In this document: piece by piece, positions 1 through 64,000 of the stretch
Layout: each line of letters begins with the position of its first letter
Position numbering within the stretch: position 1 is the stretch's first letter
Assembly (NCBI GenBank): GCA_963793725.1
Contig: CAWCAY010000002.1
Location: 183,196-247,195 of the forward strand
Length of the DNA: 64,000 bases
Source: an uncultured bacterium
Lineage (GTDB): Bacteria; JAUVQV01; CAWCAY01
Direction of reading: 5' to 3'
Program-made: the position numbers and the translations under genes
The notes under the pieces: generated by a model
What the model saw: the letters and a program-made list of their open reading frames with translations, nothing else
Databases searched by the model: none
What the model was told of the DNA's origin: nothing

Positions 1-241
1 CACCTGCTGGCCGTCTTCGGGCCGGAAGCGGAGCCGGTCGCCGCGGTACTCTGAACAGGACCGCCTTTATCAGCCCCCCGGCGTCCTTGAGACTGAAGTA
101 GGCGTGCCCGGACGAGTAGAGACGATAGCCGGAGATCTCCCCCTCGATCCAGACCATCCCGATCGACTCCTCCAGCCGGGACTTGATCAGGGCGGTCAGT
201 TCGCTGACGCTGTAGACGTGCCTCTGCTCGGCGGTTTCCAC
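1..241 (-). CDS. xseA: Exodeoxyribonuclease VII large subunit, N-terminal OB-fold (runs off the window edge; frameshift near 45)
   Basis: Not in the ORF track. Manual translation gives VYSVSELTALIKSRLEESIGMVWIEGEISGYRLYSSGHAYFSLKD..LIKAVLFR, then RLRFRPEDGQQV. GGAGAAG RBS precedes the GTG start. Confidence 0.85.
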   Translation of the reverse strand, partial: METAEQRHVYSVSELTALIKSRLEESIGMVWIEGEISGYRLYSSGHAYFSLKDAGGLIKAVLFRVPRRPAPLPARRRPAG

Positions 242-390
242 GCATCTTCTCCCGGGTTTCATCTTACCGGATGCCCCCCCAATCCGCAAGGCGGCGGCAC
301 GCCGCGACGCGCCCGGAGTTCAAATCACTTGACGAGCGCCCCGTCCGGTAGCAAATTTAGCGGATACTATTGTCCAACGGGAGAAACGCC

Positions 391-870
391 ATGCCGAGGA
401 AGATGCCGTCGATCATCGCCGCCGCGCTCATCACCATCGCCGCCGCGCCGGTGTTCGCCTCCGAGACCTATGTCCCGCCCCCCGAGGAGCAGAAGGGCGC
501 CCGGGTGACATCCCAGTCCGTCTTCGCCACCAAGTGCGCCAAGTGCCATGAACTGGCCCGGCCCGAGAAGGCCCAGAAGAGCCCGGCCGACTGGAAGGCG
601 ACCGTCGACAGGATGCAGGGCAAGGACCCCAAGTGGATCTCCGCCGCCGACAACGACCGGATATGCAGGTTCCTGTCGGGCCGCGACCTGGCCAAGGCGA
701 AGTGCAACAAGTGCCACCCCGACAGCCGCGCCGACGTGAACAAGACCGACCTCCAGTGGCAGACGACCCTCGACCGGATGCAGTCGAAAGACCCCAAGTG
801 GATCTCCAACGACGAGAAGGCGCTGATCAAGTTCTACCTGACCGACATCTTCCTGCTCGAGCTGGACTGA
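391..870 (+). CDS. Exported diheme c-type cytochrome with an internal duplication
   Basis: Signal peptide ending VFA; two CxxCH motifs (CAKCH, CNKCH), each followed by W..T..RMQ.KDPKWIS. Confidence 0.8.
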   Translation: MPRKMPSIIAAALITIAAAPVFASETYVPPPEEQKGARVTSQSVFATKCAKCHELARPEKAQKSPADWKATVDRMQGKDPKWISAADNDRICRFLSGRDLAKAKCNKCHPDSRADVNKTDLQWQTTLDRMQSKDPKWISNDEKALIKFYLTDIFLLELD

Positions 871-884
871 CGCGGGCCCTTCCG

Positions 885-1997
885 ATGACAACCACGAATG
901 GACTGCCCGAGTTGACCATCAAGGGGAAGCATATCCGCTTCCCGATCTTCCAGGGGGGGATGGGTGTCGGCGTCTCCCTCCACACCCTCTCGGCCGCCGT
1001 CTCCCGCTCCGGCGGCATGGGGATCATCTCCAGCGCCTGCCTGGACCGGATCGTCTCCAAGCGCACCGGCAAGCAAACCGGGGTCCGCGACGCCGTCTAC
1101 CAGGAGGTTTCGCTGGCCAAGGAGGAAGGCAGCGGGCAGGGGGCGGTCGGCATCAACATCATGTGCGCCCTGATGCGCGACTTCGTCGACTCGGTCAAGG
1201 GGGCCATCGACGCCAGGGTGGACGCCATCGTCGCCGGGGCCGGCCTCCCGCTGAACCTGCCGTCGATCCAGGAACTGAAGGACACCGCGCTGATCCCGAT
1301 CGTCTCCTCGGGAAGGGCCCTGGAACTGATCTGCCGCAAGTGGGAGCGGCTCCACTACCGCCCCGACGCGGTCGTCCTGGAGGGGCCCCTGGCCGGCGGC
1401 CACCTGGGGTTCGCCGCGGCCGACGTCGAGAAGCCGGAGCACCGGTTGGAGAACCTCCTCGGGCCAGTCAAGGACGTGGCACGCAAGTTCGGCGACTTCC
1501 CGGTCATCGTCGCCGGCGGGATCTTCACCCGTGACGACATCCTGGCCTTCCTGCGCCGCGGGGCCGACGGCGTGCAGATGGGAACCCGCTTCCTGGCCAC
1601 CCACGAGAGCAGTGCCAGCCCGGCCTACAAGCAGGCCGTGGTCGAGGCCACCGACGATGACATCCTGGTGGCCGACCGCCCCGGTTCGCCCTGCGGCCTT
1701 CCCTTCCGGGTGCTCAAGAACTCGCCCATGTACCGGGCCACCCTGGCGGGCGCGCGGCCGCCTCGCTGCGACAAGGGGTACGTGCTGCGCCGAGACGGCA
1801 ACGGCAGCTTCCTGCGCTGCCCCACCATGGACGACGTCCGGGCCTTCTTCTGCATCTGCAACGGGCTGCTCAGCTCGGGCGGCTACAATCCCGACGACGA
1901 ACAGCCGCTCTACACCGTCGGCGCCATGGCCAGCCGGGTCGACCGCATCATGAGCGTCGGCGAGTTGATGGGCGAACTGACCGGAGTGCCGGCCTAG
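885..1997 (+). CDS. Nitronate monooxygenase / FabK-FabX-like FMN protein
   Basis: IFQGGMGVGVS, EGPLAGGHLG and GADGVQMGTRF motifs; C-terminal Cys cluster CDKGY..C..FCICNGL. Confidence 0.85.
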   Translation: MTTTNGLPELTIKGKHIRFPIFQGGMGVGVSLHTLSAAVSRSGGMGIISSACLDRIVSKRTGKQTGVRDAVYQEVSLAKEEGSGQGAVGINIMCALMRDFVDSVKGAIDARVDAIVAGAGLPLNLPSIQELKDTALIPIVSSGRALELICRKWERLHYRPDAVVLEGPLAGGHLGFAAADVEKPEHRLENLLGPVKDVARKFGDFPVIVAGGIFTRDDILAFLRRGADGVQMGTRFLATHESSASPAYKQAVVEATDDDILVADRPGSPCGLPFRVLKNSPMYRATLAGARPPRCDKGYVLRRDGNGSFLRCPTMDDVRAFFCICNGLLSSGGYNPDDEQPLYTVGAMASRVDRIMSVGELMGELTGVPA

Positions 1998-3296
1998 CCG
2001 GAACGCCTTCCCGCCCGGTCCCGCCACCAGGCCCAGGCGACCAGCAGGGGGAGTAGCAGGTGGATCCCCCGCCGCAGCCACGGCAGGTCGCGATGGGCGA
2101 GGTAGTAGGCGTAGCTGGAGACCGACAGGCTGGAGAAGACGGCCGCCGGCAGCCACGCCCTGGGAGCCATCAGCGGCAGTCCCCAGGTCAGGTACCAGGG
2201 CATCACCGCCGGTGAGCAGGCGGCCGTCCAGAAGAGCAGGATCCCCCCCCGCCGCGCGGCTTCGCCCTCCGCCGCATGCCGCCCCGACCAGCCGACCGCC
2301 AGGGAGGCGAACGCGACCGCCGCCCAGAAGAGGACCCTGGCCACGGCCGGACCGGCCAGCCACTCCCAGGCCTCCCACGCTCCATGGTTGAAAACCCACC
2401 ACCGGGCGTACGTCCCAAGGCTGCCGAGCACCCCGCGCCCGGCCGGGAGGAACGGTGAGGTACAGGACGATCCCGGCCAGCGCCGCACCGGCCAGCAGGC
2501 GCCCCTTCCGGCGGCTCCGGAAGAGGAGCAGCGGGGCCGCAAAGATGGGGAACACCTTGGTCAGCACCGCCGCCCCGATGGCCGCGCCGGCCCATCCCTC
2601 CCGCCCCCGGGCCTGCAGCCGGAAGGCCAGCAGCATCAGCAGGATGGCCGCCGGTTCGATGTGGCCGCTGTTGGCGAACTCCTTGAGGACCACCGGATTC
2701 CAGGCATAGAGAACCGCCAGGCGCGGATCGCCGCCCGAGCGCCGCACCAGGTCCATCGTCAACCACACCGACCCGGCGAAGAAGAGGAGCAGGAACGCCC
2801 GGGCCGGCACCAGGGCGCCTCCCGAGACGAGGCGCGTCAGGGCGAAGATGGCCTGGGCCATCGGGGGGTACGGCGAGGGGAGCTTCGGGTAGCCGACGAG
2901 CCGGGAGCCGTCGTCCTGAAGGTCGGCCAGCTCCGGGGAGGCGGGGGCGTGCAGGTAAGGATTGTGGCCGTGGAGGACCACCTTCCCCTCCCACAGGTAG
3001 CGGTGGAGGTCGTCGTCGAGCAGCGGCGGGCCGGCCAGCAGTATCAGCGAGAAGATGGCCGTCAGACCGAGGATGCGTCCGGTGCCCATGCCCGCCTCGC
3101 CGGTGCCGCGCAGCAGGATCCGGAAGGCGGCCAGGTAGCCGCCGGCCATGACTCCCATGGCCGCCAGGAAGAGCCACACCCTGGCCGACCAACCGGGGCT
3201 CCGGGCAGCTAGGGTGACCGCCAGGCAGCCGCTCCCGATGGCCAGGGCGGCAATGGCGAGGCTTCTGCCGCCGGAATCCTCGTGGGTGTCGGTCAT
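1994..3296 (-). CDS. GT-C membrane glycosyltransferase (GT87/DUF2029-like), frameshift near 2450
   Basis: DDLHRYLWEG, NPY, YPP, YAWNP..E..NSGH and PWY..W motifs across two frames. Confidence 0.75.
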
Positions 3297-3363
3297 GGCC
3301 GGATTGTAGCCCATCCGCGGCAACCTTTGTCACCCGGGCGAGGCTGTGGCATACTGCACATCG

Positions 3364-3948
3364 ATGCCCGACATCCTCATCCACCGGCGCGAGTTCCCCG
3401 GCAGGCATGTCTTCGAAGTGGTCATCGGCGACATCCTGCGCCAGGAGACCGACGTCATCGTCAACGCCGCCAACGGGTGCCTGGTCCACGGCGGCGGCGT
3501 GGCCCTGGCCATCTCCCGGGCCGCCGGCGCGGAGATGGACGACGACGGCCTCCGGATCGTCCGCGACGAGGGTTCCGTCCCGACCGGCCGGGCGGTGGCC
3601 ACCGTGGCCGGGCGCCTCCCCTACAAGGCGATCATCCACGCGGTCGGCCCCCAGTACGGTCAGGGGAACGAAGAGAATCTATTGATCTCGTCTCTCCTGG
3701 CCTCGTTCGGCATCGCCCACGAGCGGGGCTGGGCGTCGGTCGCCTTCCCCGCCGTCAGCGCCGGGATCTTCGCCGTCCCGCACGTCATCTGCGCCCGTGC
3801 CTACCGGCGGGCGGTCGAGGAGTTCTTCGCCGCCTACCCCACGACCCAGGTCACGCTGCTGCGCCTGGTCCTGGTCCGCGGCCCACTGCTGGACGCGGTG
3901 AAAAACGAGATGGATTCGACCGACACCATGGGACCCCGGACAGCCTAG
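3364..3948 (+). CDS. Macro domain protein (ADP-ribose binding/hydrolase)
   Basis: GDI..DVIVNAAN..HGGGVALAI, IIHAVGP and FPAVSAGIF motifs. Confidence 0.9.
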   Translation: MPDILIHRREFPGRHVFEVVIGDILRQETDVIVNAANGCLVHGGGVALAISRAAGAEMDDDGLRIVRDEGSVPTGRAVATVAGRLPYKAIIHAVGPQYGQGNEENLLISSLLASFGIAHERGWASVAFPAVSAGIFAVPHVICARAYRRAVEEFFAAYPTTQVTLLRLVLVRGPLLDAVKNEMDSTDTMGPRTA

Positions 3949-5960
3949 CGGAGGGCGGCGCCGATGGCCTCGAGGGCGGCCACGATGCGCCCGCGGCGCT
4001 TCGACACCTCGTCCTCGGTCAGGGTCCGGTCGGGCGCGGCGAAACTGAGCGAGAAGGCGATGCTCTTCTTCCCCTCCGGAAGTTGCGGCCCCCGGTAGAT
4101 GTCGAAGACCGACACGTCGGTCAGCAATTCTCCGCCGGCCTTCCTGATCTCGGCCTCCATGGCCGCCGCCGGCACCTCGTCGTCGGTCACCACGGCCAGG
4201 TCCTGGCGGACCGCCGGGAAACGCCCCGGGACGGTGAAACGGGCCGTCCCGGCCAGGCCCTCGATGACGTCGAGATCGAGTTCGACGGCCATGACCCCCC
4301 GGTCGCCGACATCCCACGCCTCGGCCGCCTCGGGGCAGAGTTCACCGAACCACCCAGCCGGGCAGCCGCCGGCGACCAGTTCCATCCCGCGCCCCGGACG
4401 GAAGATGCCCCGCACGGACGGCTCGATGCTCCAGCCGGCGGCGTGCAGGCCGTTCATCAGGCCGGCGACCAGACCCTTCAGGTCGAACAGGTCGAACGGC
4501 GGGGGTGTCGGGTTGCCCCACCACGGGACCTCGCGCGGCCCGGACAGCACGATGCCGAACCGGCGCGGCTCGACCGGCCGCTCGCCGCCGGTCCGCTGGA
4601 AGACCCGGCCGATCTCGAAGATGGCCACCCGCGGAGAGTAGCGCAGGTTGGCCGCCAGGGCGTCGAGCATCCCGGGCAGGAGTGACCGGCGCATGACCGT
4701 GCGCTTCTCGGAGAGGGGATTCTTGACCCGCATGAAACCGGCGGCATCGACCAGGTCGGTCTCGGCCCGGGTCGCCCAGGCGAGGGCCTTGCGCTCGTCG
4801 ATCAGCCCGTAGGCGATCACCTCCTGCAAGCCCGAGGCGACGGCGAAACCGCGGATGGCGTCTTCCGTCCGGCGGCCGGCACTGGTCTCCGGCTCGGGCA
4901 GGCGGTCGGCCATCATCACCGTGGGGATCGACTCGTATCCCTCGATCCGGGCCACCTCCTCGACCAGGTCGGCCGAGATGGAGACGTCGAGCCGGTGCAG
5001 CGGCACGACCACCTCGAGGGCGGAGCCGCGGTGGGAAACTTCGAACTCGAGCCCCCTGAGGATGGCCGTCACCCGCTCCTCGGGCACCTGGTAGCCGAGC
5101 ACCCGCTCGAATTCGCTCAAGGCGACGGTGACGTGGACCTGCTTCTGCGGGCGCGGGCAACAGTCGACCAGGCCGGCGGCGGCATCCCCTCCCCCCAGTT
5201 CGGCCACCATCCGGGTGATCCGGGACGAGGCTTCGGCGGCCAGCGAAGCCGGGAGCCCTTTGCCGAAGCGGAGGCTGGCCTGGCTGGGGAGGTTGAACCG
5301 CTGGGCGGTCCGCCGGATGGAGGCGTGGTGGAAGGTGGCCGCCTCGAGCAGGATCTCGGTCGTCCCCTCCCGCACCTCGGTCTCCTCGCCCCCCATCACC
5401 CCGGCCACGGCAATCGGGCCCCGCCCGTCGGTGATCAGCAACGTGTCGGCCGTGCAGCGGCGCTCGGCGCCGTCGAGGGTGCGAATGATCTCCCCCTCGC
5501 GGGCCGCCCGGACGACGATCGACGGGACACCGCCGCCCGCCCGCTCGCGCAGCGCGGCGTAGTCGAAGGCGTGCAGCGGCTGGCCCAGCTCGAGCATGAC
5601 ATAGTTGGTGGCGTCGACAATGTTCGAGATGGGGCGCTGGCCGGCCAGCGTCAGACGCCGCTGGACGGTGAACGGCGAGGGGCCGATGGTCACTCCGCCC
5701 ACCCAGGTGCCGCAGTAGCGGGCGCACAGATCGGGGTCGTCGATGGCGATGGTCATCAGGTCGGAAGCCCGGCGCGCCCCTGCAGCCGGCGGCTCCGGCC
5801 GGTAGCGCACCTTCCGGCCGGTCAGCGCGGCCACCTCGCGGGCCACGCCCAGGATCGACAGGCAGCGGGACAAGTTCGGGGTCGGCTCGACCTCGAACAC
5901 AGTATCCCCCAGGTAGTCGGCCAGCGGCGTCCCGACCGGGGCGTCGTCGGCAGCCAAGGA
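3945..5960 (-). CDS. pheT: Phenylalanine-tRNA ligase beta subunit, N-terminal part missing (cut at a junction)
   Basis: TPN..CLSILGVAREVAA, NYVMLELGQPLHAFD and DLVEEVARIEGY motifs plus the C-terminal FDX-ACB domain. Homology begins abruptly at DDAPVGTPL. Confidence 0.9.
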   Translation of the reverse strand, partial: SLAADDAPVGTPLADYLGDTVFEVEPTPNLSRCLSILGVAREVAALTGRKVRYRPEPPAAGARRASDLMTIAIDDPDLCARYCGTWVGGVTIGPSPFTVQRRLTLAGQRPISNIVDATNYVMLELGQPLHAFDYAALRERAGGGVPSIVVRAAREGEIIRTLDGAERRCTADTLLITDGRGPIAVAGVMGGEETEVREGTTEILLEAATFHHASIRRTAQRFNLPSQASLRFGKGLPASLAAEASSRITRMVAELGGGDAAAGLVDCCPRPQKQVHVTVALSEFERVLGYQVPEERVTAILRGLEFEVSHRGSALEVVVPLHRLDVSISADLVEEVARIEGYESIPTVMMADRLPEPETSAGRRTEDAIRGFAVASGLQEVIAYGLIDERKALAWATRAETDLVDAAGFMRVKNPLSEKRTVMRRSLLPGMLDALAANLRYSPRVAIFEIGRVFQRTGGERPVEPRRFGIVLSGPREVPWWGNPTPPPFDLFDLKGLVAGLMNGLHAAGWSIEPSVRGIFRPGRGMELVAGGCPAGWFGELCPEAAEAWDVGDRGVMAVELDLDVIEGLAGTARFTVPGRFPAVRQDLAVVTDDEVPAAAMEAEIRKAGGELLTDVSVFDIYRGPQLPEGKKSIAFSLSFAAPDRTLTEDEVSKRRGRIVAALEAIGAALR

Positions 5961-5961
5961 T

Positions 5962-8680
5962 CTCGTGCAGCGTTTCCCGATCATTGAGATAGAGATCAAG
6001 CGCCTTTATTAATGTGTCAAGGCATTCCGGGTGACGTCCCTGGCCTTTCCTTGCAGCTGCCAATCCCAGCAGTGCATTGCACTCCGCAGGGTCGAGGCGC
6101 AACGCCTTGCTGAAAGATATGGCGGACTCGGTAAACTTCCCCTGTTTCAATTTCAATCTGCCTATACCCAGAAGGGTTCCCATGGGATTTATCTCTTCCT
6201 TTATTGCGTCGGAATATGCAAGCAATGCCGCCTCTGTTTTTCCCTGACGCGCAAGACAATCACCGATGTCCGTGAGAACTGACCGGTCACCGAAACTCTT
6301 TGCCCACCAGAGATCAGACAGCGCATCTTCGTTACGCCCTTCCTGTTTAAGTTTACGGCCTGATTCAGCAAAGCTTTGGATAACAGTAGACGAATGCGCC
6401 TTATCATATGCAGTATGGATTTCCTTTACCCTCTGCTGCAACCTGGCGCCAATCGTTTCCAGATTCAGCTTTTCACTTATGTCTCGTGCTGCAATTTCGC
6501 CACGGGCAGCCGCCAGGTCGCGCCGGTCAAAGACCAGACGCATCATTTCAGCGGCGTGCTTCAGGTCCGGCTCGGCCCAGATGTTTCCCTTGGCATAGGG
6601 ACCATAGTCATTCTCCAGCTCAACCAGACGGTAGCTGACCGGAAAGCTGTTTTCTCCGGTCATGAACTCCATGTTGCCCGAATAGGCGGTGGCGATGACC
6701 GGTTTACCAAGGTACATGGATTGGGCCATTCCCAGGCCGAACCCTTCGGAGCGGTGCAGCGAAACGAAGGAGTCTGCGGAAGCCATCAGGCTGAGCATCT
6801 CATCATTCTCCAGGTGCCTGCTGATAAAGCGGATCTTAGCACCTTTTGCCGTCTCCTCCAGGAGTCGGGCCATATCTTGGGAGTAGTGGGCGTTTATGCA
6901 CTTTACGACCAGGGTGGCCTTGTCTTTCCTGGAGAAGGCCGACTTGAAAGCCTCGATCACCCCCAGCGGATTCTTCCGCTGGAAAACACTCAGATAGTCG
7001 AAGACGAAGAGGAATAGAAACTCATCTTCGGGCAGGTTGAACTCCTTGCGGTTGGAGGTGGCCTTTCCTTTGTCCAGCACAATCGGGTGGGGCATGGTCA
7101 CCACCGGTATCGGAGAAACAGCTGCCACCGCCTGTCTGCAGAACTCGCTGGGGACCCAGATTTCCTGGTATCGTTCAAAGTGCCTGTGCCACTGTTCCGG
7201 GAACCGTTCCAGTTCCCAGACCCACAGGCCGATGTTGTAACGGTCAGCAAAGAAACCTGTATCCATTGAGCCGGTTACCGCTTCGGTCAGGTCGGCGTTG
7301 ACATGCACGAGGTTGATAAGGTACGGGTTGTCCTGGGCAAACTCTGTAAAGGTTCGGTCGTTGAAGCGTTGCCCTGGCACCGCCACATTAAGCAGAACAT
7401 GGGGTATTGAAGCGCTTGCAAAGGCATGGGCGTAGTTGCGGGCGGCAACGCCGACACCGAACTCCCCGTTAAAGAAGCCGGTGTAATTGACGCCGGGAGG
7501 TATTTCCCCCTCGTGCGACTGACGAGGCATCTCCCATGACGCGGGAAATGCATCTGATGCATGAAGAGCTTCGTGACAATTCATGCCGGAAATCCCGTTC
7601 AGGGAATTGATGGCTTTATCGGAATCTGCCGGCGTCAGGGAGAAGCGTTTTTTTGCCAGCACATCTTTCCCTTTGAACAGGCGAGACCCCCTCCATTTTT
7701 CGAGAAAATACCTGGTGTCCAGATAGTAGATATCCTTGGAATTCCCTTTCTTCATGCTGTCAACGATGTTGTTGTGGTCCACTAGCGAATATGGAGAAGG
7801 AATAATTGAAAATCCTGCCTGCCACAACTGCATGCAGATGTCCACGTCAGCCCAGTAAAACCTGTAGCTCTCATCGAATCCCGACGTCTTCGAAAAAGCC
7901 GATTTCCTTATGATGCCGAAATTTATGAAGGGATAATTCCCCATACTGTCATATCCGAACTCGCTGAAAATCCCGCCGTAATCCTCAATGGTATTGCGGT
8001 GAAGGAAACTGACCCCACCTATCTTCATATCGTCTTTCGCCGCGGAAACGGCCTGTGAGAAAGCCTCCGGAAAAAAGACGATGTCGTCGCTGGCAAAGAT
8101 AATCCATTCGCCGCGGGCATTGCGGAACCCGTGGTTGACGAGCTTTGCCCACGAGAACTTTTCGCCGGCGCTGAAGATATCCGCATCGTAGAACACCCTG
8201 GTGATTCCATGTGTCGATATTATGGTCTGGATTTCAGAGTGGTCGTCATCTCCCACATAGAGAAGGACTTCGTAGGAGAGGCTCCCCATGGCTGCTGGAA
8301 GGCTCTCCAGGATTTCTTCAAGGCCGCCCGGCCGTCCCTTTGTGGGGAGAATGACGGAGATCATATCTTCTCCCTCCATGGAAACAGGAGCCGATGGAGC
8401 ATTAAGTTTGACGGTGTCAAGGGTCATGGTCTCCTTGACCTGTTCGCGGGCCCTGTTTAAATCTTTAAGGGCATTTCCCACCTCATCAAAACCGGGAAAG
8501 AGATCCTGCAACTCTTCAAAGATATCGCAGGCAGTGACGACATGATCCAGGCGCTGGGCGAGTTTTGCCGCGCGAAAAGCGACTCGGACGGTATTGAGGC
8601 CACCTTCGACGGATTTCAGATAGTGGGCGAGGGCATCATGATCCTTCCCCTCTGATTCGAGGATCAAGGCATGCCGGTGA
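5962..8680 (-). CDS. Internal fragment of a multidomain glycosyltransferase (TPR-GT2-GT4-TPR)
   Basis: ISVILPTKGR and IIFASDD (GT2); WVWELE, RKNP and SLHRSEGFGL (GT4); TPR-like helices at both ends. No own start or stop; lower GC than the flanks. Confidence 0.8.
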
Positions 8681-9309
8681 TCTGGGCCCGAATGCACGCC
8701 GGGACCGGGTGAACGGGGCAGGGCAAGGACCAAGGCGCCGAGCACGGAGTTGTCCCGCCCGCGAACCGGAACCGCCGCCAGCATGCTGCCGTCTGGCGCG
8801 CGATGCGAAAGCCGGTCGGGGTCGGTCTCGCCGTCGAGAGCCGCCTGGATCAACGCGGAGGCTGGTGATGCATGCTCGGTGGAGGCAAGAACGCCGGCCG
8901 CCGCCTCGGCCGGGAAAGCCGTAATGACCTTTCCGTTTTTGTCCACGACCGCCCGTACCGGCGAGGCATAGAGAAATGCGGTTTTCCTTCCCGGTCGGCG
9001 GGAAAAGTGGACATCCCGCAGGGGGGCGTCCCTGCGCAACCACTCGGTTAGTGCCCTCTGGTCAGGCGGATCGCGCATCAGATAGGGCGCGGCCTGTGGC
9101 GCAGACCGGCCGAGACTTGCGGTCAAAACCTGCCCGGAGACCGGAAGTCCGCGGGGCAGAAACGCCCGTACCGCAAAGAGACTGGTCGCTTCCAATATCA
9201 AGATGGCGGCGACTGTAAAAAGCGTATAGGTGAGCGTAAGCTTCCCCTGCAGCCGGCGAAAGGGTCGCAAAAGGCGCCTACCCGCCCCCCGTAATATTCC
9301 CTGGGTCAT
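8681..9309 (-). CDS. N-terminal sensor portion of a membrane histidine kinase, truncated at a junction
   Basis: RRLQGKLTLTYTLFTV transmembrane helix, then a Cache-like AAVPVRGRDNSVLGALVL segment; no HAMP or kinase domain follows. Confidence 0.55.
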
Positions 9310-9496
9310 TCCTCACAACACCGCCCAATTCTTCCTAACGAATCCTCTATTCCCTTGGTGCCCATGTTTTCCTTCCAGTTGGCGGCATTGAAGGGTGAAG
9401 GGTGAAGGGGACCGGTGGCTAGGCCAAATCAGAGAAATCTTACAGCATTTTAGTCGTCGTGGTGGGGCACAAAAAACCAATTTCCTAATGGTGGTA

Positions 9497-9525
9497 TTGA
9501 CGCCGTCAATCTCCTCCGATACCAT
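9497..9525 (+). promoter_or_regulatory. Sigma-A-like promoter for the capA-family gene
   Basis: TTGACG-17 bp-TACCAT; the -35 lies inside the palindrome ATTGACGCCGTCAAT. Confidence 0.5.
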
Positions 9526-9555
9526 GGAATAAGGTTATGTCATGGTCATGGAGGA

Positions 9556-10603
9556 ATGAAGATGCGCCTGTTGTCATGCCTGATCCTCTGCCTTGCCCTG
9601 CCACTCGGCGCGCTGGCCGCGCCGGAAGATCCTTCCTTTACCATCGTCGCCGTGGGCGACCTGAACTTTGCCGATGGGCTGGGCCAGATGATCCTCAAGC
9701 AGGGCCCGGACTATCCCTGGCGCGATACAAAGGCCGTCCTGGAGCGGGGGGACCTGCTCGTCGGCAACCTTGAGGTTCCCGTCTCCCTGCGCGGCGCGGT
9801 CTGGATCAAAAAGACATACCTGCTCCATGCCGACCCGCGCACTGCCGACGCCCTGACTGCGGCGGGGTTTGATCTGGTCAGTCTGGCCAACAACCACATG
9901 ATGGACTTTGGCGCGCCGGCCCTGACCGAGACCATATCCGCGTTGGACGCGCGAAAAATCGCCTATGCCGGGGCCGGTACGAACGAAGCGGCTGCCCGCG
10001 CTCCGGCCTTTATCAGCCTGGGCCAGCTGCGTTTGGCCTTCCTTTCCTACTGCCGCGTCTATCCCAGCGAGTTCCGCGCCGGCCGAGATAGGCCGGGCAC
10101 CGCTTGGTCCACGGATCAGGAGATCCTGGCGGACGTCACCGCGGCCAAGAGCCGAGCGGACATTGTCATCGTCTCGGTCCATTGGGGCTCTGATTACGTC
10201 ACGACTGTCTCCTCGTGGCAAAAGACCCTGGCCCACGCCTGCATCGACCGCGGCGCCTCCATCATCCTCGGCCATCACCCGCATATCCTCAACGGTTGTG
10301 AGGTCTATCGGGGAGGGTTCATCGCCTATAGTCTGGGCAATTTCGCCTTCGGCTCCCTGAACAAGAAGGCCAACGACAGCGCGATCTTCCGTCTTGGGCT
10401 GGACGCCGGGGGCAAGCCCTGTTGGGTCCGGATCCACCCGGTCAACGTCAACAATTACACGGTCAACTTCCAAGCGCGCCTCCGCAAAGGCGCCGATGCC
10501 GGAACGGGTCCTCCAGGATCTGCGCCGCCTCTCCGCCCCTTTCGGCACACGCATCACGTCCGCGGACGGAGAAGGCTTGATCGAAATTGGTGATGCCCCA
10601 TAA
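9556..10603 (+). CDS. CapA family metallophosphoesterase-like exported protein (frameshift near 10500)
   Basis: AVGD, GNLE, LANNHMMDFG, VHWG, GHHPH and YSLGNF motifs; signal peptide; GGAGG RBS. Confidence 0.85.
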
Positions 10604-10649
10604 ACGGGAACGATTAACCTCTTCGGATGAGGATTTATCCTACGCTTTT

Positions 10650-11100
10650 GAAGAGGTGTGAAAAAGGTTAACTCACCCCCGGTCTTCGACCGCCCCCTCT
10701 CTTCCGCGGAAGAGAGGGGGCCGGGGGGTGAGTTCTGATATGGATTTGCGGGGACACCCACCTGCAACGAAATGCTCCTTGATTAGGCGGTTGGCGATAA
10801 CGCGGTGAACCATCGCGTTTTCGCCAACCGGAGAATTGTCCATTTTCGTTGCAGGGATCCGGCAGAGCTTCTCTGCACTCTTATAAAAGCGCCGAGGCTT
10901 TTTCACATCGCTTTTGGAAGTTGTATGATTAAGGATGGGACGTAACCTCTTCCCTTTACGGGGGGTTAGGTCACGGCGGTATCCGTGCCGCCGTTGACAA
11001 CCAAGTTTTTCACACCTCATATCGAAGCAATGTGATATACCCGGAAGATCGTCTCAAGCCAAGACGCCAAGGACACAAGGGCTAGAAAGCAGCCCCATAG
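10650..11100. mobile_element. Cluster of tandem and nested MITE-like cassettes
   Basis: Ends GAAGAGGTGTGAAAAA (10650), TTTTTCACATCGCTT (10899), TTTTTCACACCTC (11006) and GAAGCAATGTGATA (11024); several internal hairpins. Confidence 0.65.
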
Positions 11101-11131
11101 CTTGCGTAGGATGGCCTGCTCCTGCAACAGC

Positions 11132-11165
11132 AAAAGGGCGCGATCCGTGAGGATCGCGCCCTGCT
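11132..11165 (-). terminator. Rho-independent terminator after rpsI
   Basis: AGGGCGCGATC-loop-GATCGCGCCCT hairpin with a T-tract on the minus strand. Confidence 0.75.
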
Positions 11166-11184
11166 TGTTCGGTGAAATTGCTGG

Positions 11185-11595
11185 TTACCGCTTGGAGAAC
11201 TGCGGCGCCTTCCGGGCTTTCTTCAGACCGTATTTACGGCGTTCCTTGGCCCGCGGATCCCTGGTCAGGAAACCCGCTTTCTTGAGCGGTGAACGGAACT
11301 CCGTATCCGCCAGCAACAGAGCCCTGGCTATGCCATGCCGCACCGCGCCGGCCTGGCCACTCACGCCGCCTCCCGCCACACTGGCCACCACGTCGTACTT
11401 GTCGGCCACCGCCACGACTTCGAGGGGCTGCCGCACGATCACTTCAAGCAGCCTGCGCCCGAAATAATCACCGACGATCTTACCGTTGACCGTGATCTTG
11501 CCCTGCCCGGAGATCACCCTGACCTTGGCCACCGCGGTCTTGCGGCGGCCCGTCCCGTAATACGTCAATTTCGCTGTCTTCTTTGCACGCGGCAT
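11185..11595 (-). CDS. rpsI: 30S ribosomal protein S9
   Basis: [11 protein letters not shown]...[19 protein letters not shown]. Confidence 0.98.
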
Positions 11596-11599
11596 ATCC

Positions 11600-12046
11600 T
11601 TACCTCCTGGCGCCTTGGGTTAGATCGTAGGTCTCCGGTTGCTGGGCGGCGTGCGGATGCTCGGCGCCTCGATAGACACGGAGCTTGCGGAGCATTTTTC
11701 GGCCAAGCGGGTTCTTGGGCAGCATTCCTTTGACGGCATGCGTCAAGGCCACCTCAGGACGATTGGCCAGCAGATCTCCATACTTGATCGCTTTGAGCCC
11801 GCCCGGGTACATGGAATGATGGTAGAGGAACTTTTTCTCCCGTTTCTTGCCCGTCACGACCACCTGGCCGACATTGATCACAATCACGTGATCCCCGCAA
11901 TCCACGCCCGGGGTGAACGTGGGCTTGTGCTTGCCGTGCAGGACGCTGGCAACAGCCGTGGCCAACCGGCCCAGGGTCTTTCCCTTGGCGTCAAACACAT
12001 ACCATTTTCGACCGACCTCCGCCGGCTTGGCCATGTACGTTTCCAT
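11600..12046 (-). CDS. rplM: 50S ribosomal protein L13
   Basis: [22 protein letters not shown] and GMLPKN motifs; GGAGGAGG RBS. Confidence 0.98.
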
Positions 12047-12122
12047 CGCCAACCTCCTCCAAGAACAGAACGCGAAGACCCGTCCGTCGTGGGTCGGGCC
12101 TGTTTTACGCGCGGACCACTCT

Positions 12123-12151
12123 ATTATAGCAAAGGGTCTGACGAGCGTCAA
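12123..12151 (-). promoter_or_regulatory. Sigma-A promoter of rplM-rpsI
   Basis: TTGACG-17 bp-TATAAT on the minus strand. Confidence 0.75.
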
Positions 12152-12275
12152 GGACTATGGGGGCTAAGTGGCCAGCATGACTCAATTGCCCCTGTAGTAT
12201 AGCATGAGGACCACTCGGCGTCCAGCCCAATACGCCTGACCTTTCCTGGCGGAGGGTCCGAGGATGTTGGTTCAG

Positions 12276-12518
12276 CTAGAACGTAACCGTGCGGACCGCG
12301 ACCCCCTCAATCTCCTCGAGCCGCTTGGCCAGGTCTCGCACCACGGCGTCCTCACTTTCAAGGGTCAACGTGATTAATCCCCGCCGCCGATCGGGGCTCG
12401 GAATACCGGCGCGCATCAGTATCTCCTCGCCGAATTCGCTGAGCACACCTTGGACTTTGGGCGAGAGGTCCTCCCGATGGTTTAGGGAGATGCCCATGAC
12501 CGTAGTTTTACCCGCCAC
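12276..12518 (-). CDS. TM1266-like small ACT/NikR-C-fold protein (iron-only hydrogenase regulator family)
   Basis: About 80 aa with the pattern VQ.VLSEFG..I..R.GIP...GLI.L...L..IEGV.V. Confidence 0.6.
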   Translation of the reverse strand: MAGKTTVMGISLNHREDLSPKVQGVLSEFGEEILMRAGIPSPDRRRGLITLTLESEDAVVRDLAKRLEEIEGVAVRTVTF

Positions 12519-12555
12519 TTGCCTCACCTCGGGAGTAGTATGTCCAATGGTCGGG

Positions 12556-12966
12556 TTACCGTGCGGTTCCGGTCATGGTCAGTTGGCCATGGCGCACGCC
12601 GCGCTGCGCGCGGAACAGGTCCGCCAGTCCCTGCAGACTGCGGGCTTCGCCCCGTACGACCATCACCTCGAGGCAGTGGTCTTCGTCTAGGTGGACGTGC
12701 AGAGAGGAAATTATCTCGCGGCAATGATCGTGGGCCAAGTCCGTCAGGTGTTCATCCAGTTCCCTCACCCGGTGGTCATAGACCAGGACAATGGCACCGA
12801 CTACTTCCGTACCTGCCTGCCAATCCTGCGAAACCAGTTGTTCGCGCATGAGGTCCCTGATGGCTTCGGACCGATTGGCATACCCCTTGCCCTCAACCAG
12901 CCGGTCGAAACGGGCTAACAAATCCCCTTCGACCGAAACCCCGAAACGAACCAACACCCAAGCCAC
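12556..12966 (-). CDS. nikR: Nickel-responsive regulator NikR
   Basis: RFGVS and NRSEAIRDL (ribbon-helix-helix); HVHLDEDHCLE nickel site. Confidence 0.92.
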   Translation of the reverse strand: MAWVLVRFGVSVEGDLLARFDRLVEGKGYANRSEAIRDLMREQLVSQDWQAGTEVVGAIVLVYDHRVRELDEHLTDLAHDHCREIISSLHVHLDEDHCLEVMVVRGEARSLQGLADLFRAQRGVRHGQLTMTGTAR

Positions 12967-13024
12967 CTCCCCGGTGAACGGCGGACGGCCGTCCGCCTGA
13001 CGACATCACCCGGCGGGGCCGGCG

Positions 13025-13231
13025 TCATCCCTGGTCACTCAGACCCGGCATCGTACTCTTGACGACGGTCTTGACGGCCTTCTCAAACTTGGGCCGCGGG
13101 AGCATGACTACCCGGCCACAGGTCAAACACTTGATGCGGAAGTCCATACCCACCCGCATCACTTCCCAGTCCATGCCGCCGCACGGGTGTACCTTGCGCA
13201 TCCGCACCACATCGCCCAGGTAAAACTTCAT
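13025..13231 (-). CDS. DUF951 family protein
   Basis: GDVVRMRKVHPCG..W...RVGMDFRIKCLTCG. Confidence 0.85.
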   Translation of the reverse strand: MKFYLGDVVRMRKVHPCGGMDWEVMRVGMDFRIKCLTCGRVVMLPRPKFEKAVKTVVKSTMPGLSDQG

Positions 13232-13237
13232 CCGCCG

Positions 13238-14059
13238 TCACCTCAACCTCCAGCGTATCCCGGCCTCAGTCACTGCCTGATACAGGGATCGCCGGAGTTC
13301 CGCCTCGTATTGGACAAGCGATCCTGCCGGCACCTTGAACGACACCCGCCAAGCCGGGCCGGAGGAAGTCGCCACGAGCCCTACCGATCGAGGTGATTCC
13401 ACAAATTCGCGGCCTGCGGCGAATTCATGACAGACCCGTTCGATCAGCTTCTCAAGGAGGACCAGATCGGTCCGGGGGCCGATCGGTACCTCAACCTGCC
13501 CCAAGCGGGCATTGGTGGAAAGAACCGTCACCTGCACGATCTGCCCGTTCGGGATGACGTGCAGGCGTCCATCAGCGTCACGAATCCTCGTCACCCGTAG
13601 CCCCGCTTCCACCACCTCGCCCGTGACGCCGGCGACGATCACCTGATCGCCCACGGCCAGATGGCCCTCGAGAAGGATGAAAAAGCCCGTGATGACATCC
13701 CGGATGAGATGCTGGGCACCGAAGGCGATCGCCACGCCGCCGATTCCGGCGGCCGCGATCAAGGCGCTGATGTTCACGCCGAGCAGGGGTAGGACGGTGC
13801 CAAGGGACAGGAAGTACAGTGTATACCGGAGGAGGGAGGTCAAGGTGGAGGCCAGAGTGTCTGCGCGACGTTTGTCCAGGTAACGGCGATGTACGCGCCC
13901 GCTGACCAGCACCCGCCCGATCCCAGCCCTGGCAAAGCGATAGATGATGACAGCAGCCAAGATCACCGCCGCGGCCTTGATGATGTCCCGTCCGGGGCCG
14001 CCGAAAAAAATCCGCGCTTCGGCCCAGGCTAGCATGTAGCGGAATCGCTTCCCCGGCAC
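13238..14059 (-). CDS. MscS family mechanosensitive channel
   Basis: AGIGGVAIAFGAQ.LIRDVITGFF, GLRVTRIR and IPNG motifs. Confidence 0.9.
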   Translation of the reverse strand: MPGKRFRYMLAWAEARIFFGGPGRDIIKAAAVILAAVIIYRFARAGIGRVLVSGRVHRRYLDKRRADTLASTLTSLLRYTLYFLSLGTVLPLLGVNISALIAAAGIGGVAIAFGAQHLIRDVITGFFILLEGHLAVGDQVIVAGVTGEVVEAGLRVTRIRDADGRLHVIPNGQIVQVTVLSTNARLGQVEVPIGPRTDLVLLEKLIERVCHEFAAGREFVESPRSVGLVATSSGPAWRVSFKVPAGSLVQYEAELRRSLYQAVTEAGIRWRLR

Positions 14060-14289
14060 GTGGAGAGGACCCGTGCCAACTGATCGGGACAGGACGTACC
14101 ATTCTGGCAGACGATGCCCTGGAGGAGGGTGACGAGCTCATCAACGCGGCTGCCGATCGCCAAGCGGCCCAATGCTTCGAGATTGCCCCGACAGCCGTCG
14201 GCAAAGCGCAACTCCTTGACCACATCACCTTCGACGGTCACGGTAATCTCGGTTGAGCAGGTCCCTACCGGTCGGAAGACACGGCGCAC
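14029..14289 (-). CDS. TIGR03905-type TSCPD-domain small protein
   Basis: GTCS..I, GCRGNL and GIVC..GTSCPDQLA motifs. Confidence 0.85.
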   Translation of the reverse strand: MRRVFRPVGTCSTEITVTVEGDVVKELRFADGCRGNLEALGRLAIGSRVDELVTLLQGIVCQNGTSCPDQLARVLSTCRGSDSATC

Positions 14290-14353
14290 GTTGCCACCTC
14301 CATGCTTACCGCCAATCCCGGTTAAATCCCGGACTCTCGTTGTAGTGCTAGTG

Positions 14354-15173
14354 CTATGGTTCGCGGCCCTCATGCAGCCAATCCTCACCGCTGTATTTCC
14401 GCATGAGGTCCTCGGTCAGATCTTCCTCGACCGCCGACAGACGGCCATCCACGATCTCGACCCGCAAGGCATCGGAAAAACCAATGGCCAATGCCCATGC
14501 AAGCTCTGGCGGGGTGAGTCCCTGGCCGAAACTCCGCGAGCCCGGCGGCCACCCGAGCCAGACGGCTTGCCAGGTCCCGCCCGTTGGTGGGGACCAATAG
14601 TACATCGGCAAGATCCGTTGGCGAAAAATCAATCGCGATCGACCCGTGTTGGAGCAAGTTAGGGCCCTCGCGCTTCTGCGCGCTCCCCGCGACCTTGCGC
14701 CCGGAGATCGTCAGTTCGTACCATGAGGGACTGGCAAAGCAGGCCGGGCTTCCGCGGGGCCCGGTACCGCCCGCCGGCGTATAGAGACGCGCGGTTAAAC
14801 CGAGCTTGGTCAGACCGGCCAGAATGCCCCGACTCAGCTGGAGGTAGGCGGGGATAGTACCCGGCGGCAGACCATCGGACTCTCCGGCGATTACGGCGTA
14901 GGTAAGATCGCCCTGATGGAGCACGGCCCGTCCGCCGGTGGGCCTCCTCACGACTTGGTACCCGCGGCGGGCCAAGGACGTCAGATTGACCTCACGCGCC
15001 ACATCCTGAAAGCGGCCACAGGACACGGCCGGCGGGTCCCAGGTATAGAAGCGGAGGGTCGGTGGAACCCGGCCCTCCGTATAGGCTCGGAAAATTGCCT
15101 CGTCGGTGGCCATGTTCCGGGCGGCATCACCTGCCGACAGCGGCAACAGGCGCCATGGTCGGCCCACGGTCAA
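14354..15173 (-). CDS. Lipoate-protein ligase / octanoyltransferase LipM-like (frameshift near 14520)
   Basis: NMATDEA, RRPTGGRAVLH and KVAGSAQ..LQHGSI motifs. Confidence 0.85.
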
Positions 15174-15550
15174 TCCTTCTTGGCCAACGGTTCGTACCCT
15201 TCGGCGGAGAGTAAGCCCGCCAACTGCCCGCTGTCGCTCAGCTCGATGACGGCGATCCAGCCTTTGCCGTAAGGGTCCTGGTTCACGAACTCGGGGCTGT
15301 GCTCCAAATCGTCGTTGACCGCGACAATTTCCCCGCTCAGCGGGGCAAAGACGTCGGAAACAGCCTTGACCGACTCAACCGAGGCCAATGTGGCGCCGAT
15401 TTCCAACTTTTCACCCAAAGCGGGCAGATCCACATAGACGACATCACCCAATTCATGCTGGGCAAAATCCGTCACGCCGATCGTTGCGCGGTCCCCATCC
15501 ACTTTGACCCATTCGTGGTCCCTGGTGTATTTTAGCTCCCGTGGAACCAT
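15170..15550 (-). CDS. gcvH: Glycine cleavage H / lipoyl carrier protein
   Basis: KYTRDHEW, ESVKAVSD (lipoyl Lys) and NQDPYGKGW motifs. Confidence 0.95.
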   Translation of the reverse strand: MVPRELKYTRDHEWVKVDGDRATIGVTDFAQHELGDVVYVDLPALGEKLEIGATLASVESVKAVSDVFAPLSGEIVAVNDDLEHSPEFVNQDPYGKGWIAVIELSDSGQLAGLLSAEGYEPLAKKD

Positions 15551-15751
15551 TATCAGCCCCTCCAGTCCGCCATTGGTGGTATTCCAGGGCACTACAATTT
15601 GCTTCGACGAAGGATCAGCTTTTCCTCCCGGTACGGGAAACTATCCGCGCGGACGCGAAAGGTTCTTTCCCCGGCCAGGCAAGCTTTGGCACTTGAGATC
15701 AGGTCTCTAACATATACTGTACCGAACGACCAGGCGCGAGGAGGGATCCCC

Positions 15752-15838
15752 TTGTTTCGTCTTCTATCCTTGGTGCTCAATCCGATCCTGAAGAAACACC
15801 ACAAGACGGTGATTATGATCGTTCGGCGCCGCCGATGA
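15752..15838 (+). CDS. Putative 28-aa basic small protein
   Basis: GAGGAGG RBS 7 nt before a TTG start; MFRLLSLVLNPILKKHHKTVIMIVRRRR; upstream AC-18-CATATACT. Confidence 0.45.
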   Translation: MFRLLSLVLNPILKKHHKTVIMIVRRRR

Positions 15839-15874
15839 CATATGGGCCGCGCGTGCCGCCGTTTCAGGACCGCG

Positions 15875-16564
15875 CTAATACCCCACGCCCGCCAGGGCAA
15901 GGACGACCTGGACAACCAATGCCGGGAGCAAGTTCGCCACCCTGAACTGTTTAATCTCGGCGATCGTCAGGCCAATCGCGAGTACCAGAAAACCTCCTAC
16001 CGTGTTGAGCCCGGACAGAATGAGCCCCTCCTGGAGCCGATGTAGATATGTGGCGGCAAAGGTGATCGATCCCTGATAGATCAGGACGGGCACCGTGGAA
16101 AGGAGCACGCCGGGACCCAGCGTCGCGGCAAGGGGAATGGAGGCAATTCCGTCCAGGGCTGATTTGGTCGCCAGTAGCCGGTAATCCCGGCTCAATCCAT
16201 CCGCCAGACTGCCCATGATCGCCAATGGCCCTACGCAGAACAGCAGGGTGGCCGCTAGAAATCCCTGCCCGGAGGATGCCCCCGCCCCGCCGAAACGGCG
16301 CAGGATCCGTTCACCTGTGCTATGCAAACGTTCCTCGAACCGTAACCCTTCCCCGATCAGCCCCCCGATTACCAGACTTATCAACGCGGACAGCAGTGCT
16401 TTGCCCGGCCACAGCATACGCAGGCCGACCACCATCGTAAAAAGCCCCATCACATGCATTATCGCCCTGGTAGTACGGTCAGGCAAGGCCTTCTTCCCGA
16501 TCAGGCCGATCGCGCCGCCGATCAAGATGGTAATGATGTTGATTGCCGTTCCTAATCCCTGCAA
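15875..16564 (-). CDS. DUF554 family membrane protein
   Basis: GTAIN, FCVGPLAIMGSL.DG, KSALDG and ANLLPAL motifs. Confidence 0.9.
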   Translation of the reverse strand: MQGLGTAINIITILIGGAIGLIGKKALPDRTTRAIMHVMGLFTMVVGLRMLWPGKALLSALISLVIGGLIGEGLRFEERLHSTGERILRRFGGAGASSGQGFLAATLLFCVGPLAIMGSLADGLSRDYRLLATKSALDGIASIPLAATLGPGVLLSTVPVLIYQGSITFAATYLHRLQEGLILSGLNTVGGFLVLAIGLTIAEIKQFRVANLLPALVVQVVLALAGVGY

Positions 16565-16606
16565 TTGTGCCTCCCTTTTTCCCGGCGTTGTTGCCGGGGA
16601 GTATGT

Positions 16607-17062
16607 TTATCCTTCGTCCTTCTCCTGGCGATCAGCCCTATGCGGACCACGGTAGATCAGGAGGGCGCCGCCCGCGCCGATCAGGATAATGGGCCAAAGG
16701 TAGCGGCGGAACTCACGGAGGAACGACGTGAGCCAGCCACCGGTCAGCCGCTCGGCCAGGAGGAAGGATCCTACCGCAACGAGCAGCCATCCTGCGACCA
16801 GGCCGAGACGGCGCCCGTCCGGCCTCGCCGTGTTACCCGCTGTCTGTACCGTTTCGCCGGAAGCGGCGGGCCTGACCGGCAGGACGAACCATGCCAACAC
16901 GTAGGCGCCAATGCCCCAGAAGGCGAAGGGGATGGTGAAAAGCCCCCATGCCAACCGGATCAGGTTCGCATCCACACGCCATGATTCTGCTAAGCCCCCG
17001 CAGATACCGGCGATAAACCGGTCGTTCTCCGATCCATGCAAACCAAGAGAATCAATGGACAT
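16607..17062 (-). CDS. PspC domain membrane protein
   Basis: DRFIAGICGGLAE..D.NLIRL and AYVLAWFVLP; C-terminal WPIILI segment. Confidence 0.85.
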   Translation of the reverse strand: MSIDSLGLHGSENDRFIAGICGGLAESWRVDANLIRLAWGLFTIPFAFWGIGAYVLAWFVLPVRPAASGETVQTAGNTARPDGRRLGLVAGWLLVAVGSFLLAERLTGGWLTSFLREFRRYLWPIILIGAGGALLIYRGPHRADRQEKDEG

Positions 17063-17065
17063 ACC

Positions 17066-17555
17066 TTATCCCTCCTGGAATTTCACCCGTGCGGCCGCGA
17101 TCCTGGCCGCCAGGCCGGTCGTCGAACAGCCGGGAATCGTGGGCAGGAAGACAAGCTCCACACCGCAGCTCAATGCGACATCGGTCTCTGGAAGACTGGA
17201 CGGCTGGTAGTCTCCGCCCTTGACATACACATCGGGCCTGATCTCGCGGATTATCTCTCCCGCAGTTACCTCGGCGAAAATGAAGGCGAAATCGACCGGC
17301 GTCAGGCCGGCAACCAACTCCACGCGTTCCCCGGCCGGCACGAATGGCCGCTCCGGGCCCTTTAACAATCTCACCACCGGGTCGTCGTTGATCCCCACGA
17401 ACAAGACATCTCCCCTGTCCCGTGCCGCGCAAAGGCTGCGTAAATGTCCGATGTGCAGCAGATCAAAGCAGCCATTGGTCAGAACGATCCTTCGCCCCTG
17501 GCGGTGGAGTTCCGCGGCCAAGCGGTCCGGCCTCGTTCCGTAGGATAACGGACAC
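17066..17555 (-). CDS. RfaE domain II-like (ADP-heptose) nucleotidyltransferase; frameshift near the start
   Basis: TNGCFDLLHIGH, KGPERP, VKGGDY and STT motifs. Confidence 0.85.
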
Positions 17556-17561
17556 CTCGGC

Positions 17562-18552
17562 TCACTCCTCGGCCGGTCCGATGACCGGTCGTCTCGCCCG
17601 CCCTGAGCAGCCGCCAAAAAAAGAAGCCTCCCAGGACCAGGGTGAGATAAAACGTATAGACCTTCCACAACCCGACGAAGATACCTGCCTGCCCCGGGCC
17701 GGAGGACCGGCGCGAAGACCCCGAGGAGCAACAACTCCGAACCACCGCTGCCCCCGGGCGTGGGCAGTAGGACCTGCAGGAAATTGAAGATCAACTGCGC
17801 ACCGAGCACGTACCCCCAGGGAACGCTCGAGACCGAGGCCCATGAGGATAATCGGGGCCACCAGGAGATAGAAAAACCAGTAGGCGATGGTCAGGACCGC
17901 CACGGCCAGAAATGGCCCGGCGCCCCCGCCGGCCATCGCGGCCAAGCCCTTGCGGAAAAGCGCGATACTCCTGACGCCAACGGCGAAAGGCCGTTATACC
18001 TGGCGGGAGCCGTGTCCGCAAACGGCGCCAGACCAACCCGGCCAAGGTCAGCACGGCCAAAGGCCCGATCGCCACCCACCTGAACCAGCCGGGAACACGA
18101 TAGGTCAACCCTTCGCGGCCAGGCTCAAGACCGCCGGTACCGCCACCAGAAAGGCCAGCGAGATTCGCGCCGAGGTCCACCGCGGTCAGGGCGGTAGCCG
18201 CTCCAACGGGCAACGCCCTCGCGGTGGATCAGATAAACCTGCATCGGCACGCCGCCCGCGCTAAAAGGCGTGATATGCGAGACGAAACAAGTGGTCAGAT
18301 AGATCTCCAGGAAACGCCGGAATGCGAATCCTGGTGCCCATCGCCCGGGCAATGACCCACATCCGACCCGCCTTGGCCAGCCAGACCAGGAGGATGCAAA
18401 ACCCGCCCGGCCAGCAATGCCGGGGAGCGATCTGACGCCACGCGCCGATGGCGCTCCCGCCGCGTAGAGAGGAGGACACGCCGAGCATCGCGAGACGCTA
18501 AAGAAAACCGAACTGGAGACGCCCCGCCAGATGGACCGCTGGCGAACCTCAA
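17562..18552 (-). CDS. LPG-synthase-like transmembrane (UPF0104 flippase-like) protein, multiple frameshifts
   Basis: ITPFSAGGVPMQ and PTPGGSGGSE motifs found in different frames. Confidence 0.7.
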
Positions 18553-18559
18553 ACCCCGG

Positions 18560-19627
18560 TCCTCCCCCTGAATGTCCGTCGGCGAGTCTGGCGCAAGTGC
18601 GCGATGACCGCGCTCTCCACCTCTTCGACGGCGATTGCCTCCATACATTGGGCACGACACATCTTGGCCAATACTGACCCAAGCCCCCGCGAAATCGGAA
18701 GCACGGGCTGCAGGCAAAGACTTGTAGATCACGGTGTGCCCGGCCCCGCAGGGGCTGAACTGAGACGGGCTGGTGGGACCGAACAGGCCGATGTCCGGGT
18801 GCCCACCGCCGCCGCAATGTGGAGGGGGGCGGAATCGTTGCCGATGAAAAGCTGGCAGCGGGCGATCAGGGCGGCCGTTTCCTTGATATGCAGTCTTGCC
18901 CACGGCCAGCACCGGCGATTGAACGGGTCATGCTTCGCCATGGCCGAGGCAAGCTCGCATGTCCTCGGGTCCGCCGACCACCACGACGCGGTTGCCCCGG
19001 CCGACAGGATGTCGGCCAATTGCGCATACCGCTCGACCGGCCATCGTTTAGCGGAAAGTAGCGCCCGCCCGGGTGGATGGCGACGAGCGGGGTGCGTCAG
19101 GTGGTGTGCGGCCATAAAGGAAGCCTGCGCCTGTCCTGCTCGACCGGCGTAAGAGCAATTCCAGCCGCCTGCTCGTCAGGAACGGCGCCGCCGAGCATTC
19201 TGACCACGGCCAGGCAGTACTCGACGACATGAGACGAGGGCTCCTCTTTGACCGAACCGGGCTCCGAAAGGGAGAGCAGCGGCGAAGGGAAACCGGCCTT
19301 GAACGGAGTGCCGCAGAAGCAGGCCAGCCAACTGCCCTGGTTGGAGAGACCGAGGGCAAGATCGAACCCCAACTGGCTGAACTCCACAACGGCGCGAAGA
19401 GTATCCAGGCCGCTGCGGCAGACGCGAAAAAGATCGAGGTAGGGTAAACCCTGCAGCACGTCGCCGGCGCGGGCCGAGGCGAGCACGACGATAGTGGCCG
19501 CGGGAAAGCTTTTGCGCAGGGCTCTGAGCGCCGGAATGGCAAAAATGGTATCGCCGATCGGTCCGATCTGCAGGACCAGGATACGACGGATCTCGGCTGT
19601 ACGCAGACCGGGTCTTCTCACGTTCAA
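18560..19627 (-). CDS. GT9 (heptosyltransferase-like) glycosyltransferase, multiple frameshifts
   Basis: IGDTIFAIPALRALR, HVVEY, KRWPVERY and FIGNDSAPLHIAAAVG..LFGPT motifs. Confidence 0.85.
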
Positions 19628-19649
19628 GGGCTTCCCCACAGCCGGGGCG

Positions 19650-21109
19650 TCACGGGCGCAGGATCGGGGCGACGGCTGTTCCTGCCGAGGGGGAGCCCAA
19701 TTGCCGAAACGCGGGGACCCGATGCCGCGTTTGACGATCCTTCTTGACCGGCGGGTAGTAGAAGCCACCTGCCGATCTGTTCGCGAACGGTGCGGCCGAT
19801 CGGGCCAGGTCAATAGTCCGCCAGAGTTGCACTTTGTAACCGTCCCGGCCCTCCTGGGTCACGGCCTGCACGCCCGCGGCCAAGGCCGGGATCGTTCTCC
19901 ACCACCGTTTCAAAGGGAATCGTTCCTTGACCTCCACTCCAGTCTTCACCATCGGCTTGATGTCCCGGTGGCCGACCACGGCGATCGTCAGACGGGAGCC
20001 GATGATGCTGGCGGCGATCAGGACCGGCCGACCGGTGTCATTGGCGAAAACGAAATCGACCGCGTCATAGACGACGGTCGCATCCCGTCCCAACGGCACA
20101 TAAGTGCTCGGCAGGCTGTGGCTGCTGCGTTTGACGATCGGGAGGCCGGCAGAGAGCGACCGCGTTGAAGAGCGTGCCGGAGACCTGGCAGACCCCGCCG
20201 CCCACTCCCAGAACCAAGCGGTTTCTTGAGGACCACCGGCTGCTTCCATGTAGCCCTTTTCGGGCACGCGCGGGCCGACGTGCTCGTTGAAAGAGAACTC
20301 CTCGCCCGGCTTGATGACCTGACCGTCCAAGGTTGCCGCGGCCATCTCGAGATTGTGGGTCCGCTGGGTATCCCGGCGCATCGAATTTGGTCACATAAAA
20401 CCCTAGAACTTGGTCGAGAGGCCAGACCCACCACTTCGTCCCTTGAGAGCGCGGGCTTGACCGTCACGACCGGCAGTTCATGCTCGCGTCGGCCAGCGGC
20501 ACGAAGCTCCCCTGTACTATGGCCTGGAGCCCTTTCTCGGTCGAGTCTCCGCCCGTCCTTTCCCAAATCGGTGCTGAGCTTACCGTTGAGATCCACGGCA
20601 AGATGAGCCGCCACAGGTTCCAGGTTGACCTCGGCTTCGAGTACTTCGGCAGATGCCGCCCATGCCCCGTGGTTGACCGAGCTGATGAGAGGCAGGCCGA
20701 TTCCTTCCCGCGCAACAAGCCTCCGCTCGCGCAACCTGCGCCAGCAGACCCCCCCGACGACCGATACGCATTGCCTGGCCAAGCGACGAATCATAGTCAG
20801 GGGTCAGGCCGCCGAGGATGGGAGTCAAGGACCAGGAATGCTCGCCTAGCAGAAAAGTGACCGGCGTCCGGCCCAGGTCCGTACCGCGGCTCTCGAGTAT
20901 GCCCCGGGCTTCGCTCGACCTTGAGCCCGCCCACCGGGTATGCCCGCAATGGACACCCCGCGCAAGACGCGATCGTCAGTGGGCTTTGGCAACTGAAAGC
21001 CGGCCACCGTCCCTGCCAGCACGAGCGACAGGAGTAGGGCCACGAGCGGCCAGCCAAAACAAAAACGGCGCCTGGTTGCCGTTTTCACGTCTTCTTCAGG
21101 CTTCATCAT
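19650..21109 (-). CDS. VanW family protein with G5 domain, multiple frameshifts
   Basis: RTHN..AA..LDG.VI.PGEEFSFN..VGPR, GGGVCQVS.TLFNAV, YVPLGRDATV and Q.GRDGY motifs. Confidence 0.85.
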
Positions 21110-21190
21110 AGTGATGTTATTATACCTCCTTTGTCCGCGATTGAAAAGGAAACCGTGACGAAGCCATCCTTATCGCTGGAGCCTTGCTGC

Positions 21191-21220
21191 GCATAACAGT
21201 CCAAATCTTGACATAGACTA
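21191..21220 (+). promoter_or_regulatory. Possible sporulation-sigma promoter for yyaC
   Basis: GCATA-16 bp-CATAGACTA; which sporulation sigma factor is uncertain. Confidence 0.35.
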
Positions 21221-21257
21221 AGTTATCTTTGCCGTGTGGTAATTCGGAGGGAACGGC

Positions 21258-21917
21258 GTGTGGAGTCTATTCGGGAAGCAGTCCGCTGAGGAATTCGAAT
21301 GGCGCGGACCGCACCGCGTCCATGTGGATCAGCCGACCGCACGAGATCTCTTTCGCCGTCATGCCGGTCTCTTCCTTCACCAGCTCTACACACCATCGAG
21401 ACGGCTCGCGGTGCTTTGCATCGGTACCGATCGATCCACCGGGGACTGCCTGGGTCCGCTCATCGGCGCCAGGCTCGCCGGTACGCTCTCCCCAAACGTC
21501 ATGGTATGCGGGACGCTCGACCAGCCCGTGCATGCAGTGAACCTTGGGGAAGCCATGGATGGCTTGCACTCCTGGACGCAGAATCCGTTCATCATCGCCA
21601 TCGATGCCTGTCTTGGCCGGACCGAAAGTGTCGGCTACATCAGTCTAAAAGAAGGTCCGCTGCAGCCAGGGACGGGCGTGAACAAGACCCTCCCGCCGGT
21701 CGGGGATTTCCACGTCATCGGGATCGTCAATGTCGGCGGTTTCATGGAGTACCTGGTTCTCCAGAACACGCGGCTGTCGTTGGTCATGCGGATGGCGGAG
21801 ATCATCGCCGACGGCTTGCGCGACGTGATCGATACCATTCTGGGTGCGGGTTCTCCGACCGAGGCCGCGCCGTCGATCGCCGTGGCGGAAACGGCGGTAA
21901 GCCTGCCAAGTAACTAG
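21258..21917 (+). CDS. yyaC: Spore protease YyaC
   Basis: CIGTDRSTGDCLGP, PVHAVNL, IDACLG and LQNTRL motifs. Confidence 0.92.
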   Translation: MWSLFGKQSAEEFEWRGPHRVHVDQPTARDLFRRHAGLFLHQLYTPSRRLAVLCIGTDRSTGDCLGPLIGARLAGTLSPNVMVCGTLDQPVHAVNLGEAMDGLHSWTQNPFIIAIDACLGRTESVGYISLKEGPLQPGTGVNKTLPPVGDFHVIGIVNVGGFMEYLVLQNTRLSLVMRMAEIIADGLRDVIDTILGAGSPTEAAPSIAVAETAVSLPSN

Positions 21918-21930
21918 GAATGATTTTGGT

Positions 21931-22317
21931 CTAAGGGACTTTTCGCATCGCCGGTTTTGCCTCTTCGACATCATCCCCACGCAGTTCGTCAAGATGCTCC
22001 CTTATGATGCGGGCCCATTCATTCATCTTGCTCTTACGGCAGATTTGGGCGAGTGTTCTGAGCCTGTACTCACCGCCGTCCTCCGCATAGACGATACCGT
22101 CGTGGATCCTGATCTCGACGGCGTTCCCCTGGAAGTAGCGGCTGACCTCGCGCTCGAAGGCGTCAAACTGGCCTGGTGTGAGAAAATCCGCCCAGACCGG
22201 CACGGTACCATCGATGTCGTAACCGATCGCCCGCAGCACGGGGCGGTAGAGAAGCAGAGCGGCCAGCGCCAGGACGAACACCGTGGTACCAATCGCACGC
22301 TTCAAACGTTCCCCCAT
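21931..22317 (-). CDS. Hypothetical membrane-anchored protein
   Basis: GGAGGAGG RBS; N-terminal transmembrane helix; no family recognised. Confidence 0.6.
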   Translation of the reverse strand: MGERLKRAIGTTVFVLALAALLLYRPVLRAIGYDIDGTVPVWADFLTPGQFDAFEREVSRYFQGNAVEIRIHDGIVYAEDGGEYRLRTLAQICRKSKMNEWARIIREHLDELRGDDVEEAKPAMRKVP

Positions 22318-22363
22318 CCTTCCAACCTCCTCCAGTCTGCACCTGCGGACGCTCATCTCACCA

Positions 22364-22502
22364 CAAAACCGATTACTCGCGCAAAGACGCAAAGATCCGC
22401 CAAGAAGAGCTTCAAAGATTGTAGGCTATAGGGCTTTTCCTACACCTTTGCGTCCTTGGCGTCTTTGCGCGAGGCGATCTTTCGGGTTCTTTACATCGCT
22501 TC
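22364..22502. mobile_element. MITE-like cassette (CGCAAAGACGCAAAG cargo type), left end eroded
   Basis: CTCGCGCAAAGACGC...GCGTCTTTGCGCGAG inverted repeat; right end TTCTTTACATCGCTTC; similar to 63031-63180. Confidence 0.7.
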
Positions 22503-24278
22503 CAGTACCCCAAGGACATACTCGAGATTCTCGCGGGAATTCGCCTTGTCCGGGTAAATCTGCAGGGCGCTGCGATAGCACTGGGCCGCCCTTTCCAGCT
22601 CCCCTTGGTGCTGGAAGATGCACCCCAGGTTATGATAAGCCTCGGCGAATGCGGGGTTGAGGGAGAGCGCCCGGTCATATTCCTCAATGGCCCGGGCAAA
22701 CTCACCGCTCATGGTCAAGACCACGCCCATATCATAATGCGCCTTGGCCGAATCGGGTTTCATCATGACGTAGTTGGCCAAGAGCCGTTTGGCGCGCTCG
22801 TAGTCTCCCTGTTCAGCCAGGATGAGTCCGAGATTCAGATGAGAATCGGGCCAGTCCGGCTTGATCTCGATGGCTTTCTGGTAGTGGCGGGCCGCTTCTT
22901 CGGGCCTCCCTTGCTGGTACAGGAGGATGCCCATTACATGGTGCGGCAGATGATATTCAGGGCTGGTCGCCAGCCACTGCCTGGTAAAGACGAGGTCGTT
23001 ACGGAAGTAACGTGCACGGTTGATGGTGAAAACGGCGCAGATCGAGACCAGGATCAGGCCGGCACCCACGAGGATCCTCTTGGCGCGCTCCCTGGTCCAG
23101 ACACAGCCGGCCAGCCCGCCGGCAATCCCGATCACGGCTACCATGGGTAAAAAGACATAACGTTCTTCGAAGAACACATCCTGGGCGACGATGTTCGCCG
23201 TCGGCAGCATGGTGCAGATGAACCACCCAAGCCAGAACCAGGTCGTCCTGCGCCTGGCCGGCCAATGCCGCGCGGTCAAGATGGCGAGTAGGATAACGGC
23301 CAGACCGGCCAGAACGAGCCGCGGCCATTGGAGCCACGTGTCCACAGACATCGGTTCGTAAACCAGGGCGAAGAAGGGCGCGACAATCGATTGCAGCGCG
23401 TAGACCGGGCTCAGGAGCGGTATGGTCAGGTCGGTAAAACTATTGAGGTTCAGTTCGCGACCGCTGAACAAAGAGAGACGAACGAGGAGATAAACGGCAT
23501 AAACGGCCACGATGCCGCCGTAACGTCGAACCCATCCGGCAATGCTCCTTCCCGGGGAGTCTGCCGAGAGCTTGAGGAGATCAGCCAGGACCAAGAGGAC
23601 AATAACCACGACGGACTGCTCCTTGCTGAAGAGGGCCAATGCCAGCATGGACACTGCCGCGAGATGCCATTTCCAGCCCGACCGCAGGAACGCGTAAACC
23701 GTGGCAATGGTGAAGAGCCCGGGCAGGATGGTTTCCCTCCCCGAAGCGATCGGGTACACGCAGGAGGAGGCGATTGGGTGCACGGCATACAGTGCCGCCG
23801 CGAGCAGAGCCGGCGTGCGAGGAACGCCGAAGACGGGCAGGCGAAGTAGGGCATAAAGCGCTAAAGCGGTCAAGCCCATAAGGATGGCGTTGAGCAGGTG
23901 AAAAGGCCCGGGGTTATCGCCGTGCATCGTCTTCTGCAGGAGGAAGGTCATCCTGGCCACCGGGCGATAATATGGCAGGATGGGATCATGCGGCTCCGCA
24001 AAGACCCGGGCCACATCACTCAGAGAAGTCAGAGGGCTCTGCTTGTTGATAATGTTGTGGTCATCGTAGACGAACTCATTGCCGAGCGAAACGGAATAGA
24101 TCGTCACGATGAAAAGGAAAAGCGCGAGCGCGCCGCCGAGGCGTGGAAGGAGTCCGGTTGCATAGGACGGCTTTCTACCCGGGGATGGTCCGCCGCGCCC
24201 TGGCTTAGGCAAGCCCATCAACTCCTCATAAGGCGGGTGGTGATCGACCCAGAAAGAGTTCGGCAAGATCCGCGCCAA
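22491..24278 (-). CDS. TMTC-like GT-C protein (putative protein O-mannosyltransferase) with C-terminal TPRs
   Basis: FVYDD, YYRP, HP...V..I.GR, LFSKE and ERYVFLP motifs; about four TPR repeats. Confidence 0.8.
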   Translation of the reverse strand: MARILPNSFWVDHHPPYEELMGLPKPGRGGPSPGRKPSYATGLLPRLGGALALFLFIVTIYSVSLGNEFVYDDHNIINKQSPLTSLSDVARVFAEPHDPILPYYRPVARMTFLLQKTMHGDNPGPFHLLNAILMGLTALALYALLRLPVFGVPRTPALLAAALYAVHPIASSCVYPIASGRETILPGLFTIATVYAFLRSGWKWHLAAVSMLALALFSKEQSVVVIVLLVLADLLKLSADSPGRSIAGWVRRYGGIVAVYAVYLLVRLSLFSGRELNLNSFTDLTIPLLSPVYALQSIVAPFFALVYEPMSVDTWLQWPRLVLAGLAVILLAILTARHWPARRRTTWFWLGWFICTMLPTANIVAQDVFFEERYVFLPMVAVIGIAGGLAGCVWTRERAKRILVGAGLILVSICAVFTINRARYFRNDLVFTRQWLATSPEYHLPHHVMGILLYQQGRPEEAARHYQKAIEIKPDWPDSHLNLGLILAEQGDYERAKRLLANYVMMKPDSAKAHYDMGVVLTMSGEFARAIEEYDRALSLNPAFAEAYHNLGCIFQHQGELERAAQCYRSALQIYPDKANSRENLEYVLGVLEAM

Positions 24279-24370
24279 TCCCTTCCATCACCGCCCTCCT
24301 TACTAAAGCCCACTTCCAGCCTATTTGCCGTGTCTGCCTACGAAGGTGGCGCCGAATCCCGTAATCACGC

Positions 24371-25402
24371 CTATTTGGGCGTGGAGACCAGACTGTAGGT
24401 GCCGCGCAGGGTCAGGTCGACGGTCAACGCCTTGTTGGTCTGCGGCATGGCCGCCGTCATCATGCCCCTTAACTCCTGCTTGATGTCGGCTTTGGTGATC
24501 CAGCCGTCGGCCTCCCTAATCTCGATCACGCCTGCCTGCCGGCCCTTTAGTACGGTCTCAATGGTATCATCGGCCGATACGGTCCGCACCGGGGCTTTGA
24601 CCGATTCCATCACCGATCTGACTTCGATAACGGCCATGCCCTGCCGGCGGGCGGTCAGGGTGTATGTATTCTCCATCAAGAGGAGAATGCCGTTGGCGTA
24701 GGTGCTACCGACGGACTGCCACGAATCGCCGATATGTACCGGGGCGCTTGGATAGGGACGCGCCACGCTACCCGAAGGAAAACCGTCTTCGGGGACCCTT
24801 GCCTGCTCGAGGTTATCGCGCAGTTCTTCGCGGTCACTTTCCTTCAGGCCGAGCCGCTCGGCCACGCGTTCGATCAGCTCGTCCCACCCCTCGACCCTGA
24901 CCGGTATGCCGAAGGGATCGACTCTCACCGCGTATCCGTCGCCGATCATTGCTGCCAGCGATGCATACTGCCCGGGTGGCAATGTCACCGGGTCGGTCGT
25001 GTCCAGCCTCGTTGTCAGTGACATCCCCGAGAGGGACATATCTGCGAGTAATGACACAAAGGTCAGTCCTAGCTCGGCACGGCCGTCGGCATCGATCCCC
25101 CGGACATCGACCCGGGTGATCGCGCCCAGCCGAGTATCGATGGTACTCAGCAGCCCCGAGAGCCCTTGGGCCTCCTCCTCCAGGTCCTCATCCTCGTCCG
25201 GTTCTTCGAGGTCCATCTCCATGGAGAGCGTAATGTTCTCGCGCTGGATGAAAACCTGCCCCGGCGTGGGATGAAACGCCAGTGTGATTCCCTGCTCCTC
25301 GGCGCCGGTCGCCGGGAAGCACGCCGGTACCGCCAGCAGGAGTATCAGGATCACCGCCATACGTGCCGCTTTTATGATAACTCCTCCTTTGTCCTGCGCC
25401 AT
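24371..25402 (-). CDS. Exported beta-rich protein, DUF6263-like
   Basis: Signal peptide; YPSAPVHIGDSW and G.I.I..ADGWI motifs. Confidence 0.6.
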   Translation of the reverse strand: MAQDKGGVIIKAARMAVILILLLAVPACFPATGAEEQGITLAFHPTPGQVFIQRENITLSMEMDLEEPDEDEDLEEEAQGLSGLLSTIDTRLGAITRVDVRGIDADGRAELGLTFVSLLADMSLSGMSLTTRLDTTDPVTLPPGQYASLAAMIGDGYAVRVDPFGIPVRVEGWDELIERVAERLGLKESDREELRDNLEQARVPEDGFPSGSVARPYPSAPVHIGDSWQSVGSTYANGILLLMENTYTLTARRQGMAVIEVRSVMESVKAPVRTVSADDTIETVLKGRQAGVIEIREADGWITKADIKQELRGMMTAAMPQTNKALTVDLTLRGTYSLVSTPK

Positions 25403-25411
25403 GACCTGGCA

Positions 25412-26383
25412 TTACTTGGACAGGCTCTCCGTCAACGCATAGGTCAAATCGATCGTCACCGTGAGCGGCACTTCCGTGCCCAGACGTACCGTCCGTCCGG
25501 AAAGCTCCATCTGATAGCGACCCCGTACAGGCCAGCCGTTTCTCCGGGATACCTCGGCTTCTCCGCGTAGGCTGCCCGAGACCCGCAAGTCGCTCTCCAT
25601 CAGCTGTCCATTGATGTTGGTTTTTTGGTGCATCCCGGCTTCCACCGAACCTTCGACTGTCAGGCGATAGAAGAGCCGCTCCGCTTCCACGAGCTGCCAT
25701 CTGCCCGGGCCTGTCAAAGGGAGCGTACCATTTGACAGCGCAAGGTTAACCGTCCATGGTTCCCCGATCCGCATGGACCGACCTGGGTACTGCGGCAGGA
25801 TGCCGCATACTACCTGGGCCAAGTTTTTCGCGGTCGTTTGGTCTGTGGGCGCCAGAACACTGGCCAGCATTTCGAGAAAAGCGGTGGGATCCGTGTCATT
25901 GATCCCCGACAGCCTGGACGGCGTGGTGGAACCCTTTGGCTTGCTGAAGACATATGACAGCGAGGGATCAGGCCCGGCCGGGAGCATGGTTAGGTCAAAA
26001 CCGCTCCCTACCAGGGACCGGTAGCGTCGATAAAGGTGGGCGGCGCTTTTCTTTTGATCTGCCGTATCAAATGCCAGGTCCTCAAAAGGCGTGGCCACCG
26101 TCCCACTGACCGCGGCCAGCTCCGCCCGGACCTTCCATGACGCTTCAGTTGAGGCGGGCTTGACGATGCCGCTCACGGCCAATGTCTCACGCCGCTCCAC
26201 CGGACAGCCCGCCACGTCCTGCCTGTAGGTGGTGGCGATCTCGATCCGCAACTGACGCGTCTCCTCGGTGGGCCGATAACGCGGATTGCCGGACTTATAA
26301 ACCCAGGCATGCCCGAGAACGCAGACCGCGACCAACAGGACCGCCGTCAGCCTGAATGTCCGTCTCTTCAAACTCATCCCCAC
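25412..26383 (-). CDS. Exported beta-rich protein, DUF6263-like paralogue
   Basis: YPGRSMRIGEPW and GEAEVSRRNGW; same layout as the neighbouring gene. Confidence 0.55.
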   Translation of the reverse strand: MGMSLKRRTFRLTAVLLVAVCVLGHAWVYKSGNPRYRPTEETRQLRIEIATTYRQDVAGCPVERRETLAVSGIVKPASTEASWKVRAELAAVSGTVATPFEDLAFDTADQKKSAAHLYRRYRSLVGSGFDLTMLPAGPDPSLSYVFSKPKGSTTPSRLSGINDTDPTAFLEMLASVLAPTDQTTAKNLAQVVCGILPQYPGRSMRIGEPWTVNLALSNGTLPLTGPGRWQLVEAERLFYRLTVEGSVEAGMHQKTNINGQLMESDLRVSGSLRGEAEVSRRNGWPVRGRYQMELSGRTVRLGTEVPLTVTIDLTYALTESLSK

Positions 26384-26479
26384 CCCATCGCGAAATGTAC
26401 CGGGGCATTGTACGCCGGATCAATAGATGCTTTTTATTACCAACTTATGCAAGATTCGACTGCGGAATGGTCTTTCCTG

Positions 26480-26640
26480 CCGGGATTGGATGAACCCGGT
26501 TCTTTTGCCATCGTAAGGGATTATCTCGAATGTGCCGCTGTATCCTCTGCAATTCTTCATGGCTATGGTTTATGTGCTCATGGTACCTGGATTGCCACAC
26601 AAATGAAATATCCCCTGCCAAATGGACAAACCTTTCCCCC
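26480..26640 (-). pseudogene. C-terminal remnant of a REP-associated tyrosine (RAYT/Y1 HUH) transposase
   Basis: FVWQSRYHEHI..HEELQRIQRHIRDNPLRW resembles WQ..Y.EHIIR...YI..NP.RW; the catalytic Tyr position is H; the N-terminal HUH motif is absent. Confidence 0.65.
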
Positions 26641-26699
26641 CCATCCATCGTCCATACTTCCAGAAACCACAAAAACAACCGGTAGGGAAGGTGGAAGAC

Positions 26700-27620
26700 A
26701 TGTCCCGTCGCCTCTCCCCCATTCGTCCTTTCGCCGCCCTCGTGCTATGCCTCGCCCTGGCCATTCCGGCCTTGGCCGGCGCCGCCGCCGAAAACAAGTT
26801 CCACCCCCCGCCCGGGGTAGAGTACCTCACCGGTGTCCAGTTCGGCCTGGGCGGCGGCCGGCCGCTCCGCATGGAGATCCTCCGGCCCCAGGCGGCTTCG
26901 GCCAAACCGCTGCCCGTCCTGGTCTTCGTGCACGGCGGCGGCTGGCGGAGCGGCGATCGCTTCGGCCACCTGCGCCAGCTGGCGCCCTTCGTGCAAAAGG
27001 GGTATCTCTGCGCCAGCATCGAGTACCGCCTGAGCGGCGAGGCGATCTTCCCCGCCCAGATCGAGGACTGCAAATGCGCCATCCGTTTCCTGCGCGCCCA
27101 GTGCAAGAAGTACAACCTCAATCCGGACAGGATCGGCGTCTGGGGCTCCTCGGCCGGCGGGCACCTCGTGGCCCTGCTGGGCACCTCGGGCGGCGTCGCG
27201 GAACTCGAGGGCACCGGCGGCTGGCCGGAGCAATCCAGCCGGGTCCAGGCCGTCTGCGACTGGTTCGGGCCGGCCGATCTGTTGAACAGTGAGGGACTAC
27301 TGGGCCGGATCCCGGGCGGGCCGGGCTCGCCCGAAGCCTTGCTCCTCGGCGGGCCGGTCGCCGAACGACAAGAGCTGGCCGCCATGGCCAGCCCCGTCAC
27401 GTATGTCTCCGCGGATGACCCGCCCTTCCTGATCATGCACGGCGATCGGGACAGGACGGTGCCGTTTCACCAAAGCGAACTCCTCCACGCGGCGCTGAAA
27501 AAAGCCGGTGTGGATGTGACCTTCATCCCAATCCCCGGCGCGGGACACGGATTCGGGCCATCGCCGGAGATCACGAGGGCCGTGGAGGAATTCTTCGCAA
27601 AACATCTGGAAGCGATGTAA
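26700..27620 (+). CDS. Exported alpha/beta hydrolase (esterase)
   Basis: HGGGW, GSSAGG and HGDRD..VP..GAGHG motifs; signal peptide. Confidence 0.9.
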   Translation: MSRRLSPIRPFAALVLCLALAIPALAGAAAENKFHPPPGVEYLTGVQFGLGGGRPLRMEILRPQAASAKPLPVLVFVHGGGWRSGDRFGHLRQLAPFVQKGYLCASIEYRLSGEAIFPAQIEDCKCAIRFLRAQCKKYNLNPDRIGVWGSSAGGHLVALLGTSGGVAELEGTGGWPEQSSRVQAVCDWFGPADLLNSEGLLGRIPGGPGSPEALLLGGPVAERQELAAMASPVTYVSADDPPFLIMHGDRDRTVPFHQSELLHAALKKAGVDVTFIPIPGAGHGFGPSPEITRAVEEFFAKHLEAM

Positions 27621-27747
27621 AAAGCATCAAGGTTGCCACGGCGGCTCAGAACCGCCGTGACCTAACCATCCCCTCCCGAAGCGGGAAGGGGAGCCAATGA
27701 GCAGTACCTGTTTTCGTACGCGTTCTCTGGAAACGGTGTGAAGAGCC
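27609..27747. mobile_element. MITE-like cassette (GTTGCCACGGCGG cargo type) plus the start of a second end
   Basis: Left end GAAGCGATGTAAAAA; cargo matches the reverse complement of about 10963-11002. Confidence 0.6.
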
Positions 27748-27766
27748 TGAATTGCCGGTAGGGATA

Positions 27767-27796
27767 AAGAGAAGGCGGGATCTCCCGCCTCTCTCC
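27767..27796. terminator. Hairpin terminator between convergent genes
   Basis: GAGAAGGCGGGA-TC-TCCCGCCTCTCTC. Confidence 0.55.
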
Positions 27797-27810
27797 GTTT
27801 CGATTGCTCC

Positions 27811-28470
27811 TTACCCGATGAACTGCTGTACCAGCATCTTGCCATACGGACCGCCGTCAATGACCCCAATACCGATCTGGGTGAAGCTGGCATTGAGGAT
27901 GTTGGCCCGGTGTCCCGGTGAGTTCATCCAGCCGCGCATCGCGGCCTCGGCGGAACGCTGGCCGGCGATGTTCTCCCCCGCGTAGCGGTAGGAGATCCCG
28001 GCCCGCTTCATCTGATCGAACGGGCTGCCCAGCGTGGGTGACTGGTGGCTGAAGTAGCCGTGATCGATCATATCCTGCGCCTTGGCTCTTGCCGTCTGGA
28101 CCACCCGGTAGTCGATCCGCAGGGGTGCCAGACCGGCCTTGGCCCTTTCCGCATTCACCTGCTGCAGGACGTAGTTCTCGTCGGCCGTCAGGCCCTGTGC
28201 GGGTGCCGGCGTAGCTGCCGGCGGGGGCGCGGGTGCCGGTACCGGCTTGTCCCAATCCGCCGGTGCTCCGGTCGGTGCCGCCGTTTGGGGCTGGGGCACG
28301 GCCGGCGTAGCGGGTTTGGCTGTCGGACAGGTGCCATTAATCCGTGCCCAATCCGCCAGATCGATCCGCTGGAGGATCTGTTGATTACAGGGCGCCGCGG
28401 CACTGGCCGGGACGGCGACAGCCGCCGTCAATGCCACAACGACAATGAGAATTAACCAATTTTTTCTCAT
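27811..28470 (-). CDS. Secreted CAP (SCP/YkwD-like) domain protein
   Basis: YFSHQSP, AGENIA and WMNSPGHRANIL motifs; Pro/Ala linker; signal peptide. Confidence 0.9.
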   Translation of the reverse strand: MRKNWLILIVVVALTAAVAVPASAAAPCNQQILQRIDLADWARINGTCPTAKPATPAVPQPQTAAPTGAPADWDKPVPAPAPPPAATPAPAQGLTADENYVLQQVNAERAKAGLAPLRIDYRVVQTARAKAQDMIDHGYFSHQSPTLGSPFDQMKRAGISYRYAGENIAGQRSAEAAMRGWMNSPGHRANILNASFTQIGIGVIDGGPYGKMLVQQFIG

Positions 28471-28602
28471 TTGTTACCCCTCCTTTCGGGTACTCGTCAT
28501 GTTATCGGATAATCAGGAGGGAAACAACCCGGTCATGGCTGGGGCCCATGGATGTGGAACGCCTCTAACTACAAGAATCGGGATATTATCCAAAAACGTT
28601 TA

Positions 28603-28832
28603 GAAGCGATGTGAAAAACATTGTCTCCCGCAGAGAGGGCGCGGAGAAGCACTGAAAGAAAAACCTGCTATATCAGCTTTCGTTCATTCCACCTCTGCGT
28701 CTCTGCGCTCGAGAGTAAAACGGGGTTTTTCACATCTCTTAGAAGCGGAGACGATCTCGAAGAACCTTTGAGTCCGTGCCGCCCTAGCCGGGGATGTTGC
28801 GGGGTCTGCCTGACAGAGTTTTCACACCTCTT
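28603..28832. mobile_element. Two tandem MITE-like cassettes
   Basis: TA-GAAGCGATGTGAAAAA...TTTTTCACATCTCT-TA-GAAGCGG...TTTTCACACCTCTT; the first cargo (CGCAGAG/CTCTGCG) resembles 63181-63324. Confidence 0.7.
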
Positions 28833-28849
28833 TTGGGTTCGGAAAAGGA

Positions 28850-28882
28850 AAAGGAGAGACGGCGTACCGTCTCTCCCTTTTT
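28850..28882 (-). terminator. Rho-independent terminator
   Basis: AAAAGGAGAGACGG-CGTA-CCGTCTCTCCCTTTT. Confidence 0.75.
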
Positions 28883-28896
28883 CGAGGCAATCTTCC

Positions 28897-29522
28897 TTAT
28901 CTTCCGATGAACTGTTGGGTCAGCATCTTGCCGTAGGGTCCGCCGTTAATCACGCCGATGCCGATGTGGGTAAAGCTCGCGTTCAGGATATTGGCCTGAT
29001 GGCCGGGGGAGTTCATCCAGGCCTGCATGGCGCCGGCTGCGGTCGAGTTACCCGCGATGTTCTCACCGGCCGTACGGTACGAGATGCCTGCCGCGCGCAT
29101 CTGGTCGAACGGGCTGCCCAGCCTGGGCGATTGGTGGCCGAAGTAGCCGTTCTGGATCATGTCGAGCGACTTGGCCCGGGCCGTCTGCACCAGACTGCTA
29201 TCGACCAGGAGCGATCCGAGTCCCACGTTTGCCCGTTGCACGTTGACCTGCTGGTAAATATAGCCCTCGTCCGCAGTTAGGGTGCCGGTGTTGGCCGGCG
29301 GCGGACTGGGCGGGGTGGGGTCGGCGTTGGCGGCTTGGGCTGCGGTACGGTCGGCGTGCCCGGCTGGGTTACCGGGTAGTAGATCCGCACGATCCGGTAA
29401 CCGGTTCCGGGGTTTACCACCCTGCTAGAGTAGCGGTAGTAGATGGTCTGGGCCATGGCCGGCGCGGCCATGGCGGTCAGGAGCCCGACGATGACCAAGA
29501 AACTGACGAAAACCTTACGCAT
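28897..29522 (-). CDS. Second secreted CAP domain protein (frameshift in the Pro-rich linker)
   Basis: YFGHQSP, AGENIAG and WMNSPGHQANIL motifs; signal peptide in the upstream frame. Confidence 0.85.
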
Positions 29523-29638
29523 GGTACCCCTCCTCCTTGATATGCAACGGCAATTCTCCTATATCCTGGGTTATTGGATCGCCGTTGCCTGGGATACCGT
29601 CATCTTAACAGAATGGAGAGGACGGGCACAATCGGACG

Positions 29639-30544
29639 TTATTGGGACAGAAACCTAGATCTACCTGCGCTTTTCTGCTGGAAGAGGAGTTCCGCCACAC
29701 GCCCGATATGCGCCGGCGTCGTGCCGCAACAGCCTCCGACCAACCCCGCGCCGGCATCGAGGCAGGCGGAGATCCCCCGGGCGAAAGCCTCCGGCGTCAT
29801 ATCAAAAACGGTTTGGCCGTCGACGAGCCTCGGTCGTCCGGCGTTAGGCTGAGCCATAATGGGAAGATAGACCGCCTCCCGCATGATGGCCACGATGGCC
29901 GCCGTCTCGTCCGGCGTCAGGTCACCGCAGTTGGCGCCCACGGCGGCAGCGCCGGCCTCCGCCAGGGCGATGGCTGAATCCCCGGCGGAATTGCCCATGA
30001 TGGTACGGCCGCCTTTATCCGTCGTCTGGAACGAGAGCGACGCCAGCACGGGGGAGTCCGCCGTATCCTTGCAGGCACGGAGGGCGCATAGGGCCTCGCG
30101 CAGGTCCATCATGGTCTCGATGATGAAACCGTCGACGCCCCCGGCGTGAAGGATCGCCGCCTGCTCCTTGAACGTCTCGTAGAACTGGGCCTCCGTATAC
30201 TCGCCGTAGGGTTCGAGCATCTGTCCGGTCGAGCTGATGTCGCCCAGAACGAACTGTTCAGGACCCGCCGCAGCCCTGGCCAGTCTGGCCCCGGCCAGAT
30301 TGACTTCTTTCACATCCACCCCGACCTTGTGCGTCTCGAGATAGATCCGGTTCATCGTCAAGGTGTTCGTGATCAGGAGATCGCAGCCGACGCCGGCGTA
30401 CCGCCGATGGATCGCCAGAACCTCGTCGGGATGGACCAGATTGTTCTGACCGCCCATCTCCAAGCCGGCCGCGGCGAGATTGGTGCCCATCGCGCCGTCT
30501 ATTAGGATTGGTGTTTTCCTCCCAATAAGCTCCGCCAAGGTCAT
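29639..30544 (-). CDS. Stand-alone homocysteine S-methyltransferase domain protein
   Basis: DGAMGT, IETM.D..E, GANC, PNAG.P and GGCCGTTP.HI motifs; GGAGG RBS. Confidence 0.9.
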   Translation of the reverse strand: MTLAELIGRKTPILIDGAMGTNLAAAGLEMGGQNNLVHPDEVLAIHRRYAGVGCDLLITNTLTMNRIYLETHKVGVDVKEVNLAGARLARAAAGPEQFVLGDISSTGQMLEPYGEYTEAQFYETFKEQAAILHAGGVDGFIIETMMDLREALCALRACKDTADSPVLASLSFQTTDKGGRTIMGNSAGDSAIALAEAGAAAVGANCGDLTPDETAAIVAIMREAVYLPIMAQPNAGRPRLVDGQTVFDMTPEAFARGISACLDAGAGLVGGCCGTTPAHIGRVAELLFQQKSAGRSRFLSQ

Positions 30545-30570
30545 TTGGCTATTCCCTCCAAATCGCGCTT

Positions 30571-32915
30571 TTATGGGATCCCCCATATCCTCACCGTCGC
30601 GTCCGCAGAACCCGAGGCGAGGAGGGATCCGTCCAGGGAGAACGCCACGGTGGTCACGTCGCCCTTGTGCCCCGCCAGGGTGCAGAGGAGTGTTCCATCC
30701 GGCCGCCAGAGCCGCACTGGAATCATCCCGGGCGCCCGTGGCCAGCAAGGTACCGCTCGGGGAAAAGGCCACACTGGTCGCCTCTTCCTCGTGTCCGGTC
30801 AGCTTGCGTAGGAGTGTCCCGTCCTCAACCCGCCATAGCCAGACCGCTCGGTCACCCGGGGTCGAAGCCAATAGGGAGCCATCCGGGGAGAAGGCGATAC
30901 CGGTCACGTCCCGGTAATGTCTGAGCGTCTCGAGGAGGGCCCCGTCCGAGACCCGCCACAACCTGACGGCATTATCCCGTGACCCTACCGCCAACAGGGT
31001 TCCGTCCGGGGAAAAGGCGACGCAGGTTGCGGCCAAAAAAGGTCTCCTGAAGGTGCGCAAGACCATCCCCTCACTGACCTGCCATAACCGGACGGTACCG
31101 TCGGCGGCGCCGGACGCCAGCAAGGTGCCGCTCGGGGAGAAGGCCAGACAGGTTACTTCCCTGGTATGGCCCTGCATTTCCCGGGGGAACCACCCCCCTC
31201 CATGCGCCAAACGTGAACCGCCCCTCCCTTCTCTCCCAGAGCGAAAAGGGATCCCTCGGGTGAGAAAGCGATACTAGTTCCGGGGCGGGTGAGAATGGGC
31301 GTGCCCGTTGCCAACGACCACAACTGAGCGTTACCATCAGCCAGCCGGCAGCCGAGGATCGCCCCCCGCGGGCCAAAGAGCAACTTGACCACGGCCGCGG
31401 CATATCCGGTCAGGGTGCGCCGCATTGCCAGGCGCCCGGCATTATCCGCGGTGATAGTGACGGGCAATGGCGGCTTTGTCGGTGACCCACCAGGATCGTG
31501 TACAACTTTGGGCTTGGGAACGGGCGTTTTCTCCTGGCCTACGGTGGGGCGGGGCCGGACGGTGGTTCGTGCTGGCGCCACGGAAGGCGTTGCCCCCACT
31601 GGCGTTGCTACGGGCCTTGGCGTGGGGGGCTCCGTTTTCCGTGCCGGTGGGCTAGCGCCGGGAGCCGGTGTCACACGCGGGCCGTGCACCGCCAGAACTT
31701 GGGTGGATGATGGTTCATCGCGCATGGTGGATTCTGGATGGAAGACTCTCCATGCCGCGGTTACGCCACACACGAGAGCCAGGGCGAGCAATGCGGTCCA
31801 TAGATAACGGATGCGGCGGGGCGGCGTCCCCGACACCCCGGTGCCCGTATCATGGGTCTTACGTCGGTCATGTGACAAGGCCATCGGAGCAACGGCGGAA
31901 ATGCTCCCGATGAGTCGCCCTGCTCCGCATCGCGGGCAGTTACGGAGGTGGCTGGAGAAATAGTGCCCCTTGCCGCATGTAACGAGGGCCTGTTCCGCCT
32001 GCTCCAATGCATGCTCCCAATCCCCGGGCGACGGACGTTGTGCCGGATTCCTGTACCCCGCCACGAAGCACTGGAGGACCAACTCGGCGAGCAGGGGATG
32101 GAGTTCACGCAGTGAGGGTGCGTCCGGAGGGAGGGAGGTAACCGAATGCCGGCTCCGAACGTAGGGAAAAGACCCATTGGAAATCTTCTCCTCGATGGTC
32201 GGCGGCTCCCCCTCCCCCAACCATCGGCAGCGATAGGGATGGTTCCCCTCCATAAGCAACTGAAAGATTAGAACGCCCAGGGCAAAACAGTCGTGTTCCG
32301 GACGGCGGAGGACGTCCCTGAAATCCTTCCCCTGCAATTCCGGCGGAGTGTACTCCGGCTTACCGACCGGACACGGGTAGACAACGATCTGTGCCTGCCC
32401 GTGTTCCTGCACCTGGAACGAGTCATTGTCGATTAGTGTGATTAGGGCGGCCGGGGTGACCAATACATTGCTCTCGTTGAGGTCACCTACCACATAGTCG
32501 CGGGCGTGGAGAGCCCCGAGGGCGATGGACAGGTTTCGTGCCGCGCGTTGCAGGTACACACGGTTAAAGCCGGGCAGCGTTTGTTCACGCAAACGCGGAT
32601 TGAAGACCTCCAGCATCAAGACGGCGTTCCTGATGCGCGGCATGAGGTAACCCACAAAACGGCCATTCTCATCGTAGAGTAGATCATCAGGCCAGGCCAA
32701 TGAGGGATGTCCTTCGGCGCGTGTGGGATCGGCCGCGGGATTGTTCCACATCCAGGCGAGTTTCCCCTCGTAGCCGGGAGCCGGCATGGGGGTATAGATC
32801 TTGGCCAGAGCGGACGGGCGGCCCTGCACTTCGTAGATGACCGCCTCGCCCCCCTGGGCGATCTCCACGCCCAGGCGGAGTTGCTTGTGCGCGGAATCAT
32901 ACAAGAGCATCATCA
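30571..32915 (-). CDS. YegI-like Ser/Thr kinase with Zn ribbon, TM helix, Pro/Thr linker and WD40 repeats (frameshifted)
   Basis: GGEA..Y, AKIY, GDLNESNVLV, IDNDSF and YTPPELQ; C..GH/CPRC; repeated GH..VT.VAFSP.G.LLASG..D..VRLW. Confidence 0.8.
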
Positions 32916-33742
32916 TCACCCGCCCCCCGTTCCCCGTGCCGGTCGGATTTTCCGTGCAGAGAACTCCAACCGCGGGGATTGCCCGTGCGGGCGGCAACGA
33001 CAAGCGTTTTGTCGTCGTCGGTACGCGCGCAAACCCGGTCTGAGGCCAGGAAGGCGGCCAATTGGTCGCGCGCGGCCCTCTCATCCCCAGCCTCGGCCGC
33101 GAAAGCGATCAGCGGCTCGAAGAACGGGAGATGCGGACGGTAACCGGGGAGTTCCATCGCCAGACGCAGGAGGCCATCCGTCGTGACCGCCAAGGCCTGC
33201 ACCGGCTGATGGTAGGTATCTACCACGATATGGTTGAGCGCGTCGGGCATGGTCAAGAAGAAGGATTCATTGGCATACTCCCCCTGATGGGGACGGGCAA
33301 CCACGTGCCATGCCCCCACGGTGTTCTTGACGACCGCCGCCCCGTCACCAATCTGCCCCACGGCAAGCCGGTCGGTGCAAGCCACGAGGCAGGTCAAGGT
33401 GGTGGCAAATGCTGAAATGGGGACATCTTCCCTCCGTGCCAGGCGCGCCAGGGCATCGCGGGCTCCCAGGAACGCCCCGACGATTGCCGTCCGCCAATCG
33501 CCCGCTTCCCGGGGCGAACGCACCTTGAGTTCGGCCGCCAGTCCCGCGATGACACGATCCACGGCCAGTCCGGCTCCTTCGTGAGAGCGGCAGGCCGAAC
33601 CGGCGCCATCGGCCACGGCGACCAGGAGATCCCCCTGCGGGAGCACCCGATACAGGTGGGCATCCTGGCAGAGTGCATCTGCTTCCTGATGCGCCGATCC
33701 CTGCACTGATGCCCCCATCACATGCCACGCCAGGCTCATCAT
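32897..33742 (-). CDS. PP2C-family (YegK/PphC-like) phosphatase
   Basis: GASVQG.AH..CQDA, AVADGAGS, IGDG, GEYANE, TDGL and DDDKTL motifs. Confidence 0.9.
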   Translation of the reverse strand: MMSLAWHVMGASVQGSAHQEADALCQDAHLYRVLPQGDLLVAVADGAGSACRSHEGAGLAVDRVIAGLAAELKVRSPREAGDWRTAIVGAFLGARDALARLARREDVPISAFATTLTCLVACTDRLAVGQIGDGAAVVKNTVGAWHVVARPHQGEYANESFFLTMPDALNHIVVDTYHQPVQALAVTTDGLLRLAMELPGYRPHLPFFEPLIAFAAEAGDERAARDQLAAFLASDRVCARTDDDKTLVVAARTGNPRGWSSLHGKSDRHGERGAGDDDALV

Positions 33743-33757
33743 CCTCGTTTCTCCATA

Positions 33758-34486
33758 TTACTCCTGCAGCATTCGCCCTATTTCGCCCAGACCGTCCAAG
33801 GGCGGAAGCGGTACTTGAATGCCGGGACGCGACCGTGCCACCGCCGACAGGCTCTTGGAAAGCCATTGGAATAGCTCCCTGAAGGCCAGTCCGTTAAGCT
33901 TAAGGGGGGCGCATTCCCTCGAAAAACGTGACAAAGTCCGCATATCGGCCCCCTCAACGCCCACGGCATAGAGGAGTAGGGTCTTCCTGGCCTGTTCCTC
34001 CACGACCTCTTCGACCGCCGCCTCCCAGCCATGATCGGTCGGCCTGCCGTCGGTGATCAGGAAGATCCATGGCCGGAAGTAATCGATACCGTTTTGTTTG
34101 TAGATCTCCTTCCGCTCGCGAAGCAAAATGATGGCTCTATGCAAGGCCTCGCCCATCGGGGTTTCCCCGGCCGCATCGAGGACCGGGGGGGTGAATCAAT
34201 CCACCGTCGTGAACACCTGCTTGGCGTCGAAGGGCAATTCGCGTCCTTCTCCTCCACGGACGTCCAACATGCGCACTGAGCCGCCGAAAGCCATGATCGC
34301 CACTTCAACACGGAGCGAGGCCAGGCGGTCCGCCTTCAGCGCCTTCGCCAGCTCCTGCAGACCGTCGTTCAATTGCCGAAGGCGTTCACCCTGCATGGAC
34401 GTTGATGTATCAATGAGCATAACTACCGCGCAGCGTGGTTCGGGGTTTTCGGCGAACTCGATTTGGTCCAGTCGACGGCGTGCCAT
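33758..34486 (-). CDS. TerY/YegL-like vWA protein (frameshift at the G-run near 34190)
   Basis: ENPEPRC, DTSTSM (MIDAS), TPMG.A, YFRPWIFLITDG.PTD and FQWLS.SL motifs. Confidence 0.9.
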
Positions 34487-34784
34487 GTTGTTGCCTCCTT
34501 CGTACACCATGTACTTATGCGGTTAGCGTCTTATTGACCCTGGACGCACAAATGCTGGTGTCAACAGCCCATAGGTACCACCATATCCAGTGCCGCGTTG
34601 CACTAATCGAAGGGGATCCCGGGCCAAGCCATCTTCTAGAATATCGGAAGGTCGGAACCCCTACTTAAAGGATTCGCCCCCCGGGACGCTTTTGCCTCCT
34701 TACGGATCGTCTTATGGCCCCCCGGCACACATGAACATATCATAGCTTAGCAGTCCGGACATATGGCACGACCAAAATCATGGG

Positions 34785-36230
34785 GTGATAGCTTTGGTTC
34801 TGATACACACAGTCACTCCCGGAGAGACCCTTTTCACCATCGCCGCCCGGTATGGGGTCACCGTGGCGTCCCTGATCGAGGCCAACCGGCCGCCCAATCC
34901 GGAGAACCTCGTGGTCGGCCAGGCCCTGATCATACCGACGACGGACCTGACCTATGCCGTCCGCCAAGGCGAGACCCTCTTTCTCATCGCGCAGGTCTTC
35001 GGCCTAACGGTGTCTCAGATTGCGGCGGCCAACAACATCGCCAATCCCAATCTGATCTTCCCCGGGCAAGTTCTGCGCATCCCCGGCTGGGAAGCAGTGG
35101 TCTACACGGTGGCTCCCGGCGACACTCTCTTCAGGATCGCCCAGTTCTTTGGTATACCGCTGGATCTGATTCTCAGGGTAAACATCATCCCCGATCCCAA
35201 CGCGATCTCGGTTGGACAGCGGATCGTCATCCCGCTGCGCAGTGTGGAACGGCGTCCGATCGCGACCAATGGCTTCATCCTCCCGGCCAGCCTTGCCACG
35301 GCCCGCCGCATCCTGGCTCCCATCGGTCCCTTGCTCACGTACGTCTCGATCTTCGATTTCCCCGTCGACGGCCAGGGAGGCATCATCGTACCGAATTTCG
35401 CCCCATCGTCCAGGCCGCTACGGAACAACGGATCGCCTCCCTGGCGGTCCTGACGAACTTCACCGGCGGCAACTTCTCGCCGGAGTTGGCCCGATCCGTC
35501 CTGGCCAATCCGACGGTCAGGGGCCGTACCATCGACCGCTATCTGGAAATCATCAGGGGAAATGGCTTCGCCGGCGCCATGGTCGATTTTGAGAACATGT
35601 TCCCGGCCGACCGGCCTCTCTACACCGAGTTCATCGCCGTGCTGAGCGCCCGCCTCCGAGCTTTGGGGCTCGTCTCGTCCATCGCGGTCGCGCCGAAATG
35701 GGCCGACTTCCCGAACGCCCCCTGGGTTGGTGCTTTCGATTATGCGGCCCTGGGACGATCGGTGGATTTCATCTTCATCATGACTTACGAGTGGGGCTGG
35801 GTCGGGGGTCCGCCCCAACCGGTCGCCCCCGTCAACCTTGTCCGCCGGGTCCTTGAATATGCCACGAGTCTCGTGCCCTCCAGCCGGATCATGCAGGGCC
35901 TCCCCCTCTACGGCTATGACTGGCCGTTGCCGGATCTGCCGGAGACGCTGGCCGCGACAGTGGATCCCCAACAGGCGATCGCACTGGCCGCGACCTTTGG
36001 CGCCGTCATCTCTTACGATCCCGTCGCGCAGACTCCGACTTTTACCTATACCGACGCGACCGGCCAGGCGCCACGAGGTCTGGTTCGAGGACGCCCGTTC
36101 CGTGCGCGCCAAATATCAGGCGACCAGGGACTTTAACTTGCTGGGAGCCGGCTATTGGCAGCTGTTCAATGACTTCCCGCAGAACTGGGTGGTGCTGAAC
36201 GAGCTTTTTACCGTGGTGAAGAGGTTATAA
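34785..36230 (+). CDS. 3xLysM + GH18 spore cortex hydrolase (YaaH/SleL/YdhD-like), two frameshifts
   Basis: Three LysM repeats; VDFE, IMTYEWGW and WFED..S..AK motifs. Confidence 0.9.
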
Positions 36231-36237
36231 GGCCGGT

Positions 36238-36432
36238 ATGGAGTCGACCGGCCACCTCAAGCAGGCGTTGATCCAGATGCGTAACCAGTGCGAACAGTCT
36301 CAGGATCGGCTTGGGCAGATGGCGATCGCCAAAGGCTGGTATCTACCGGCGGCTGAAGCCAACCATCAGGACGTCCAAACGGTGGCCAACTTCCATAACG
36401 CCCCGGTATCTCAACCCACGTTGCGGATCTAA
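36238..36432 (+). CDS. Coat F-like spore coat protein, apparently only the C-terminal half
   Basis: ES...L+Q.L.Q.RNQ.E..Q......KGWY.P pattern; no RBS seen. Confidence 0.5.
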   Translation: MESTGHLKQALIQMRNQCEQSQDRLGQMAIAKGWYLPAAEANHQDVQTVANFHNAPVSQPTLRI

Positions 36433-36441
36433 TGGGTAAAT

Positions 36442-36468
36442 GAAAGGGGGCTCCTTGGAGCCCCCCTG
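36442..36468. terminator. Hairpin terminator
   Basis: GGGGGCTCC-TT-GGAGCCCCC. Confidence 0.6.
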
Positions 36469-36469
36469 A

Positions 36470-36618
36470 GAAAGAGCGACGAAAAATGGGCTACTCTCGC
36501 AAAATAACCGCCAAGAAGAGCACCAATAAACGCGAGCCACGGGGCGTCTCTGTGAATCCCTTGCGTCCTTGGCGTCTTGGCGCGACGATGTGATCTCCGC
36601 GGTACATACACGCCCTTA
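36470..36618. mobile_element. Degenerate MITE-like cassette abutting the paaK stop codon
   Basis: GAAAGAGCGACGAAAAA..TACTCTCGCAAA..CGCCAAGAAG...TTGCGTCCTTGGCGTCTTGGCGCG; aligns by eye to 63031-63180. Confidence 0.6.
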
Positions 36619-37923
36619 GATCTTGCGTTTGTCGATCACGCGTTTGGCCTTGCCCATGCTCCTCTCGATGCTCTTTGGTTCCACGAGGCGGACCTTGACG
36701 CCGATCCCGAGCAGGGTCTCGATGCGATCCTCGATGCGCTGCGTCAATTCCCCGAGGACCCTCAGACTGCCGACGAAGTAACGTTCCGGCACCTCCACGA
36801 GCACTTCGAGCGAGTCCAGGTAATCCACCCGATCCACGATCAATTGGTAGTGGGGCTCAACTTCCTCCATCTCCATGAGAACGCTCTCGATCTGCGACGG
36901 GAAGACATTGACCCCCCTGATGATTAGCATGTCGTCGGTACGGCCCAGTACCTTACGCATGCGTACGGTCGTTCGGCCGCAGGGACACGGGGAATAATCG
37001 AGGGACGTGATGTCCCTCGTCCGGTAACGCAGGATGGGCAAGGCCTCCTTGGTCAACGCCGTGAGAACCAACTCGCCCTCTTCACCCGGCCCCTTGACCT
37101 CCCCGGTTATCGGGTCGATGATTTCCGGGATGAAATGGTCCTCGGCAATGTGTTGGCCGTCACAGTGCGTGCATTCGCCGGCCACGCCCGGCCCGATTAT
37201 CTCCGAGAGCCCGTAATTGTCGGTGGCCAGGATCCCCCAGGCTTTGGCGATCTCGCGGCGCATGCTCTCGGACCATGGTTCGGCGCCAAAGAGACCGACG
37301 CGCAGCTTGAGATCCCCCGGCTTGAACCCCATCTCGCGGGCCACCTCCGCCATGTACAGCGCGTAGGATGGCGTGGAAACGAGCGCGGTCGTGCCGAAAT
37401 CCTTCATGATCCTGATCTGCCGTTCGGTGTTGCCGCTGGACACCGGGATGACCGTTGCGCCTATTCTCTCCATGCCGTAGTGCAGGCCGAACCCCCCGGT
37501 AAATAGGCCATAGCCGAAGGAGATCTGCACAACGTCGTCCGCGGTCACACCAGCGGCGGTAATGAAACGTGCCACCAGATGCGCCCAGGTTTCGAGGTCG
37601 CGCTTGGTGTAGCCGACCACCGTCGGGATACCCGTGGTCCCGGAGGACGAATGGACGCGGACGATCTCGCGCATCGGCACGGCAAACATCCCATAAGGGT
37701 AGTTATCGCGCAGATCGTCCTTGACCGTGAAAGGTAGCCTGACCAGGTCATTCAGTGTCCGGATACTTACTGGTTCAATCCCCGCCTTGTCAAACCGCCC
37801 GCGGTAAAAGGGCACACGCTCGTATGCCATGGCCACGGCCGCCTGCAGCCTTTTGCACTGCAGGTCGGCCATGGATGAACGGTCCAGACACTCAAAATCG
37901 GGGTCCCAGATTGAGACGGCCAT
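36616..37923 (-). CDS. paaK: Phenylacetate-CoA ligase family
   Basis: [28 protein letters not shown] and [11 protein letters not shown] motifs. Confidence 0.9.
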
Positions 37924-37950
37924 TTCTCTTACTCCTTCCTGAATCCGTGA

Positions 37951-39640
37951 CTACCGATTTGTACCAGGCAAAGCCCTGGTCACATCGCAAATGCCGATCT
38001 CGTATTTTGCCTGGCAGTTCAATGATGTCACGGATTCAGGTCCTTGGTTGCCGCGGTGGCGGCGAATGCCTTGTCGACCAAAGCCTTCTGGGGTACTGGC
38101 CGTCACCAGACTGACCAGCGCCACGACCAATAGGGAGGCCGCCATGGCCAACGTGCCGTACATGGGGGCGTCCGCCTTGGTCACACCGAAGTACCCGTAC
38201 GTGGCGCCAACGTAGCTGTATAAGGAGACGCACACGCCGATGACCATACCCGCCCAAACGGCCGGCCTGGTTACACGCTTCCAGAAGAGCCCCAGGACGT
38301 AGGGACCGAGGAAGGCGCCGGCAATGGTGCCCCAGGAATAAGACATCAGAGCCACGAGGAAGCTCGGGCCGCGCCAGGCCAGGTAGACCGAGAGCGCAAC
38401 GAAGACAACACAGAGGCCGCGCATGACCGCCATACTGGTGCGCTTCGTGATCCCGGGCCAGAGTGCGCCCTGCAAAAGGTCGATGGTAATAGCGGAACTG
38501 GAGACCAGTACCAGGGATGACACGGTGGACATGGTGGCCGAGAGCACGAGGATCAGGATAATCAAAAGAAGGAGTTTCGGGCAGGGTCCTCTTGAGCACC
38601 TGCGGGATAATCATCGTGTTCCCGTATTTCACGGGGTCCTGATTCTTCTCCGCGTCGTTTTTCATGCCCAGGTTGACGAGGGCACGGGCCTCGAGCGGAT
38701 CCGTCTGGGCCGCGGCGTAGTTCGGCGCCGTGGCGAACTGCTTATTCTCTTGAACCAGTGCCGGCCCGAAGAGGGATGTTGTCGATCCTACCAGGTAGGC
38801 CGCTCCGGCGATGACCAAACAAAAAATCGTCCCGATTACCATGGCGCGAAGGATCATTTTCTCGCTCTTGATCGCGTAAAACTTCTGCACCATCTGTGGC
38901 ATGCCCCAGACGCCGAAACTCGTCAGCGTGACGAGCCAGAGCACTTTTGGCATCGAGGCGGGGAACACTTTGACCAGCTCCGGAGAGATCCTGGCCAATC
39001 GGGGCAGGAACTGGCCAAATCCGCCGACGACCGGCGACCTAAAGACGAAACCGACCATGAGGACCGCACCGACCAGCATCACGAGGCCCTGGACAAAGTC
39101 GGTCAATGTAACCGCGAAATACCCTCCGAGGACAAGGTAGAAGGTGGTCAACGCCGCCATGCCGATCAGAGCGTAGAGGTATTCGATCCCGAAGATGGCC
39201 TGGAAAAGGTAGCTGAGGCCGGTATAGGCCGCGGCGGAATAGGGGATGAGGAAGATGAAGATAATCAAGGCACTCACGATCTTGAGGGCTTTGGAACCGT
39301 AGCGCGCCTCAAGAAACTCAGGCATGGTCATGACGCCCAATTGCCCCGTCATGATTCGCGTACGGCGACCGAGGACCAGCCATGGTAGGAGGCAGCCGAT
39401 AAAGGCGTTGCCGAGAGCGACCCAGAGAACCGGCAGGCCGAACGACCACCCCTGGCCACCCGCGTAACCAATGAAAAGAACCGCCGAAAAATAGGTCGTC
39501 CCGTAGGCAAAAGCGGAGATCCACGGACCGACCGTGCGGTTCCCCAGGAAGAAATCCTGAATGGTCTTGGTCTTGAGAGATGTTGTGATGCCGATCGCGA
39601 CCATGATCGCCACATAGACACCGAGCACAAAATAAAGCAT
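37951..39640 (-). CDS. Sodium:solute symporter (frameshift near 38575)
   Basis: FFLGNR.VGPW, GTTYFSAV.FIG.AG, WGMPQMVQKFY and SATMST motifs. Confidence 0.9.
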
Positions 39641-39924
39641 TTCGTCTCCCCCCGTCCTTCCATTCTACTGAACCCGATGGCCTGTGATCCTGTTTCTCCG
39701 CTTCCGGCGCACCGGTACGGGAGACCACCCTACCCGTCCTGCAAGAGTTCCCGCCCACGACAAGCGGAGCGAATCACCTCTCGTCATTGGCCGCCTTACG
39801 GGAATAAGCCCGTGGGTTAAGTGCGCCAAGATCAGGCCGGGCGCAAGTCGAATCAGTATTCGGCAGAAAAGGCCAAGATCCTTCTGCCAACCCCCGAAAA
39901 CCGACCTTTTTGGCGCCCGGTAAC

Positions 39925-39956
39925 AAAAAGCCCTCCATCGATTTGGTGGAGGGCTG
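39925..39956 (-). terminator. Terminator downstream of the tRNA
   Basis: AGCCCTCCA-loop-TGGAGGGCTTTTT on the minus strand. Confidence 0.75.
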
Positions 39957-40001
39957 TGGCCGGGTCAAATACCATATGTCTGGACTCTGAAGTTGCATTA
40001 T

Positions 40002-40076
40002 TGGTGCGCCCGGCAGGAATCGAACCTGCGCCCCCGGCTCCGGAGGCCGATGCTCTATCCGCTGAGCTACGGGCGC
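40002..40076 (-). tRNA. tRNA-Arg(CCG)
   Basis: GCGCCCGTAGCTCAGCGGATAGAGCA..CT-CCG-GA..GGTTCGATTCC..GGGCGCACCA; cloverleaf with encoded CCA. Confidence 0.95.
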
Positions 40077-40162
40077 CCTAATCTCATTGTTATTGTACAC
40101 TAATCCGGGTCAACGGGCAACCCCCAGTCTTCGTCCTTTTCGGATTTTATTGGATCGGACGG

Positions 40163-41147
40163 TCATTCCATCACTCTCACAAAGAGGTGGTATTCGACGG
40201 TCAAACCCGGGTGGCCGGGGGGCACCTGAAAAGTCCAGACAATCCGCTGGTCATCGTAGCCCATGATCACGTGGACATCGTCGTCCAGGCCGAGGCGGCC
40301 GAAATAGTCGTATGTCACGTCCTTCCGGCCATCCACGGTATAAGTGAAGGTGGGATCGACCGGGATCCAGCCATACCCGGAGAGGAAGACCTCGTTCCAT
40401 ATATGCCGTGTATCGTCAGCCATAAACTCCCCCGCCGACAGTTCCCGTTTCCCCAGGCGCAGTCCGTATACCAATCGTGCTGGAATCCCGGACGCCCTAC
40501 ATAGGGCGGCAAACAGCCGCGCGTACGCCTCACAACTGCCCCTGCGCCGCTGCAAAGCGGCGACGGCCGAGACCTTCCCGGCGGTCGCATCGTAAGTGAG
40601 GACGCGGTTGGCGGCGGCATACAGGGATTTGGCGCGGAAAACGGGGTCTCTTCGACTGCCTTCATTCTCCCGCGCAAAGGCGATAATCTCCGGAGCGCCG
40701 GACTCTATTCCCTCGGTGGGCTTGAGGTACGTCCGCACGGATGGCGGTAGATCAGGCCATACACGGCGGGGAATCCGCGCCAACCGGTAGGTAATCGGCA
40801 TCACTTCACAGCCATAAGTCAGACTGAACTCGGCCCTGCTACGTGCGGCCATCGTTGCTATGGACACTACGCCTTGGCCCTGGCCGTTGGACGAGAAACG
40901 CGCGGGTCCGGTGAAGGCGGGCCCGGTGAGGACGCGCTGATACTCGGGTAGGTCCCGTTCAGCGGGGATCGACAGGGTGATCTTGATGTCCCTGGCCGCC
41001 TGGGCCTGATTGATGACCACCGTGCTGAAGCGGAGGGCAACCTGCCGCGGCCAGCCCCAGTACAACTCCGCTCTCCATCCGCGCCGTCATCACCAGGCCC
41101 GCCGCCATGATGAGGACCGGCACCAGAACCGGCCTTCCTCGTCGCAT
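40163..41147 (-). CDS. Exported transglutaminase-like protein (frameshift near the N-terminus)
   Basis: GSCEAYA..ALCRASGIPAR, HIWNEV and WIPVDPT (Cys-His-Asp triad). Confidence 0.85.
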
Positions 41148-41267
41148 GAAACCGACCTCCAAAAGAAGTACTTTGCACTGGAGGTCCTCTTTTCCTGCCG
41201 ACAAAGAAAGACATCCCTTGACGGGATGTCATTATGCATCCGGACGCCGGTAGCTCGCCCGGGACGT

Positions 41268-41784
41268 AGCTATATATGCCGCACCTGCAACGGGACCGAA
41301 AGCACCCGCCGGGCCCCGATCGGCGTCCACTGGTACGAAAGGCGTTCGTCGCCCCAAAGAACGTATCCTTGGTCGAGGGCGCGGTATCCAGGAAGAACAC
41401 CCCCGGCGGCGGATCGAACAACCTCGCGGTGATGGCCAGCACCGCTGTCTGTCTCAAGGTGGTCGGATTGATCAGGATGAAGCTCAGGAACTCTATGACC
41501 GGTTCAAGTTGACAGGGCGTACCCTCAATCGCGCCGGGAAAATCGATGAATCCGCTGAAGGGGACATCCTCCGCTTGGTGGCGGACGATGCCCGTCGTGT
41601 CAACGAAGAAGATCTGCTTGTGCAAGGTGCCCTGAAAAATTACCTTATTGGTAATTACCGTGCAATGCAGGTCGACCACCGAAGCGACGATCTCATCGAT
41701 CTTTATGGCTGGTACACCCAGGATAACCGTGCTCGCTACTAGGGTTTGGGTCGTTACCTCCCCCAGAAGCCCCTGATTGTTCAT
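41268..41784 (-). CDS. SPOCS (DUF3794/SipL-like) spore coat protein; 3' end uncertain
   Basis: NKVIFQGTLHKQIFFV..DVPFSGFI motif; upstream ACA..CATAGGAT promoter-like site. Confidence 0.75.
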
Positions 41785-42048
41785 AATCTCCCCCCCGCGG
41801 TCTTGGTAGTGCGCCTGATTCCGTGAAATCATTGAGCCACCAGGCAAAATACGGGGGTTTGCATTGGTGTTTTACCTGGTACGAATCTGGTATTCACTGA
41901 TCAGGTAGTACATCCTATGTGCGTCCCAACCCTGTGCCGCCGGGCTCAAGGCAGGGGTCACGATCGCGAGGCGGAGGTATCAAGCGGGCCACGTTCGGGC
42001 AGATTTACCTGCGTAATCCCCGGCTAATCTCCCAGGGAGGCACAAGGC

Positions 42049-42237
42049 ATGGAACGCGGCGACCAGATTGAGGCCATCGTCGATTTCGTCCACCGACACC
42101 CGGAATCACTGGCAAGTCAGGTAATCCGGCGTGAAACCACCGGGTTCAGACAGGCCCCGGCGGAACAGGTCCTCCAGGACAAGCTGGGCGAACTGGACGA
42201 GGAGACGCTGACAGGTTACTACTACCTCGTAAGGTGA
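42049..42237 (+). CDS. Hypothetical 62-aa protein
   Basis: GGGAGG RBS before ATG; fills the intergenic gap. Confidence 0.55.
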   Translation: MERGDQIEAIVDFVHRHPESLASQVIRRETTGFRQAPAEQVLQDKLGELDEETLTGYYYLVR

Positions 42238-42248
42238 GCCGGAGTTTT

Positions 42249-42812
42249 CTATTTGCCGACCCGTTTGAGATAGGCGCCGGATCGTGTATCGACCTGGATC
42301 ACGTCGCCGACATTCACAAAGATCGGCACATTGACCACGGCGCCCGTCTCCACGGTGGCTGGTTTGGCGCCGCCTGTCGCCGTGTCTCCCTTGTAGCCGG
42401 GAGACGTGTCCGCCACGGCCAATTCCACCGTGTTCGGGAGGGTAACGCCGATCGCCTCGCCTTGGTACATCTGCACCTCGACGATGGTGTTCTCTTTGAG
42501 ATATTTCACGGCATCACCCATCTTCTCCGTGGTTAGGGTGATCTGGTCGTAGGATTCGGTATCCATGAGGACAAAGTCCTCCTCCGCCCGGTACAGGAAC
42601 TGCATATCGCGTATCTCGACCCGGGCCAGGCTGACCTTTTCCCCGGCGTTGAAGGTCCGCTCAACAGTATATCCCGTTCGGACGTTGCGCAGTTTGGTCC
42701 GGACAAAGGCCGCCCCTTTACCGGGCTTGACGTGCATGAAGTCGACCACGGCATAGAGATCCCCGTCGATCTCGACCGTCAGTCCTGTGCGAAAGTCATT
42801 GACGGAAACCAT
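42249..42812 (-). CDS. efp: Elongation factor P
   Basis: [14 protein letters not shown] and GDTATGG.KPA motifs. Confidence 0.98.
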
Positions 42813-42946
42813 CAGGACCCTCCCTCTCCACATCCAGTGCCGGGAATATTCTACCACACCTGTCCCAGTTCTGTCGATAATGGGCTGGCAGAGTCCAAGA
42901 TCGGCGCGCCGGGCCGAGACCGGGCAGAGCCTCAAACCGACCTCGT

Positions 42947-44020
42947 TTAAATTATGGTCAGGTCCTTCGGACTCCCCGTAAGATTGCGATATCCGGTCTC
43001 CGTTACGACCACCAGGTCCTCAATTCGTACTCCACCATAGCCGGGAAGATAGATGCCGGGTTCCACCGTCACCACCATGCCCGGGGCCAGGGCTTGCTCC
43101 CCTGTTCGTGACAACCTTGGCTCCTCATGGACCTCGATCCCCACGGAATGCCCGAGCCCGTGGCCGAAGTTGTCTCCATAACCGGCGTCCTGGATGTGCC
43201 GGCGTGCCACGGCGTCGACTTCCCGTCCGGTCAGGCCGGGGCGGATTGCTTCCAGGGCCAGCGCTTGAGCATCGGCAACCACCCGGTAGATCTCCCGCCC
43301 CTTTTCATCAAGCGATCCCACGGCCACGGTGCGTGTGATATCCGAGGCGTAGCCGTTCAGACGGGCGCCGAAATCGAAGACGACCAACTCACCGGCGATG
43401 ATTTTCTTTGCCGAGGGCGCTCCATGAGGCAGTGCGCCGCGCGGACCGGAGGCGGCAATAGTGCCGAACGCCATTCCGTCCGCTCCCTCACGGCGGAGGA
43501 GGTATTCGAGTTCGGCGGCAAGGTCATTCTCGCTTGCGCCCGGTCTAATGGAGGGAATAAGGCGCACCCAGGCCCGATCGTTGATCGCGGCGGCCCGCGA
43601 GATCCGATCGATCTCCTCAGGCATTTTCCTGGCCCGGATACCCTCGACCAGGCCGGTTTGGATGACCAGCCTGTCCTGGGGAATGACCTGTGTTAGTTCA
43701 CGGAAGCCAACCACATTAAGGTGATCCCCTTCAATGCCGATCCGGTGAAGGCCGCACTCGGCGAGCCATTTGGCAACCTCGGGCAGGAGACCGACTGCCG
43801 CACATTGCTGCAAGGTGAAAGCCGGTGCTTCCTGGGCTACCTGCTCGAGGTAGCGGAAGTCCGTGAAGATGAATTGCGCATTGTGTGTAATGGCAAGCGC
43901 TCCGTTGCTTCCGGTGAAGCCGCTCAAGTAGTAACGGTTGGCCGGCCCGGTGACGACAAGGCCATCGAGACCCTGCCGGCTGAGTTCCGTGCGGAGCAAC
44001 GCAAGACGTTCAATCGACAT
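42947..44020 (-). CDS. Xaa-Pro aminopeptidase (M24)
   Basis: [26 protein letters not shown] and EPGIY..GVRIED motifs. Confidence 0.92.
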
Positions 44021-44110
44021 CGTCCGGTTCACTCCTTTTATGCGCCAAGGCCACGGCAGCCCGCAAACCCAGGAGATAGCTTTCCACCCCAAAGCCGGCA
44101 AGAACCTTTG

Positions 44111-45217
44111 TCATTCCAGCACCTCCGGTCGGACCAGTGCGGACAATTCCTCATGGATTATGGCCTCCGAAATGGAATCGGTGACTATCGCGCGCCCGAT
44201 CTCCGCCGGCAGGACGAATCTAAGCCGGCCGGCCATGGTCTTCTTGTCGAGGAAAAGGGCCTGCATGAGCGGCTGGACTTGATTTTGGGACAAGACCGGC
44301 AGGCGCGGGCCGAGGGTGTCGTACACGATTCGCGTGAGCCGGTCCAGCTCGACATCACTCAGCATTCCCAAACGGCGGGAGAGGCGACCCGCCATGATGA
44401 GACCTAATCCGACCGCTTCGCCGTGCCGCCAGACCCCGTACCCTGCCACCTTTTCCAGGGCGTGTCCAACGGTATGACCCAGGTTGAGCAGGGTTCGCTT
44501 TCCGTGTTCCCGTTCGTCCTCAACGACGATCGCCGCCTTGATCCGGCACGAATGGGCGATACCATCCGTCAGGAGCGCCGTTTCACCGCGGCACATCCCG
44601 ATCAGATTTTCCTCGTACCAGTCAAAATAAGCGGCGTCCAATAATCCATGCTTCAGCATCTCGATCAGACCGGCACGAAATTCCTCGGGCGGTAGCGTGC
44701 GCAGGCTCTCGATGTCGGCCAGGACCAATCGCGGTTGATGAAAAGCGCCGACCAGGTTCTTACCGGCCGGAAGGTTGACCGCCACTTTGCCCCCGATGCT
44801 GCTGTCGATCTGGGCGAGGACTGTCGTCGGCAACTGGACGAAGTTGACGCCACGCAGGTAAGTGGCCGCGACAAAACCGGCCAGGTCACCAATTACTCCG
44901 CCGCCGAGCGCGATCACGGCATCGGACCGGTCCAGGCGCGCCCCCGCAGCCAGTCCGTAGAGGGCTCCGGTCTGATCGAGCGACTTGTACTCCTCACCAT
45001 CGGGCACCAGGGCCTCGTGCACAGCGAATCCCGCACTATTCAGGCTCTCCCTGACCGGAGCCAGGTACCACCGGGCCACGGTGGGATTGGTGACCAGAAG
45101 GACCCGTCCTCGTTGGCCAAGGCGGGCAAGAGTCTCCCCGACCTGAGATAGCAGGCCCGGCCCGACTCTGATACAGTATTCCCTGCCCGGCAGGGGTACC
45201 GGGATTTCCTCAATCAC
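44111..45217 (-). CDS. aroB: 3-dehydroquinate synthase
   Basis: GGGVIGDLAGF, DSSIGGK, KNLVGAF and LNLGHT motifs. Confidence 0.96.
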   Translation of the reverse strand: MIEEIPVPLPGREYCIRVGPGLLSQVGETLARLGQRGRVLLVTNPTVARWYLAPVRESLNSAGFAVHEALVPDGEEYKSLDQTGALYGLAAGARLDRSDAVIALGGGVIGDLAGFVAATYLRGVNFVQLPTTVLAQIDSSIGGKVAVNLPAGKNLVGAFHQPRLVLADIESLRTLPPEEFRAGLIEMLKHGLLDAAYFDWYEENLIGMCRGETALLTDGIAHSCRIKAAIVVEDEREHGKRTLLNLGHTVGHALEKVAGYGVWRHGEAVGLGLIMAGRLSRRLGMLSDVELDRLTRIVYDTLGPRLPVLSQNQVQPLMQALFLDKKTMAGRLRFVLPAEIGRAIVTDSISEAIIHEELSALVRPEVLE

Positions 45218-45755
45218 GTCTCGTTCCCTCCCGCCATTGCGCGCGGCACCACTCGGCGATCTTCCCCGCAATCAGGGAGGGCTCTTGTTCGGTCGTGTCG
45301 ATCACCAGGTGAGCGGCATCCCGATACAGTCGCTCCCTCTTTGCCAGCAGCGCCGCCACGACCTCGGCGGGATTCGGCCCCGCCAGAAGAGGCCGCTCAC
45401 CGTCTCCGTGAACACGGGCCAGGATCGTCGCCAAGCCGGCGGTCAACGCCACGACCAGACAGGTCGAACGCAGGATGGAGACGTTACCCGGGTCGAGAAT
45501 GACTCCTCCTCCGGTAGCCATGACCTGCGCCGGTCTGCCACAAACCTCCGCGAGTACCTGACTTTCCCGCCGCCGGAAACCGGCCTCCCCCTCCAGGGCA
45601 AATATCTCGGGGATCGATCTGCCGGCGCGGGCGGCCAAAGCCATGTCCAGGTCGATGAAGACCAATCCAAGTTCGGCCGCGAGTAAGGCACCGACAGTGG
45701 TCTTGCCGGTGCCCATGAAACCGATGAGCGCCACCCGTCGCCAGCCCTCAGCCAT
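45210..45755 (-). CDS. aroK: Shikimate kinase
   Basis: GFMGTGKTT, FRRRE, ATGGG and RPLL motifs. Confidence 0.95.
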   Translation of the reverse strand: MAEGWRRVALIGFMGTGKTTVGALLAAELGLVFIDLDMALAARAGRSIPEIFALEGEAGFRRRESQVLAEVCGRPAQVMATGGGVILDPGNVSILRSTCLVVALTAGLATILARVHGDGERPLLAGPNPAEVVAALLAKRERLYRDAAHLVIDTTEQEPSLIAGKIAEWCRAQWREGTRRD

Positions 45756-46941
45756 TAATCCGCCACCGCCAGCCGGCCAGGTAAGCGGAGAAAGCCCGTT
45801 CGACCTCCGGCAGTGTATCGCCGCCGAACTTCTCCAGACATGCGTCAGCCAGGACCCAGGCCACCATGGCTTCGGCCACGACGCCCGCCGCAGGCACCAC
45901 GCAGGTGTCGGAACGTTCAACGGCGGCCGGCATGGGTTCGCCGGTCGCCAGGTCCACGCTCGGCAAGGGCTGATAGAGAGTGGGCACGGGTTTGACCGCC
46001 GCGCGAAGCGTCACGGGCTCGCCATTGGTCAGCCCGCCCTCGATACCGCCCGCGTGATTGGTACAGCGGTGGAGCCTGATGCCTTGGCCGATACAGATGG
46101 AATCGTGGGCCTGTGAACCTGGAATGGACGTCAGGGCGAAACCGTCGCCGATTTCAACCCCCTTGACGCTGGGGATACTCATGACGGCGCCGGCCAATCG
46201 CCCATCCAGGCGGCGATCCCATTGCGTGTAGCCCCCCAGCCCGCCGGGCACATCGAGAGCCGCCACGACAAAGGTCCCGCCCAAAGTGTCGCCTGCCGCG
46301 CGCGCGGCATCGATCGCGGCGACCATCTTGTCGCCCGCCTCCGGGTCAACCGTGCGCACGGGGGACATCTCCGCGGAACGCAGGGCATCCCGGGAGGGCA
46401 TGACGCTATGGGCCTCGATCGACCCGATACTGCTGACCCAGGAACCCACGGTCATACCAAGGCTATTGAGCAGGGCGCGCGCCAATGCCCCGGCCACTGT
46501 TCGTGCCGCCGTCTCCCGGGCACTGGCCCGTTCGATCACGTCCCGTAGATCCGACGAGAGACCGTATTTCATCGCCCCCGCCAGGTCGGCATGACCGGGA
46601 CGGGGACACGTCGGCGCAGCCGTCACTCGGGCCAGGTCCGCGGTCGGTCTGAACTCCCCGGGAGATCCGGCCGCATCCATGAGCGGCCGCCATGTCTCCC
46701 AGTGCCGATGCCGCAACAATACGGCCACCGGTCCCCCGGTCGTTCGGCCGGTTCGCACGCCGGCCAGGATCTCGATTTGTTCAGGTTCGGTGGAAGCGCG
46801 CGGGCCACGACCATAGCCCGCCTGTCGCCGCAGCAGATCCCGGCTGAGGTCATCGACGGACACGGGCAGTCCTCGGGGGAGTCCTTCGGCGATTGCCACC
46901 AAACCAGGCCCGTGCGATTCACCGGCCGTCAGAAAACGCAT
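45748..46941 (-). CDS. aroC: Chorismate synthase
   Basis: TAGESHG, PRPGHAD, ERASARETA and ERSD motifs. Confidence 0.97.
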   Translation of the reverse strand: MRFLTAGESHGPGLVAIAEGLPRGLPVSVDDLSRDLLRRQAGYGRGPRASTEPEQIEILAGVRTGRTTGGPVAVLLRHRHWETWRPLMDAAGSPGEFRPTADLARVTAAPTCPRPGHADLAGAMKYGLSSDLRDVIERASARETAARTVAGALARALLNSLGMTVGSWVSSIGSIEAHSVMPSRDALRSAEMSPVRTVDPEAGDKMVAAIDAARAAGDTLGGTFVVAALDVPGGLGGYTQWDRRLDGRLAGAVMSIPSVKGVEIGDGFALTSIPGSQAHDSICIGQGIRLHRCTNHAGGIEGGLTNGEPVTLRAAVKPVPTLYQPLPSVDLATGEPMPAAVERSDTCVVPAAGVVAEAMVAWVLADACLEKFGGDTLPEVERAFSAYLAGWRWRING

Positions 46942-46944
46942 CCG

Positions 46945-47232
46945 TCAACCCCCGTCGACCTCGTTATGCCTTGGCTGCGACGCCACCGTCCGGCTGGCAT
47001 CCAAGATCGCCACCAGGGCATCAGCGCGCACTTGACGGTCTTCACGAGAGATACGCGTCAGGACGTCCCCTTCGGTCGTCGCCGCATAGAGTCCCCGCAG
47101 GTTGGTCAAGGCCAGAGCGATCGTATCGAGCCGGCATTGTCCGCAACGACAGACCTCACTGTGCTGTCGCGCGAAGTCGTCGTAGACGGCCACCACGACG
47201 TCCTCCATATAGTTCTTGAGGTTCAAAAACAT
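46945..47232 (-). CDS. comFB: ComFB family protein
   Basis: KNYME..V, C.C..C.LD..ALAL..L and V...PRH motifs. Confidence 0.85.
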   Translation of the reverse strand: MFLNLKNYMEDVVVAVYDDFARQHSEVCRCGQCRLDTIALALTNLRGLYAATTEGDVLTRISREDRQVRADALVAILDASRTVASQPRHNEVDGG

Positions 47233-47264
47233 CCCTCCCCACGGCAATCCCGTGTATGACCCAC

Positions 47265-49209
47265 TCAATACTGCTTGTTCACGATGCGGTCCACCGGACA
47301 GGGAAGGATGATCACTTGCCCAACCTCGATCGCCTCCGGGTCCTTGAGCCCATTGATCTCGATCAGGAGGTCCAGGGATACGCCGTACCTTTTGGCGACC
47401 CGCCACAGAGTCTCTTTGGGCTGGACGACGTACTTGTGGCTGTCGGGAATCGGCACGAGCAATTGCTGCCCGGGCCGGATGGTCGCCTTGGCGTTTAGTT
47501 TGTTATAGGCGGCGATCTCCGTCCAGGGCACGCCGAATTTCCTTCCGATGGAGGCCAGGGTTTCCCCTTTCTTGACATGGTATGCCTGATGCTCTGATCT
47601 CCTCGGGCCGCGGCAGTCTGGGTCCAACGGTGCCGGGCGGCGTAGTTGCCGCCGGAGCGATGACCGTGGGCGTGGGCTCGGGCGTCGGACTCACGTCGGG
47701 CACCAGGGGAAAGGGCGTCCCAAAGAGGAGCCGGGGTGGTTTCCGGACTTGCGACCGGTAAAACAGTACTATCGGGCGTGGGTTTGGGACCAGGCGTGGT
47801 CTCTACCAGGGAGGACGGGGAACTCAATGGTACCGCAGCACCCGCCTCACCTGCCGCGCCGGCCAACTCCTCCAGTGAGGGACCGCCTTCCTCTGGCCCC
47901 GTGGGAGGTGTAACTGCAGGCCCAGGCGACGCCTTCGGTGGAGTGGTGGGTTGCACGTTGGACAGGGGCGTGGGTCCGGCGTTCGGCTGTATCGTTGCAG
48001 CCGGCGTTGGCGAGGGCGCCACAGAGGACTCGCACCCGGACGACGCTCGTCATCCGTCACCTTCCTGATATGCGGGGTGAGGAAGACACAGATTACCGTG
48101 TTCTTGACCTCCGTCTTCTTGTTCTTGAAGAGGAGGGACAGGACGGGTATCTTGTCGAGCAAAGGCACACCGGTCGTACCGGTCGTGTCGTCGCGGCGGA
48201 TGAGGCCGGTAAGGACAAAGGTTTGCCCGTCCCGCAGGCGCGCCATCGACTCAGTGGTGCGCGAACGGATGACGGGCATCTTACCGGCGCCGGTCTCGAT
48301 ATTTTGGGTGATCGAGCTGACATCCGCCTTGACCGATACGGTAACGATGTTCTCCAGATTGACTCGCGGTTTGACGGTGAGCTTGGTCCCGATCTCCACG
48401 TATTCAGTGGTATATTGGGTTTCGTTATTAGTCTTACGCTCTATGGTTACCGGATAACGGTCGCCGATGAAGATGGTCGCTTCCTGCGAATCGAGGGAAC
48501 TCGTATTGGGCTGGGCCAGCAGGACCGCCTTGTTCGCCGTTTCCAGCGCATTCAGGGTCGCCGTTACCTCGGGGTAGGAGACGACGGAAAAACCGGAACC
48601 GATCCCGAATTCATAGTCCGCATTCCACTTCAGGCCGAGTTCCCGCATGCTATCCTCGACCACTTCCTCCATGCGCGCTTCGATGTTGACCTGGGGCATG
48701 GGATGATCCATCTGGCTGATGATCTCCTCCGCATTGGCCATCTCGAGCGCGGAACCATAGATGGTAATCTGATTGGTGCGCGGGTTGGGGGCCATCAACT
48801 TGGGGTCAACCACGACCTTAAGGGCGTCAAGGATCTCGGTCACCGTCGAGTAATACAGGGTGAATACCCTCGTAATCCTGTCGGTCGCGTCGAAGTTCGT
48901 CTTGAGTGTGCCGGACTTACCGATCACGACCGTCTGATTGTTTTCCATCCAGCGCAAGTCGTACTGGTAGGTCCGGGCGATCAGACCGATGGCTTCGCGC
49001 ACCGTCATCCCCTGCCGTAGAGAAATGGTGACCGTTCCCCGTACTTCCTTGGTCAATAGGACATTATACTCCCCGGCCAAGCCAAGGCTGCGGAAGACAT
49101 CGCGCAGGTCAGCTTCCACGAAATCCATATTGTCCACGATCGGTTCCGCCGCCGCCAGCCATCTGGCACCGCAAATCGCCCCGATGGCGGCAAGGAGCAA
49201 TGACCGCAA
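47265..49209 (-). CDS. pilQ: PilQ-like secretin, probably fused through a Pro/Thr linker to two LysM domains (frameshifts)
   Basis: QVNIEARMEEV, A.IFIGD, IG..L.V.PRV, DGQT..L.GL, P.L..IPVL..LF and FLTPHI; then a P/T-rich tract and YHVKKGETL / YVVQPKETL. Confidence 0.8.
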
Positions 49210-49221
49210 AGAGCCGCCGCC

Positions 49222-49890
49222 TCATGGTTTCTTCCCCCCCAAGACCAACACGAGTTCTTTTACTCCCGAGGCAATGATCACTCGATCGTCCCCGATCTCA
49301 CGGACAGTGTAGTTCGTTTTTTCCAGGGCGTCACCGGCACCGACAAAATAGACCTTCGTACCGTTCACGATTACCGCCAGGGATTTGGACTGGTAACGGA
49401 CGATCCCCCTGAGGACGTAACCCTCGTTGGGCGGACCCTGTGAATTGGGTCGGCCCGTATGGTCACCCTCTGGGCCGCTTGACGCGGCGGGAGTGCCTGC
49501 CGTGGCCTGGGCCCCCCTGCAGGTTCTGCAGGCGGGTGCGCAGATCTTCCATTGTCGCCTCACCCGTGCCACTGGCGGCCGAGTTCCGGGGCCTTTCGCC
49601 ACGGCTACTGCCCCGAGCGGGGCAAAAGGATTGGCCCGCCCAAAACGGACGAGAAAGGAGGCTAATGGATCGTCGGGCTTTGCTTCATCCGCCGAAGGCG
49701 CGGCGTGGGTGACGATGGCGGGAGGGGAGGTATCCACCACGGTGGGAACGACGCCCGTCCCCGGAGGGCCACCTCCGAAAATGCCCGGGAAGATCAAGAG
49801 TATGGCCGTGGCGACCAGTCCCAGGCCGGCGACGATCAGGACAACCGGACTGATCCCGAGTCCTTTGGCTTTCGTTTCCACTTCCGCCAC
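49222..49890 (-). CDS. PilP-like protein
   Basis: TM helix, GRANPF and L.GI..LAVI..V.AGD; lies between pilO and the secretin. Confidence 0.6.
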   Translation of the reverse strand: MAEVETKAKGLGISPVVLIVAGLGLVATAILLIFPGIFGGGPPGTGVVPTVVDTSPPAIVTHAAPSADEAKPDDPLASFLVRFGRANPFAPLGAVAVAKGPGTRPPVARVRRQWKICAPACRTCRGAQATAGTPAASSGPEGDHTGRPNSQGPPNEGYVLRGIVRYQSKSLAVIVNGTKVYFVGAGDALEKTNYTVREIGDDRVIIASGVKELVLVLGGKKP

Positions 49891-49963
49891 GCGCCGTCCC
49901 TCCCCGGGCCAACCGATTTATAATAGCGGATTATAAGCACTAAATGGGGGAGAACACCCCCAC

Positions 49964-50509
49964 CTACTGGTTGGCAAAGAAGACGACCATGTTGAACTGA
50001 CAATTGAGGATCGGGTCATTGCCCCCGCCGGCACGCGACAACGAAAAGTCCTTGACGCCGATCAAACGGCGGGCGGAGCGGAGGGCGTCAAACATGCGCA
50101 GCGTCTCGGCATAGGTTCCCCGGGATGAGACCGCCACGATCTTTTGACTCAGCTCCGGTACCTCCGGCGCCGGACCAACGGCACCCGGCGTATAGCTAAC
50201 CAGATCGACCCCGGCCGCCTCAAGCATGGTGGCGGTATCCCGCAGCAACTGCGGTAGTTCTTGACCACGCGGTACCAAGCGGTCGTAGTCCTCCTGAAGC
50301 TTCTTGGCCTCCGTCAGCCGCTGTTCGATCGCCGCCAGATCGCGGACCTTCTCCTCCACTCGCTGCAGGTCCGCGGCCTTTACCGCCTTCTCCGCCTTGA
50401 GCTTGTCGACGTCCTTGAAGTACCATTCCGAACCGAGCCAGCCCCCGACTCCGACCACCAAGACAAGGAGGACGAGCAAGAGAATCCGCTCGCGGCGCAC
50501 GAGGGTCAC
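49964..50509 (-). CDS. pilO: Type IV pilus assembly protein PilO
   Basis: TM helix plus coiled coil; GTY...F..L...RL motif; synteny. Confidence 0.8.
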   Translation of the reverse strand: MTLVRRERILLLVLLVLVVGVGGWLGSEWYFKDVDKLKAEKAVKAADLQRVEEKVRDLAAIEQRLTEAKKLQEDYDRLVPRGQELPQLLRDTATMLEAAGVDLVSYTPGAVGPAPEVPELSQKIVAVSSRGTYAETLRMFDALRSARRLIGVKDFSLSRAGGGNDPILNCQFNMVVFFANQ

Positions 50510-51048
50510 GGCAAAATCGCCCCCTCACGGAAATTGCAGGACATGTTGAAACCGACCCCCGCATCCTGCTTGGCAGCCCCGGCGAGGACGACGTTATAGA
50601 ACTGCGTGCTCAAATCCAGTTTGAGATGAAGGGCGGCCACCGCGTAGTAATCGGAGGCAGACCCATTGATGTTGACCGTACGGTCGGCGCCCAACGTAAA
50701 GTTCGTATAGCTCACACTCTCTGGTATGAGTCCCTCCATCAGCCGGAGGGCCCTCCCCGGATCGAGAAGATTGGTGACGAGCTTTTGCCGTCCCGCCAGC
50801 TTTTTCTCGATCTGCGCCAGGGTCGTTTCCATCCCAATCACTTTGTCATAGAGAGGGCCGTATTCGATCCGCTTCTGGGTGATTACCTCGATGTCCCCGA
50901 TGAGGTTCTGCCGGTAGATCCACGCCCAGACCACCCCGCCCACCACGGTAATGACCACCACGAAGATGACGAAGAGCGCCAACAATCGCAGGGGCCTTAC
51001 CTGTGGCTGGGGCCGTAGCTCCGGAGGGAGCAGGTTGATGCGGATCAT
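50506..51048 (-). CDS. pilN: Type IV pilus assembly protein PilN
   Basis: MIRINLLP signature. Confidence 0.9.
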   Translation of the reverse strand: MIRINLLPPELRPQPQVRPLRLLALFVIFVVVITVVGGVVWAWIYRQNLIGDIEVITQKRIEYGPLYDKVIGMETTLAQIEKKLAGRQKLVTNLLDPGRALRLMEGLIPESVSYTNFTLGADRTVNINGSASDYYAVAALHLKLDLSTQFYNVVLAGAAKQDAGVGFNMSCNFREGAILP

Positions 51049-52121
51049 TCCGCCTGCACCCCCCGCAGGGCCAAGCCGATCGCCACGCAGAAGATCGGCC
51101 CGGCATTGGCCAACAGTTCGGGCGCGCAATTGCGCGAACTGGGATGCAACATGGCCAAGGGATCGCCGGCCTCCACACGCACGCCCAGTTCACGTTCGAG
51201 AAAGGTCACCATGTTCCGCAGCATCGTCCCACCGCCCGTGGCCACCAAACGTGCTACCTCCTCGTGGTATTGCAGGCGGAAATAGTCGATGGAACGCCGG
51301 ATCTCCGTAACCAATTCACCCATGACCGCACCGATCACGGAACTCACCTGGGCGTCCTCCGGGGTATCGAATTTCTGGTCCTGACCGAGCGGCACCTGTC
51401 CGCGGGAGAGCTTAAGTGCCTCCGCTTCCTCCTCGGACATGCCGAGGCGGCCGGCGATCGCCCTGGTAAAATAGGTCCCTCCGATCGGGATGATCCTCGT
51501 AAAGCGCAGGACCTCTTCGCGAAAGATGACCAGGTCGGTGGTACCGGCGCCGATGTCAATCAGGGCAATATTGGCGGCCTGGCCGTCCAAGGGGGTCGAG
51601 AGATAGGCGTTGAGCGAGCGGGCGAGGGCAAAGGGCTGGACATCGATGGCGGCGGGTTGAAGTTTGGCCGCCTTGAGCACGGCCACGTGGCTGTCGATGA
51701 TGCCCCGCTGCGCCGCGACGAGCATGATCTCCTGCTCCCCGGTTTCCGTGGCTTCGCCGACCACGTCAAAGTCCATGACCGCCTCGGTGACGGGGAAGGG
51801 GATATAGCGCTCGGCTTCCCACTTGATGGCCTCCGCCAGTTGGGACCGGGGCATGGCCGGGAACTTCAGCGAGCGGACGACCACGGCTTGTCCGGCCACG
51901 GCCGGCATGACGTGGTTCGTCGTGATCCGGGCCTGCCGGAGGAGCCTGGTCACGATCTGCGTCACTACCGCGATGTCGCGCACCGTCCCGCCCTCGATGG
52001 CGCCGATGGGCACGGGCGCAACGCCGACACGGTTGATGATGTAGCTGTCGCCAGCCGGGCTCAACTGGACCGCCTTGACGGCACTCGTGCCTATGTCCAG
52101 ACCGACGCAGGTTTTTGCCAT
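51045..52121 (-). CDS. pilM: Type IV pilus assembly protein PilM
   Basis: VGLDIG, IPFP, IDIGAGTT and A.GLALRG motifs. Confidence 0.95.
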   Translation of the reverse strand: MAKTCVGLDIGTSAVKAVQLSPAGDSYIINRVGVAPVPIGAIEGGTVRDIAVVTQIVTRLLRQARITTNHVMPAVAGQAVVVRSLKFPAMPRSQLAEAIKWEAERYIPFPVTEAVMDFDVVGEATETGEQEIMLVAAQRGIIDSHVAVLKAAKLQPAAIDVQPFALARSLNAYLSTPLDGQAANIALIDIGAGTTDLVIFREEVLRFTRIIPIGGTYFTRAIAGRLGMSEEEAEALKLSRGQVPLGQDQKFDTPEDAQVSSVIGAVMGELVTEIRRSIDYFRLQYHEEVARLVATGGGTMLRNMVTFLERELGVRVEAGDPLAMLHPSSRNCAPELLANAGPIFCVAIGLALRGVQAE

Positions 52122-52211
52122 CGGAGTTGCCTCGCCCTCCTTGCTTGTCCGCCCTGACGCCGAACCGCTCCCTATATTACTTCGCAGTTAGGCTCCGGTT
52201 AAGGTCCACTC

Positions 52212-52964
52212 TTAAAAACCGAAGATCGGCCCGAGCCAGGTCCACCACGGCCAGATAACCAGAACAAGACCGGCGGCGGCCAAGTAAGGGCCAAAGGGCA
52301 TTGGTTGGCTTCGCCGCAATCGGCCCAAGGCCATCATGATCGCCCCCGCCAGGGCGCCCAGGAGGCTCCCGAGAAAAATGGTGAAGAGCGCCCCCTGCCA
52401 GCCCAGAAAGGATCCGATCATTCCCAGTAATTCGACGTCCCCCAGGCCCAAACCCTCTTTTTTTAGTAAAAACAAGGCCCCAAAATACACGGCCAGTAAG
52501 GACCCGCCGCCCACCAGGGCGCCTACCAGGGCGTTTGTCAGGTCTCCCCGTACGAGCCCATAGAGGAGCCCCAGGCCCAGGCCCGGCAAGACCAGCACGT
52601 CCGGGATGAACATCGTTCCAAGGTCGATACCCGCGATCGCGATGAGGAGCGCGGCAGACGCGGCAAAGACGGCAAAGTCCAGGCCTAAACCAAAACGCCG
52701 GACCAGAAGGAGAAAGGTAATCCCGGTCAGGGCTTCGACCAACGGGTACCGCCAGGAAATGCCCGCCCCGCAGTACCGGCACCGTCCGCGCAGGAGGAGG
52801 TAGCTCAGGACGGGGATGAGGTCCGCCGGCCCCAGCACATGCCCGCAACCCGGGCAGGCCGAGCGCGGCTTGATGATCGACGCCCCCTGCGGCAGGCGGT
52901 GGATGACGACATTAAGAAAGCTCCCGACGACCAGGCCCAAGAGCAAGGCCAAGATGCCCTCCAT
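52212..52964 (-). CDS. pilD: Prepilin peptidase
   Basis: GSFLNVVIHRLP, two CxxC, GLGDV and PFGPYL motifs. Confidence 0.95.
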   Translation of the reverse strand: MEGILALLLGLVVGSFLNVVIHRLPQGASIIKPRSACPGCGHVLGPADLIPVLSYLLLRGRCRYCGAGISWRYPLVEALTGITFLLLVRRFGLGLDFAVFAASAALLIAIAGIDLGTMFIPDVLVLPGLGLGLLYGLVRGDLTNALVGALVGGGSLLAVYFGALFLLKKEGLGLGDVELLGMIGSFLGWQGALFTIFLGSLLGALAGAIMMALGRLRRSQPMPFGPYLAAAGLVLVIWPWWTWLGPIFGF

Positions 52965-53052
52965 AACGATGGCCGATCACCCCCGGTTGATAATGACAAA
53001 TAGAGAAGAGCGGCGGGATGCCCCGCCGCCCGTCGCAAATGTATCGCATAGT

Positions 53053-53444
53053 CTAGTTGTGTCCAGTACCGATGCGACCGAATTGCGCATGCTCACCGCA
53101 CTCGACCAAGGCCGTCTCAGAGGTTGCATCAACACCTACAGTATAGGGGGTCCGCTCCGTGGTTCGTGGGAAGGCCCTTCAGGTAACCCTGAGTGATCAG
53201 CTGACTTGTGGCAGCCGACCACTGTTGAATCGGCCCAGGTTGAACCGGTGTCGAGGAAGTACATCTCCGCCGCTTTTTTAATTTCGCCCATCTTACTGTT
53301 GCAGGCCCGATTGGTTGCTCTGGCGCGGCTGTAGTTCAACCGGGAGAGGGCGAGCATGACCAGGATGCCGAGGATCGCCAGGACGATGATGAGTTCCACC
53401 AGGGTAAAACCGCGTGCACGCCGTTCATGTAATTTCACGAACAT
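53053..53444 (-). CDS. Type IV pilin (probable major pilin), frameshifted
   Basis: RG|FTLVEL prepilin motif; C-terminal VECGEH in a shifted frame; GGAGG RBS. Confidence 0.8.
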
Positions 53445-53537
53445 CTCTGTTCTCACCTCCTTCCTCTCCGGATATGCAAGGGCCTGACGAGGGCGAGACC
53501 CATGAGCCGAGCCCCGCAGAACCCCATCCCGAGCGTG

Positions 53538-54751
53538 TTACATCAGACTGCTCACGTCGAGCATTGGCATGACGATGGCGATGACGATAAAGCCGACCAC
53601 TCCGCCCAACAGAACCATGATCATCGGCTCGATCAGCGAGGTCAGGCTCTCCACCGAGGTCGCCACCTCGGCGTCGTAAAAGTTCGCCACCTGGTTGAGC
53701 ATCTTTTCCAGCGCGCCCGTTTCCTCGCCGACGGCCACCATCTCGGTGAGCATGGGCGGGAAGATCCCGGTATCGGCCAGGGGACGCGCCATGCCCTGGC
53801 CCTGGCTGATGCTGACCCTGGCCTGGGAGATGGCCCGGGCGACGACCGCGTTCCCCACGGCCCGTTCCACGATCTCCAAGGAGGGCACGATGGAGACACC
53901 ACTCTCGATCAGGGTGCCGAAGGTCCGCGTAAACCGTGAGGCGGCTATCTTCTGTACCAGCGGGCCGAAGATCGGCAACCGGTAGACAAACCGGTCAATG
54001 GCGAGTTTGCCCTCGGGGGTCTTGCGCCATTGCAGGAGGAAGACGATAGACCCGACGGTCAATACGGGGAACGAGATCAGAAATACGGGCTCTTGACAAA
54101 ATCGCTCACGCCCACGACGAACCGGGTGATGGATGGGAGTTGTTGACCGCTCTCCGCAAAGACCTGGGCAAAGCGCGGAACGATAAAGGTAACCAGAAAA
54201 CCGGCCACCCCGATGACGACAGTGACGATCACCACCGGATAGGTCATGGCGCCGAGGATCTTGCGCCGGAGATTGTACTCCTTTTCCGTGTGGTCCGCCA
54301 GACGCTCGAAGACCGTGTCCAATTGGCCGCTGGTCTCGCCGGCCTCGACCATGTGCACGAACATCGCATTGAACGCCGCGGGGTGTTTACCGAGGGCGGT
54401 AGCCAGGGGCTGCCCGGCTTCGATGTCCTGCCTGACGAGTGCGAGGATCGCCTTGAGTTTGGGCGCACTCGTCTGCAAATGCAGTGTGCGCATGCAGATG
54501 ATCAGATTCAGGCCGGCGCGGATCATGACCGCCCATTGCCTGGTGAGGATGGCGATATCCCTGGGCTTAACCCCGCTAAGCAGGGAGGCCCGTTTGATCT
54601 GCATCCCGGCCTCCTCCCGCTGACGGAGCGCCGTGACGAACAGGCCCGCCTCGCGCAATTTGGCGGCGGCCAGCGACGGCGTGTCGGAATCCATGGTGCC
54701 GGTCGACACATTGCCCCCGCGGTCGCGGGCTTCGTAGACGAAAGTGGGCAC
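53538..54751 (-). CDS. pilC: PilC/GspF platform protein (frameshift near 54070)
   Basis: GETSGQLD, AMTYP, GEETGAL and LIEP motifs. Confidence 0.92.
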
Positions 54752-54818
54752 TGTTCTCACCTCCCCGGTGACAATCCCAACGGCATGTCCATACATTATT
54801 CGGACGGCGGGCCTGCTT

Positions 54819-55877
54819 TTAGGCCGAGACCATCCGCTTGAATTCGTCCTGATCCGTCGCGCGCAGCAATGCTTCCTGCAGACTGATGATTCTGGTCAGG
54901 TAGAGCGCGCGCAGACTGGCATCCATCGTCTGCATCCCGAGCCGGGCGCCGGTCTGGATGACCGAGTAGATCTGGTGCGTCTTGGACTCGCGGATCAGCG
55001 ATCGCACCGCCGGTGTGGCCATGAGGACCTCCACCGCCAGAACCCGCCCCGGCCGGTCGATCCGGGGGATCAGTTGCTGCGAGATGACGCCCTGGATGAC
55101 CGCGGCCAGTTGGACGCGGATTTGCTGTTGCTGGTGCGGAGGAAACATGTCGATGATCCGGTCCACCGTCTGCACGGTATCGTTGGTATGCAGAGTCGCC
55201 AGGACAAGGTGGCCCGTCTCGGCCGCGCTGATCGCCGTGGCGACCGTCTCCAGGTCGCGCATCTCACCGACCAGGATTACGTCGGGGTCCTGACGGAGCG
55301 CCGCCCGAAGAGCCTCGGCGAATCCGCAGGAGTCCATGCCCACCTCGCGCTGGTTAATGACGCTTCGCTTGTGACGATGGAGGAACTCGATCGGGTCCTC
55401 CAATGTGATAATATGGCAACTCCGGCTACAATTGATCAGGTCGATCATCGCGGCCAGGGTGGTCGACTTGCCGCTGCCGGTCGGGCCGGTGACCAGCACC
55501 AGTCCGCGGGATTTCTCCGTGAACTGCTTGGCTGTCTCGGGCAGACCCAGCATCTCCAGGGACATGATCTCTGTCGGGATGATCCGCATGACCGAAGCGT
55601 ACGTCCCCCGTTGGCGGAAGATGTTGACTCTGAACCTGGCCAGGCCCCGCACACCCAGGGAGAGGTCGACCTGGCCGTCGCGCCGTACCTGATCGCGTTG
55701 GGCGTCATTGAGGATGCCGAAGAGCGAGGACTCCAAGTCCGTCGCCGTAAGCGGGGCCTCATTGGCGATCGGGTTGAGTTCTCCGTTAATCCGGAGTACC
55801 GGCGGCAATCCGGCGGTCAGATGAAGATCGGAAGCGCCGACGCTAACCGTCTCGCGCAACAGGCGGTCCAGTTCCAT
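54819..55877 (-). CDS. pilT: Pilus retraction ATPase
   Basis: GPTGSGKSTT, LRQDPD and AVRSLIRE motifs. Confidence 0.95.
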   Translation of the reverse strand: MELDRLLRETVSVGASDLHLTAGLPPVLRINGELNPIANEAPLTATDLESSLFGILNDAQRDQVRRDGQVDLSLGVRGLARFRVNIFRQRGTYASVMRIIPTEIMSLEMLGLPETAKQFTEKSRGLVLVTGPTGSGKSTTLAAMIDLINCSRSCHIITLEDPIEFLHRHKRSVINQREVGMDSCGFAEALRAALRQDPDVILVGEMRDLETVATAISAAETGHLVLATLHTNDTVQTVDRIIDMFPPHQQQQIRVQLAAVIQGVISQQLIPRIDRPGRVLAVEVLMATPAVRSLIRESKTHQIYSVIQTGARLGMQTMDASLRALYLTRIISLQEALLRATDQDEFKRMVSA

Positions 55878-55893
55878 GTCTTCCTCCGTGTTC

Positions 55894-57615
55894 TCAGAAT
55901 TCTCCGGTGTAGGCGGTACGGACCACTTCCTCCACCGTCGTAATGCCCTTGACCGCCTTGGTCAATCCGTCCATGAGGAGCGTGCGCATACCGGATTTGA
56001 TCGCGGCCTCTCTTATTAGTTCGGCTGAAACCTGCTGGTTCGTTAGGGCTTGTATTTCCGCATTGGGGATGAGAATCTCGTGTACGGCGGTACGGCCTTT
56101 GTATCCCCCGTTGCACTGCTGACAACCGCGCCCCCGGTATAATGTGATCGGCTGGTCGGAGGGGACATCCCGGACGCCGGCAAGGATCATCCGGTGAACC
56201 GGATCGTCCGGTTGAACCTCGTACGATTCACGGCAATTTTTACATATGCCGCGGACGAGCCGCTGGGCAAGGATGCCGATGACGGTGGATGATACGAGAT
56301 ACGGCTCGATACCCATATCGATCAGACGCGTGATCGAACTCGGGGCATCGTTGGTATGGAGGGTCGAGAGCACGAGATGACCGGTCAGGGCAGCCTGCGT
56401 GGCAATGCGGGCGGTCTCGCCGTCGCGGATCTCACCGACCATGATGATGTCCGGGTCCTGCCGGAGGAAGGCGCGCAGGGCAATGGCAAAGGTCAGACCG
56501 GACTTGATATTGACATGGACCTGATTGATCCCGGCGATCTGGTATTCCACCGGGTCCTCGACCGTGAGGATGTTTACATCCATCGTGTTCAATTCGCTCA
56601 AAACCGAGCTGAGGGTGGTGCTTTTGCCGCTGCCGGTCGGGCCGGTGACCAGAATGATCCCGTATGGACGGGAAAACACGGAGCGAAAAATACTCAGCGT
56701 ATCGGGGAGAAAGCCCAATGTATCAAGCTTGGTCATGGTGCCGGTCTTGTAAAGTATCCGCATGACGATCTTCTCGCCAAAGATCGTCGGTAACGACGAA
56801 ACACGCAAATCGACGGCCTGTCCTTCGACGCGCATCTGAATCCGCCCGTCCTGCGGGACGCGTTTCTCCGCGATGTTCATATTGGCGATAATCTTGACGC
56901 GCGCAATGATGGCCGCCTGCGTGTTGCGGGGGCTGCTCAATTCCTGGCGAAGCCTGCCGTCAACGCGAAAACGGATGGCCACGTCCTTCTCGGTCGGTTC
57001 GATATGGATATCACTGGCTCTGAGCCTGACTCCCTGGGTAATGATGAGGTTGACGAACCTGACGATCGGCGCTTCCTCGATCAGCGCGAGGACGTCGGTC
57101 TCCTCATCTTTCTTCTCTTCCTCGACCTCGATCTCGAAATCGCGGAAGACTTCCTCCACTGAACCTTTGATGCCGTAGTAACCATCGATCGCTCGCTTGA
57201 CATCGTCCTCCGTGGCGATTGCCGGCACGATCGTATAATGCAATGCCAACTTGAGGTCGTCGAGCGCGACGACATCAGTCGGATCGACCATGGCAAGCAA
57301 GAGCTTATTGCCCTGCAATTCCACGGCGAAGCACCGGTATTTCCGGGCAACCTGCTCGGGAACCAGGGCGGCGACCGCCGGATCGACCTTGCGTTTGGCG
57401 ATGATAACGTGCGGCACGCCCAGCTGGAACTCGAGCACCTCGATGAGGCTCTGCTCATTGAGGTAGCCGAGATTTACCAGGGTGCTCCCCAAGCGTTGAC
57501 CCGACTCTTTCTGCAGAATCAGCGCCTCTTCGAGCTGCCCCGGGCTGATGTAACCGGCCTCGAGGAGCAACTCCCCGAGCCGGCGCTTGATGCCAGTGAC
57601 CACCTGGAACACCAC
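55894..57615 (-). CDS. pilB: Pilus extension ATPase with MshEN domain
   Basis: RLGELL..G..L..Q..RLG..L..LG; Walker A; tetra-Cys zinc motif. Confidence 0.95.
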   Translation of the reverse strand: MVFQVVTGIKRRLGELLLEAGYISPGQLEEALILQKESGQRLGSTLVNLGYLNEQSLIEVLEFQLGVPHVIIAKRKVDPAVAALVPEQVARKYRCFAVELQGNKLLLAMVDPTDVVALDDLKLALHYTIVPAIATEDDVKRAIDGYYGIKGSVEEVFRDFEIEVEEEKKDEETDVLALIEEAPIVRFVNLIITQGVRLRASDIHIEPTEKDVAIRFRVDGRLRQELSSPRNTQAAIIARVKIIANMNIAEKRVPQDGRIQMRVEGQAVDLRVSSLPTIFGEKIVMRILYKTGTMTKLDTLGFLPDTLSIFRSVFSRPYGIILVTGPTGSGKSTTLSSVLSELNTMDVNILTVEDPVEYQIAGINQVHVNIKSGLTFAIALRAFLRQDPDIIMVGEIRDGETARIATQAALTGHLVLSTLHTNDAPSSITRLIDMGIEPYLVSSTVIGILAQRLVRGICKNCRESYEVQPDDPVHRMILAGVRDVPSDQPITLYRGRGCQQCNGGYKGRTAVHEILIPNAEIQALTNQQVSAELIREAAIKSGMRTLLMDGLTKAVKGITTVEEVVRTAYTGEF

Positions 57616-57789
57616 CTAGCTGCTGTTCCCTTTCCCGCCACGCCGATTCGGGCCGAACCATGAGCGGGACCGTCTTTGCCTGCGTTTTACTACATGACTA
57701 CAGTAATTCGCTCCCATCTTGGCCGTTCCTGCCCATTTTGCCAAAATAACTAACGTTGACAAAGCGCATCCAAGGCCGCCGAGCGCATT

Positions 57790-58618
57790 TCATCGACCGG
57801 GGCCTGGCCTTCCCGTCCACAGTTCAAACGCGACGGCGCCCTGGTGGATAAGCATCCCGAGTCCCCCCAGGACGGCGGCTCCCCCTGCCTCAGCCCTCTT
57901 CATGAGAGCGGTGCGGACCGGACGGTAGATCAGGTCATACACAACCAGGCCGGGACGGAATACCCTCTCCGGCACGGGGGGTATCTCGTCCTCATGCGGG
58001 CTCATGCCCACGGGGGTCGCGTTGACCATGAGGGCGCAATCGTCCAAGATCTCCGGTTCGGTTGCCAGTTGACGGTAGGTCAGCAGATGAACGGGTGCGC
58101 CCAATGCCTCCACCGGCCAAGCGAGGTTCCCGGCACCGCCCCGCGTGACCACCACAATCGACGCCACGGCCTCGCGGGACAGCCTGAGTGCCAAAGCGAG
58201 AGCCGCCCCGCCCGAACCCAGAAGACAAACCCGCTTTCCGGCCAGCTCCAGCCGGCCTCCTCGCGCAGGGCGCGGATGAAACCCTCCCCATCGGTGCTAT
58301 GCCCGATCAGCCGGCCGTCCCGGCGGACGATGGTATTGACCGAACCACTAATGGCCGCGTCGCCGGCTGTCTCATCGAGAAACGGCACTACCGCGCGTTT
58401 ATGGGGCAGCGTGACGTTTACCCCCCCATGTCCAAGGCACGGACAGCCTCCACCGCCGAACCAAGAGCAGCGGGCTCGACGTTGAAGGCAAGGTAGGTCG
58501 CGTCAATACCACACGCGGCAAAGGCCGCGTTATGCATGGCCGGCGAGAGCGAATGCCCGATCGGGAACCGAAAACTCCGTAGAGCTGACGGCCGGGATCG
58601 CCGCTTCTAGATATCCTC
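57790..58618 (-). CDS. aroE: Shikimate dehydrogenase, multiple frameshifts
   Basis: [33 protein letters not shown] and GMLIHQG motifs. Confidence 0.9.
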
Positions 58619-59779
58619 AATGGCCGAGGTCTCCTCCAGGACGGTGCTCGTCTCCTCGATCGCTTCCGATACGATCCACCATGTTTTCGCTTGATATCAT
58701 GTTGATATTGGGTACAAACTGCCCCTGCCGCCTGGATCTTTCCCTAGGCGACCAAGCCCCCGGTCACCTCGGTCTGGCCCGACAGGGAGATGGCATTGTC
58801 CGAGTCGTCGCTCCACATGGCATGGATGAAGCCATCGAGTAGTTTGCTCTGTCCCGAAAACTGCGCGCGTCCCGTGACAAAGAAGAGATACTCTTCCAGC
58901 CCACTTTACTGGAGACGATCAGGTCGCCCTCGATAAAGACGACTTTGCGGCCGGCCACACCGTCGGCGGCGATGAGGTCGGCCAAGCCTCCGTCCGGATA
59001 GATTTTGTATCGCTCAGGCTGAGCGTGCCGGTGTGGTGGTAGACAAGGCTGGTCGCGGTGAGCAAGGCATTCTCGTCAACCGTGGGGATCGCCATCTGGT
59101 CCGCGTTGTATATCTTGTTTGGTGGGTCAGTCACCGCAAAATTGCCGCTCATCGACTACGCTCCGGAGCAGGTCCCGGTATTTACGTGGGCATTACCACT
59201 GCCTTTGAGGTCCTGGTTCGTATGGACTTTCCCGAAGTTTGCTAGACCGCTCAGATCCAGGTTGCCGCCTGACACAATGTCATAGGTGGTGTCGATTTGC
59301 AGCATGGAGGAGATTAGCTGGGTCTTGGTCACCGAGACCTTGTAGCGCAAGACCCGCTTTGCCGGGTTACTCGCGCCGGTCGAGGCGATCGTGTAGGTCT
59401 TGACCCATTTTTTTATGTACTTATCCGGGATTTCGTTACCACTGTTGTCGAATATTTTTTGTGTGATAGGGGTCCCCGCGGGCGTCTGGCCCGTCAGCGC
59501 GATGCTCACATCGTATCCCGCGGCGCCCAGCGTACCCGCGAGCGAGGTGATGGCGGTATTCTCGTAGGACAGTCCCTTGAGATAGCCGCGGGCCGCGCTC
59601 AGGCCGGCGCTGGCCGCGTTGTATGCTTCGTTGGCGCGGCCGAACATAATGGATGAACGGCGCATATTGACGGCGCCGTTGCTCATGGCCAGGATGCCCA
59701 GACTGACCACGACCAGGATCGCGAGGACGATCATCAGGGCCACGCCCCTCTGCCCGCGACAAGACGCATTTGTCTTCAT
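58617..59779 (-). CDS. PilX-like minor pilin, frameshifted
   Basis: RG|VALMIVL (no Glu5); A..AASAGL; YTIASTG. Confidence 0.7.
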
Positions 59780-59802
59780 CGTTCAACCCTCCCGGTGCAA
59801 AA

Positions 59803-60415
59803 TCACCTGACTTCCCCTGTACTCAAGCCGGTTATGGGGTCTATTACTTCCTGGCCCTTGATATTCAAGGTGGAGACGGCGGATCCCAGCGCAACCGTGG
59901 AACTGCGACACGTGACGGAGAAATCGACGAAGACGACGTAGAACATCTTGGGGTCCTTATCCGGGGGCACAACCTTTGTCGCTTCGGTCCCGTCCACACT
60001 GTACTCAAAGCCCAAACTGTTGATCCCATCCGAGATGACATCAGCTTTTAGGGGCGTTGTAAAGCTATTGCCGCTATATAGCGTCCGGTAAAGGCGATGG
60101 TCCGGCTTGACGCTCAGCTGCCAGTAAGAATGCTGCGCGACGCCGCCGGGGTAGATGGTACGCCGGTAACCGATGGACACGCGCGGTAGCCTGACTATAG
60201 TAAAATGCCGAGGCCATCTGCAGTTCCCGCACGATGTAATCGAACGTCGCCTGGCCGGAGTGCTCGGCCTCGATCCGGTCCGTGATCTGCACGTTGGAGC
60301 GGTCGACCACGGAGGATAGCCCGAGTGCGGCCAAGATTAACATACCGAGCAGCGCCAGAGCCACGATGACCTCGATCAGGGTGAATCCGCGTAACGCGCG
60401 AGCCGGTTCGGTCAT
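59803..60415 (-). CDS. PilW-like minor pilin, frameshift near 60180
   Basis: RG|FTLIEV; I.RELQMA. Confidence 0.75.
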
Positions 60416-60429
60416 GATTGCCCCCCCAA

Positions 60430-60942
60430 TCAATTGTCCCGTGGAACCATGATCGACTCGAGGACGAGGCTCCGAGTTCCCCAGACGATCGTCGCCGCCA
60501 CCTTGACCGCAGCGTTAGGCGCCACCTGGCCGCCGACCATATAGACGGTACCTTCCACGTTGGGGTCATTGGAGGTGGGGGCAAAGGACCCTGCGAGGTG
60601 ATTCGTACCGTCGATCACCTCGTCGGCCAGTAGGATCCTGCCCTGGGTGAAATTGATGGCCGTCGTATACGTGACGCCGTCTATGACATCCGGTGGAGCG
60701 AGGGCCGTATCGGCCAGCGCCTCGAGTGAACTCACGCGCACCTGCGCCCGCTGCATCTCCAGATACCTGACGGCCAAGCCGTTGGCCGTGGCCCGCTGGT
60801 TGACCAGATTGATGTCACGACGGGAGATCACGGTGATGGAGCCGACCAGCATCACCGCCACCAGGGACAGCAGGCCCAGGGCCATCGATACCTCGATCAG
60901 GCTCATCCCGCGATTGGCGCAGCTTCTCTTCATAACCATCAC
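60430..60942 (-). CDS. PilV-like minor pilin
   Basis: RG|MSLIEV; A..LA..YLE; V.ATIVW. Confidence 0.75.
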   Translation of the reverse strand: MMVMKRSCANRGMSLIEVSMALGLLSLVAVMLVGSITVISRRDINLVNQRATANGLAVRYLEMQRAQVRVSSLEALADTALAPPDVIDGVTYTTAINFTQGRILLADEVIDGTNHLAGSFAPTSNDPNVEGTVYMVGGQVAPNAAVKVAATIVWGTRSLVLESIMVPRDN

Positions 60943-60946
60943 CCGC

Positions 60947-61423
60947 CTACTCGACCCGGCTAAATCCGGTAGCCAATACCGTCACTCTTTTGACCACGCC
61001 CGGGGAGGTGCCGAACCTGACGGTGTTTGACGGGGTAGTCGCCGGGCTGAATGAGGACAGAGTCCCCCGGTAGTCAAAGACCACCGAGCCGGCCGTCGGC
61101 TCCATCGTGAGAGGCGGGCCGTATTTTTCGGCCAATTCTCCCCTTAGGATTTCTACGTCGGTCGTCCCGTTGTTATAGGTAACAATATAGTTGTCCATGG
61201 TGTAAGATACGGTGATCGTCGTACTGCGGACCAAGGCTTGTTCCCGCGCGAAACGCAGGTCCTGCACGAACTGGGTGGCGGCAAATCGCGCGCAGGAATG
61301 AGCTTTATATTGGACCCATGCGCCGTAGCCCAAAGTCAGCGCAACCCCCATGATGCCCAAGGTTATGACCATTTCGATCATGGTAAACCCGCGCATCGAT
61401 CTCTTTCTGTCAATCAGCGGCAT
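60947..61423 (-). CDS. FimT/FimU-like minor pilin
   Basis: RG|FTMIEM; DLRFAREQA; FDYRG. Confidence 0.8.
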   Translation of the reverse strand: MPLIDRKRSMRGFTMIEMVITLGIMGVALTLGYGAWVQYKAHSCARFAATQFVQDLRFAREQALVRSTTITVSYTMDNYIVTYNNGTTDVEILRGELAEKYGPPLTMEPTAGSVVFDYRGTLSSFSPATTPSNTVRFGTSPGVVKRVTVLATGFSRVE

Positions 61424-61748
61424 GTTACGTCACCCACTTTGCCTGTGGCTTTCCAGTTTCATATTACCGTAAAACGGTCCCCATGGCAAATCCGTGCAAT
61501 CCACCCCAAGTTACCCTCGATGCCACAAAAGGTGATACACCGTCGCGGTCTCAACGCCACGCACCCACGTTGCCGGACAAGCCCGGAATGACCTTCTTCC
61601 CGCAAAAGCACACCCACTTATTATATATATCGGTTACCGCATCGGTTTTGTTGACCCGCACTCAAGCAAGAAGGCGCCGAAATTCCGGCGCCTTGCGTTC
61701 AATCCCTGATTTCCAAAGTGGGTTGATCTCGCCCAAATCATGCCTGGT

Positions 61749-62863
61749 CTACTTGCCGAAAGCCTCCTTGACCCGGCCGAAGAACCCTTTGTCCTGTTCC
61801 TCGTCGATCGCCGCCAGACTGCGCAGTAGTTCACGCTGTTCCGCGGTGAGACGCGTCGGCGTCTTGACCTTGACCCGCACGAAGTGATCGCCGCGGCCGC
61901 TCCCGCGGAGATGAGTAATTCCCCGTCCGCGCAGACGAAAGACCGTGTCCGTCTGAGTTCCCTCGGGTATCTTCAACTCGGCCTCCCCATCCAAGGTGTC
62001 TACATGGATGGTCGTGCCCAAGGCAACCTGGGCGAAGGTCAAATCAACCTCGGTCTGGATATCGTCGCCGTCTCGCTTGAACAGACGATGGGGCTTGACA
62101 TAAAGATATACGTAAAGATCTCCGGACCCGCCCCCCCGCGCGCCGGCTTCACCCTCGCCGGTAACGCGCAGTCGTGACCCATTGTCCACTCCCGCCGGGA
62201 CTTTGACCTTTATTTTGCGCGTCCGCCTCACCCGGCCCCGTCCCTGGCACTCGGAGCAAGGGGTCTCGACCACCTTGCCCTCGCCTCCGCAACGGTCACA
62301 GGTTCGCACGTTGACAAAACGTCCAAAAGCGGTATTTTGCGCCACCTGGACCTGGCCGTTGCCCTTGCAGGCCGGGCAAGTCTGAATCGGGGTCCCGGGT
62401 TTGGCCCCATTGCCGTGGCAGGCCGGACAGAGTTCGGTCCGTGGAACCTCGACGGTCGTTTCGTGGCCAAAGGCGGCCTCCTCGAAACTTATCTCGAGAT
62501 CGTAGCGGAGATCCCCCCCCGTTGCGGGCCGTTCCGACGGCGCTGGCCGCCCCCTCCGAAGAACATGTCAAAGATGTCCCCGAAGCCCTCGGCCCCGCTA
62601 AAGTCAACCCCCCCCGCCCCGGCGCCAAAGCCGGGATCAGTGGCGGCATGGCCGAATCGATCGTAAGCCGCGCGCTTCTGGCTGTCGCTCAGGATCTCAT
62701 AGGCCTCGTTTATCTCCTTGAATTTCTCGTCGGCCTTGGGATCCTCCTTGTTCACATCGGGGTGAGACTGACGCGCAAGCCGCCGGTAGGCCTTCTTGAT
62801 CTCTTCCTCACTGGCCTGCCGATTAACGCCCAGGACCTCGTAATAATCTCGTTTATTGGCCAT
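61749..62863 (-). CDS. dnaJ: Chaperone DnaJ (frameshift near 62510)
   Basis: HPD J-domain, G/F region and CxxCxGxG repeats. Confidence 0.95.
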
Positions 62864-62883
62864 GCCGGACCTCTTTCCATCTT

Positions 62884-63324
62884 GGAAGACTGCAAGAACA
62901 TATTACTCGCGCAAAGACGCAAAGTTCGCCAAGAAGTTCTTCTACGCTACGTGATATTTGGCTTCGCTAAAGCCTCTGCGTTCTAGGCACCTTGGCGCGA
63001 GGCGATCTTCCGTTTATCGAATTGTCTTTAGAAGAACTGTGAAAAACCGGTTACTCGCGCAAAGACGCAAAGATTCGCCAAGAAGGGCATCAAGAATGCG
63101 CGCCATGGTGCTCTAGAAACCTTTGCGTTCTTGGCGGCCTTGGCGCGAGTCGATCTTCAGGGTTCTTCACATCGCTTTTAGAAGAGATGTGAAAAACTCA
63201 TTATCCCGCAGAGGCGCTGAGACGCGGAGAATGATGCCCCGGGAAGTCCCGGTAGAACTTGATTTGTCTTTTCCTCTGCGCCTCTGCGTTGCGAGATTGA
63301 TATTTTGGGCTTCTTACACCACTT
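62884..63324. mobile_element. Three head-to-tail ~150-bp MITE-like cassettes
   Basis: Units start at about 62884, 63031 and 63181, joined by TTTA-GAAG; best ends GAAGAGATGTGAAAAA and TTCTTCACATCGCTT. Confidence 0.75.
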
Positions 63325-63341
63325 TGAGATAATTGATCTTA

Positions 63342-64000
63342 CTATTTCTTGCCTTTGCCGTCTTCATCGACCACGTTGTAATCGGCGTCGACCGTCTTAC
63401 CGCCCTCGCCCGCCGGGCCGTAACCGGTCGGACCCTCATCACCCGGCGGCGTGCCCGCCTGCGCCGACCGCTGGTAGACGGCGGCGGACAGTTCGTGCAT
63501 CGCCCGTTCAAGGGCCTCTTTCCTGTTCTGCATCTCTTGCTTGTCGTCCTTGGTAATTGCTTTGGCCAATTCCTCTTTGGCCTCGTTCACCCGGGTTACC
63601 AGCGCCGGATCCGCCTTGTCTCCCAGATCTTTCAGCGTCTTCTCCACGGAATACGTCATGGCATCGCATTCATTGCGGAGGTCGATCAATTCTCGCCGCT
63701 GGCGATCCTCTTCCGCATGGGCCTCGGCGTCCTTGACCATATTATTGATGTCGTCATCCTTGAGGTGACTCGAGGTGATCGTCACCTTCTGCTCCTTGCC
63801 GGTGCCCAGATCCTTGGCCGAGACGTGCACGATGCCATTGGCGTCGATATCGAAGGTTACCTCGACCTGCGGAATACCGCGCGGCGCCGGCGGGATCCCA
63901 TCCAGGTGGAACCGCCCGAGCGTGATATTATCGGCCGCCATTGGCCGTTCACCCTGCAGGACATGGATCTCCACCGAGGTCTGGCTGTCGGCCGCCGTGG
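63342..64000 (-). CDS. dnaK: Chaperone DnaK, C-terminal part (5' end outside the window)
   Basis: EIHVLQGER and [23 protein letters not shown] motifs. Confidence 0.97.

Follow-up and report, generated by a model that had tools for sequence, protein, structure and literature searches.

A short end sequence and its reverse complement recur between the genes of a 64,000-nucleotide stretch of contig C2 (hereafter the window), raising the question of whether they delimit a mobile element and, if so, of what kind. An earlier note on this DNA described a dispersed family of cassettes in which one terminal inverted repeat (TIR) forms a shell around several unrelated, REP-like hairpins, and proposed a hybrid DDE/HUH capture system unlike any named family.

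Origin of the repeat-bearing DNA

Contig C2 ends in ~83.5 kb of DNA from a second, Bacillota-like organism (organism B), wrongly joined to that of the host (organism A) at window position ~5958. The GC content falls at ~6000, from 67-70% on the left to ~61% on the right, and the first ~154 codons of pheT (3945-5999, minus strand) are missing. Because these codons, together with pheS, sit at the start of contig C11, which reads on into the window at ~5957, C2 must be mis-joined here. In addition, single-copy genes present in the tail occur a second time elsewhere in the assembly, the two copies being 39-53% identical. All of the repeats lie to the right of the mis-join; the family is indeed dispersed inside this foreign tail, but it is confined to it.

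Organism B represents a poorly sampled Bacillota-like lineage. The AroC proteins of its nearest relatives, which are short contigs, are at most 74% identical to its own; the best B-like AroC in a sample of 301 Planctomycetota genomes reached only 54-57% identity, none was present in the six genomes that constitute all of the assembly's own phylum, and five further genomes reached via loci gave a best AroC of 51%. Organism B is known here from the ~83.5 kb alone, and all counts for the repeat family rest on that tail. The tail, which bears ribosomal-protein, chaperone and pilus genes, is unfit for assessing the gene content or phylogeny of the genome to which it was assigned.

Units, ends and stacks

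The units are bounded by an inverted end of ~19 nt, T(A/G)RAAGNGRTGTGAAAAAC, and the end and its inverse were found at all six intergenic loci named in the earlier note, far above the shuffle expectation: the window contains GAAGMGRTGTGAAAAA five times with ≤1 mismatch, versus 0.01 expected from shuffles. At ≤2 mismatches, 12 matches were found in the whole 3,143,300-bp assembly, every one of them on C2, between 193,845 and 254,819. When 11 ends were combined into a 19-nt weight matrix, 13 sites in the 83.6-kb tail scored ≥16 bits, 11 of them training sites; the other 3.06 Mb gave two such sites. The orientation of the ends alternates inside every cluster, and the two ends of a unit are unequal, the left starting with GAAG and the right mostly with AAAG. 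The motif lacks both self-complementarity and a GTAG-type (GT[AG]G) head. A literature search with end-motif strings returned no relevant paper.

Twelve units or fragments occupy the six loci in the window, and a thirteenth lies 7.6 kb beyond it (Table 1). Seven units measure 139-155 bp and the others 92, ~105-107, 119 and 265 bp; a half unit and a solo end complete the set. The locus at 27609-27747 was present as described, but it comprises one unit (E5) plus the solo end.

Table 1. Positions of the mis-join and of the repeat units (window coordinates unless a contig is named)
Feature	Position	Strand	Description
Assembly mis-join	5950..5965	.	basis: GC step, pheT split, second gene copies
E1	10650..10914	.	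265 bp; good ends on both sides (27.4 + 28.9 bits)
E2	10917..11021	.	group-3 interior (CGGCGG hairpin, GGTTAGGTCAC, C-rich hairpin); left end decayed
E3	11024..11100	.	half unit: octamer-type right arm + loop, reverse orientation
E4	22349..22502	.	octamer-hairpin unit (CGCAAAG/CGCCAAG); left end decayed; fold z -3.5
E5	27609..27727	.	group-3 unit; right end decayed; fold z -3.4
Solo left end (GAAACGGTGTGAAGAGCC)	27730..27747	+	17.4 bits; adjoins E5 via TG
E6	28603..28739	.	octamer-hairpin unit, CGCAGAG; ends 34.1 + 25.0 bits; fold z -4.2
E7	28742..28834	.	92 bp; left end weak, right end good (24.4 bits); fold z -0.4
E8	36468..36617	.	decayed octamer-hairpin unit; fold no better than shuffles
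E9	62885..63028	.	octamer-hairpin unit, ends decayed; first of three in the dnaK-dnaJ spacer
E10	63031..63178	.	best-kept octamer-hairpin unit; ends 29.1 + 30.6 bits; fold -58.8 kcal/mol, z -4.0
E11	63181..63325	.	octamer-hairpin unit, CGCAGAG; left end 34.1, right end 13.9 bits; fold z -2.2
Seventh locus	C2:254,804-254,958		outside the window

At six junctions, paired units meet within 2 nt. The joining dinucleotide is TA at three junctions (E10 and E11, for example, have one TA in common) and TG at two, including that between E1 and E2, so that stacking through TA or TG, as previously described, holds for five of the six; the remaining junction is TC. The stacks mix types: the singleton E1 is followed by the group-3 unit E2 and the octamer unit E3, and E9 and E10 (CGCAAAG) are followed by E11 (CGCAGAG). 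Such mixed abutting stacks point to defined element ends and argue against simple tandem duplication. Six of eight right flanks are common to the next unit; E6 and E10 have TA on both flanks, and E5 has TG on both. Among the five right flanks free of a neighbouring unit (TG, GA, CA, AG-or-TA and AC), no more than two are T-purine, and the unit flanks showed no clear target duplication.

The earlier placement of most units at gene 3′ ends was borne out, five of the seven loci lying between convergent 3′ ends and two between tandem genes. The right end of E4 encodes the last codons and stop (LEAM*) of a TPR gene (22491-24278, minus strand), and the left end of E5 encodes the LEAM* of an esterase gene (26622-27620, plus strand), whose homologues stop 1-10 residues past a conserved ..FFDKHL; read in frame, the end motif encodes Glu-Ala-Met-stop, and it terminates these two unrelated genes. 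The stop codon of a paaK-like gene (36616-37923, minus strand) lies on the right boundary of E8, and E9, E10 and E11 occupy the whole dnaK-dnaJ spacer.

The 92 ORFs scanned in the tail (~83.5 kb of organism B) yielded no transposase of any type, and no RAYT was seen near the repeats. Across the whole assembly (77% complete), Y1_Tnp (PF01797) matched only on the organism-A contigs C6 and C7, DDE_3 and DDE_Tnp_1 gave sub-threshold matches on C4 only, and ISL3 and PF05635 gave no match. These scans revealed no autonomous insertion sequence with the same ends, and the proposed hybrid capture system is not upheld; the hairpins, with neither a GTAG-type head nor a RAYT nearby, are not REPs. The ORFs overlapping units (10673-11020, which overlaps E1, and 28621-29280) had no Pfam match, the loci, E1 among them, matched no Rfam family at the gathering score or at E values up to 0.5-1, and E6 had no blastn match in a plasmid collection.

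Interiors and the octamer hairpin in other organisms

The four interiors previously named are all where they had been placed, but they are not all unrelated: the CGCAAAG and CGCAGAG interiors have a common architecture, are 75-79% alike over their full length and are variants of one element. The interiors fall into two multi-copy groups and two singletons (E1 and E7); the solo end has no interior. Seven of the 13 units (the half unit E3, E4, E6, E8, E9, E10 and E11) carry a tandem-octamer hairpin. They form one superfamily, CGCAAAG/CGCCAAG or CGCAGAG, in which two facing arms of tandem 7-9-nt units begin with CTCGCGC, and interior types 1 and 2 keep identical asymmetric spacers. E10 matches E4 at 119/144 positions, E9 at 112/141 and E8 at 107/136 (z 21), E6 matches E11 at 100/128, and the reverse complement of E3 matches E4 at 61/75 (z 15.3) and E10 at 58/72. 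Three units carry the group-3 module, a CGGCGG hairpin, GTGACCTAACC and a C-rich hairpin; E2 (reverse complement) and E5 are identical at 79/101 positions (z 8.3). Inside E1 lie two hairpins, one nested and C-rich (10673-10732) and the other long (10770-10860); the interior of E7 has no good match among the other units.

Of ten units folded, five have far better predicted folds than their shuffles (z -3.4 to -4.2), a sixth does so less markedly (z -2.2), and four no longer fold; the unit ends of E6, E10 and E12 pair with each other in the predicted structures. As the copies are only 75-83% alike and 4/10 no longer fold, there is no sign of recent movement.

The octamer hairpin also occurs far outside organism B. 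The exact 19-mer CTCGCGCAAAGACGCMAAG was found at at least 123 loci in GTDB species genomes from many phyla, and the records listed include cyanobacteria, Planctomycetota, Verrucomicrobiota, Nitrospirota, Bacteroidota, Gammaproteobacteria, Binatia, Chloroflexota and Acidobacteriota. These hairpins resemble the seven units here in their CGCAAAG/CGCCAAG/CGCAGAG arms and CTCGCGC start, but lack the GAAGNGATGTG end: among the matches listed from four Planctomycetota genomes, none starts before query position 13, and none of the ten metagenome loci that hold a 23-nt left-arm string has the end motif. Because the commonest interior occurs alone in many phyla without the end, we consider the end and the hairpin to be separable modules. 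The end's inner portion (GAAAAACC..TTAC), however, also occurs in the octamer-hairpin repeats of a Pirellulales genome (G002), so the 'end' is in part inherited together with the hairpin. A literature search with octamer strings found no paper; the nearest published relatives are presumably the cyanobacterial STRR repeats, and we know of no enzyme for tandem-octamer hairpins.

Competing readings of the family

The reading that we favour, at about even confidence, is that the units are decayed members of a MITE-like family of small, modular, palindromic non-coding repeats in organism B, with BOX elements as the nearest match in design. It builds on the repetition, inverted ends, sharp abutting boundaries, gene-end position, hairpin folding and age of the copies described above. 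Like prokaryotic MITEs, the units are shorter than 500 bp (92-265 bp), non-coding and bounded by terminal inverted repeats. A design of this kind is already on record for the BOX elements of Streptococcus (boxA - boxB(n) - boxC; boxE/boxF in S. suis), which PMC3049150 describes as small non-coding Firmicute repeats with conserved terminal modules, variable inner modules and predicted stem-loops, clustered with other repeats near gene ends. The comparison is one of architecture, and the units differ in having a terminal module of only ~19 nt and, as inner modules, whole unrelated hairpins, one of them cross-phylum. RUP/IS630-Spn1 and the Correia MITEs are also similar, being intergenic, 90-270 bp long, beside other repeats and endowed with inverted ends and a whole-unit hairpin; the units differ from them in their asymmetric ends (GAAG vs AAAG), and no parent insertion sequence, proven duplication or insertion polymorphism was found. 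IS630 and Correia elements duplicate TA. The RUP TIR resembles that of IS630-Spn1, and RUP inserts preferentially at other elements, according to PMC3049150.

We infer that such a family would have spread by transposition. A trans-acting enzyme encoded elsewhere in organism B would recognise the ends, and units would insert at T-purine (probably TA) sites, both in stop codons and at the flank of a resident unit, insertion at the latter building mixed head-to-tail stacks. Since the end in frame gives Glu-Ala-Met-stop, landing in a gene's last codons would be tolerated. The interiors may have diverged via nesting or recombination of hairpin modules.

Alternatively, there may be no separate shell, the 19-nt end being a lineage-specific outer stem of the cross-phylum octamer hairpin and the non-octamer units core-replaced derivatives. 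Seven of the 13 units do have octamer arms, with the same asymmetric spacers retained in types 1 and 2; 137 distinct copies from many phyla have an A-rich tract (40-53% A) at -10..-4 of the octamer arm and T-G/T-T at -3..-1; and in G002 conserved, lineage-specific sequence flanks the arms on the outside and has GAAAACC..ATTAC in common with the units here. The G002 flanks, however, are not inverted repeats of one another, the hairpins listed from the four Planctomycetota genomes and the ten metagenome copies are without the end, and the full 19-nt end also brackets the octamer-free units E1, E2, E5, E7 and E12, leaving this explanation doubtful. The strict alternation of the motifs in clusters and the folding of whole units as long, hairpin-forming doublets recall REP/BIME/REPIN systems, as presented in PMC2817692 and PMC3116915, in which case an HUH (RAYT-type) or other single-strand DNA enzyme would recognise the end, and the clusters would be BIMEs. 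We regard this as quite improbable, given that the motif is neither a palindromic REP unit nor headed by GTAG, that no RAYT lies in the tail and Y1_Tnp only on the other organism's contigs, and that the interiors are far more diverse than REP spacers.

The units might instead be host-functional RNA or DNA modules (mRNA 3′ stabilisers, terminators or operator pairs) spread by recombination rather than as selfish DNA. This would suit the five loci between convergent 3′ ends, the predicted stable hairpins, the A-run/T-run flanks, which resemble bidirectional terminators, and the dnaK-dnaJ spacer, in which relative expression could depend on a hairpin. However, the T-runs fall within the stem or ~10 nt past it, unlike those of intrinsic terminators, 4/10 units are decayed, the mixed stacks and solo ends resemble debris, and no Rfam family was matched even at the relaxed E values, so that we hold this view to be very unlikely. 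T-runs inside stems also led us to reject a simple intrinsic terminator. The consensus of integron attC sites is RYYYAAC/GTTRRRY, and an attC reading was rejected by eye, since the ends GAAAAAC/GTTTTTC do not fit it; a CRP-type operator reading was rejected too, its half-sites facing the wrong way compared with the consensus, with TCACA..TGTGA at junctions.

Within the favoured MITE-like, BOX-like reading, the earlier picture of a TIR shell around different hairpins survives as to the inverted end, varied interiors, sharp ends and stacking, but two of its four cargos are one element. Its stronger form, which we think unlikely, is that a transposon-type shell with 19-nt inverted ends and a built-in, in-frame stop serves as the local vehicle of the octamer hairpin and at least one other module in an unsampled Bacillota lineage, homing to T-purine flanks of copies already in place. 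If so, two unrelated selfish hairpin DNAs would travel nested and build mixed stacks; and a moving shell would show a second mobile system carrying and multiplying the widespread tandem-octamer hairpins, and would contribute a further family of BOX-like modular repeats, from a deep Bacillota lineage. Only two public runs matched, with 5-8% of the sampled words; they gave short near-identical contigs, in whose covered parts no joint skips a whole unit and no empty site was seen; one public-run contig carries the 27651-27705 module with dissimilar sequence on either side.

Distribution of the terminal motif and origin of the contig tail

The six loci with shared ends and four named interiors that the earlier note had described were all present when the sequence was read at each of them. 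The end motif GAAGMGRTGTGAAAAA has five matches in the window at no more than one mismatch, against 0.01 expected from shuffles, and when the whole assembly (3,143,300 bases in 11 contigs) was searched at up to two mismatches, all 12 occurrences lay on C2, the contig that contains the window, between 193,845 and 254,819 (the window itself is C2:183,196-247,195). Likewise, TGTGAAAAA (seven occurrences) and CGCAAAGACGCAAAG (three) were found exclusively on C2. A 19-nt weight matrix made from 11 ends, applied with a cut-off of at least 16 bits, gave 13 hits within the terminal 83.6 kb of C2 and 2 across the other 3.06 Mb; 11 of these 13 are the training sites themselves, and the remaining ones fall at the same loci. 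The units and the other features discussed here are listed in the table.

Positions of repeat units and other features (window coordinates unless a contig or locus is named)
Feature	Position	Remark
E1	10650..10914	singleton
E2	10917..11021	CGGCGG-hairpin interior
E3	11024..11100	
E4	22349..22502	CGCAAAG type
E5	27609..27727	CGGCGG-hairpin interior
Solo end	27730..27747	
E6	28603..28739	CGCAGAG type
E7	28742..28834	singleton
E8	36468..36617	CGCAAAG type
E9	62885..63028	CGCAAAG type
E10	63031..63178	CGCAAAG type
E11	63181..63325	CGCAGAG type
E12	C2:254,804-254,958	further unit, past the window; CGGCGG-hairpin interior
pheT	3945-5999	minus strand
TPR gene	22491-24278	minus strand
Esterase gene	26622-27620	plus strand
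WD40 fusion ORF	29639-31210	
Hairpin-forming stretch	37939-38040	upstream of paaK-like gene
Its second copy	41814-41900	upstream of SipL-like ORF
T2SS-F/pilC-like gene	53538-54796	two adjacent ORFs
dnaJ	61749-62863	two adjacent ORFs
phoH	locus L152:11549-12528	two adjacent ORFs
Cpn60-family gene	L151:2029-4653 = C2:249,029-251,653	

Apart from a few local dips, the GC content of C2 is mostly 0.66-0.72 over the first ~188 kb and then 0.585-0.638 to the contig end, the shift falling at ~6000 within the window. Among the genes of the low-GC tail are rpsI, rplM, efp, aroB, aroC, dnaK and dnaJ, as well as type IV pilus genes. Contigs C5, C6 and C7 hold second copies, at 39-53% identity, of rpsI, rplM, efp, aroB, aroC, pepP and lipB. 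The start of pheT falls inside its B3/4 region. The gene's first 154 codons (...SHGGILIL) lie with pheS at the very start of contig C11 (C11:1-1207), and the pheT frame from C11 resumes in C2 at window ~5957 (..AADDAPVGTPL), showing that C11 is what really adjoins the high-GC part. C2 is a chimera with its joint at window 5950-5965, and the sequence from ~5958 to the contig end (~83.5 kb, 61% GC) comes from a second organism, organism B; it is because the contig is a chimera that the repeat family is confined to one stretch. This mis-join is the most useful hard result of the analysis. Quality ratings for the assembly are 77% completeness and 4.5% contamination, and the collection contains six genomes of its phylum.

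Organism B reads as Bacillota-like. Its gene order includes phoH - 7TM-HD - dgkA - cdd - era, hrcA .. grpE - dnaK - dnaJ and queA - tgt - yajC - secDF, together with SpoIID, SipL and DUF1256/YyaC, an arrangement that we take to be of Bacillota type, judged against the gene order of B. subtilis. Its AroC shares at most 74% identity with short contigs and 67% with a protein named 'Firmicutes/Bacillota bacterium'. In the heat-shock operon a Cpn60-family gene has hrcA and grpE as its immediate neighbours, and no groES was seen beside it. Three genes, dnaJ, the T2SS-F/pilC-like gene and phoH, are each split into two adjacent ORFs, which could be assembly frameshift errors or real breaks.

Unit architecture and interior groups

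Thirteen units or fragments occupy seven loci, and in every cluster the ends found by the weight matrix alternate in orientation. Seven units measure 139-155 bp and the others 92, 107, 119 and 265 bp; the set is completed by one half unit and one solo end. At six junctions two units meet within 2 nt, through TA in three cases (E6|E7, E9|E10 and E10|E11), TG in two and TC in one; the stacks combine different types and are therefore not tandem duplications. When ten units were folded, five were far more stable than shuffles (z -3.4 to -4.2) and E11 reached z -2.2; E2, E7, E8 and E9 folded no better than shuffles.

The interiors had been described as unrelated. Several distinct kinds do exist, but the CGCAAAG and CGCAGAG types are related, both in the arm alignment and over the whole unit. 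An alignment of 13 arms gives units of the two types one common plan, consisting of the end, a spacer (short in the left arm and long in the right), CTC(G/C)CGC and then the octamers. Unit pairs were compared over their whole length (identical/aligned positions and z), both within types (E4-E10, 119/144, z 38.1; E4-E9, 106/129, z 27.5; E9-E10, 112/141, z 19.7; E8-E10, 107/136, z 21; E6-E11, 100/128, z 21) and across them, with rc the reverse complement (E4-E6rc, 100/126, z 10; E6-E10rc, 99/124, z 11.8; E10-E11, 100/133, z 9.0). The two types therefore form one superfamily, within which the octamers of each arm vary at a single base. E2, E5 and E12 make up a second group (E2rc-E5, 79/101, z 8.3; E5-E12, 83/111, z 9), and E1 and E7 are singletons. 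At 75-83% identity, the copies are old.

The octamer hairpin in other phyla

The 19-mer CTCGCGCAAAGACGCMAAG occurs at at least 123 loci in GTDB species genomes, and the matches listed include records named as cyanobacteria, Planctomycetota, Verrucomicrobiota, Nitrospirota, Bacteroidota, Gammaproteobacteria, Binatia, Chloroflexota, Acidobacteriota, Myxococcota and others. These copies are tandem-octamer hairpins with unrelated flanks, and the octamer hairpin is a cross-phylum repeat. E10 has 6, 38, 18 and 27 matches in four Planctomycetota genomes; among the matches listed there, none starts before query position 13, which leaves the outer half of the end uncovered in all of them. The end motif was found at none of the ten metagenome loci carrying the 23-nt left-arm string. 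A literature text search returned no match for the octamer strings and no relevant match for the end-motif strings.

The earlier separation of end from interior was correct, and interiors lacking octamers are likewise enclosed by the complete end. The boundary between shell and cargo is blurred by two observations: in 137 distinct copies an A-rich tract precedes the arm (40-53% A at -10..-4) with T-G/T-T at -3..-1, and in a Pirellulales genome (G002) the hairpin lies inside a larger lineage-specific repeat whose left flank has GAAAACC..ATTAC in common with the units here, the two flanks of that repeat not being inverted repeats of each other. On account of this A-rich arm flank and common left flank, the inner part of the 19-nt end belongs with the hairpin, and the outer GAAGNGATGTG is special to organism B.

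In the Pirellulales loci (L155-L174), a repeat at least 250 nt long has the CGCAAAG hairpin as its core, a conserved left flank in two subfamilies and a conserved GCGGCCGAAGGCCGC hairpin on the right. Three metagenome loci (L140, L146 and L148) are the same locus by their flanks; L140 has an octamer hairpin with a plain loop, whereas L146 and L148 have a second, unrelated repeat nested in theirs, providing a natural presence/absence pair for nesting.

Indications of insertion, enzymes and related repeat families

Read in frame, the end encodes Glu-Ala-Met-stop, and LEAM* inside the end motif closes both the TPR gene and the esterase gene. Eighteen esterase homologues stop 1-10 residues past the conserved ..FF-x-x-HL, and none of the 18 has the EAM ending. 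The stop of the paaK-like gene falls on the E8 boundary. Public runs hold only traces of the sampled sequence words; on one run contig the 27651-27705 module is set between flanks unlike those here and represents a further copy elsewhere. TA stands on both sides of E6 and of E10. Right flanks are mostly common to the next unit, the unshared ones being TG, GA, CA, AG-or-TA and AC, and a target duplication is not demonstrable from the unit flanks.

A hybrid DDE/HUH capture system, as the earlier note had proposed, was not demonstrated: no transposase domain was found in the 92 tail ORFs, and in assembly-wide scans Y1_Tnp was confined to C6 and C7, DDE_3 and DDE_Tnp_1 gave nothing beyond sub-threshold matches on C4, and PF05635 and ISL3 had no match. 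No Rfam family matches the repeat loci. In size, terminal inverted repeats and copy number the units agree with MITEs, whose general properties are taken from PMC10969869; from REP/RAYT elements the family differs in those features that could be checked. The closest design is that of the BOX elements of Firmicutes. According to PMC3049150, these repeats have variable inner modules enclosed by conserved modules at the ends (boxA/boxC, or boxE/boxF in S. suis), form stem-loops and occur in clusters with RUP and SPRITE. The loci are a real, old, modular MITE-like family of the second organism.

Upstream of the paaK-like gene lies a hairpin-forming stretch of ~100 nt that recurs 3.8 kb away in inverted orientation (40 nt at 88% complementary); an Rfam search at E up to 1 did not match it. 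The pair might represent a common leader or mark the two ends of a 3.9-kb segment with a symporter gene and tRNA-Arg. Elsewhere in the window, one ORF fuses WD40 repeats to a homocysteine S-methyltransferase domain and adjoins a kinase-like ORF of 643 aa.
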